A stretch of DNA of 60,306 bases, counting the filler, from Sluysia triapertura (Eukaryota), in the NCBI GenBank assembly GCA_046118255.1. It is 5 parts of 5 records of this genome, joined end to end, with 100 filler letters (N's around TTAATTAATTAA, not from the genome) between each part and the next. Parts side by side here need not be neighbours in the genome. Positions count along the whole stretch, not along the records: positions 12,556 to 24,822 come from JBJNIA010124302.1; positions 24,923 to 36,114 come from JBJNIA010187656.1; positions 36,215 to 47,795 come from JBJNIA010183157.1; positions 47,896 to 60,306 come from JBJNIA010112200.1; 1 more part is not named here. One strand, written 5' to 3'. Below the pieces are notes generated by a model. That model was not told where the DNA came from. It worked only from the letters and a program-made list of their open reading frames with translations, and did not search any database. Shown piece by piece: positions 1 through 60,306 of the stretch (positions are counted from its first letter, which is position 1; the number at the start of each line of letters is the position of its first letter). The translations under genes and the position numbers were made by a program.

Positions 1-342
1 ACGTCTCTCGCATCTAGGTAGACTGTTTCTGCTATCCCTAAAAATAGTATTTATTATAATAACATTTATATTTTCCGATATTATCCTGTAGAATGAAAAT
101 TTTACAAAATCCTATTTTAATCAGTTTTAAACTGACCATTTTGGCATGCACTTGAAATTACTACAACATAAAATCCAAAAACATTAATCCGACTTTGGAA
201 AATGTTAATCTCAACTCAATATCAGTCTTAAGTTTGACTCTAAATTTAAAAATAGACTGTGTTATCTAATTTCAACTATAAGTTATTAAGGTTATCCAAA
301 AATACTTTACTAATACGCAATTCTCATTCTACTTTAATAAAA

Positions 343-678
343 TTAAAAATGTTTCATAAAATACCTCATCGGTTGGGGTAAAGAATATCTTTGAACAGGT
401 CCATTAGAACATGACATATTAAAATCTCGTGATCTTGGTGAAGCAGAAGTTTCTGGAGGTTTCGGCGATTCGGGTGTGTCTGGAAGTGTCCGAAGTGGTT
501 GGCGACACCAACCACAAATTCGACCATTATTATCAAATTGTTGCTGAATTACGGGATTTTCCCGCATAAATTTTACCCATATATTTTCGGACATTTGTCC
601 ATTATCCAACACTGGTGGTGGTGGTAACGGCAATCGTTGTATTAGCTCCGCCATCCATTTTTTAGAGTCGCCGTACAT
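343..678 (-). CDS. Small orphan ORF, 111 aa, Pro-rich, with a CGWC motif
   Basis: ATG-to-stop ORF that is clearly GC-richer than its flanks, with protein-like composition; no family recognised. Confidence 0.5.
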   Translation of the reverse strand: MYGDSKKWMAELIQRLPLPPPPVLDNGQMSENIWVKFMRENPVIQQQFDNNGRICGWCRQPLRTLPDTPESPKPPETSASPRSRDFNMSCSNGPVQRYSLPQPMRYFMKHF

Positions 679-1380
679 TCAATAAATAAATTATAATTTT
701 TATATATCCCGCTTTTATAGCGGATTTTTATCATAAAATCCAATTTTAATAATCGCAGTTCATAATTATCATTAAATATGATCGAATAATAATTTATAAT
801 ACATTGAAATGAATTAATAATAAATTTTAAGTTTTGTTAATAAATTGTAGATAATAATTTGTTTAATAGTTTTGGATTTAATAAAATGTCACCATAAAAT
901 AAATTAATAATAAATTTTAATAGTTTGTTTCATATTTCACAGAATATTAATAGTAGTGCAGTTTTAATTCTTTATATTGATTAATAACATACACTCACTA
1001 TGTATAGCAATATACAAACACATTTTCATTAATTCTGTCTCTCTTTGATAATAATAATAATAATAATATATAATAATAATAATAACAATAATAATAATAA
1101 ATAATAATAATAATATATATTTTTAAGGGAAGTACTCCTCATCTTTATAGTGATACGTATCTCTGGACTGATACACATACTACTCATAAACAAAGACGTG
1201 CTAACAGCCCTATGTTATCTTCTTTTACATCAACTAATTCAGGTTAGTAATAGTAGTAATACAATTTGAATTTATTTCATGTAACTATTTTACTAATTTA
1301 ATCGATTTATTTATTTCCTGTTTAAATAACAAATCTTAAACATTTTTATTTGATTCGAAAGTGGCACAAAATAAAAATAA

Positions 1381-2460
1381 TAATAATAATATTAATTTAT
1401 ATTGCGCTCATATCTACTGCAAAATAAGTACTCAAAGGCGCTTAAAATAAATCATTCATTATAATATTTCTGAAATAGAAAGACTTTGCCTTTTTCTTAA
1501 ATATTTCATAATATTCCATTAATTTGACATTCTCTGGTAAATGGTTGTATATTTTTGAAACATAAGGGATACATAACCTATCATCTAGTTTATTATCATT
1601 GTAGATCTTGTATATATTATTATGTCTCAATGAAACATTCATCTTGGTTTCCAATTTTCGCATTATTTCTAAAAGATATCCAGGACTTCCGTAATGTAGC
1701 ATTTGTAAATTATTGTTATGATTTTGAATTCTTTTCTGGCAACCAGTGTAATTCCTTAATATAAGGTCTTGCATGAGGTCTTCTTCCCACTTGGAGAATT
1801 AGTCTTGCTGCTTGATTAATTATTAATTTTAATTTTTTCACTTTTCTATATGAAATTGAGTACAACAAACCATTGATAAAATCAATGTCGCTAGTTATCA
1901 ATGAATGAACAATAAGTTTAGCTGTTTCTTTATTAATCAATATTTGAATATGTGATATTTTGTTTAATGAATAAAAAAAACGAATATTTTCTTTCATATC
2001 CATTTTTGAATCCATACAACAACCTATATTTCATACTTTTTGTTTCGCACCTAGTGTTTTACCACCTACAATTAACTTTGCTTCATTTATTTTAATATTA
2101 TCGCTATTTTTATTACTGAAGATTATAAATTCTGAATTTTCTTCATTGATTTTCTTCAAAGATTTATATTTAAATTTTTTTTATTGATTATTTTTTAAAT
2201 ATTATGATGAAGTTTTAGTTAAACCTTTCAATCTACTGAAATATGTAATTTCCAATAAATTTCTATTAAGAATTGCCTCAGATTTTAAGCTTAACTTAGA
2301 TTCTCACGAATAAAATTAAATTAATGTGAGTTCACCAACGTACTTGTCTTACCAGTTAGGGCCAGTCGTTGGATTTAGAAAGGTTAAATCTTAATTCAAA
2401 TGGAGGTTTAATACAAAAGAATTTTTTCTTAATCTATTCTATTACGAATTCTTATCGAAA
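1381..2460 (-). mobile_element. L2/CR1-type LINE remnant (RT C-terminal region, 3' UTR, (ATT)n tail)
   Basis: Translates LIVHSLITSDIDFINGLL..KLKLIINQAARLI..PYIKELHWLP, the typical L2/CR1 post-RT motif, with frameshifts; ends AAGCGCCTTTG...GAGCGCAATATAAAT then ATT repeats. Confidence 0.85.
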
Positions 2461-4644
2461 GGGTAAGAATGACTTTGACAAAGATTTTAGTATGGTTCTG
2501 ATTAAATAGAGCCGTTGTATATAAAAATAATTTTATTGAGGTTCTTAGTAAACAGAACCTATTTATTACCAAAAATTCAATTTTTTACTGGTTTCCTATT
2601 AAATGAAACCTTTAAGAGATTAAATGAGATTTTAATAAGATTTCTATTTAAATGAAACCTTTGCAAAACTAGGTATTTTACAATATTAAATAATACAATT
2701 AAGAATTAAAAAATTTATTCACTTAAAAAAATTTACACTGGGTAAATAAAAATATATAACATTAATATATAAAAAACAGATTGTATTTTATCGGGATTAT
2801 CCGTGATAATCCTATGGCTAATTATTTTAAAAATTAATTTTACTACCTATCAATTTAAAAGATAGGATTTTAATATAATTGAATTAGTTTAAGTAGATTT
2901 TATATGTAATCGTTAAATGATTATAAAACTTAAATAAAGAAAACTAACGATTATTTCTCTCTTTAATTAAATTTTCCGAAAAAACAAGCCAAAAACAAGA
3001 TTTATAAAATTGTATTTACTGTTGTGTTCATTGGTCAATTTTTATATTTAAATAATTGTGACCTTGAATATTAAGGTGGTAAAACAATATTATTTAAAAT
3101 GAAATATAAAGTATTAATATTATTTAAAATATTACTTATTAAAAATATTACTTATAAATATTAATATTATTTATTATTAAAAATATTACTTTATATTCAC
3201 AATTATCAAGACATTAATGCAATAAATAAAATAGATTAAATATTAATATTATTTATAAATTATCAATAAATTAAAATATTACTTTATATTATCAATCAAT
3301 AAATTCCAAATGCAGACACCAAATTAAATATATAAAAACTATACTATAAATAAAATTTATATACATACATAACAAATAACTATAAATATTTACAATTGTA
3401 AAGAAAAAACTTTATTTAATTTATACATCCCATCAAATTTCTCAATTACTGAACATATTTCTTTTCTATCTGTATGTATATTAGTGATAAAACAATTGTT
3501 TAGAAAAAATCGTACTGATTAATCGTATTGTTAATATTTTGAGTCAAATCGGTTTATGATTTGCATTGTGAATTCATCTCCTATGGTAGAGATAGAAGTG
3601 AAGATTTTAGTCGTTACTACATTAAATATCAGACGTATTTTAATTTTTTACAAATTTTAGTTTTATATTATTTAAAATTTTGATATTGTACTTACTAAAA
3701 TAGCCATAATCAGTATTAAAAATAATTTGTAATTAGTCTTAAATACTCTGATTTAGCTGAATTAAATTGTTTCTAATTTATTATTGATTCTAAACATTCT
3801 AAATCGACTTTGTTATGTTTGTATAACTGTTATATATATTATAACCAATAAAATTTTCGTTTCCATTCTAAAATAATTTTGTTTTAATCATGATTTTATA
3901 TTATTATATTATACATGTATTATAGTGGTTATATGACCAATTTCATCGATATGCTTGTTTTCTTCTACATTCATTTCTATTTTAATAAAATAGTATGTTT
4001 TTTTATTTCTAGCTTTTTCCGTTTAATCCCTAACTTTATTTGCTAATTAATTGTACTTATTATATTCAGTTTTTGGTTTTATTTTATTCACTTCTTAAAT
4101 TAAGCATTCTTTTAAAAATATTTATTTCTATATTTATAGCTTTATTTTATTTTCAATAGTAAAATAAATTTAATTTAATTAAGGTAGAAAAATTAAAACA
4201 TTCGAGAAGCAAAATCATTTCGTTTTCTTTTTTATTTGTACTTTATGTTTGAAGGATAAACATTGTTTTAGCATTTAATCAATATTGTTTGTTCTTCGCT
4301 GTTTAAAATAAAAACAATACATTATTTAGCTTTTTAATGCTAATGTTCTTTGCAAAGAGGACGAGAGAGTTCGTTATCAATTGGAGAACTTCTTGAAGAT
4401 TCTGAACAATTTCTTTTGGCTTATACTACGCATTTAAACAATAATATTAATAGTAATTAGTTAAAACAAAATTAGTTGCTTTAAATAAAATTTGGTTTGT
4501 TTTTCTATGAGTTTATGTTTTGTCTCTATCATATTTTTATTACACGAAAATGATCTATACTTTGTTAGAAAATTTATTAATGAAATTATTCTAATTTTAT
4601 TTAGATTTGTGTATAAATTTTATGTTTTACATCATCAATGGTAA

Positions 4645-4912
4645 TAATAATATATTAATTTATATTGCACTCGTATCTACTGCAAAATAAAGCGCTTAAA
4701 ATAAATCATTCATTATAATGTTTCTGAAACAGAAAGAACTTGAATATTTCATAATCCTCCAGTAATTTGACTTTTTCTCGTAACTGGTTTTTTATGTTTC
4801 AAAAAAAACCACAGTGGATTTTGTATAGATTATTATGTCTCGATGAAATATTCATCTTGGTTTCAAAATTTTTATTATTTCTCAGAAATATTTAGAACTT
4901 TCGTAATGTAAA
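4645..4912 (-). mobile_element. 3' fragment of the same L2/CR1-type LINE
   Basis: Colinear nucleotide similarity to 1390-1700. Confidence 0.8.
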
Positions 4913-5329
4913 AATCAGAAAACAAAATAAGTCTATTTTGAGCAAGAATAATATAATTTCAAAGATAAACATTAAAATTACTGAGAAATATAAAATAATT
5001 GAAACAAAAACAATAAAATTATCTATAATTAAAATTAAATAATTAAATATAAATAGAAATTAATAACAACAATGAATATATTTTATAGTAGACATTGTAA
5101 GTGTTATTTTTGTCATTTTCCAAACTAATCCAATTAAAATTTGTTAGCAAAAGTGTTTGAATATGTAGATAAACTTAATTCATTTTTATTTAGTTTTTAT
5201 TTTTATTTATTTATTCTTTTAATTTTAAAATATAATTTTTTTAATTTACTGAATCACATTTTTATTATTATTATTATTACAAAAACAATCAAACATAATT
5301 ATTGTTTTTATTGATAAATTCAAAAAATC

Positions 5330-5902
5330 AAAACATTTTGTTCAAAGATTTAAGTAAAGATTTCATTAAGAACAGTAATTCTAATGTTAAAAAGTGTAAA
5401 TATCAATTAAAGAAAGTATCAAATATTCGAAAATTTATTAATAAAGAAACGGCTTAATTTATTGTTCAATAATTTGATAACTAACAATTTAGACTTTAAC
5501 AATGGTTTATTGTACTCAATTTCATATAGAAAAGTGAAAAAATTACAATTAATAATTAATCAAGCAGAAAGACTAATTCTCCAAGTGACTGCCAATAAAA
5601 GCAAGAATAGAATTTAAAATCAGGACACTACGGAAGTCGTGAGTATCTCTTAGAAATAATTTAAAAAATTTGGAAAGAAAGATGAATATTTCATTGAGAC
5701 ATAACAATCTATACAGAATACAGCGATAATAGGTGATACGTTATAACTAAACTACCAGAGAATGTCAAATTACTGGAAGATTATGAAATGTTTAAGAAAA
5801 AGGCAATGTTCTTTGTTTTTCAGATATATTATAATGAATGATTTATTTTAAGCGCTTTTGAGTACTTACTTTTAGTAGATATGAACACAATATAAATTAA
5901 TA

Positions 5903-5940
<38 letters not shown>
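5330..5940 (+). mobile_element. 3' fragment of the same L2/CR1-type LINE with (ATT)n tail
   Basis: Reverse-complement match to 1390-1990 (e.g. TTAATAATTAATCAAGCAG), ending in about 13 ATT units. Confidence 0.85.
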
Positions 5941-5941
<1 letters not shown>

Positions 5942-6099
5942 AGTATTCTTTTTCCAACCTCCAAATTTTTAGGAAATTTAAAAATTATAATAGAAAAACT
6001 CCTCCTAGCTGTCAGTTCTGTTAATCGCCACAATTTTTAGAAAATATTTGAATGATTTATTTTTATTTTTGACATAATAATGTTGTTTTAATATTAATT

Positions 6100-6860
6100 G
6101 TTTATGAAACATTTTTCATTGGACCTTATTTATGCTAAATCGAAAGTGTGTAAAGTTAAAAATTCGAAGTACACTGAATCTTATCCTGCATATTCATGTA
6201 ACAGAATAGAAGAGGTTTTTTCAGGTAAATTTAAAAAGAACTTTCAAGAAGAAACATAGATCTTTTGATTCAAAAATGGTTGGAGAATTCCCGTTTTAAA
6301 GTTTAATGTTTTAGACAAAGAATTGTCCGCATGAATGACTGACAGACTTGAAGAAAGAGGAGTTGCTATCATTAAGGATAATATAATAAAAGAAGAGACA
6401 GTTCAGATAACTGATTTAAATAGCATACAAGATTTTAAATCCTCAAATGGGTGGTTAAGAAGTTTTAAGGAAAAAATTTGTTGAAGTTAAGAAATATATA
6501 AGCCGAGTCAACCAAGGTGTTTAAAAGGCTTCTCATATTCTTCTTTGGTTAACTACTATAGTTCTTCAAATGCACGAATGACGAATAACATTTTTAATAA
6601 ATGATTATTGTATTGGAATTTCAAACTAATTAAATTGCAATAAAATGCTCATTTGATTTTTCCATCTTTAGATGGTTAATGATGTAAAACCATCGAATAA
6701 AAATCTAGAATTGGAAAAGAAACTTTGAATTTTATTAATGTGATAAAGATTCTTTTAAAAAATAATTTTATAAAATGAATAAAGCAGAGATTCATAATAA
6801 AAGTCAGTGGAACTAAAACATCTAAGTTGAACAATAATTATTATGTTACTGAAAAAAGTA
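6100..6860 (+). mobile_element. Decayed Tigger/pogo transposase
   Basis: DFKSSNGWLRSFK (CENP-B HTH signature) at ~6430-6470 and YSSNARMTNNIF (Y-x-N-x-AWMT-like) at ~6555-6595; stops and frameshifts. Confidence 0.75.
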
Positions 6861-7560
6861 TGTATTTATTTGTTACTTTTGCAGCAATAAATAATGCTTA
6901 AATTTACTTTACTGGTTTGTTATTCAAGGAATTTTAAATGTTTTTTGTTTTCGAATAGATAATGAAAATGTTTTCCATTGTTAATTATTGCTATCTGCTT
7001 TTTCATTGGATATCTCTAAATAATCAAGAAATTCAAATTTATAATTCGTGATTATCAAGTTTCAATTATTTGTAAATCATATTTTTATTACACAATTAGG
7101 TTTACATTATACGAAATAATTGTTGGTTAGATTTAATTTTGAAAACTATATAAAATTATAAAATTATTTTAATAAAATATGAAATTTTAATAATATTTTT
7201 ATTAAAAGATTTATTATTTATTATTTAATTTTATTTAAATATTAAATATTTTATGTTATTAATGTTATAATGAAGTTTAAATTCACTAATTCGGTACTAT
7301 TTAGGATTCATGGCACAATTATCATTAATTAATTGAATTTTTATTGATTAATTAATTAATTTTTATTAATTAATTCAGAAATCCAGATTTTCGTAAATAT
7401 CTTTCTAGTTTTAAATGTCAAAATGTAATATGAATAATCTAATAACATTAACTTCGTTTTTAAAATGTTTATCATATTCATTTTATATTTGCATTAAACT
7501 AAACTAATAATACAAAAGATTCAATTCTTTGTAAATCGAAAAATATTATCTAGGATAATA

Positions 7561-8016
7561 CAGTAATGGACAAATTATTAGACTAAAACATGAAAAATAT
7601 TTGCTATCCTGGCCTGGAAACTCTTCAGAAATGAATTTTCTAACCATAAACCAACCACCAGAACGAAAATTATTGAAACCATGATAAAAGTGTGGCTTCA
7701 TGATGACTAGATCAAAGACTTGTGCCCCAAGCCAATCCGTGGCATGCCTTTAAGGATCAGGAAATTATTGGATAACAAAGAAGGGCAAACACAATACTGA
7801 TACAACAGTTTGATTTGTGTTATCATTTTACATGAATAAAATCTTTGTATGTTTTGGATTTCAGTATTTTTATCTATTATTTTACTTTTACCAGAACCTT
7901 TTGGAGAAAGTTGTATGTTCCAACATTTTACATTTTCCGTGACAATGTTTTTCTACATTTTTGATTAATGTTTTATCACAAAAATGGTCTTTAGTCTAAT
8001 AATTTGGCTACCGCTG
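7561..8016 (+). mobile_element. Internally deleted Tc1-like transposon
   Basis: Imperfect TIRs CAGTAATGGACAAATTATTAGACTAAA / TTTAGTCTAATAATTTGGCTACCGCTG flanked by TA; interior encodes LSWPGNS...MPLRIRKLLDNKEGQTQY* (Tc1 C-terminus). Confidence 0.88.
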
Positions 8017-8069
8017 TATTTATTAGATGTTACATGTTTTTTAGATCATTTTTCTGAACTATGTTTCCC

Positions 8070-8070
<1 letters not shown>

Positions 8071-8129
<59 letters not shown>

Positions 8130-8138
8130 TAATAATAA
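8071..8138. repeat. (AAT)n microsatellite; similar tracts at ~1048-1112, 12088-12148, 13045-13103, 17895-17934, 20081-20140, 24572-24616
   Basis: Seen directly. Confidence 0.95.
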
Positions 8139-8402
8139 AGAAAATAATACTTGTTATTATTGTTTTATTTATTGCTTTAAAATTAAAATCAAACTACCTC
8201 TAAATTGTAATTAGTCTAATTGAGAGGAAAAGTATTATGCGAATTTGAAAGAAATTATCATTGTTTTGCCTTAAGTTATATTGAAATTTTCTCTATTTAA
8301 CTGGTTTGATAATTATTTTTTTATTTGGTGATTTTCGTTTGTTCAGAAAAGGTTAAAAGAAACATTTTTTTATTAAAAATTTTTTCTATTTCTTAATATT
8401 AA

Positions 8403-8622
8403 CCCTTTCAGCCCCGAATTTTTTTTCCTTAAGATATATGGTGATTTATGCACAAATATGGCGCCGCTCTGATGTTACGTAATTACGTTCAAGGTAATCT
8501 TTATATATCTGGAGGAAGCTAAAATTATGCTCTTCGTATTACTTTAGTAGGATCTTGCATAGCAGTTGTGTAAGAGAAAAAATCGCCATTGATGCCATAT
8601 GGCGGTCCCAGGGCTGAAAGGG
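8403..8622. mobile_element. piggyBac-type MITE, 220 bp
   Basis: TTAA-CCCTTTCAGCCC ... GGGCTGAAAGGG-TTAA: perfect 12-bp TIR and TTAA target duplication. Confidence 0.9.
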
Positions 8623-8769
8623 TTAAATATATCGCTTTTTTATTGTATAATATTACTGGATTTTCGCAAATATAGGCCCACCTAAAAAAACACAAAAACG
8701 TGAAATTTTGAAAAATTTAAAAATTCCAAATTTAATCCCTGGGATAGCATTTCAAAATGCTCTTGCACA

Positions 8770-9340
8770 ATTTGCCTTTTGACCAATGCTTGTGTTTTGT
8801 CTTACTCAACTCGAAAGCTTTCAATCTTCGCCTATTTAACCAAATTATTCGCTTATAAACAGATCTTTCTTCACGAACCCACACTTAAAGCATTTCTTCT
8901 AACTCACAGAATTGTGCTTTTATACCACTTCCAATTTTTTGTGGATGATTTACTACTAGTGTTTAAAAGCTTATTTTCATTGTTTCTCAATTCACGAATT
9001 ATTTTATTTTGAGCCGTTTTTGAGATATTTCCGTTGTTTTCTCTTAATTTTTGAAGAATTTCAACTTTCTCTTTTACAGTATAACTTTGTCTCCTTATTA
9101 TGGATATAAAAATGTCGTATTATTTGTAGAAAATAATGAGATATTTTAAACACAAGACATTTATTTAATAATTATTTACTAATTATTCCATTCGATGCAT
9201 GTAGTATCAAATAGGTTTTTACAAAATTTATAACAAAATACAAATACATCATACTATAATTTATTATTTTTTCAAAATACAAAAATGTACTCGAATATAA
9301 CCCACTAATTAATTTTATCTCGAAAATAAGCCCAATGGTC
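8770..9340 (-). mobile_element. Decayed pogo/Tc2-like transposase N-terminus
   Basis: RRQSYTVKEKVEIL..NGNISKTA..KIGSGIKAQFCELEEML*VWVREER resembles the pogo DNA-binding region; CTCGAATATAA(G)CCCA subterminal motifs at ~9290-9335. Confidence 0.6.
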
Positions 9341-10569
9341 TTACATTCACAGAAATGCGGTAAAAATTTTTATTGCATGTAATAAATTAAGTAATCAAAC
9401 AATAAATAAATAAATAAATATATAAATTAATTTATTAATTAATTAATAAATTTATTAATAAATTTATTAATTAATTAATAAATAAAATAAAGTAATAAAT
9501 TAATTAAACTGATAAAAAATAAACGTTTTCAATTTCATAAACAATTCAGAATTAATATTTCGGTTTTAAAAAATGAATAAATTGATTATTTTTTCGTTAT
9601 CTTTGTTGCAATACATTTCGTTTCTGTAATATTTTAATTTCTGGTCAAGGATAAAAGACAATGTTCTTTTTGGACCTTATTATTTTAACACATACATCAA
9701 CATAAGATGATATATAGCCAAATAAACTATCTATTTAATAGTTATTAAATCTTTTTATCATATCCAAATTGTTTTAGTACATTATTTGCTCATCATGTAT
9801 AACAGTTAGAATGGATACATATAAATTATCAAACGTTTGTACGAAATGCTTATTTCTAATGTCTTACTCACCGATATCCAATAAGAATAAGCAAAACATG
9901 AATAATCCAATTCATAAAATGGAATTTATTTAAGTTACATTTTTTAATTTTTTCTAAAAAAGACATATTTATATCTAATTTCACCAAAATAGTATCAGCT
10001 TTTAATAATAAATATTTATATTAATATTTATAACTATAAATATTTGATTTCACTAAATGGATGGACTAGTTCGATGAATTTAACAAATGTATTTTAAAAT
10101 TATGACAAGAATTTACATTCATAATTATACAAATATGTATAAGGGATCAAAATAAATATTAATTAGAATGTTTGATCCAAAATCACAAATATATTGTCTA
10201 TGATGCTTCTGCTGTTGTTGTTGATTGAAGTTCATTCAAGATTATTTATACATTCATAAAGAGCAACACAGTTAAATTATGCAGAAAATGAAAAATATAT
10301 AATGGACATAGGTACAAATTCACACAGAAAAAGGAAGACAAAGTTATATTTAACAAAAGCATTCATAGAAAATGGAGGTAAATATTGAAATAATTTAATA
10401 ATTCTTACACAAAAGGAAAAATTAGAAGATTTACAAACATTTACGTACGAAGAAGAGGTAATTGTGGTTGTTGTCGTATAGGAAAATGCAAAATATTTTA
10501 TTAATGTGTTAAAGGGGATACTGAAGGGAATGGTTCTTATAGATACACTGGTTTGCCAAACTAGTAACA

Positions 10570-11400
10570 TCAGCTTTACGGAAACCTAACTTTTTAAGGA
10601 CAGAATCAAGAACCAAGAGCTCCAACTACAAATACGTCTATGGAAACGGGACAGTTGAGTTGGTCTTGGAGTTTTTGCCTCAGGTCAGAATACATGGTTA
10701 TATTAAATGTTCGGGCTGCTTGAAAGTTTTTATAATCATCAATAGGGGATTTGATGTCTTTGAGAAACAGTTGTGAAGAATTATTATCTTGAATATCAGG
10801 TCGCCTGTAATCTCCAACCAGGCGGTTTGGTAACTTTTTTGACCGAGAAGCCCATTTGTTTTAGTTTACTAAATAAACATTCTAGAATTTTATTATATCT
10901 TACTGTACGGCCAGTCCTTGCATGTAGGCAAAGACAAAATAAATGAGCAAGAGTTTCGTGTTCGAAATCGCACCCACGACAAGTAAGAGGAAGATTAAGT
11001 CGAATGTTTTGGGAACACAAATTAAGTTTCCTGGCTTTAGTCATGAAAATCCAACGCAGGTTTCCTAATTGTAGGGGAAAAGGACGACCTGATAGAGGAT
11101 TTTTCATGAAACATTCGACAAAACAACCTTGGATTTCCAGGAATTAATGTTGATGCAAATATTTCCCCATATATTAAAAGTGACTTCGCAATCACAAAGG
11201 ATGTTACATTTAACATTCTTCATAATAAACGAATCTAACACTGATTTTATATTTTCGAACAGGTTAAGGATTGATTGGCGAATTTTTGCTTGTTTATCGG
11301 CTTTACCACCATTTAGCCACAGTAGGGCCTCAGAAATGTTAACAACCTTATTCAGTATGATTTAGAGGGTTGTGATAGCAATCCTTTTACTTTGTGATTC
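10570..11400 (-). mobile_element. R2/NeSL-like non-LTR retrotransposon remnant (zinc knuckle plus restriction-like endonuclease)
   Basis: CRGCDFEHETLAHLFCLC..RTVRYNKIL matches CxxC..ETLxHI..C..RHN; after a frameshift RRPDI..DIKSP matches the PD..D REL motif. Confidence 0.85.
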
Positions 11401-12087
11401 TAATACGTCGCATTGATTCATTAATTCGTTACTTATGCATTATTTTATTTGGTTTCAAATTTGTTACGTTTTTGATTATTTATAAACTTTATTACTTAAC
11501 TGAAGCCTTTTCAATGAGGTTATTTGCATCTAAAATGAATTTAATACAGAAACTATACATTTATTATATTTATTGGAATTAAACCCTTTTCTTAATATAT
11601 TTATATACTTATAACAAGATATAATAATTTCAATCCAGGATACTTTTTAAAATAACCAGTATTATTTGGTTATGTTAAGTGCACGTCCTAAATCGTCGAT
11701 AATTATAATAATAATAATAATCAAAAAGTTTTTAACATAAAAATTTAGGACATGTCACCAATCTACTTGAAAATTAATTATGAAAGTATAGAGCGTAATG
11801 CTTATTATGAAAATATTTGTGAATATAATAAATTATTTAATTAATTAATTAAATGGCATAATAATCCATAATTATATAAATATTAAAACAAAACAAATCA
11901 TAATAAATAGCCAAAGTACTCTGCGAGTAAAATTCGTAAGTTTTGTTACTATAAGTAATTTCTTTAAATGATTAAGGATTAAAAACAGGCTTAAAATCTC
12001 TTATTTTTGTAGCTAATTTGATGCTAGCTTAAAATATCATTAAATTCTTTTAAATTTGTCAAGAGTTAATTCTTAATATCGTTTTTA

Positions 12088-12148
<61 letters not shown>

Positions 12149-12455
12149 GTTTGGGTTTAACTTATATCATAACTTATTTCTCTTATTAATTTCTGAAAAT
12201 AAGTACATTAAAATGAGTAGCAATAGGTTAAAAGATGTAAAATGTTAATGAACTACGAAATTAAAGAAAATATTTGTGAAGTAAGGATTTTAATACCACT
12301 TTTCAGCATCTAGCACTTTTTATTTACTTAGGAATTATTTTCATCTAAAATTATTTCATTATCTTAATTAAATTTAATCAAAGTCTTAATTAATTTTTAA
12401 AATTGCAGGAGATTGCAGAAACACCAAAATCATATTTTACAATAACATATATATA

Positions 12456-12555
12456 NNNNNNNNNNNNNNNNNNNNNNNNNNNNNNNNNNNNNNNNNNNNT
12501 TAATTAATTAANNNNNNNNNNNNNNNNNNNNNNNNNNNNNNNNNNNNNNNNNNNN
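12456..12555. other. Assembly gap spacer (44 N, TTAATTAATTAA, 44 N); same at 24823-24922, 36115-36214, 47796-47895
   Basis: Identical 100-bp layout four times; plain N gaps also at 15447-15656 and 22788-22924. Confidence 0.97.
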
Positions 12556-12579
12556 ATACTGTAAACGGACTCATAAATA

Positions 12580-12860
12580 TTAATTATTTTTGCTGTAGGT
12601 AAGCTTTTAGATTAGAAAAGAACCCAGCAAATCCAACGGCTATCCCTAACTGGTAAGCCTAGTACGTTGGTGGACTCACATTAAAATCCTACTTTATTCT
12701 AAGAATCTTTACATATTTAAGAGACAGTTTATTGATGTTTCTGAGTTTTTCAATATCTGTATACATCTTTTTGTCATCGAATTAATCAATGTATTTAAAC
12801 TTTTTATTTCAATCTTTTCCAAAATATCCAATCTTGCATTGTTTAACTCAAAAAAGTGGA
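12580..12860 (+). mobile_element. Internal RT fragment of the L2/CR1-type LINE
   Basis: CCTAACTGGTAAG..AGTACGTTGGTG.ACTCACATTAA matches the reverse complement of 2320-2375. Confidence 0.65.
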
Positions 12861-13055
12861 AAGTAATGCAAGTATTGTCAAAAAGTTAAACAGATTAAGA
12901 CATGCGATATTCACTTATTTGGATACTAGTTAGAAAAGGCAGTGGAAACAAATGGGCCGTTTTAAGACACTTTCTAATAGGCATAAAATGTTTTTAATAT
13001 GGTATTCCAAAAATACAACACTGTCTACAACTTGCTTAATGTAAAATAATAATAA

Positions 13056-13108
<53 letters not shown>

Positions 13109-13628
13109 TATACTTTAAGTACTAGATTTTAATTAAGTGAAGACCTTTTAAGGTCAGATAATAGTTAATATGCAATAAGACCTCGCTTAAAAAATGGGCT
13201 TCTAATCATTTCTTAAAAATAAAATAAAATCAATCTCGTTTCACATTTCTAAATAAAATAATTCATATGGTTATTAAATCCTAAATTTGACTTTCTTTAT
13301 TTTATAAAACCGATTCTACGATTCGGTAGTAAAATCATTCGTTATGTAAATCCTTTTTAATTAGGATCGAATTTAAAAGCATATTATTAAAACAATAATT
13401 AACATATTGACAAGATTAGTTTCTTTTGCATTACAAATTAAAATTAGAAAATATAATTACATATTGCGTACAATCACCACAAGTTCTTACTAAATCGAAA
13501 CTCTTAAATCCTACGGATCAGCCCTTAATTGCGTAACAGTATGACCGTAGACTAGCAATATCAGCCATAATGATTATAATAGTAATAATATAAATAATGT
13601 TAAGGTATAAAATTCCTAAGATATATGT

Positions 13629-13942
13629 CAGTGTTCTTCAAAAGGGGGATGAAGCGCGACCTATTACTCTGTCGCGAGAAATTTCAAAGTTATAGTAAAG
13701 TATTCATAAGAAAATATTCTTTAAATATGAGAAGTCTAATTTTAAATAATTTCCAATACAAATATTCTTTTATTTTATTGATATTAGTATTAGACGACAA
13801 AAAATAGTTAATTTTTTCTTAATGCAAAACACAGTTTCAACAAGAGTATGTTCTAATATGTTATTAAATATATTTTAATTTTTTGGCGTTAAGAATTTGG
13901 TCTGGTAAAGTGGGTAGCAGCACAAAAAGTGTGAAGACCGCT
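13629..13942. mobile_element. Probable hAT-type MITE
   Basis: CAGTGTTCTTCAAA ... AAAAGTGTGAAGACCGCT imperfect TIRs with GC-rich subterminal motifs. Confidence 0.5.
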
Positions 13943-15771
13943 AAATTTACAGCATACAAGGTGTTATAATTCATATTGTAACTCAAATTATGTAGTTTTG
14001 CTTATTGACATACTCCTTGCTAGTTAGTATATGTTAGTGTCTGCTACTACTCACTATTCGTAGATGTTCCATATTTTATAGACTTGTTATGGATGGATTA
14101 TTTCCTTCTCTCTTCTTGTTGGTTTGTTACTTTCTAACTTCAACTTTATTGTTTAAAGATATTGCTGAGTACTTTTTGACTTTAGAAGTTTTGCGCTTTT
14201 ATTTTATAAAATACGATAATATTTGATGGAGTTCACTTTACGCAATATTTGAATATTATTTCTTTTGTTCAGACACTCCTTATTCGTCATCTGACAGTTT
14301 GGACTGTCGAATTACTAAGACGGTTCGACTACATCGCCGAATATGTTTGCCGAAGTTAAAAGATAGTCTATTGTTGCTGCCGACAAAGAATGAACGTCGA
14401 AAATCACTCAATCAATCAATTTATTCGAATTCATCGAGTAATTCGGATTTAGAAAGTAAGAACAGTTAGTTATATAGGGCCTCCTTTTCTTCCAGATGTT
14501 AAATTTTCTGCAAATTATTTTGTTTAGTTGAGAAATGTGTCATCCAAAAGACTTGTCATCATTTCTATGGTAACTGGAAGCCATTTCGTTTTATTTTAAT
14601 TTTAATTATTATTGTGGATTAATATAAGTTTGGATAATAGATATTTTTCTCGTGGGCCAAAGCACGTCACCCTAGGCTATAATATTTAATAGTATTGTTA
14701 AATGTCGAAGGTCTTCTGCTTTATTGGGAAGTTTTCGACTCTTTTAAGACAGATATGATGATCGAATTGAAAACATTTGAATGTGAATAGTCAGTTCGAG
14801 CATATTTACTTTTAACTTTTGAAACAACGGACACTTGGCGATCATCAAACTATTTGAAAATTCCAATATTCCAATATAATTTCGGCAATAATAAACCTTG
14901 ACTGGTTTCGATATATGTGAGCCGCAGGAAGCTGGATATCTGCATTTCTGAGACGAACCGTACAATCTTGGAAATATACAATTAATCTGCTCTACAATCA
15001 CAATCTGAATAATCCAAGTTAATACCAAAACTTTGTGGATACTCTTTCGGCCACCGACACAAACTGAAGAAAATTTGCTAAGGTCCTAGAATTGGAAGTT
15101 CTTTAATCTCAATTCAAGGATTTCCATAACTACTGTTTCCTCGAGATCATATTCCACACAGTTTATTTTCCTTTCTCATTGTCAGAACACCGAGGGATTG
15201 CATTGGACTAAAATGTGGAGCTTCTTTAATTAGTGTAACTTCATTTACTTTATATATCAATAGTATCTTTTTGAGACTGACAATGGAGCACTCAAATAAT
15301 GGACTTTAAGAAAAAATAAATACTCAGATTTGATAAACAATTTTCAATAATATTAAAGTGGATCGTAATCGACAAAAGTTTAATGAGTTAAGTAAACATA
15401 TAATAAGTTTTAAAACACTAAGTAATTATAATATTATCATAATTATNNNNNNNNNNNNNNNNNNNNNNNNNNNNNNNNNNNNNNNNNNNNNNNNNNNNNN
15501 NNNNNNNNNNNNNNNNNNNNNNNNNNNNNNNNNNNNNNNNNNNNNNNNNNNNNNNNNNNNNNNNNNNNNNNNNNNNNNNNNNNNNNNNNNNNNNNNNNNN
15601 NNNNNNNNNNNNNNNNNNNNNNNNNNNNNNNNNNNNNNNNNNNNNNNNNNNNNNNNAACATTATTATAAACTAACAAAATCGAAGTTTTACTTCAGAGTT
15701 TTAAGGAATAACGACGGAAATTGTTTTAGATTATGCGTGGAGTAAACAAATAAAAAAATATTTTATTTCAG

Positions 15772-15909
15772 ACACAAATTTGACGTCAGATAAGTCTCGA
15801 CGAGTGTCTCTGGCTATTCAAATTGGAGACGAATTGAGCTGGAAGTGCGATGAAGATTTGGAAGCATACCAGGGAGGACAACGAAGACATTTTACTGGGA
15901 ACAAGCCAA
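15772..15909 (+). CDS. Internal exon of an unidentified host gene (TNLTSDKSRRVSLAIQIGDELSWKCDEDLEAYQGGQRRHFTGNKP)
   Basis: TTTCAG acceptor and GTGAG donor; splice phase matches the next exon at 16082. Confidence 0.6.
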
Positions 15910-16081
15910 GTGAGATGTCAATTTCATATGATGATGGTGATGATGATGATGATGATTATGATGATTATGATTATGATGGTGATAATAACAAAGATGACGA
16001 TGATGAAAATGACGGTGATGATGATAATAATAATAATAATAAAGTAGTACAAAACATAATATACGAATTTGTTATATTTAG

Positions 16082-16656
16082 ATGACTCATACGATGACTC
16101 AGCTTCATCTTATGCCTCATCATCTCCGTCTCATTCTTCCTCAGCTTCTCCGAATCAAAAGCCACAAAAATCCTTGATTAATGATAGTAATAATGACAAA
16201 ATCGATACTGCACTTTTACCACCCCCAATGCCAGTTATTTCTTCTCCGTGGAAACTAACATCAACCTCCTCTCCAATATCATCATCGCCGGTCAATACGA
16301 TAGTAAGCATGGCATCACGTGATTCTTTGGTAACCGCCCACAGCGGTAGTCGCCTTAGTAATAACAAGTCTCCTAGAGATAGTGGTGTTAGTTCGCATTC
16401 CAGTAACACAGATTTAATTATTTGTCTAACAACTACATGTAACAACACCAATAACACGTCTAATATTAGTACCTCTACTAGTGGCAGCTTGTCTCCGACT
16501 ACTACTACTACAACAACGACGACGACAACAACAGGTCTAGCTCTAACTTCTGGAGATAAGTTAAAATTATCCAATCAGAAAATGGGAGCTTTGGGATTTC
16601 AGCCTATCAAAAATGTACTACTCATCCATAACACAACATGTATAAATAATAGTTAG
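16082..16656 (+). CDS. Ser/Thr-rich exon (possibly terminal) of the same host gene
   Basis: TTTAG acceptor at 16081, in phase with the upstream exon; ~190 open codons with elevated GC. Confidence 0.65.
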
Positions 16657-16909
16657 ATATTTAATGTGCATAGGAAACTTTGTAAATCTAATTTTATAAT
16701 TATTATGATTTAAAATGAATTCAAACGTAAACAATTTTTAATGAACAATCCTACTGTCTATGGGACGACTTTTTATATATAATATTTATCTTTTGAATTA
16801 AATTTTATAAAAGTAACTCCCTATTTTAAAATAACTGCAGTTTCTGATTTAAATATAATTTATACGATTAATAAATGCATGTACTTTATTTAAAATTCAA
16901 TATAGGCAC

Positions 16910-17480
16910 TATCATACGCCATCAATTTTTCAAGCCGGCCAGGAATCGTACACTTGATTTCACAAGAAACTCTTTCTGGATGAAAGCCATAACTTCACGT
17001 ATTCGCTCTTCATGTTCTTCCAAATTTCTTGGTTTGATTGAGTAGACTTGCTCTTTTAACGCCAACCCAGAGAAAAAAGTTGCGTGGTGTTAAGTCAGAA
17101 CATCAGGCTGGCCATTCTTGTGAACCATGATGGCCCATCCATCTTCCAGGAAATTTATTCATCCACGCACGAACAATGATAGCAAAGTGTGGAAGAGCTC
17201 TATCTTGCATGAAAATCAAATCTTCAATTTTGTCCCAAGCACTGATAATTGGTCAAACTTCATCTCAACATAGTGAGGTACCTTTCGGCATTCATAGTAT
17301 CACGAGGATGAAGGGACCTGTGGTCATGAGTTTTTCGTGACATTTCTTGATAGTCGTTGGGTCAATTTGAGCATGTTTTCCTTTAATTGTTCTTCACTAT
17401 CTTTGCACTGGAACAATGGATCTCCAAACTTCGTAACTTCGTGAAATAGACTTGCTAACTTCATGACCAAGCTTGATTTT
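16910..17480 (-). mobile_element. Decayed Tc1/mariner-superfamily transposase
   Basis: LIFMQDRALPHF..VRAWM..FPGRWMG..EWPA*CSDLTPRNFFLW..LKEQVYSIKP matches QDGAPPH..FPGRWIG..WPPRSPDLTPxDFFLWG. Confidence 0.88.
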
Positions 17481-17499
17481 GTTTTGATTAAGATTTAAT

Positions 17500-17892
17500 T
17501 TATCTACGTAGACGTTAATTATGGATTAGTTCTAGTTTATTTACATAAGCGTTATTTATGATCTGTTCGATTACTTCATGGATGAATCTTAATCCATTGG
17601 AATTACCATAATTCTCGTTCATTTTATTTATGCATTGCAATAGCTCAGGTGCACGACATACAAATCGAAATTGTGGTAAATAATGTTTATAGATGAATAC
17701 GAAATTCCATTGTAAAATCTTTGTTGTTCATTGTATTTGTGATCAGTATACTAAATTTAGTAGTAGCTAAAAATATCTTTAAGCATTTGATTTACATAAA
17801 TATTTTATAGTTTGTACTAGATGTATATGGCAGAATAAGAATTTGTTACTATAACTTAATACGTTGCAGTAACTTGTAAAGAAATTTTTGAA

Positions 17893-17934
<42 letters not shown>

Positions 17935-20025
17935 CAAATTACTGAGATGGGAATAGATGTAATGAGCTTATTAAAATAATAAAATAATTTATCGATTATG
18001 TCAATTATCAACTAATGTAACATCTTTACCAAAGGTCTTGCATCATTCAATATAGCATGAAATGTTCTAAGCTACTCTAATTTTTCTTCTGGAACTTGGT
18101 GGACAAATAAAAACTTTAGTTTCAATTATGAATATTGTAATTAAGCACATTTTGTACCTTGAAATTAGTTGCTTTTTCTTTGACACTTGATGAAGTTTTG
18201 TGGTGGTATGGTATGATTTACATAAGCTAAAAGTTTTATTTTGACGATACATTGATTTTATACGTTGTAAGGTAAAAAATTCTTTAATCTTTCTATTTAA
18301 ATTTAATTCAACTTTATCATCAATAGGGAAAACAATAAAATTAACAAAGTTTTTATTAGAATTCACAGAAAATTAACATTTTTTTAAAATTCTTTTTTTA
18401 ATAATGTTCTCCCAAGTATGTTTTAATTTCAATCCGTGGAAGATTCTAAAAAAACAAAAGAATATACTTGGGCATCAATATTAATAATAATTTTATAAGT
18501 ACGATTAAATTTAAAGATAACTTTAAAGTAATTTTTGTGGACAATGTGATCTTGAATTACCGCGAAGAGTAACACTGAAGGAGTCAGTCTAATGAGACAG
18601 CAATTGACCAGACTTGTGTCCCTGATTGCAAGTAGTTATCGTCGAGAATTGGGCCGAGGTGTAGAATCGATTAATGAGTAGCATTTGATTAAGTGTACTG
18701 AATGATTGCCAAGTTTGAGTTGATGTTTTGGAATTATTGTTTATATCTGACTTAACCATTTAACCACAATTTTCATCAAAGAGTATGTAACTTGAGAATT
18801 TTCTTCTCCTCTAGAGTCATCATTCCAACATCTGGTTAATTCTTTATTTAATTTCTCTGGACATAACATCGAGTGAGGAGCGAGAATATCGAATGGTTCC
18901 TCAAATTGTTTGTTTCTGCATAACATTCTTGGATATTGACAATTAATTTAGAAGTTATTATTGTGTCTTCATTCACTAAGTAAGCTGTTTTAACTAACAT
19001 TAAAGCTCATTTGAAATCCTCAACTAAACCTCATATTTGATTAATGTCCTTATCTCTCCTAGGACCTGTGGCAGATTGTTCGTAGTCATTATCGTAATTG
19101 GAAATTGTCAATGATGGCTTGAGAAACATAAAATTCGATGCATCGTCATCTACATTGAATTGATAAACAAAAGGATCCTGATTGCATTCGAAGCAAGCAT
19201 ACTATAACTGTGATGCATATCTTTATTCGTTTTGCAGATAACTTTAGTATCTACATTAATGAAATACGAATAGAAATTGTTCATTGCAGTATTGGTAGAA
19301 TGACTATCGTCCGAGTGATGTTTCAAACATATCGAAAGTGGAATCGTTAACTTGAATCGTACATCTTAATGATATTACGCACAAGTTTAGTAAGAATTGT
19401 TCAAGATCATCAAAATACGTTGAATTAGTTTTTGTGAGATATTCCAAAATAAATCTTTGTAACTCATGAGTTAATTTGGATGAATTCTGTAATTCGTTGG
19501 TAACTTCTTTTTCATCGGTTTTATGATTTTCTTCTTCATACAAACTACGCAATCTATAAACATCAGTAATAATAAACAGCAACATTTTCAACACACTAAA
19601 TGAAACACCTCGTGTTAAAGACACTTCAGTTAACTTTTCTTTTATTACTTTAAGCTTTGTAGACAAATTTTTAGCATAATTAATAACAATTAATGAGGAA
19701 AATTCTAAATAGCTTATTTCATTCAGTATAATTTGCAGCCAATTTGATTCATTTATTAATACACTTTTATTCATTCTAAGTTTTCTAACCACTGATCGGT
19801 TTTTTAATTTTATCTATTTACTACTAACTCTTTTTAACAATTTACTGAGCTATTTGTAGGTGATTTTCATTGGCTGCTCAACCAGAAGGATAGATATATG
19901 AAAACAGCCAATGATGGTACAGAAAATTGATTGCTATTGAAACTTTAACCAATATCAATGATGGCAACAAATTACAAACGCGAATTAACAGCGTCACCAT
20001 TGATAGTGGTAGTTACCACTGAATG
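17500..20025 (-). pseudogene. Orphan-cassette family copy A (fragmented ORFs 19304-19792, 18741-18926, 18067-18366) with 5' inverted-repeat module
   Basis: TYKIII..SFVFLESSTD*N*NILG at ~18405-18500 aligns with TYKLII..NFIFSELDAAWMVKRVG of the intact copy; inverted repeats at 19867-19914 and 19948-20010. Confidence 0.7.
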
Positions 20026-20080
20026 CTATTTTTGACGTAAAATAATAGTGATAATTAATAATGATAATAAAAATGGGTGA

Positions 20081-20141
<61 letters not shown>

Positions 20142-22034
20142 TTTTATATTCAACGTGATCTCTCTGTTAATTCTTTTATTTCTTGACATATTTGAAATTC
20201 TAAAAATGGCTGATAAAATATAGATCTAATGTTGAGGGTGCAAGAATGGTTTAGAGGATGGCTTGAATGTTTTCTTTTGTGATGTACGTGGTTGAATATT
20301 AAAGAATTTCGAACTTGAAGTGTTTTAGATTACTTTGCACTTTACGGTATGTTATATTTCTACAGTTATGAAATTTTGAATAGAATGTTTTGGTTGAAGT
20401 TATTGTACGTGAGTGGTTTTGAATGAAGGTGCAATTTTAACGTAACAAAGTAATACGTAAATGTTTTAAATGAATTTTTAAGTGCGATTTAATGGCTTTA
20501 ACTGAAGATACAGTTTGGATGTTGAAAACTTATGACTTGAGTGTTTTGAGATAATATATAGATGTTTTATGTGAATTTTTAAATATGCATTGACGTTTTG
20601 GAACTTGAAAATATATTGAAAAGAGAATAGTTTAGTGGATCTGAAGGAGATAAATTATAGCCCAAGTTTTGGTACATTCTAAAAAGGTAGTTGTGCAATG
20701 TTGACAAATATGATTTTGATTATGTTGATGTAAGATTATGTGTAAGAATGTTTTAATGAGTTTTTAAAATGTGCCTTGTAGATTCTGAAAGTGAATGTGG
20801 TTTTGTGTGATGTTAGAATAAAATTTGTCACAGTTTTACCATGATCTCCCAAATGAATAAAAGCTTTAACAGTATCCAAAGCTCAGCAAATTTGTTCACG
20901 TTAACATTACATTTGTCTGAAGATAGTCTTATGTTGGTCTGATTTGCTGGATTTGTGGCTGCGTGTGGAGGTTTTCTTCGTAATCCGGTAATTTTTTTAG
21001 CTATACGCGCTTCATACGAATCTGTGCATCGTGTATAAGAGAATTAGAAAGAAATAGAAGGAGAAGTGAAAATGAATAAAAAAGAGTTATAAAAGAAAGT
21101 TAGTGAAATTGAAGATGCTTCATGTTGTGGATGGCCTTGCGGCTTTTAATATGTTTTCGATACATTTCGGTCGTTTCTAATATGAATTTAATATACAAAT
21201 TTATACATAAAAGTTTCAGAAGCATAGCCTTTAATTGTTCACCTGGGTACCAGATGTAGATAACAATTGAGAGCTTAAAAGCAAGTTTAGTGTGATAGAT
21301 AGTGTCACATATATCTTTAATTAGAAAATTTGTGTGGATGAACTTACATTCAAGTTCATTCGTTATAAATTTTGAAATCTTAATGCTTAGTATATTGCAT
21401 TGAATTTGAATATAAAAGCTCGCTAATTTTGCGTGTGATATAGGTTCCATTACATTTATTATAATCATAGAGATGAATTTTAAACTTAATTTTAAATTTA
21501 TATGAGATTTATGATCATCATGTTCGTCATAGGTATTGTAATTAGTCACACATACTATCTCAACTTTATCCATGAACTTTATCTTTGACATATGATTAAG
21601 GAGTAGAAAATTAAGATCATTACTTGTTTTTAAAAATTTAAAAGTAAATTTACTAAAATAAAACATATAAACATGTATTCGAATAGGAACTAAAATATTT
21701 TCATTATTTGAAATTTCGCATTCACCTTTGACTCTTTTCGCGATCTAGATTGTGTTTAGTTCTAAAAGAATGAAACTATTGTCAATAATAAATCTATAAA
21801 TAACATAATAGTTAAAATAAAACAAATTTAATGTTACAGAATTACCTTCGGGTAAACATAGCAAGAAGTAATCGACATCCGTTTTGTTTCTTTCGAAATT
21901 TTCCTTATGAACGTTGTAATTAACATTGGATGTTAGATCATACTCTTGATTGCAATCTGATTGATAAAAACCATTGTTTATTTTTATTAATCCTCTAATA
22001 ACATAACAGATACAAGTGTCCATTTCTTTTACCT

Positions 22035-22440
22035 TGGATTCATCATTATTTCGTAAGATAAAGTCAACTGAAACCATTAGTTCTCTCATGTTTGATTGAT
22101 CATCATTTCGTAAAATTGCGTCGCAGGAAATCGTTAGTTTTATGAACTTTACAACATCATGATTCTTAAGAAGGTTTACTTACTTCATTTTTGATTCATC
22201 ACTAACTTGTAAAATTGCGTTACATGAAATTATTAGCTTTATGAACTTTATAACATCATGATTCTTATAAACGTTTACTTGCTTCATTTTTAATTCATCA
22301 CTATTTTGTAAAATTGCGTTACATGGAATCATTAGTTACTTCATTTTTGATTCATCACTATCTTGTAAAATTGCGTTACATGAAATCATTAGCTTTATGA
22401 ATTGTTTCATTTTTGATTCATCACTGTCTTGTAAAATTGC
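22035..22440 (-). repeat. Six coding tandem repeats (AILQDSDESKMK-type) in copy B
   Basis: Units of 22, 19, 33, 33 and 19 codons plus a diverged sixth, all frame-preserving. Confidence 0.9.
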
Positions 22441-22552
22441 AAACTTAATTGTGATTGTATAAAATTGAAAATTTTAATTGTAAATGAAATTGTGGATATT
22501 TTCTAGTTTGTACTTTAGTTATTTTTAGTACAAACTGTTTTATTTTTGTTCG

Positions 22553-22735
22553 CCCAATCAGAGCGCTGATATTTACATTTAGTAATTTAGTTAATTATGC
22601 TCTGATTGGGTCTTGCTAAACAGGTAGTTTACCGATGAAACAGACAGAACTGATGGCTAACCACCATCAAGGCTGACAGCTCAATGTTAACATGAAATGG
22701 GCTGTCAGCATTGGTGGTGGTAGCAACCAGTGTTA
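22553..22735 (-). promoter_or_regulatory. 5' module of copy B: inverted CCAAT-box pair plus long hairpin
   Basis: CCCAATCAGAGC (22553-64) / GCTCTGATTGGG (22599-610); arms 22660-22683 / 22698-22721 are 21/24 complementary. Confidence 0.8.
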
Positions 22736-22924
22736 TCAACAATTTTTAATTTAAATTTAAATTTTTATATTTTTAGGTATCTGGAACNNNNNNNNNNNNN
22801 NNNNNNNNNNNNNNNNNNNNNNNNNNNNNNNNNNNNNNNNNNNNNNNNNNNNNNNNNNNNNNNNNNNNNNNNNNNNNNNNNNNNNNNNNNNNNNNNNNNN
22901 NNNNNNNNNNNNNNNNNNNNNNNN

Positions 22925-23500
22925 CATATAAAGGTTAAGTCAAGTCTTGACGATATGTTTAAAAAATATTTAAATTTACTAAATTTATAAGCATAGATTT
23001 TGTGAAATTGTAAAATTTTTGTGTAAAATTTAGTGGATATTTGCGATTTAAAAAGAGAAGCATTACTAAGACATACTAAAACTACTAGAGTATCCAAACT
23101 TATCTGACAATATTCCGAAATATCCACAAAATTGATAACAAATAATTTATTTTGTCATGAAAAAACAGACGTTATATTTAATAACGAAAATCAAAAAGGT
23201 TTAAATGCATTTTAAACTAATTTAAAATCTCAATAGAAGAGATTATTTGAATCTCTTAATAATATTTGAAACAATTATTAACTGCTCCTAACTGTTAAGA
23301 TCTTTCTGTTAATATTAAAGACTAATATCTAATATAAGTCAAAACTTTTGGAGTTGAGTATGCAGACAGTTTAGATTTCTAATAAGAATAATTATAGAGG
23401 TCAAAATAAGTTTTTGTTAAATAACAGTAGAAAAATTGTTTAAGTTTTTGCCTGTTATTATAAACAGATTTATTTTTAAAACTTCACGTCTCATGTATAA
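22925..23500 (-). pseudogene. Probable orphan-family fragment
   Basis: ORF contains LFKSQI, shared with copy F ORF 39040-39276; similar composition. Confidence 0.4.
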
Positions 23501-23834
23501 TTTCTATAGTAAACAAAAATTAGCCATCAATATAATTAACGTTTAAGTTTTAAAATTAAATTAATTTTAAAAGTTCATATATTTAAAATTATAACCAGTA
23601 ATAATAACAAGTTATAGTTTTGTATTTATTTGTCAATTTTTTTCTGATCATATGAAATCGTCAAAATTAAATATAAAAAGCTAAATGTATCTTAATTCGT
23701 TTTTATTTTTTATTTTTGTCTTTTTATTATTATTGTCACTTTAATTAATGTTTTTTCTAAGTATTATTATTATATTTATAATATATTTTATTTTAATTTT
23801 AAGTAATTTGTGAACAAAACTTGACATTGACGCT

Positions 23835-24563
23835 TTAGACATATGTATTTAAATGTACATTAGATTCATTGTCAATGGACTGGTTGTTAATATCGTTATT
23901 AATTCTTTCTGCTGTGTTGGTATTAAAAGTAACTCTTGGTTTTATAATGTATGGAAGAGTTGTCACAGTATTAAGGTTAGAATGGGTGTTGATAGCTGTA
24001 GATGGTTGCATTGTGTTTGATAAATTTGATATTGTTGTAATTAATGATGAAAGTGTGGAAAATGTCTGATTAGGATATTGGAATTTTAAATTAGAATCGG
24101 CATTTAAACAACAACATGGATCAGAACAGGAAAATGCAAGTGGCATTTGAAAAATATTATTAACAAGAGGTAAAGTAGATGAATTAGGTTCTTTGTAATG
24201 TGCATTGGAATTTTGTGGAGTGGGTAGATTAGAGGTATATGGATCACCAGAAGTTGTTGGAGTATCAAGATGAATAATATTTGCATATTGAGATGAAGAA
24301 GTAGAACTAATTAATTGATATGGGATGCTGTTTACAGACAGAAGCAATTTTGGTGGTGAGAAACCTGGGGATAATACATTTATTTCATGACTGGAAGATG
24401 AGGTACCAGGAGGATTATTAGATTTTATGGGTGTCGATGATAAAAGTACCAAATCAGATTGTTGCTGGGCATAAGGATTGGGTTGAGAGTAGGAAGAAAT
24501 GTATGGACCAACGTTTGACTGAACTTTGGACCAAGGAACGTCTCTTATATTAACTTGAATACT
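23835..24563 (-). CDS. Probable terminal exon of a host gene, Ser/Pro/Asn-rich (~242 codons)
   Basis: TTAACAG acceptor at 24564-24565, phase 0 and in frame with ORF 23835-24452; open to the stop. Confidence 0.6.
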   Translation of the reverse strand, partial: SIQVNIRDVPWSKVQSNVGPYISSYSQPNPYAQQQSDLVLLSSTPIKSNNPPGTSSSSHEINVLSPGFSPPKLLLSVNSIPYQLISSTSSSQYANIIHLDTPTTSGDPYTSNLPTPQNSNAHYKEPNSSTLPLVNNIFQMPLAFSCSDPCCCLNADSNLKFQYPNQTFSTLSSLITTISNLSNTMQPSTAINTHSNLNTVTTLPYIIKPRVTFNTNTAERINNDINNQSIDNESNVHLNTYV

Positions 24564-24569
24564 CTGTTA

Positions 24570-24620
<51 letters not shown>

Positions 24621-24922
24621 TACAAATTTTGTAAGATTGCAAAGTTAAACTAATAACTTAAATAATTACTCATTTATTTTTATATTAAAATGCTAATGGA
24701 AAATAAAAAATATAATTAGTGGTAAATATAAATATTTAATCACATATTACAATAAAATAAAATTAGAAATTAATCGTAGCGCAATAGAATCATAAGAGAC
24801 AATAAAATTTTTATAATACTAANNNNNNNNNNNNNNNNNNNNNNNNNNNNNNNNNNNNNNNNNNNNTTAATTAATTAANNNNNNNNNNNNNNNNNNNNNN
24901 NNNNNNNNNNNNNNNNNNNNNN

Positions 24923-25068
24923 ACCTGTCAGCCTTGATGATGGTCGGCCATCAGTTCTCATTCTTCATAATAGTGGTGACAAACATCATCACCATAAATA
25001 GCTAGTATTTTCTTTTCGCCCAATCAGAGTCAATACAATTTTCATAACTAAGAATACTCTGATTGGGC
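24923..25068 (+). promoter_or_regulatory. 5' module of copy C (truncated by gap)
   Basis: CTGTCAGCCTTGATGATGGTCGGCCATCAGTTCT matches the reverse complement of 22646-22679; perfect 13-bp inverted repeat GCCCAATCAGAGT / ACTCTGATTGGGC. Confidence 0.85.
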
Positions 25069-25191
25069 AGACTAAAAAAAAGGAATAAAATTTTATAATC
25101 ATTATTTTAATAATTTCACCAAGTATACAATTCCAATTAGAAGTTAAAGCAATTCTATATTATCATTAAGAGTCGTCTAAAGTTATTTAAA

Positions 25192-38659: not shown

Positions 38660-39880
38660 TATAAAAATTTGTTAAAATTTAAATATATTTTATTAAAAAC
38701 TTGAAAATAACAATTAAAATTGTAAGAACAAAAAAAGAAATAGTTTAAGACAAAATGTATTGGACGCACAACAATTACAAAACTGCAAAGACACTCAAAA
38801 ATCACAAAAAAATAAAAATACTTCATGAAGTTCAAATTTTGTAATGTCATGGACACGATCTGGATTAGTTTCTGGAACAGGGACAAGTTTCTGTAGTATA
38901 TATTTTCGAAACTGGAACTCAATATGTGAATGAGAGACTTGAGACATTGACATAACAATTTTTAGTAGTGTTTAAACCATTGCAATCCAGCTGTAAACTT
39001 AGAAACACATCATATAATTAGAAAATGGATCATCTGCACTTAAATTGGCACATTTTGAATCAGAATCAACAATTCTGTGTCCAATTCAATTTGACTTTTG
39101 AATAAAAACATCATGACATCTCTATCATCGACTAAGAACTTATCTCGACCCACCTCAAGGTCCATAAATACAATACATTCAATCGTTTTACTTTTATGTA
39201 AACGTGATAAATGCACAGTAAAACAATGTTGTGACAATATTCTAATTAGGGTCATAAATTGATCATAATAAGGCATAAATGAAAAGCTAATAGTAACAGC
39301 ATAAGCTCTATTATAGTTACATTTTGCTCGATTACTAATTTACAGCCACAATTAATCAATTCACTAAATTTTAATTCAAGAACTTGGTAATGCTTTTTTG
39401 CTATTGTCGGTAAATAAATCAGATTTTGAAATGACTTCTAAGAAATTCACAAAAGCAGCATCGTCATAAGCTTGCATTCGGGTATTTTCATCATCCAAAC
39501 TTTACGTGACGCGTGATAAACCTTCACAACATGATGAAATAGCCATTGATTCAGCATGACGTTCATTGACCGTTTACATTTCTCAGCGTATTAGATATTT
39601 TAGTAGTAATAACTTGTAACGCTCATTTACCACGCATCGAACCATATAATATATCTGACGCTACCTCTGCCATAACACTAAGTTCAGATTCGTGTTTATA
39701 AACTTCGGCATCCTGCATTGCCTATAAAAGATCGTCATCTAGTAAAATTTAAATTTTTAATAATTTTTTACTTTCATAACTAACAACACAAATGCTCAGT
39801 ACAATTTCAAGACATTTTGACATTTTCCAAAAAGTGTGAAATTAAAACAAACAAATTTATCGTCATCAAAAACATAGAGA
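38660..39880 (-). pseudogene. Orphan-cassette family copy F
   Basis: IVFMDLEVGR vs FIFSELDAAW; LSLQLDCNGL vs LHLRMECNTL; FENIYY vs YETIYY, in the same order as in copy C. Confidence 0.65.
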
Positions 39881-40224
39881 AATAAAACTATACATTTCTA
39901 ACTATACATGTTTACGCAATATATTAGAATTTTAGGGGTGCTGCTAAGGAGACGAAGAAAGGGATATTAGCAAGAAAGGCTAATAATTAATTACGATTAT
40001 GATTATAATTAATTAAAGGCTATAATAAATTTATAAATAATGAAACCTTCGTATATTAATGGTTTAGTAGTAAGAATTTTGTCAGTTGGGAGAGATATGA
40101 TGATGTTATGAGATAAATGAAATGTTCATGAATGCGTTTGAAGTGAATTTTATTTGTGCTTATGTCTATGTTTATTGATGAAAAGGTTTAAACAACAAAA
40201 TGATGTGCACAATTATGACACTAC

Positions 40225-40400
40225 AGGCAACCAATGTAATTCTTTAAGATAAGGTGTTATATGAGATCTTCTTCCAACTTGGAGAATTAGTCTTGTTGCT
40301 TGATTAATTATTAATTTTTTTTCACTTTTCTATCTGAAATTGAGTACGACAAACTATTGTTAAAATCTATGTTGCTAGTTATCAATGAGTGAACAATAAA
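40225..40400 (-). mobile_element. Internal fragment of the L2/CR1-type LINE
   Basis: Close nucleotide match to 1738-1915. Confidence 0.85.
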
Positions 40401-41621
40401 AACAAGATTTAGAATAATCTGTTAAAATAAAAATAAAATTGAATAGAGATAATAAATATTCGATCAAAATCATTTTAAATTAAGATTAGATAGCACAGAA
40501 ATAAGTAATATGTAATTTAAAAATGTTGTGATTAAATAAAAATAATAAGAAATTAAAAACTTTATAAAAGAAATAATAATAAAAATGAACCAATGATTTA
40601 TTATTTGTACACTATATCATGAAACAAAATAATATTATAAAGTAAACTGTATTATGAAAATTATTAAAATTATGAACACATGAAAATATGAATTTGGTAA
40701 ATAAAATTACGAAAATTTATGCAAACAAAACTGTACATGAAAATTATATACATTATCTGAATTATATGCTAAGTTAAAATCAAAATATTAAGCATTACAA
40801 AAATTAATAAAATACAATAAACTTATATCTCTATTTGAAATAAAACTATCAAAATGATTTTAAAAAACTACAAGATAAAATTTGCTAGTCAACGTGACTC
40901 AAAAATTTACGGTGACTATTTTCTTTGCACCAAGTTCCTGAATAATACAACTATTATTAATTAATTCATCATAATCAATGATGTCTTCGTAAATATCGAT
41001 TGCATCTAACGTTAATTTGCACGTAACATGTGGATACAGTCTAATAAACAGAAATCTTATTCAATTGTTAGTGTTCGCTTTTCTTTGCTGAACAATTATG
41101 AATGTCATTACAAAAGACTGGGCCTACGTTAAACGATTTATCTTAAAGAAGGACGTCTACGTAGGATTTTGCTAAAGAAAAATTAACGCAGAGGGTCACT
41201 ATGTCGAATGTAATCAAATCCTTACACGTAATATTTTAGTTTCAAAATTTATGCAGTCAAGTTATTACACGTACAGTGCTAAAGACTTTAATTTTAATTT
41301 CTATACAACATTTAACTTTATTTTATGTTACTTAAAACAGAAAACTTTCAAAACATAAGGTTTATTAAAAACTAATAATATATATGTATATATGAGACAA
41401 AAAACAAATATATAATAAAAACATAAAATGTTAAATTTTAATTTAAATTAATTTGACCCAGAGTTAATCTTTGGGTTTTAAAAATTTAAATGATTTTAAG
41501 TAGAATGTTAAGACAGCTCTTATCAGTGTCTTAAACTTAACAAAATAAGCTTACTTAAGGTACTACAGAAAAAATTAATATATATGTCCAATCGAAATCG
41601 AATGACAGTCTTCTGGATTAA

Positions 41622-41725
41622 TCTTTTTCACGAACAAAAGACCAAAGTTTTTTAAATTTTCCACGAACGAAAACCAAATCTTAAATTGTCCACGAACGAA
41701 AAAACAAATCTTTATAATTTTCCAA
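41622..41725. repeat. Three ~30-bp tandem units (CACGAAC.AAA..CAAA); a 51-bp tandem duplication follows at ~41797-41900
   Basis: Seen directly. Confidence 0.8.
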
Positions 41726-42623
41726 ATAAGCTAAAAAAATGTATTTCAAATAATTATATAGTACCTTTTATATGTTTATTAATGCAGTCAATAAATTTCC
41801 GTTAATAAAGTCCAAATATAAATTTTTGGTAAATAAATATAAAGTTTATTCCGTTAATAAAGTCTAAATATAAATTTTTGGTAAACAAATATAAAGTTTT
41901 ACTAATTTTTTGACGACAAATTCATAAATATTTATAAAATGTTTGTTTCCGTTTTTTCATAAATTATCAAGGTTCAAATATAATTAAAACTTAAAACATT
42001 TAATTAAATTATATTATTAATTATTAACCATAATTATTTACAATAATTAATATCATTAAAATTAATTTTACAAAAATTTATATACCGTTTATCTTGATTA
42101 TTTACATTAGTATTGATCTGAATAATATAAATTATTAAAATATAAAATCAATTATAAAGTAACAAGTTAAAGTCAATTAAAAATAATTAACTTTTGTCAT
42201 TAATATGATATTTGAACTTGATTTTATTATTAGTTATCTCATATTGTATTACCGAGATTAATTGTTATTTGAATACGTTTTTGTTTAATTTTAATTTTAA
42301 CTAGAGATTGGAATTAGAGCACACTTAAGTTATGTAGCAGAATATAAGGAACTAAAATAAAGTTAGTAATCAAAGGTATACAAGCATCGTAAAATAAAGT
42401 TGAAACTATATAAGTTAAAAACTACAAAGTGGTTATAAAATTAAGCAAGGTATATAAGAATCGAATAAAGTTTTTTAAGTAAGACATAAATTTTCGAGAG
42501 TAAAGTGGTACATAAAATGAAATTAAATCTTAGATAATTAGAATTTGTAAAACTTCAAAGGATAAAGTGTTTGCACTTTAATCTCGAACAACTGAAACGA
42601 GTATATAACTTGTGACATTAAAC

Positions 42624-43368
42624 CAGTGTTCGATAATCTACCTCCGGCGAAGGGATTTTTACAAGCTTATGAAGATATTTACCTGGCCAGTGACCGAACG
42701 ATAATATATTTGATAAACAAAAAATTGTTTTAATATTCATTAAAATTCAATACTTAAATTAACCCATGAATTCAAAGATGAAGAAAGTAGATGGCGAGTG
42801 CATAATTTTTCAAGATATTTGGACGTTTGATTATTTTTTTGTCGAGCAAAATGGAAAGCCAACATGTCTTATTTGTCTTGAAAAGGTTGCTGCGAATAAA
42901 GTGGCCAAATATCAGGCGCCGTTACATGACCAACCATTTTGAAAATTTTTAAAAAAATTAAGGATAGATGAAGGAAAATAAGTGAATGTGAAGCGAATAC
43001 CCGTGCAAGCTGTGAAGTGTCAAGACGTATCGATGAAAAGATGAAACCGTTTACGGATGTGAATTTGTTAATAATAGTGGTGGATATTGTTTGCCCAGAA
43101 AAAAGTCACTATTGTCTACCTGGTAGGACTGTTACAAGACGCATTGAATAGATGTAATCAGATGTTGAAAATTGTTTAATGAACACTTTCAGCGAATTGC
43201 TATATTTTTTAATTGCAGTTGATGAGAGTAAAGACTTAAATGACACAGGTCAGTTTTCGTGCGAGGAATGACTTCGAGTTTACATGTTTTTTAAGAATTT
43301 ATTCAGTTAATTCATTTGAAGGTTACAGTTACTGAAGCAGACATCTTTGATGCTGTTCTAACTACATG
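42624..43368 (+). mobile_element. hAT transposon (GTF2IRD2/EPM2AIP1-like transposase), 5' part, decayed
   Basis: KKVDGECIIFQDIWTFDYFFVEQNGKPTCLIC; IAVDESKDLNDTGQ; VTEADIFDAV; starts with a CAGTGTT-type terminus. Confidence 0.9.
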
Positions 43369-43599
43369 ATCTATCATCTCAAGAACCCATACAATTTCAA
43401 TCTGGTGCTCAATTTTCAAATTTGACACTCTTTGAATCCGTTCTGTATTGTTGATTACGCTGCTCTTCAGAAACTCACACTTGTATAAATCTTTAGCTAG
43501 CATTTCAAATTTTCTTGCAACCATTGGTGGAATTACATACCGAAGCTTCAGTGCAATCACATTTGGTTTCCATAAACAGTATGACATCTCTCGCAATTC

Positions 43600-44240
43600 T
43601 TTCACGGATTCAATGCTTATCATTTTCTGCAGTCTCTTAATCAAATCAATATCGCAAGTTTTTAAACCAAATGACCACAATGTTAAAGTAAATGTTTCTA
43701 CGTGATAACCTTTATACTATCCATAAAAGTTTAGACTCCCAATTGTAGGTCAATTTTTCAACACTGACTGGTACAGTTATAAATTGTTATCTGCTAAAAC
43801 TTTCATTTATAATTTTGAGCATTAAATAAACATCACTCCAAGTATGTCTACAATGGCCATTGTTAACATTCCATCCCATTGATAAATTAGCCTTCTTGTT
43901 AGAATAAAGTTTTAAAAATACTGATTTATCTACTTTAACATTTTGGCAATAACTGGACTTAATTATATCAGCATTTAAAATCAATAAATCACTATTCAAG
44001 TGTTGAAATCATTTAAAACTGATTCAATTACATCATTTGATTTGAAGTCTAATTTAATAACTTTACGAGTTAAATCACTTTCAGTATAAGACAGATGACA
44101 ATGATAAACTAAATTTGTAAACACATTAAACATTCAATCCGTTTCAATTGCATCAGTATCACTTCTTAATGCTTTAATCAAACCTTCATTTGTATTTAGT
44201 GCATGACACCATTTAGATAAAGCCAGAGAAACATAATTAA
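43600..44240 (-). pseudogene. FAM151 (DUF2181/menorin-like) pseudogene fragment
   Basis: Ordered motifs WCHALN..LIKALRS..AIETD*, SDLT, IKLDFKS, LNADI, LSMGW, TVPV match FAM151 WxHAxN, KLDFKS, LNADI, LSxGW, TFPV; stops, frameshifts and a deletion. Confidence 0.8.
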
Positions 44241-44549
44241 TCTATATAAATTAATTCTAAATTAATCTAAAATGTTAGAAATTTTAAAATGTTTCAAATA
44301 TCTTTTCGCTGTCAATGAACATAAGTTTATAGCCTCATGTATTAAGTAAATTATCAAAGCAAATATCAGAGTAAATATTGCTAAATAATTTTTGTGAATG
44401 GATATAAAATATATATAACTATATATTATATTGTTAAAATTCTTCGCAAAAAAACGAAAATTAAAACAAAAAGCTTTTTTTAACAAAAACATAAATAGGT
44501 CTTTTCTTTATTTTCTTTATAATTTTCTATTAATTATCAAAAATTTTTC

Positions 44550-44729
44550 TTATGACGCCAACAAATTTAAGTTATCTCGTAACAACTGTAAAATCTAAGT
44601 ACTGTCTTTGTAAGTATTTTCCGGTAATGAGTCTAGTTCAGTTATAGCTTCATCAAGTGCTTTTTTGGCCAATTCACATGCCACAGTAGAATCTTCCATT
44701 ACTTCATAATAAAATACTGAAAAGTTTAA
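44550..44729 (-). pseudogene. 14-3-3 C-terminal pseudogene fragment
   Basis: [58 protein letters not shown] matches the 14-3-3 signature, with an in-frame TAG. Confidence 0.93.
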
Positions 44730-45029
44730 AGACTTAACAAGACTGTCATGAAATTCAACAAAATTACCTATCTATAAAATATAAAAAATTGTATCACAAA
44801 TAAAATACACTAAAAGAATGGTGCTGAAGTGATGATGAAATGACCACAAACGTTACTTAAATGTTAATAAACAGAATATTAATAAAATGTTAGAGGTTTT
44901 GTTATGCGTCTATGTTTTGTTAATGATGAAAGGTGTAATGGTGTAAGGATAACGGATGAACTTTATTTTAGTGTGGTTTTTGTGATGAAGTTTATATGGT
45001 TTCTGATTAGAGTAAGTATAATGCATGTA

Positions 45030-45570
45030 ATCTAAGGGGTTGTACCACCACACACCGGCAATGGCGGGAAATAAAAAAGGCTTTGTTGCACTATTACAGG
45101 AACACAAGGAAAATCTTGGAATTCCACAGAAGATGGTTAACATTCATTGTATTATTATTCAAGAACGTAATGTACACTATTATGAAAGTTGTTAATCTGA
45201 TCTTATCTCGTGGATTAAATCATTGCCAATTTAGGCAATTTTTGGTGGATGCAGAGGCTGAATATGAAGACCTATTTTTCTAATGTTCGCTGACTAAGCA
45301 GAGGTTCAGTAATTGTAATTACCCTTCAAAGTCAATTCAGTGGATGCATCACATTTTCACGATCCTCATTGGCTTGCATCTTTGGCATTTCTTATGGGCA
45401 TTACGAGTCATTTAAATAACTTGAATTTACACATGCAAGGTAAAGCTCACCTTATAAATGAAATGTGGGAATACCAACATGAAAATTATGCAAATTTTCC
45501 ATCCCTTCAAGAATACAAAAAACAAAATTCAGAAATAATTTGTGAATATAATCAAAGATATGAAAATTGA
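45030..45570 (+). mobile_element. hAT transposase, continuation of 42624-43368
   Basis: PAMAGNKKGFVALL; IHCIIIQE; VVNLILSRGLNHCQF; WLASLAFLMGITSHLNNLNLHMQGK. Confidence 0.9.
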
Positions 45571-45574
45571 GTTT

Positions 45575-47397
45575 ATGGTATAAGGTTTCAAACACCATTT
45601 TATAGTGTAAATTTTATAGTACTGATTTATGAACGAATATATTATATGACTTGATTTATTAATTGATTTTATAATAGAAGGTTTATATTTAATCCTTACA
45701 CAAAGAATGTTAAGATATATGATTATAAGTGTGATGAAAGGTAAAGTTGAGGGCGCATTATCACATTCAATAGAACATTAGAAGCTGAATGGAAAATTGA
45801 AAGTATAATAGATGAATTGGATTTATAATAGTGTCCAGCATGTTATTCTCTTTACTCAATGCGTTTCTTAAGATTATCTCAAATTCTTTAATAAAGTGAC
45901 GGTAATTAGTATTGTCACTAATATAATGATTTGTAATTATCAATTCTTTTAATTCTATAATCATAATACACTTGCATCTTATAATTTCGTATTTGGTTTG
46001 ACATAGGAGTTATTTATAGATAATATATTTATATAAGATTTAAATGAACAAAGAATTTTAAAATACATTAAGCTTATATTTAAAAGATTTTTATTAAAAA
46101 CATGAACATTGTAAAAGTCTTCTGATCTGACCGCCCAGCGTTCCATCTTCCAATCTAAAATTGATTTAACTAAAAAATAATGATATAAATAATTAAATTC
46201 ATAACTAACAGAACAACTAAATAATTCTACACTGGAATAAATACTAATGTTAGTCGAAAGGTCGTGAAACAAACTGATCCTATTTATGTTTAATTCCTTG
46301 TTGCCATTATTAGTGTTTGATAAATCTCTATTCTTAGATAAATAAATTTGATATATGTCATCCAAATTAACTTTATGATTATCAGAATTGCATCTATTTT
46401 GATTCAGCATAGTTAGTAATTTTTCTTTGTTTCTGGTTTTGTCTAATTTATTTAAACTTAGTATCATATAGGGATTTCGAGTAATATGAAATGGTTCATC
46501 TCCATCAAGTACCAATAAGTTATATAACGTTCCTTGAATGACAATTATTTTTGAAATTAGCATTTTACTTTGTCAAATAAACTTTACAATCTAATTTTCT
46601 TGATTTGTCTATCAGAATAGAATCTAATTTATCAACATCATTTGTATAAAAATCGTCAGTGTTATTATCTTCGAAGCTTCGAATTGGAGTTCTTGCATTA
46701 TCGCTTAACAAAATGTGTTCGCCTAAATTACATACAATGATATACTTTTTATTATCTCGATTATCCTTTAAGTACTCACTACTAAAAACCATTAAACTAA
46801 ATTTATCAATTGCATTCTCTGAACATTTATAACTACTGTAATTTAACTGATGATAAATTTTACTACCGGACGATTTATTAATTTCACGATTTACTTTATA
46901 AATAGAATGAATAATGTTTTCAAGCATGTTCGATTGATTCGTTAAATTGGAGTGTTCAATTAATTCGTAATTTACATATTCGTCTGTCTTTTCCGTCTCG
47001 TCTAAAAAATTATCTAATATCATTATTCATCTGGATGTGATCATAGTGACTTGTAAACGGTTGAATGATAATGGTCTGGATGCTTTCTCTGGAATTTGTC
47101 TCATTTTGCTGTCTGGAATTGTATATATTGAAATTTTGATTGTCTGCCGAATTTATTTACGTCTAATTTAGTTGTGAGTGATAGAAATTAAATTGTGATT
47201 TTTAGGTAGAAAAATGATTTTCAGACTGCCCAATCAGAGCATTCCATGAATATTAAGAGTTATATACGCTCTGATTGGGTGATAACACAAACTAATTTAT
47301 AAAGTAGATGTGCGACTAATTACCGTCATCGACAATGTCATTTAATTGATAGTTTGAAAGAGTATAATAAGTATCGATGACGGTAGTAACTATTAAC
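45575..47397 (-). pseudogene. Orphan-cassette family copy D (ORFs 46565-47023, 45979-46563, 45767-45964) with 5' module
   Basis: WAVR-x11-KNLL has the same spacing as WMVK-x11-KNIL in copy C; shared TGCGCCCTCAA near the ORF end; inverted repeats at 47229-47279 and 47321-47385. Confidence 0.8.
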
Positions 47398-48379
47398 TTT
47401 TAAAATTAAAAATTAATATATAATTAATAGTAATAATAATAACGACAATAATGATGATAACAATAATAATAACAACGGCAATAACGTTGTTATTATTATT
47501 GATATTAAAAAGAAAATTACATAAAATCTTTGCCGATCTTTTCTTTATCTTATCAATTCTCACATATAAAATGAAATAAAAAGAAAAGAAGCGAATGTTA
47601 TGCTGCGAAGGAACAATCGTAACTAAGTGTATAATGTATCGTTTGTGGTTGTTGCTTCGCAGTATGATAATGAAATCTTTGAAGTTTTGTTAGCTTTGTT
47701 TTTTTACAGATGTAATGATTTAGGTTGTAAGTGAAATGGAGTATGTTAAAATAATTTATTGAAACTTATTAAAGGTTTATAATTTGAAAACAAGANNNNN
47801 NNNNNNNNNNNNNNNNNNNNNNNNNNNNNNNNNNNNNNNTTAATTAATTAANNNNNNNNNNNNNNNNNNNNNNNNNNNNNNNNNNNNNNNNNNNNTGCAT
47901 TTTTAAATCTTGAATAAATCTTAACCCGTATTAAAAGTTTTTACATATGTTTTATTCATTTTCATTTATTATTCTTTTATAGGTTTTTAACTTCGAGTTA
48001 AACTTTTAGAAATTCAAATTAAATTTTATTAAATATAAATTTAATATAATTATTAAGCTCCAAGAATGTTTTTTGATGGTAATTAAATTTTAGCAATGGT
48101 AGCAATCTCAAACAAAGCTTTCAAAAATTTGGTAGAAAAATTATAATTTCAATGGTTATATTGTATTAATTATCATTATTTGAAATTATAATTTAATGTA
48201 AAATATTTAATTCATCGATGAAATAATAATTCAGATCGAAGTCTTGTAAATGCACGTAATTATCGACGAATAGTGCAAGTCACGGATGATGGTAATTTAG
48301 AAAATGGAAATAAGTTATATGTTAGCAGAAATTGTAGAGAAAGTTATTGTAAAACAAGTTTAGACAAAAAGAAATTTTG

Positions 48380-48930
48380 ATAAAATGTTATGAAGGTTGA
48401 TTGTGAGATTGTTTGACAAATCATGGTTGAAAAGGAATATTTTAATTATGGAGAGTAAGTAATTAAAGAAAATTCAAAATAAAAACATTAATACCACGGC
48501 AACATCTGTATTTAGTGCAATAAAGCTTTAAAGATAACATTTAAGACCTCTACAATTAATCTGGATTACTTGAACTTTATACATCAACAATTGAATATCA
48601 CAAGAATTGTCGAATTAAATTTTCAAAAAATTCTCTACCAAACAGGGGAGAAAATAATTTTCATTGATGAATCTGATTTTAATTACTATTTTCGGAGAAA
48701 TGAATACTCCACTTAATAGTTATAACAGTAAGAGAAAGAAATGTTTCATTAATTACAGCCATGAATTTACATAGTATTATACATTTTCAAGTAATTTCTA
48801 ACTCAACAATAAATTCGAATCTTTTTATAGCATTTCTTGATATATCATTTCAAACTAGTTGAAAGTACTGTTTGTTTCTGGATAATGCCAAAATTCACAA
48901 CTAAAATAAAACAAGTCTTAGGCTCACTTT
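48380..48930 (+). mobile_element. Decayed IS630/Tc1-like transposase
   Basis: KIIFIDESDFN and FLDNAKIH catalytic-type motifs. Confidence 0.75.
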
Positions 48931-49245
48931 TCTTTCACCAGATGGAAAAGGTTTAGTCTAAAGTAAAATATGAATGCGGAGCCAGAAAATAATCTAAATT
49001 TGGTTAATATTGAACAATCAATGACCACTGTACTTCATGTTGATAGATTCATGAAATTACCGTTAAAAATTCTTCATCGGCTGTTTGATGGCAACACAAA
49101 AAACGTACTACTACGTCAGCGGCTAGTGAATTTCTAATAAAAAATGACGTATTACTACGTCAACGTCAATGTACGTTAAATTAAATGTTGTGTACATTGC
49201 TTCCTCTTATTGTTACAATTATTTTTTCATTATTATTCTTTGTAT

Positions 49246-49277
<32 letters not shown>

Positions 49278-50569
49278 AGGTAACTTGAATTTTAAAAAAA
49301 TTTAATTGGATTAAAAATATTGTGGATCCCGGTATGACGTGATGATAAAATTGCGACAAACCTCGTATAACGTGAAAATTTACCCCACACAACACATTGA
49401 AACTTTTAATTTTATAAAATGAACCACCTAAATCTGGATGTGAAAGGGGAGAAATAAATTCGACAAAGAATTAAAGAAAGATTCGTTGAAGGAATAAAAA
49501 TACAAATCAATATTGAAAAATACTCGGAAATTAGAAAAACAAATTAACAAAATTCGAAACAAGTAATATTCACAGAAACAGATCACATTCAAGATAAAAA
49601 AAGATAAATTAAGAAATAAATTCCCTAAAACCAATAATAAATGTTTGATCTACTTATAATTTGCATAAAATACATGCTACATTACAAGGCCATGTAAAAT
49701 TTAATTACGATATTTTTTTACAAACTTTATCATGGTTATTCCACACTTCGACTCGCTATAAAAGCCTAGCACATGTAGCTATATAAGTAGACATTATTAC
49801 AATGAAAATCAGTCTATAACACATTTTAAAAACTTTCTGCAATAATAGACGGTTGGGAATATTTAAAAACTAAATAAAAGCTGTAAGCTATTTCAAGTTC
49901 TCGCATCATACGTCGACGAAATGCATTAATGGTTTTAAGCTGAACATCGACAATAACTGCGAAACAAATCATTAATCTCAAATCATTAGTCGTTTTGTCT
50001 TGTATCATCATCTTTCTTAATCAAATCAATTATTAAACTCATTTTACATCATAAACTAGTTAAATCAATCAAACACGTCGGCAATATCGATTAAAGGTAC
50101 TCTCAATGCTTAAATCTAAAATATCAAAAAAAATTTGCATTATTTAATATTATTAAGAAACGTCTTTTGTATAATAATAAATATTTAAATTACAAATCTT
50201 AAAATGACAAAAATATTAGCTACACGAATGATAGTAATTAAATGAAAGTAATATCTTAAAGATAAATTTGAAATTTTTAGAAGATTTGTGAATTGTTGTG
50301 TGATTATTGTTATTAAAGTTTTATAAATATTGACGAATATTTAAGGTTTACAAGAAATTAAGATTAAAGTGTTCTAATTTTTGAAGAAATAAAGATAATA
50401 TTGATTCTAAGAGTTACGGAAATAATCCCGAATATAAAAGAAATATATATCCGATATGTTATGGAAGTAAACATGAACATGGAAGAAATTCGTATAATTT
50501 TAATACAAGGAGAAATAATAATTACAATTTTAGAAATGAATACCTTAAAGCAAAGATGCTCAAACTAGA

Positions 50570-51022
50570 GGCCGAGCCCCGGATAGGGGCGCGAAAAATT
50601 GTAAAATTGTTTTTCTTTGAATATTTTTTGTTGTTTTTACCAATTCAAGTAATTCCATCATCTTGAATCATCAAGAATAAAATTTCAAAGCAAATATACT
50701 TACAAATATTCATAAAGTAATTATATATAATATATATGCAGAAGTGAAATATTAACAGAAATAATATTGCATTTTTGATGTAAAGAATTAAAATTTAATT
50801 TTGTTAATTTTTCTTTATTTTTGCCAAAGAATTAGAACTGTTGTTGTTCATAATATTTAATTTATTTAATTTATAAGAAACAGAAAAATACATTTTGTTA
50901 TTAAAAAGATGTTCATTTTATTTGTGAAGTTTTTATAATGGCATTGATTTTTTATTAAGTTGGGGGCGCCAAAAATAAATGTTGAAATGGGAACACAACT
51001 TAAAAAGTTTGTGCATGCCTGC
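50570..51022. mobile_element. Probable hAT-type MITE remnant
   Basis: GGGGCGC subterminal motifs and an AAAAAGTTTGTGCATGCCTG terminus. Confidence 0.4.
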
Positions 51023-51849
51023 CTTAAAGAAGGTGGAAGACCAACTGGTTACAATTAAATCAATAGCTACATAAAGAACTTCAAAGGAACCATAAGAAAA
51101 AAAGCTAACACGTTATTTAATTCATTAAGATAATTTATTAATGTCGATTTTGATATTAGCTAAACGGATAGTTTACGAGAAATGAAACTGAAAAGAATTT
51201 ACCTTATTTTATTATTTAATTATTGTACCTTAACAGTTTGTATTCAATAAGTACAAATATTTCAATAAATGTCAACTTGATTCAATATGAATACAAAAAT
51301 CGACCTTATTAAATATAGATATTTAAATTTAATGGTTTACAATACGAGTAGAAACTCCTTTATAGTAATCGAAACTGTATTTATTAACAAAAAAATTGCG
51401 CTTGATATAGCGTTTTCAACTAATATTATACTATGGCCAATAATTTTTGAATTCCATTCCATAATAATTTTTTATTATATAGTCAAATTCTTTCTATAGT
51501 TAAGTTTTCCATTATAATGCTAATTTCCATTATAATGCTAATATTGTTAAACGATATTAATATCAATTATCCTTATGATATTTTTAATTTTTCTTATATG
51601 ATTGAAAATTAATTTATCGTTTCATGTTAAAAATGTATCAACTTTACATGTTGTATACATATATAGAGAAAATGGTTTTGATTTCCAATTAGATTAACCT
51701 TTAGTATACGAATTTATAAAAACTACTAATTGTGCTATAAACCAATTTTTTAAACTTCTCACTGTCTACTTAAACCATTTTTATTAACAATCCTACTGTC
51801 TATGGGACACAAAAAAATCATAAAATATTTTATAAATTTGAGTATTCTG

Positions 51850-52500
51850 ACCACTAACATTCGTACATTAAAGGTTAAGCTACCATTAATATTTTTCTTG
51901 AAACAATATTTATATTTGTTATTGCACTTTATATATATCGATTATTTGGCGTCGAAATAACGTTTTTATTTAATTGTAATTTATTTATTTTTGAAAATAG
52001 TAATAACTTGAACTTTAAAATCATTTTTGTTGTACAGGTACTGACAGCTCTTAACGACTAACCCATTAACATATTGCATTGTAAACTAAATACTAAATTA
52101 TCATTTTTAAAACGTGTAGTAGCTGCTTATAAGCACATAGATTGTAAATTTACATCTAATATTACTAATATTGTTGAAGTTAAAATGTATTACGTATTAA
52201 ATCTTTGAATACTTGAAGCATAAGGTAATTTATTATAGGTTGACGAACTTCAAAATTGGAGTATAACTCATAATCATTGTGCAGAAATTTCTAAAAGACA
52301 TGACAATTTTACCGTCTCAACCGTAATCAAAACGATAAAAGATTACAACTATGTTCTTTTTAAATATGTTCATTTTTACATCAATATTAAAAATGAAATT
52401 TAAACTCAAACAGGTAAAACATCTCTGTCAAATTATTTGACACAATATTCGGTTTAGGGAATTTAAAAACATATGTAGAGCAGCAGTGAAATTACAAATA
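51850..52500 (-). pseudogene. Probable orphan-family fragment
   Basis: FSLQCNML at ~52065-52095 vs IQIQCNIL in copy B. Confidence 0.4.
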
Positions 52501-52563
52501 AATTAATGGATTGTTAAAATAATTATCGGGGGTTTTATGAAGTGAACGGTTAACTCAAAAATT

Positions 52564-52900
52564 TAAGTGCCCTGATAATTATTAATAAAAAAGAAAAACA
52601 AACATTTTTCGCACTGTAACATATTGTTATTAATCGAATTAGTATTGGATTGAATACGATAGTTATTGACATTATTTGGTGTTGTTGCAGCTAACATCTC
52701 AGATTTGATAGAATAACAATCACTGTTATTATAATTGCTTCCTAATGGATCTGTAGATGGATTGATATTATTACAAGATCTTCGTGCTTTTTTGTTGGGT
52801 GGGACTCTGAATGAAGGAAAAATTAATATTGTAACAATTATTTTTCTTTATTTACCCTTTGTGATTTGGAATTTCTTTCGCAACAAAGTAAATAAGCGTT
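52564..52900 (-). CDS. Candidate two-exon piece of a host gene (YFVAKEIPNHKG/VPPNKKARRSCNNIN...), 49-nt intron at 52807-52855
   Basis: GTAAAT...TTCATTCAG intron with matching phase; open frame downstream. Confidence 0.4.
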
Positions 52901-53499
52901 AATAAACAAAATAAATTAGAACTTTCTTTTCGTTTTTGAAGACAACTATCTCTTTTGATAAATGAAAATTCCTAATATAATTTAAAATGATTTAAATCAA
53001 AGTATAACTCCGTAATCGTTCATCTTAATCTATAGGCAGTAAAGGTTTAACTATTGTTCAAATATGAAAATCTAAAAATTTCTAATTCCAAAAATGAGCA
53101 ATACGTGAAAAATGTTTCAGTTAGACATATATTTTGAAAACTTCAAAACCACCGCATTTAATATAATTGCTGGTAGTACTAAAGATACGCTTGAAAATGT
53201 TTACTGATACCTTCATATTGTATTATTAATGATTATGTACTGAGAAAAAGTACAAAGATATGCATGACTAACAATCCATATACCTATGCAAGTTTAAACT
53301 GATTTTAAGAAATAATTCAATTCCATAAGTGATACTTATTGTGCACCACCACTGAATCTAGCCTATTATTGGATGACGCTTATAATTGACACCCTCATTT
53401 AAAGTGTCAAATTCAATATAAAAAATATCTTAAAGATACATACCAAAAACTGTAATATCAAAAAGTATGCGATTATAGAATTGTATCAGTAGAGATATT

Positions 53500-53750
53500 A
53501 AGTTGAATGTTAAGATATCTGACCTCTGTTGTAACCAATTACATCACTAGATGTTTGTCCAGCATTTCTCAATAGGTATTTTTGCTTCATGATGACGCAA
53601 GACCACATATTGCAATAAACAATAGACAATAGATTTAATTAATACAGTAGCTGCAGTCCAGATATTGAACAGATTTGCTCGATGTAGCACTTCTTAGAAT
53701 TTGAAGCTACAGATGACTTAAAATTGACATTGGCTAGATATTTAGGTGCC
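53500..53750 (+). mobile_element. Mariner transposase remnant
   Basis: LLHDDARPHIA resembles mariner LLHDNARPH. Confidence 0.55.
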
Positions 53751-54344
53751 AAAATCAAAATGTCAAAATTATTTTTTAATTCTCATTTTTTTAAAATTTA
53801 AAAATATTTCAATATTCAAAAAAATCTGTATTATAAGAAATTATTTCTTGAAATTTTGAAACTAAATGTAGAATATTTAAATGATGATTTAGCAGCAAAT
53901 ATTTATTAAACAAATAATTAATTACAAAATTAGTTTTAGGAATTTTCAATAATCTTAATTATTTATTAATACCGCTAGTTTTGGTTTCATAATTTCTTGC
54001 ATTTCTGGATGCGATTTCTGGATACAAAATAATTTTTATTGAGAAAAATATTGTGATTTTTCAACTTTTAATAAGCATTTAAAGCAAGCTCCTTTTTGTT
54101 TACTTTTTCTAAATTAAATCAACTTTCATGTATAAAAATATTACATTTTTTCAATTAAGAATAGTTTTATTTGAAACTAAATATTCCTTTCTTCAAAATT
54201 TTATAATCCTTTGAATCCTGAATTCTTTTGCCAAATGTTTTGTTATTACATATTTAACAGTGTAACCAAATAAGCAATGATTACATAACCTATTTTAGCT
54301 ATATATGTGGTCATTAAGGTCCAAAAACGTATTCGTATCGTGTT

Positions 54345-54463
54345 ATGTGGGACTCCCCGTAAAGCGCGATACGTAACTTTCGCGTTATAATAATTATAAC
54401 TGAATACAAAACATAGAACAATAACAGTTCAATAGGAGGTCGCGTTATATGGGTATCCACTGC
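54345..54463. mobile_element. Degenerate Tigger-like MITE (similar at ~49321-49389)
   Basis: GTGGGACTCCCCGTAAAGCGCGA ... TCGCGTTATATGGGTATCCACTG imperfect TIRs. Confidence 0.45.
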
Positions 54464-55943
54464 ATGTGTAACTAATAGGCTGAAGCAAACTCATATATAA
54501 CTGAAAAATGCTCACTAATCCATTAAAGAATGTATCCAGTGTAAATATATAATCAGGTTATCGAAATTTTTCGTTTTTTAATTTTTCTCATTTTAGTAAT
54601 CAAAAATACTCGCAGTTACACAGTAATTACGACACAAGTTTGATAGTAATTTTTGATAGAAAGTTACTGAACACATTGTTTGTGGGAAACGAATTAACAC
54701 ATTCTGCACGTAGCATTGCTAGTGTGCGGGAGCCAACAAAACTCGGATTTTACGAATAAGTGGTTGGTTGTAATTATAATAAATAAATTATCATAAGATA
54801 AAAAACGTCCAAAAAATGCCCCCTTTTCAGCTTAGATTGGGATAAAATAGCCCGCATAGAATGTGCTAATGTGCATCTATTGGGTACCTATCCTCGTTTT
54901 AAAATTAAATATTGAAAATAAACTGCTTATGATAAAAAGGAGCATAATGTTTAAAAAAATCAGGTTAGTGCATAATGTATTTTAAAAATGAATAATTTTA
55001 TGCACCATTAATAATACTATTAATAATTATGGAAAATTATAATAATCATGAATTCCAACATTCTTCACTGAGAAATACTACATGTAACAGAATATTAATT
55101 TTCTACAATCAAAATCGTATCTTTTATCTGAATGATTAAACACGATAAATAACTCTGGGTACAATATTCAGTTGTCTCTGATAAGATAAAATCATTGAAA
55201 AACTAAAAACGAATATTATTAATCATATTAATATAGTATGGTAGTTATAAATCATGTATTTTTAATAAACTCAAAATAAAAAATTGAAATTTTGAAAAAA
55301 ATTACTTAGCACATTTCATATTGTAATGTTATTTTATAAAATTTCATTGATTTTTTAATTATTTTATTTTTTTCGAATAAAATTTAAGATTCATTTTGTA
55401 TAAGTTTAATTTTTAATATCTTTCTCTAATAAAAAATTTACTAAATATATTATGCAATATTTTCCGTTTATGTATCACATGCAATACACATTTTAATTTT
55501 CTGAATTTGATACTTCATCTGATGAAAAGAAAGACTTCTTCAGACAATGCTTTTGAACTTAAAGAAAATATAATAATTTGGAATAAAAAATTTATAATAC
55601 TTAACTAAGAAAGAAAAGCCACATATTGAACAGAAGTACTGTTTTAATACAAAAAATAAAAATGATAGCAATCATTATAATGTTCAAATTAATAGAACTA
55701 AAACAGATGCAAATGAATTATGTGCTCAGAAATTGAAAATTAAAAAATTATTGGTCATACTATCACTGAAGAATAATGTATTAGCTGTTATAACACTATT
55801 TAATAGTTTGTTGAAGGCTATTCAAAATCATGTGCGATATTTACGATTTGAATTATAGTAGTGAATATAATATTCCAAATAAAATTCGTTAAAATGTTCT
55901 TTTTACGATCACCTAAAATACAAAGTATACATAATCTTTGTCT

Positions 55944-56225
55944 TTACGGTAATCCTACGTATAAGTCGCGCTTATCTGAGAATAAAAGTTGCTTTTTTAA
56001 AATCTTTCTGCGACTTATACACGGAATTTTAAACAGAAAAAAAACTTTAGTTTGTGAAAAGCGAAGTTTAACATAGTTTTTAAATAATGATTTAATAGGG
56101 TGACCTTTATAAAGTTAAAAAGAATCATTAAACTGACATATAAATGTATATTTAAATGTTTCCATGGATAAGCCGCGGCTTATCTACTGAAAAAGAACAG
56201 GTGTGGCTTATATGCGGGATTTTAA
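55944..56225. mobile_element. Tc2/pogo-like non-autonomous remnant
   Basis: Repeated TATAAGTCGC / GCGACTTATA / GCGGCTTAT subterminal motifs. Confidence 0.5.
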
Positions 56226-56643
56226 ATATACTTTATATAGTTTAACAGTGTCAATTCAAAAAATTAAAGAATGTAAATTTATAAATTCAAACATTTGCAA
56301 CTCTAATAGAAAAAAAATTGAAAGCATTCACAATATAAAATATTATACCTTAATTAAGATTTAAATTATTTGAGTTTATAATAAACGAATAATTATGATA
56401 TTAATAAGTAAACATTTACAGTTAATTATTGGCACAATTCACAGATTTAAAATAAAATATTGCTTAAGTATTTATTCCACTTTAATCACACTAATAAAAT
56501 ATTATATTTTATTACAACTTAAGTAAGTCATAAAAGTCGAATATTCAAAATCACTTGAACAGACCTTATTTGTTATTTACAAATGGCATAGCTAAGCAAT
56601 AAATTGTTTATGAAAGTTTAAAAACAGATTTTTTGTGTATTAA

Positions 56644-56766
56644 CCTTCCGTCACTAGTTATTTTGTAGTAACATGTTACATGAAAATAGTTTGTATATGG
56701 TTGGATGAAATTTTTTTAAATATTTATACATACTTTTTAAAAGCATGTTTTTTTGGTAGCGGAAGG
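56644..56766. mobile_element. piggyBac-type MITE, 123 bp
   Basis: TTAA-CCTTCCGTCAC ... GTAGCGGAAGG-TTAA. Confidence 0.75.
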
Positions 56767-57550
56767 TTAATGCAACATTGGTCAAGTATAATATGCATAG
56801 TATTCAAAAGCGCGTTTAAAGAGGATTATGAACATTTCTGGCAACAGTAATAATTATCCAAATGCTGAATACTGCATTAGTAATCACTTTTCATTCAACG
56901 TGAAGCATGGATTTGGTGCAATCTTGACACAATTAATAAAAATATAGTTGAACATTCGCCGAAGTCATCTTACCAATTAAAATAATTTTTAATGACACGT
57001 GCAATATATATTCTATTTTGCATTTTGTAATCTTATATTAAGTTCGTAATTCTATGCTTATTTTATAAAATTAAGATCTAGATTATTCATTTATAACAAG
57101 GACTATAGAGATGTGCCTTGTTTAACGAAACAAATAAATAATCTTTTTCAAAAAGGAGATGGATAGGAAAAAAATTCAATATCTATAATTTAAAATACAT
57201 AATTTTAAAAAAATTTCGTTTCAATTTCTTTTTGTACATTCGAAATAGATATTTTTAAAATTAGTTTTCCTAATAGTTTATTGAGCATATTAAAACTAAT
57301 ATTCAAATGTAGTACTATTAAGCAACCACATTGAATTAAAAATTGCACAAAAATAAATTATATGAATTCAATGAATTAGTTTATTTCGGAATTTTGTTAT
57401 AAAGTAGGTTATTACCAAACGGCTTAGCGTTATATTAGCATAAAATTAAATTACAAAAACTCAGTTTCCTTTTTTAGCTTAGAATTAAAATTTGAGTACA
57501 CAAATGATAAATATCCATCCGATCATTATTTTAATTAGAAATATTACTTT

Positions 57551-57987
57551 TTAATCAACATAAACCAAAGCTAACTCATCAATATAATCCAAATTATTGT
57601 TAGAGAAAGACAGCCAACAATTTGTAAGTAACGAATTTTCTTTGAATGAGGTTTGAGTAAAATTACTTTCGAAGAAGTCGCTAGAATCTGGAGATGACTC
57701 TAACGTTTGTGGCACATTATGAGAATTTAAATCCGATTTTACTGATGATATAGTATTAAACATTTTATCAATTTCCATTAATCTATTTTCTAAAGACGGA
57801 TATAGAGGAATATCTGATATGATATTGAAATCGGAAGTGGATAAAACCGGTGGTGGATAACCAGCAATATTGTGATGATGATGTGCTAAAAGACGATTTT
57901 GGTAATTGTACAATGGATTGGAAATTATGTTGATATTTGGTACAAAAAGTTTTTTTGAAAGAACTGGCTTCTGAATATTTGATATAT
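57551..57987 (-). CDS. Probable terminal exon of an unidentified host gene (HHHH, YPPPV, acidic Ser-rich tail)
   Basis: ~145 open codons from an AG at 57988-57989 to the stop; protein-like composition; acceptor is weak. Confidence 0.5.
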
Positions 57988-58929
57988 CTAATTCTGCGTG
58001 AGGATCATGCTATAATTATAAAAAGAATTAAGTTTCGATATTTTATTGATACTTATATATGTATAAAAAGTATAGTATCTCAAAAGTATCACAGCAAAAT
58101 GCGTTTTTATGGTTATAGATGACAAAATCTTGAAATATTTATATGTGAAGAAAAATTTTATATAATGAGCACTGCAAGGTAAACAAAGATATCTTTAAAC
58201 CGTAGATTAAGTAACCATTAAAGTTTGTTTATAATTTTAAAATCAAATAATACAGTCTAATTATCACTGTTCAACTCAATAACACCCATCATTGATTAAT
58301 TAACTTACTCATGCAATTTTCATAAAACTGTTCTTTTAGACATTTAATCCTTTAATTTCTGTTCTTTAGATAAGCTGTTGCTAACGTCATCTTCTAACCT
58401 CATAAATTTGTTTACAATATTAATCTGAATTCATAGTCTGATTATCATTAAAAAATTTATAAACACACAAAGCACAAATTTCCTGCTTTGGGAGTCGATA
58501 AACTTTTGTCTTTATGAGAACCAAAATTTAGATCCTCCATTGTCAAAACAAACTCATTTCTATCATAAGTGAAAAGGGACTTATAATTACCGAGTTTCAA
58601 AAATATACCAAAAGCATGAAGAAGCAAACGAATGCATTTCGAAATTATTTCCAAAATTATTTGCGATTTCTGACTCAATTAATAACTTAAAATATTATCT
58701 ATCAAAGATGGTCTTTCTGAAAGTTTTAATTTAAATCTCAAAATTTGTGGTACGAAATTTGAACTTTTTCTGTCATTTAAATTGCCAAACAACATATATT
58801 TTCTTCCACCTTAACGACTCAATATAAATTGGCAATATCGAATTGGATAAGAATAATGGGCCATTCTATAAAAAGTATTTTTTATAAAAACAGTATTTTT
58901 TACTTAGATAATGAAACTTGATCGATAGC

Positions 58930-59850
58930 TATTTCTGTATGAGTAGGTGTGTTAAAATATTTCAATTATACCAATATTGATATTATTGATATCGATATAC
59001 TTAGAGTTTGAGATAATTTTTATTGTACTATATATAAGTTTATAAGAAAATATTCTATTTGTTTTTAGAAACTTGTTGATGTACATGTGAGATTTTGTTT
59101 GCTTAACACGTTTAATGCCATAGGGGTCACCGGTGATCGGCGAAGCCAAGATTATTATAAACACATACCTCGAGTAAATTTTTAATGCTTTTACTTTTTT
59201 ATATTATTATCGTTACTAAAATTCATACTGAGAAATTCATTTTGGCAAGCCATGTAAAATTAACGTAGCATTCAATATGTTAAATTTAGTTTTACGTTGC
59301 TTTTATTAAAAAGAAGATAAAAATTAACTTTTAAAGACAATTTCGACTTATCGAAGACCTTGTTTGACTTTTAGTGTCTATTGTCAATAATGATCACTAA
59401 AATTTTTATTAAAATTGCAATGCAATTAGATTTTAAACATTTTAACTTAGAATTGCATTATAATTAAATAACTAGTCTTTAATTTCTTTTAAACTTTTTG
59501 TACAATTTGTACACAGTAATTCAAATTCAAATATTATGATAAAAAGGATCAAAATGAATATCTAGATCAATATATTTACACATCAGAATAGATTTCAGAT
59601 ATACAAAGACATAAAACCAGATTTTTGAAGAACTGCACTTGGTTACAATATGAAATCAAACTTTTAGAAAGTAAACAAAGTTTAATGAGAAATATTCGAA
59701 AGCGTAAATTTCCAGTTTGTCTAACAGAATACACAGTTTTTAGACAATACAAACACAAGTATTAAATTAGCTTGCGCGATAAAATAAAGTGAGGATCATC
59801 GCACATACAATTCATACATCTTTGTATATGAAAGAAACTAAAATTAATTG
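58930..59850 (+). pseudogene. Probable orphan-family copy, heavily decayed
   Basis: AAATTGCAATGCAATTAGATTTTAAA (~59411-59437) vs CGAATGGAATGTAATACATTAGATTTTAAG in copy C; G-x8-KHI spacing like G-x8-KNI. Confidence 0.5.
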
Positions 59851-60306
59851 TTGACTCCAAAAAACGTACTGTTTAAAATTTAGATTTATGAATAAAGAGA
59901 AAACTGCTTTTAAAATGTTTGAAAAATAACAAGGCACATTGAATGTAAAGTTTTTTCAAATATCAATATTTTTGAAATTATCTTAATTTGTGGTCTATTT
60001 CAAATTAAAAAAATCATTCTTAAATAAATCCCCGAGGAAATTTGAAAACATTAATTAGTTACAGCAAATATGATTATTTTTATTGTTAATATAAATAAAT
60101 TTAACAAAATGAAGCAGATTTTGTTCAACAAGATTATATTTACTTACAAAAAACAGTATAAATGAAAAGTGAACATGATACAATAGTAAATTTACCAAGA
60201 GCAATAATTATCCCAAATCATTTAATCAAAATGATAATATAAATATAAACATTTATATAAATGTATGATATAAAAATCATTTGATATTTTAATGTCTTTC
60301 ACTGTC

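Follow-up and report, generated by a model that had tools for sequence, protein, structure and literature searches.

Cassettes and host DNA in the window

The window, the whole stretch of 60,306 nucleotides that was analysed, is likely flatworm DNA, judging from a single exon of 47 aa (61 vs 58 bits). The initial annotation described a family of dispersed mobile elements in it, coding for an orphan protein that diverges rapidly, at roughly one copy per 6-10 kb. This description holds for four cassettes, A to D (Table 1), on the evidence of a common DNA module, the contig depth of A and B, a B-C dN/dS of 0.52 and the lack of relatives of C, but not for segments E and F or for the weaker fragments. 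The density found is four module-bearing cassettes in 60.3 kb. As annotated, copies lie on both strands amid other transposons, remnants that we take from their motifs to be LINE, Tc1-like, hAT-like and R2-like. Cassette orientations are mixed and unrelated host exons lie between copies; the host exons beside A and B are single-copy by contig depth. A and B are arranged head to tail. The 3' side of A adjoins a Tc1-like remnant and that of D meets a hAT-like one, and both 3' ends may be cut. Menorin and 14-3-3 pieces near the cassettes look intronless.

Table 1 Features of cassettes A-D and of segments E and F, in positions of the window
Feature	Position	Strand	Remarks
A coding remains	17530..19813	-	open 19813-19307 (ATG 19774), then stops and frameshifts to about 18050
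A inner inverted repeat	19867..19914	-	variant, ATTGG...CCAAT order; right part matches B/C/D arm and flank; fold z -2.7
A outer inverted repeat (hairpin 1)	19946..20021	-	aligns with B module, z 9.0; arms at 20012 and 19946; fold z -2.3, 3/200 shuffles as stable
(ATT)n array	20041..20141	.	between B 3' region and A module; 20 bp outside A outer arm
B 3' region	20275..21100	-	strand-biased, high copy; end position approximate
B ORF	21103..22179	-	homologous to C-terminal part of C; one in-frame stop at 21745-21747
B internal tandem repeats	22020..22440	-	in-frame, 99 and 57 bp
B inner inverted repeat	22553..22610	-	CCCAATCAGAG...CTCTGATTGGG; two CCAAT boxes; fold z -4.5; putative promoter
B outer palindrome	22649..22731	-	-26.0 kcal/mol, most stable hairpin of the window (top among 2944 windows)
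C outer palindrome, right arm only	24925..24958	+	91% identity to B over 34 nt, E 2e-7
C inner CCAAT inverted repeat	25019..25067	+	152 bp upstream of ATG; fold z -5.9
ORF C	25219..26706	+	intact, intronless, 495 aa; open frame from 25141, first ATG 25219
(GTAATA)n-type array	26849..26925	+	3' of ORF C
Segment E	36215..37791	+	decayed intronless frames, 70-bp tandem repeats; begins at gap
Segment F	38662..39950	-	decayed reading frames
D coding remains	45532..47026	-	four frameshifted pieces: 47026-46568 (ATG 47023), 46572-45982, 46009-45770, 45777-45532
D inner CCAAT inverted repeat	47229..47279	-	206 bp upstream of ATG; fold z -4.3
D outer inverted repeat	47320..47392	-	(ATT)n-like array begins 22 bp outside

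A 5' double-hairpin module

One 5' DNA module stands at the head of each of the cassettes A to D, on the strand originally assigned to it. The module was missed by the initial annotation and links the four cassettes independently of protein. An outer inverted repeat is followed by an inner inverted repeat with two CCAAT boxes, the latter preceding the start codon by 93-206 bp in A, C and D. Pairwise module alignments gave z values of 9.0-20.2 for A-B, B-C, B-D and C-D (A-B 9.0, C-D 20). A-D reached z 13.9, but this value is inflated by a microsatellite, and A-C fell below z 3.5. The exact inner repeat has three matches in the window, each at a cassette head, and none in any of 100 shuffles. 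Among A, B and D, 4 of the 11 pairs of the outer stem are altered on both sides, which 7 of 500 shuffles equal; this test has three informative rows, with the structure taken from B. At A and D, the two cassettes whose outer end is resolved, an (ATT)n array is 20-22 bp away, a proximity shared by 1.2% of window positions. Gaps lie within or close to the modules of B and C: the outer end of element B falls inside gap 22788-22924 and the left arm of the C outer palindrome in gap 24823-24922. No module was found in F, and Rfam gave no match, hammerhead included.

Coding regions

The annotated intronless reading frame of C proved to be intact; no stop-free run in 50 shuffles exceeded 220 aa. A search for known families found no match for it in Pfam, PHROGs, PDB or 1.84 billion proteins, in line with the orphan status claimed earlier, and the predicted folds (pLDDT 29 and 41) are unusable for testing any fold. 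The first 180 aa of C hinted at a possible Ulp1/C48-like protease; N-terminal pieces of C gave no Pfam match up to E 10, and a clan CE protease was absent among the 50 matches listed for C, whose model is weak (pLDDT 41). Also as annotated, no RT, DDE, YR, HUH or Walker A domain was found in Pfam. The motif scan yielded only HIHLV at 17829 and Y*EKY in E, both of which look like chance.

B and C form a homologous pair. Their proteins share 40% identity over 243 aa (tblastn, E 5e-39) and their DNA 67% over 608 nt (blastn), and the frameshift-aware score is 349, whereas 12 shuffles peaked at 41.6-49.6. Furthermore, dN/dS is 0.52 (bootstrap 0.35-0.79, 202 codons), and the B/C coding frame holds 0 and 1 stops vs 21-30 in other frames. 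The B/C protein is under purifying selection. B has no counterpart of the first ~150 aa of C.

A six-member protein family is not shown, because every pair except B-C aligns no better than shuffles. In the whole-window scan against the B+C profile this was the case for A, D, E, F and the fragments at 22.9k, 40.8k, 52k and 59k. A region-specific local scan gave a best claimed-strand p of 0.04 (E), with wrong strands equal or better; all-against-all tiles returned B-C as the sole cassette pair; glocal and chained alignments against permuted profiles did not separate A, D, E, F or the fragments from the null; and block enrichment counted 15 of 240 matches on the claimed strands vs a null mean of 16.5. 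The blocks of D are colinear with B/C yet non-significant. A and D are supported as family members by the DNA module, their protein homology to B/C being non-significant. The membership of E, F and the fragments is unproven: E compared with B+C gave p 0.04-0.13, and E and F share a weak DNA match (z 4.3).

Several of the protein motifs said to be shared are present where stated, such as TYKII of A at 18500. Window counts vs means of 60 shuffles were 2 vs 0.03 for TYK[LI]II, 2 vs 0.0 for W.[VA][KR].{11}KN[IL]L, 3 vs 0.13 for [LI].[LIM][DEQ]CN.L and 2 vs 0.05 for [YF]E[TN]IYY, four motifs that were chosen post hoc and of which one match each is C itself. DK[IV] (39 vs 31) and F[IV]F.E (5 vs 2.7) are at chance level.

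Selection on an ORF in a high-copy repeat setting invites the reading that the orphan protein itself recognises and mobilises the hairpin module, by a catalytic fold diverged beyond detection. Module sequence and ORF diverge in step between A, B/C and D, the pattern expected of a protein that recognises its own binding site, and the window shows no partner. However, neither the B-C alignment nor the motif scan revealed a conserved catalytic pattern, and B, the most abundant cassette, lacks the part matching the first ~150 aa of C. The core of known transposases evolves slowly, unlike a protein with a dN/dS of 0.5 and lost similarity among A, D and B/C. An autonomous new element is decidedly improbable.

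A viral origin had also been proposed. The cassettes would then descend from a DNA virus, hairpin-ended or multipartite, whose segments became endogenous, each carrying a single gene with a promoter and the origin hairpin common to all; such a virus would resemble a densovirus, bidnavirus or nanovirus, or the extrachromosomal planarian element PEVE. A single conserved hairpin module ahead of highly different intronless ORFs, its position at one end only and the fast protein evolution would fit such segments. IMG/VR scans gave no support: 0 of 76, 11, 3 and 22 pattern-matched stretches were confirmed for C, A and two D pieces, the inner repeat pattern had 0 matches, and the sole outer-arm match was a lone 20-mer. 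No sequence match indicated Rep/NS1, polymerase or capsid homology, the models being poor (pLDDT 29, 41). The missing PHROG match of ORF C and a depth of hundreds-fold with deleted middles, which fits intragenomic spread, also count against a virus. We regard this origin as quite improbable.

Contig depth and genomic spread

Depth was taken as the sum over contigs of one public run, possibly that of the source, on A, B and their flanks, and is not a copy number. The 4949 contigs placed comprise 449 at 99+% identity, 943 at 95-99, 1816 at 90-95 and 1741 under 90. On A and B, depth exceeds that of the flanking host exons by factors of 5 to about 1,300. Relative to a baseline of 16.5, A lies at 5-62x (depth 85-1035), the B ORF at 51-157x, the B 3' region at up to 348x (4855-5749 in 20275-20884) and the B module at 1275x (21080 in 22410-22714, dropping to 13.3 beyond the gap); depth at 22105-22409 is inflated by tandem repeats. 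Within B, depth is greater towards the ends than in the middle, with the non-coding ends surpassing the ORF. A and B are interspersed genome-wide repeats and not an ordinary local gene cluster, in agreement with the initial annotation. The fragment at 22.9k, listed there among the weaker fragments, has single-copy depth (13.3) and no significant protein homology to B/C. Among the joints listed, skips are at most 366 bp and no insertion site or empty allele was resolved.

Another reading is that the cassettes belong to a host multigene family which evolves fast, keeps a conserved NF-Y promoter, has spread through duplication and is now largely decayed. CCAAT boxes in pairs are common in ordinary promoters, and C is intact and under purifying selection. 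However, neighbouring exons are single-copy while A reaches 62x and B 1275x, the excess of the non-coding ends over the ORF and the mixed orientations between unrelated host exons do not suit duplicated genes, and a promoter has no need of an outer stem with two-sided changes. We regard a host family as very improbable.

Retroposition by resident LINE machinery, as SINE- or HeT-A-like cassettes or retrocopies with the module as promoter or pseudo-LTR, is likewise improbable. The cassettes are intronless, the (ATT)n run that forms the 3' end of B resembles the tail of local LINE pieces, the B 3' region is strand-biased (GC skew +0.41 on the + strand at 20001-21000), the head-to-tail order of A and B would suit it, and the intronless-looking pieces nearby suggest active retroposition. 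Against this, depth is 1275x at the B 5' end vs up to 348x at the 3' end, the reverse of 5' truncation, and the arrays after A and C are (TAA)n, opposite to that of B. CCAAT boxes sit upstream of the transcription start and would be absent from the RNA. The B ends score z about 0 as direct repeats and are therefore not LTRs, and the lack of an Rfam match, hammerhead included, also counts against this reading.

Relation to known mobile elements

The cassettes are likely a high-copy, unclassified DNA element family moved by an enzyme encoded elsewhere. We put at about one in two the probability that A-D are, more specifically, non-autonomous, Helitron2-like hairpin-ended DNA elements with a fast-evolving passenger gene and its own promoter. 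According to the sections cited, the Helitron2 5' hairpin is preserved via compensatory changes and non-autonomous Helitron2 elements carry passenger ORFs (Bao and Jurka, PMC3627910), while internal tandem repeats and T-rich flanks are described for HINE and DINE-1 (PMC4067079, PMC7492417). A 5' hairpin of this kind is present as an outer stem in A, B and D and as a right arm in C. As far as these accounts go, the cassettes resemble Helitron2/Helentron HINE and DINE-1 elements in several respects: a 5' subterminal inverted repeat forms a hairpin whose changes are compensatory, the ends are asymmetric, tandem repeats lie inside, the flanks are T-rich or consist of microsatellite, copy number is very high and elements occur at contig borders (PMC3627910, PMC4067079, PMC7492417, PMC5148889). 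Unlike them, they have two serial hairpins at one end with CCAAT boxes in the inner one and a selected ORF of roughly 500 aa, and the 3' side yielded neither an asymmetric inverted repeat, expected 20-60 bp from the end in Helitron2, nor a hairpin after it. The outer loop is about 40 bp vs 3-22 bp in DINE-1. A 3' copy of the outer arm was at chance in 4/4 cassettes (best 9-10 of 12, nulls 8-10), an arm-matrix scan gave no 3'-end match above the null, and no RepHel, Helitron Rep motif or other partner was found within the window. For want of a 3' inverted repeat and a RepHel in these searches, we do not place the cassettes in Helitron2 itself.

In the favoured reading, the cassettes would be copied in Helitron2 fashion by a rolling-circle enzyme whose gene lies at another place in the genome, with the outer inverted repeat as the putative site bound and nicked by the transposase in trans. 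T-rich (ATT)n sites may be favoured for insertion, and short derivatives, internally deleted but keeping their ends, would outnumber full copies. NF-Y binds the CCAAT box and, in the parts of the study cited, its subunits take part in maintaining the germline and stem cells of planarians (PMC4909293). The inner CCAAT pair could be an NF-Y promoter travelling with the element and enabling expression of the passenger, plausibly in stem or germ cells. The ORF would be an accessory passenger that aids persistence of the element, perhaps by countering silencing by the host; selection between copies would keep it open, and once inserted it would decay.

Other known systems fit less closely. What is described of Fanzor/TnpB offers a precedent for a hairpin-ended non-autonomous element with a selected passenger gene, for which one-ended transposition is reported; unlike these, ORF C has no C4 zinc finger, no TnpB/Fanzor Pfam match and no introns, and by inspection no D...[TS][TS]xx-C4 zinc finger...RD pattern. 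Replitrons, in the portions of the account cited, are small DNA elements with a terminal hairpin and a protein at first unrecognised by Pfam, reported from the green lineage and stramenopiles (PMC10288648); no short direct terminal repeats were found in the cassettes, and B and C have no common HUH/HUQ, YxxK or GYxxK pattern, which also speaks against a CRESS Rep. The giant Burro LTR retrotransposons of planarians, as partly described, share likely the same host group, accessory ORFs and abundant repeats (PMC6431247). In contrast, the cassettes are 2-2.5 kb with no LTR pair (direct-repeat z -1.0 to 0.5) and no gag, pol or env domain. For Helitron1 (3' hairpin plus CTRR, 5' TC) there were two weak candidates (-4.2 kcal/mol) and none for B or D, and no convincing hairpin plus CTRR end was found in the cassettes. 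A cut-and-paste DDE transposon or MITE finds no support in the 5' vs reversed 3' ends (z -0.8 to 1.7 for B, C, D, E and F; z 8.5 for A, microsatellite only) or in Pfam, where no cassette ORF piece matched a DDE family. A LINE-mobilised SINE or retrocopy is disfavoured by a tail-like (ATT)n on B only and the higher depth at the B 5' end.

If the cassettes are indeed Helitron2-like elements, they form a transposon family that standard annotation cannot classify, with no known domain, symmetric ends or complete Helitron2 ends. They would carry an orphan gene that evolves fast under selection and brings a promoter along with it, and would scatter paired CCAAT boxes through the genome of a group that needs NF-Y in germ and stem cells. 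Orphan genes specific to a lineage would then have a concrete source, and the share of flatworm repeats still unclassified could be approached from here. Should the ORF be a mobilising enzyme or a viral protein, the class of element would be new. It is unlikely that a one-ended double-hairpin module (origin plus CCAAT promoter) represents such a new animal class, spreading in hundreds of copies in a flatworm a diversifying orphan gene that is a novel-fold mobilising enzyme or the single gene of a hairpin-ended multipartite-virus segment. Given an assembly, the family could readily be counted and its limits drawn genome-wide by means of the exact 22-base pattern of the inner repeat.

The hairpin-headed cassette family

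Cassettes A (17.5-20.0k, - strand), B (20.2-22.7k, -), C (24.9-27.2k, +) and D (45.6-47.4k, -) form a real, high-copy and unclassified family of hairpin-headed cassettes, with four members in the window. The open reading frame of C (ORF C, 25219-26706, 495 amino acids) is intact, and its reality was upheld by shuffling, the longest stop-free run in 50 trials being only 220 codons. B is homologous to C (40% identity over 243 amino acids, E 5e-39) and carries one internal stop; the initial annotation, in which a model had grouped segments A to F by protein motifs as a candidate dispersed mobile family, correctly placed these two together. Their coding frames contain 0 and 1 stops, vs 21-30 in the other frames. 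The B-C dN/dS was 0.52 (bootstrap 0.35-0.79, 202 aligned codons), and identity was nearly equal at the three codon positions (0.64, 0.67, 0.66), which indicates that constraint is moderate.

B, C and D each carry, immediately 5′ of the ORF, an exact inner inverted repeat, CCCAATCAGAG...CTCTGATTGGG, with 3 matches in the window vs 0 in each of 100 shuffles. A second, longer inverted repeat lies outside it, and the copy in B ranks first for hairpin stability among 2944 windows. In C the hairpin is cut by an assembly gap (filler between records), so that the right outer arm alone remains, with 91% identity to B; A combines the outer repeat with an inner one that is rearranged. From the inner repeat to the start codon downstream the distance is 93 (A), 152 (C) and 206 bp (D). 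Pairwise comparison of the modules gave z values of 9.0 (A-B), 14.2 (B-C), 14.4 (B-D) and 20.2 (C-D); A-C stayed below 3.5 and the A-D value is inflated by a microsatellite. All four modules are located at 5′ ends, on the strands named earlier from protein motifs alone, which is an independent argument for placing A and D in one group with B and C. The proposed grouping is supported for A-D, linked by this DNA module; window scans found no module at E (36.2-37.7k, +, beginning at a gap), F (38.7-39.9k, -) or the weaker fragments. Of the 11 pairs that form the outer stem, 4 changed on both sides, a number reached in 7 of 500 shuffles and resting on three informative rows.

Two further hairpins, at 47461-47500 and 47581-47680, lie directly outside the module of D (fold z -6.2 and -2.7). 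Rfam gave 0 matches. Two metagenome matches to the inner repeat (L001, L002) were rejected as coincidence, both being GC-rich intergenic hairpins of bacteria whose accompanying genes are unrelated; we take them to resemble REP-type palindromes. The inner repeat pattern had 0 matches in IMG/VR, and the single outer-arm match there (L003) was discarded as a lone 20-mer without a tblastx match. The cassettes might be endogenous segments of a hairpin-ended virus; this is unlikely, and IMG/VR scans with C, A and two pieces of D confirmed no candidate.

Protein homology of the remaining copies

Five remote-homology tests of A, D, E, F and regions G, H, I and J against B and C were negative, and the claim that A, D, E and F are protein relatives of B and C failed against the nulls. 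A B+C profile run over the whole window peaked at 44.4 (null maxima 40.5-53.4, 30 shuffles). Region-specific scans gave a best p on the claimed strand of 0.04 (E), while wrong strands gave 0.01 and 0.02. In all-against-all comparison of tiles B-C was the sole linked pair among the cassettes, and glocal and chained alignments on the claimed strands reached z <=1.5 vs permuted profiles, control regions scoring equally well. A scored z 2.3 vs shuffled DNA (a control region reached 2.6), and block matches were not enriched (15 of 240 vs a null mean of 16.5). D does align with B/C in long blocks (37 and 28 amino acids) that are colinear and free of gaps, and its KMVFETLYH matches KGIYETIYY of C; this is only suggestive of a relationship. 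As to the motifs used for the original grouping, four are rare in shuffles, but they were chosen post hoc, and two others occur at chance level. The 22.9k fragment has single-copy contig depth.

Database searches with cassette proteins were likewise negative. In Pfam, queried with 25, 13 and 7 pieces from inside and outside the cassettes, cassette pieces gave sub-threshold matches only, and in PHROGs (9 pieces, best E 0.003) no relative of C was found. A set of 5.8 billion proteins yielded no relative of C (lengths 272-867 amino acids) or of the open frame of A (92-296 amino acids); C had 0 matches at E 0.001 among 1.84 billion representatives and a sole match at E 1.3 among PDB sequences. The ESM Atlas gave no usable match to whole C or residues 1-190, from which neither novelty nor absence follows. 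AlphaFold2 models of C, built on an alignment of three rows (pLDDT 29) or for residues 1-202 alone (41), were too poor for interpretation; with such low-pLDDT inputs Foldseek on PDB and viral models returned nothing at E 0.001, and the best VIA-align Z (6.3) fell within background. Ulp1-like protease, GIY-YIG, HUH and PD-(D/E)xK were considered as leads and dropped as unsupported. The alignment and a motif scan revealed no catalytic motif common to B and C. It seems rather unlikely that the ORF is a mobilising enzyme or a viral gene, and an autonomous element of a new class is quite improbable.

Copy number and element ends

Depth was taken from the Logan contigs of one public run, the only matching run (0.60 of words shared; no RNA run among the matches) and possibly the one from which the window comes, over 15700-24822 at 80% likeness, and covers A and B only. 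The 4949 matching contigs spanned all identity bands. Relative to a baseline of 16.5 (mean of five host-exon and flank bins), depth was 5-62x for A, and for B 51-157x over the ORF, up to 348x in the 3′ region, 593x over the tandem repeats and 1275x over the module; these values are sums over contigs and do not equal copy number, and one bin is inflated by the tandem repeats. The contrast shows that A and B are interspersed repeats, as had been claimed. That the cassettes are a host gene family is very unlikely. No joint skipping a whole cassette was found among the joints listed.

The cassettes have asymmetric ends: comparison of 5′ with 3′ ends revealed neither inverted nor direct terminal repeats, and matches to the outer arm on the 3′ side stayed at chance level. 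An (ATT)n array lies within 20-22 bp of both resolved outer ends; 1.2% of positions are that close to one. The (ATT)n end of B and intronless gene pieces nearby are points for LINE-driven retroposition, in which the cassettes would be copied by a LINE. However, the ends of B are deeper than the middle and the 5′ end is deepest, which fits internally deleted DNA elements, not 5′-truncated retroposons, and this route is quite unlikely. The degenerate inverted pair beyond ORF C lies as far past its stop as the module of A lies past that of B, so it might be the mark of a 3′ end or of a junction between tandem copies; it is not above the null and was rejected as the 3′ end of C.

Relation to known elements

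Helitron2/HINE elements combine a 5′ hairpin whose pairing is maintained by compensatory changes, and internal tandem repeats, with T-rich flanks, high copy number and a position at contig breaks (available text of PMC3627910, PMC4067079, PMC7492417, PMC5148889). The cassettes resemble them in their covarying 5′ hairpin, tandem repeats, T-rich flanks, high copy number and contig breaks. Precedents exist for a non-autonomous Helitron2 with a passenger gene and for one-ended transposition (available text of PMC3627910). From these likenesses and precedents we conclude, with a probability of about one half, that the cassettes behave as non-autonomous Helitron2 elements do and are mobilised by an enzyme supplied in trans. 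The CCAAT pair of the inner repeat may be a portable NF-Y promoter (for NF-Y in planarians see the available text of PMC4909293), and the ORF would be a selected passenger. We do not assign the cassettes to Helitron2, since a search for the 3′ inverted repeat gave nothing above chance and no partner was found in the window.

Replitrons (PMC10288648) and Burro elements (PMC6431247) differ from the cassettes in their defining features, as far as the available text describes them. The literature searched, including the available text of PMC6431247 and PMC11410931, gave no description of hairpin-headed cassettes; an unclassified-repeat entry may exist in Repbase or Dfam.

Setting and neighbouring elements

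The window is AT-rich, animal-type DNA with assembly gaps (25.5% GC; cassettes 26-29%). The ZIP9 exon scored 61 bits vs 58 for the runner-up and points weakly to a triclad-like flatworm host. The four gaps are assembly joins whose size and orientation are not given by the sequence; three of them touch a cassette head or lie no more than about 400 bp from one.

Features in and around the cassettes, with two rejected metagenome matches
Feature	Position	Strand	Remark
Bacterial hairpins sharing inner-repeat arms	L001:3501-3562; L002:943-1000
18-bp inverted pair, 94%, like the outer arm	27863-27984		~1.2 kb beyond the stop of C
ZIP9 zinc transporter, last exon	34740-35090	-	best match Schmidtea mediterranea
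LINE-like family, six 3′ pieces	1370-1968, 4642-4910, 5406-5921, 32144-32237, 38233-38537, 40226-40400		~72-89% identity
R2-like retroposon 3′ remnant	10500-11360	-	weak zf-RVT match, E 0.006
Tc1/mariner-like transposase remnant	16615-17500		high-copy, depth up to 291x baseline
hAT-like transposase remnants, two	42760-43260; 45011-45567	+	second adjoins 3′ side of D
Menorin/FAM151 piece	43315-44250	-	broken, intronless-looking; PF10223, E 1.6e-7 (43790-44008)
14-3-3 fragment	44598-44771	-	beside Menorin piece; PF00244, E 1.3e-15
Host-like exon, 243 aa	23838-24566	-	single-copy, low-complexity; between cassettes B and C, head to head as joined
100-base gaps, four	12456-12555, 24823-24922, 36115-36214, 47796-47895		identical 12-base filler between N runs

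Several of the LINE-like pieces terminate in (ATT)n tails, and this family is the probable source of many microsatellites in the window. The Menorin/FAM151 piece and the 14-3-3 fragment are both likely retrocopies; the frame at 43.3-44.2k, considered as a further cassette copy, was rejected since Pfam identified it as the Menorin/FAM151 piece. The Tc1-like and hAT-like remnants had no match in Pfam and are presumed to be such from their peptide motifs. A short end sequence recurs near 16750, in the Tc1-like remnant, and 51790.

Follow-up and report, generated by a model that had tools for sequence, protein, structure and literature searches.

The window, by which we mean the whole stretch of DNA analysed (60,306 nt, the scope of all counts given here), has a base composition of about 25% G+C and consists of five joined pieces of near-equal size, 11 to 12.5 kb each; besides the four 100-base linkers between the pieces, it contains two further gaps. 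At four loci on three of the five pieces, it carries a module made of an inverted CCAAT pair and a distal inverted repeat, each time next to a reading frame (module and frame together are called a cassette below). Copies A and B are arranged head to tail on one piece, two further pieces carry C and D, and B, C, and D are each less than 400 bp from a gap or linker. Every coordinate, span, and arm that an earlier sequence-only reading had given for these copies is present in the sequence. The linkers and the two parts of the module are as follows.

12456, 24823, 36115, and 47796: starts of the linkers, each composed of 44 N, a 12-base six-frame stop, and 44 N
19867-19876/19905-19914: CCAAT pair of copy A, perfect arms of 10 bp, spacer 28, flipped relative to B to D
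19948-20010: distal repeat of copy A, span 63
22553-22564/22599-22610: CCAAT pair of copy B, perfect arms of 12 bp, spacer 34
22649-22747, plus strand: distal repeat of copy B, core 22660-22721, span 62, its stem long and, on the plus strand, containing G.T pairs
24923-24958, minus strand: distal repeat of copy C, inner arm alone, identical to B at 31 of 34 positions, the rest cut by the linker at 24922
25018-25030/25056-25068: CCAAT pair of copy C, perfect arms of 13 bp, spacer 25
47229-47240/47268-47279: CCAAT pair of copy D, perfect arms of 12 bp, spacer 27
47321-47385, plus strand: distal repeat of copy D, span 63, the inner arm overlapped by a 14-bp repeat at 47315-47328

When the window was screened for inverted repeats with perfect arms of at least 9 bp and at least 4 G/C, six of the nine repeats found were parts of the module, while 10 block shuffles together gave 0 to 3. 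A covariance-model scan of the window returned, outside the three training loci, no match with an E value below 0.32. All four modules are tied to reading frames and no solo module was found, which within this window is the opposite of what a separate MITE, independent of the frames, would show. A MITE or other cut-and-paste element would be expected to have inverted repeats at both outer ends with target duplication, and to occur as solo copies as well, and the four modules do not follow that plan. The last exon of a ZIP9 gene lies at 34740-35090 (the top match is to the planarian Schmidtea at 75 bits, with residues in common with that protein, and the next two, one of them from a fly, score 73 and 69), and no other ZIP9 exon was found within 25 kb upstream, across the linker. 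Judged by this match, the host is probably a flatworm other than Schmidtea. Because this last exon stands alone, the pieces are probably not neighbors, and thus the module copies are probably dispersed on apparently unrelated scaffolds. The near-equal lengths of the pieces likewise suggest unplaced scaffolds strung together.

In the distal repeat, the ACC-to-GGT spans of 63, 62, and 63 bp in A, B, and D are as previously read, with a single arm in C, and the motif AGYWACYA follows in all three complete copies. The loops had been described as differing in sequence. They do vary, but a single gap suffices to align them, and 13 of their 41 columns are invariant (P of about 2e-5), including 6 of the innermost 24. 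This nearly gap-free alignment with a conserved interior indicates that the distal blocks of A, B, and D share descent. The claim that the arms covary is borne out in part: in 4 of 11 pairs both partners change, a count attained by 9 of 500 shuffles (slid controls gave 0 to 1), and, with just three sequences, this is suggestive rather than significant in a strict sense. Among the 15 possible pairings of the six arms, the true pairing is the best, and RNAalifold, unprompted, returns the same 11-bp helix from the three sequences, with two small inner helices that hint weakly at a branched end. An enclosing, AAV-type stem around the distal repeat occurs in B alone (one of three) and was rejected as a common feature. 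The distal stem of D reaches as far on the opposite strand.

The flip of the CCAAT pair in A, noticed earlier, is plainly seen, and change in the arms among B, C, and D does exist; however, it is confined to one column, so that the covariation proposed for these arms stands only in that limited form. In the most favorable frame, three of the 15 possible pairings do as well as the true one, and in three wider frames 5 to 12 of the 15 match or beat it. The boxes had been taken for NF-Y-type elements. The NF-Y logo, RRCCAATSR (PMC11802806; this and all other papers are cited from the part of their text that was accessible), fits two of the eight boxes, both in A, whereas the six boxes of B, C, and D carry C at position -1. 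We infer NF-Y binding at the pair from the motif; since the logo is matched by the two boxes of A only, the identical boxes of B to D may bind a factor other than NF-Y. When bacterial and archaeal genomes were scanned for the CCAAT pair, 2 matches turned up (0.7 expected), neither with a distal arm nearby. The spacer of B also contains a second copy-like GGTAG..TACC motif at 22625-22635, which forms a small hairpin, and C has a different small hairpin at the matching place.

Every module is followed, 93 to 151 bp beyond its CCAAT pair, by an in-frame ATG directed away from the hairpin, and a frame of at least 150 codons is found just downstream at all four modules, compared with 3.6% of positions. 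The four frames, of which three (A, B, and D) are broken, are listed here.

18446-19774, minus strand: ORF A, ATG at 19774, 156 open codons and then decay (17 stops in 442 codons), orphan
21100-22410, minus strand: ORF B, 436 codons with three in-frame stops, homologue of ORF C
25219-26706, plus strand: ORF C, intact, 495 codons, intronless, apart from B without a homologue found
45979-47104, minus strand: ORF D, ATG at 47104, interrupted by one stop and by a frameshift, its two pieces 153 and 197 codons long, orphan

The length of ORF C (495 codons) compares with a maximum of 138 in 500 shuffles. ORF B has in-frame tandem repeats near its start, with periods of 99 and 57 bp. The idea of one ORF family behind the four modules does not hold: only B and C align (z 41), and for the other pairs tested, drawn from A, B, C, and the two pieces of D, z values are at most 1.2 and 23 to 195 of 200 shuffles score as high. 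As far as alignment can tell, there are thus three unalignable orphan ORF types (A, B/C, and D) behind one end. A C-terminal likeness to B/C of D and of an orphan at 36748 was rejected because reversed controls score equally. Copies B and C are about 67% identical, and ORF B shows 42% identity to ORF C over the C-terminal part. Their differences are spread evenly over the codon positions (84, 79, and 77 of 230); nondegenerate sites differ at 143 of 424 and 4-fold sites at 8 of 31 (p=0.43). The two lineages carry 0 and 1 stops, compared with 5.2 expected per lineage, and of the five gaps in their aligned DNA, three have lengths divisible by three (39, 6, and 12), the others being 4 and 7. Judged by this comparison, the frame has been kept in B and C and the amino acids are without constraint, a pattern that looks strange whichever interpretation is taken. 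The possibility of an alternative genetic code was discarded, as all three stop codons interrupt frame A and ZIP9 ends in TAA.

Homology searches left the frames as orphans. For ORF C, no homologue was found among 8,000 scored candidates, in 1.84 billion representatives (with no usable Atlas match), or in phage genomes, and a B/C profile matched no PDB sequence. The Atlas matches of ORF A are at most 0.88, which is under the reliable range; the second D piece had no homologue among 790 candidates (longer proteins only), and the first D piece was compared with family libraries only. Pfam, PHROGs, and NCBIfam gave nothing credible on the cassettes, and Pfam was also run through the stops on nine selected stretches. 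Neither HUH and Walker A motifs nor Pfam matches were detected in the cassettes, and no Rep, helicase, or recombinase was found there. Two predicted structures (pLDDT 33 and 28) gave no usable fold, and the Foldseek list of the first model was meaningless. At the start of another piece, 36215-37800 on the plus strand contains orphan frames of 202 and 112 codons with a composition like that of the cassette ORFs; homology to A to D was not found for them, and they are possibly a fifth cassette with its module cut off.

On the outer side of the module, A, B, and D have a common 11-base motif beyond the distal repeat, followed by a T-run 5 to 13 nt later in all three. The features around this boundary, and those considered for the far side of the cassettes, are the following.

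18411-18472, plus strand: inverted repeat with a span of 62 bp over the end of frame A, its sequence not related to that of the distal arms, of uncertain connection with the cassette
20004-20033, plus strand: terminal motif of copy A, with a 7-pair mini hairpin at 20004-20021 and a T-run at 20029-20033, candidate element end
20041-20141, plus strand: (AAT)n tract just past module A, between cassettes A and B
22743-22747, plus strand: T-run of copy B, after the terminal motif
45895-45919, plus strand: far-end hairpin of copy D, its 10-bp stem including two G.T pairs, candidate asymmetric terminal repeat of the 5' end
47398-47401, plus strand: T-run of copy D, after the terminal motif
47414-47476, plus strand: degenerate (AAT)n just past module D

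The terminal 12-mer is self-complementary at 10 of 12 positions in A and B and at 4 of 12 in D, where it is not palindromic. From the inner-arm repeat to the T-run, the distance is 69 to 76 bp in A, B, and D, and the true element end would lie at this T-run. An (AAT)n tract follows within 60 bp beyond A and D (background, 2.0%), while B reaches a gap after 55 bp. The (AAT)n of D also makes up a perfect 17-bp fold-back at 47461-47501, which looks like a template switch.

For the opposite end, copy D alone shows a partner. Positions 45897-45910, 68 bp from the stop of ORF D, are a 14/14 inverted copy of 47315-47328, that is, of the D inner arm and its flank. This match scores 27.7 bits and ranks second of about 119,000 positions; none of 322 control windows reaches it (maximum, 20.5), and it was one of eight tests. 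The hairpin there is equaled by 0 of 200 shuffles and folds better on the plus strand, even though stems of 10 bp that include G.T pairs are frequent (53 on the two strands together). G.T pairs favor the ORF-antisense strand both in the stem of B and in this hairpin. An open frame of 80 codons (46012-45769) spans the proposed far end. No such partner was found for A and B, whose scores are matched by 275 of 338 and 286 of 329 control windows. In C, the candidate is an 11/12 match at 28113 (18.3 bits, compared with 18.1 for the next background match), at which no hairpin holding the repeat was seen. Copy A has an 11-bp direct match inside its own ORF that scores 23.5 bits, so strong chance matches do occur. 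Local alignment of the cassettes revealed no common far end, by a procedure that is insensitive and overlooked the 14-mer of D.

Several features of the window lie outside the cassettes. A strong hairpin at 47596-47669 (z -5.3 as RNA, plus strand), 200 bp beyond module D and unrelated in sequence, matches no Rfam family at threshold and could be the end of a neighboring element or a small-RNA precursor. The interval 20142-21030, which separates module A from ORF B, shows a strong strand skew (21% G and 9% C on the plus strand) and no Pfam match; a similar skew is present at 47476-47795 and 36215-36750. Six fragments of one dispersed repeat (1370-1968, 4617-4911, 5406-5924, 32144-32237, 38233-38537, and 40226-40400) end in (ATT)n, and we take them to resemble the 3' end of an L2/CR1-type LINE. 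A 62-bp-span inverted repeat with further related motifs at 55957-56230 presumably resembles a pogo/Tc2-type subterminal region. Decayed transposon pieces are found at 10796-11143 (minus strand), 16900-17460, 42750-43300, and 45260-45570, with one zf-RVT match (E 0.006); some stretches among them we assume to be Tc1/mariner-like and hAT-like. Probable host exons, low in complexity and rich in Ser/Thr/Asn, are located at 16060-16656 (plus strand) and at 23835-24566, 57551-58009, and 343-678 (minus strand), and none of the four has a Pfam match.

It is likely that the module is the end of a mobile element of some kind. Its more specific interpretation as the end and inward promoter of a non-autonomous, cargo-carrying rolling-circle element is one that we favor tentatively and hold to be possible rather than probable. 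The sequence-only reading had proposed an element terminus fused to an internal promoter, and this remains the favored interpretation in view of dispersal, shared descent, covariation, and the association with ORFs; the terminus and the promoter activity themselves, as well as mobility, enzyme, strand polarity, and transcription, are what we infer from these features. Under this proposal, the elements would be about 1.5 to 3 kb in length, non-autonomous, and provided with one intronless orphan ORF apiece, the module being the element's 3' end and the ORF its antisense cargo. A Rep/helicase made elsewhere in the genome would nick near the far-end hairpin and displace the ORF-antisense strand; the 14-bp asymmetric repeat and the 63-bp hairpin would mark where copying stops, at the T-run; and the inverted CCAAT pair just inside the end would act as an inward promoter transcribing the cargo ORF. 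The end would be conserved because it must be recognized, while the cargo would have been exchanged or have diverged past recognition. The strong divergence of the copies (about 67% identity between B and C) argues against an active family.

Among the closest described systems are Helitron2/Helentron elements (HINE, DINE-1, and FoHeli), a likeness that had been suggested loosely before and that works only if the module is the 3' end, with the other end seen in copy D alone. In the accessible descriptions, Helitron2 has an asymmetric repeat, hairpins at both ends, an ATTTT end, and a 3' end better conserved than the 5' end (PMC5148889); its ORFs may be reversed, its 5' hairpin holds the repeat, and the 3' copy is subterminal (PMC5148889, PMC4067079). 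In FoHeli3, an additional orphan ORF runs the opposite way (PMC4067079, PMC5148889), and hairpins serve generally as HUH recognition sites (PMC10288648). Copy D shares the 12- to 15-bp asymmetric inverted repeat and has, like these elements, hairpins at both ends, and the module shares the conserved 3' end closing in a T-run next to an ORF that may be reversed. Unlike these elements, the far-end repeat is seen in one of the four copies, and the distance from repeat to end (69 to 76 bp) exceeds the 38 to 60 bp of mite HINEs and the 38 to 51 bp of FoHeli (PMC4067079, PMC5148889). The cargo is a long orphan ORF and not gene fragments, and the 63-bp covarying hairpin and the inverted CCAAT pair do not appear in the accessible Helitron2 descriptions of PMC4067079 and PMC5148889. 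None of the 15 subTIRs listed in the accessible part of PMC4067079 matches the module when compared by eye, and five flatworm names gave no match in the readable text of its supplements. A term search of the open-access literature, as far as its text was accessible, found no description of the module. Membership in Helitron2/Helentron is therefore not established, the paired repeat being present in one of four copies and the spacing being longer than reported. Also expected of the group are a short palindrome near the 3' end, insertion into TT or T-rich DNA with no target duplication, and a Rep/helicase gene, carried by the element itself or by an autonomous partner with matching ends; here, T-runs stand at all three complete ends. 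Canonical Helitrons end at the 3' side in CTRR about 11 bp after a 16- to 20-bp palindrome; CTRR is absent after the terminal motif at all three ends.

Host promoter architecture, in which fast-evolving intronless host genes were duplicated while the CCAAT pair and palindromic factor sites were kept and the arms matched by local conversion, is an unlikely alternative that several observations nevertheless fit. In planarians, CCAAT boxes and A/T trinucleotide repeats are overrepresented in tissue-specific promoters (PMC10558129), and a pair of NF-Y-like sites marks a germline peak in schistosomes (PMC11398382). Likewise, the flatworm NF-Y promoters and the module share paired CCAAT boxes 93 to 151 bp before an ATG and A/T triplet repeats upstream, here the (AAT)n past A and D, and the ORFs are alike in size with a frame under selection, as the deficit of stops in B and C indicates. 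In contrast to such promoters, six of the eight boxes have C at -1, the boxes form perfect inverted repeats, and a covarying hairpin is linked to them. The fixed span and the covariation speak against host genes as well, since arms that change together are not predicted for a fixed host factor at two independent sites, as do the three broken ORFs, the lack of amino acid constraint between B and C, and the far-end repeat of D. Furthermore, four copies on three apparently unlinked pieces would imply a very high copy number if these were host genes.

Rather unlikely, in our estimate, is that the cassettes belong to a mobile system of flatworms that is multi-component and so far undescribed, be it a segmented ssDNA virus or a family of cassettes moved in trans, in which a common end and promoter would accompany many different orphan genes that keep their reading frames while the amino acids drift. 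The viral version, which we consider quite unlikely, takes the cassettes as insertions of a multi-part ssDNA virus (densovirus- or PEVE-like) with a common terminal hairpin and promoter, one gene per segment, and a replicase segment outside the window. Segmented viruses have a common end and different single ORFs of similar size, as do the cassettes; the head-to-tail arrangement of A and B and the weak hint of a branched end from RNAalifold on three sequences are also in accord with it. Flatworm genomes do carry densovirus and PIVE/PEVE insertions (PMC6880638, PMC3198968, PMC5013282, PMC13055364), the former with hairpin ITRs, 37-nt loops, and head-to-tail arrays (PMC6880638), and PIVE/PEVE-type elements have been described from them in PMC3198968. 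EmuDNV and the PIVE/PEVE insertions resemble the cassettes in a hairpin end beside a promoter, head-to-tail copies, broken ORFs, and frequent location at scaffold ends. However, the parvoviral likeness suggested by the sequence-only reading fails on two points, NS1 and paired ITRs: no NS1/SF3 helicase or capsid signal occurs in the cassettes, and no second ITR, second module copy, or common far end was found. The stems, at 11 to 24 bp, are much shorter than the 95 to 165 bp of tapeworm ITRs (PMC6880638); the enclosing stem is limited to B; the ends differ between copies more than segments of one virus would; and, unlike in EmuDNV, the promoter has a CCAAT pair rather than a TATA box, a TATA match being present in one of the four leaders.

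More doubtful still are non-autonomous Crypton-like elements served by a tyrosine recombinase in trans, whose binding sites would be the arms and whose insertion would favor (AAT)n. Long hairpins and CCAAT-like motifs are found at the ends of some animal Cryptons. A Crypton insertion would be expected to show 4- to 6-bp terminal direct repeats or a microsatellite target. Microsatellites are the insertion sites of CryptonV families (PMC8869645), and two of the three testable ends, those of A and D, adjoin (AAT)n, B reaching its gap 55 bp past the module. Compared by description (PMC3212892, PMC13465315, PMC5753468, and PMC4455052, as far as accessible), CryptonV and CryptonA share with the cassettes asymmetric ends and insertion beside microsatellites, and animal Cryptons are without terminal repeats (PMC3212892). 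They differ in the tyrosine recombinase, as neither its R-H-R-Y motif nor DUF3504 was found in the cassettes (non-autonomous copies need not carry them), and in the spacer, which is 41 bp in the module and 6 to 8 bp in recombinase sites (PMC3212892); moreover, the far ends of A and D have no microsatellite of matching orientation. Finally, it is highly improbable that the distal hairpin serves as the precursor of a small RNA next to a bidirectional promoter. In favor are the pre-miRNA-like fold of B (-48.9 kcal/mol, z -7.6), the span of 62 to 63 nt, which is of pre-miRNA size, and the arm common to B and C (31/34). On the other side, stems are short and loops are large in A and D (z -1.9 and -2.8, same strand), the covariation falls on the putative seed region, no hammerhead or tRNA and, at the gathering score, no Rfam family was found, and the best sub-threshold Rfam match reaches 31 of 88 bits.

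The module is a real, homologous cis-element that carries orphan genes, and it provides a precise probe for copy number, ends, empty sites, and an autonomous partner genome-wide. If a multi-component system is what it belongs to, the module would be the handle with which to collect the gene set and find the replicase. If the rolling-circle reading is true, it would mean that a flatworm lineage holds abundant rolling-circle elements that are invisible to homology-based annotation, and the end structure of Helitron2 would be extended. Each element, equipped with a promoter of its own and one long orphan gene, would then be a possible source of lineage-specific genes.
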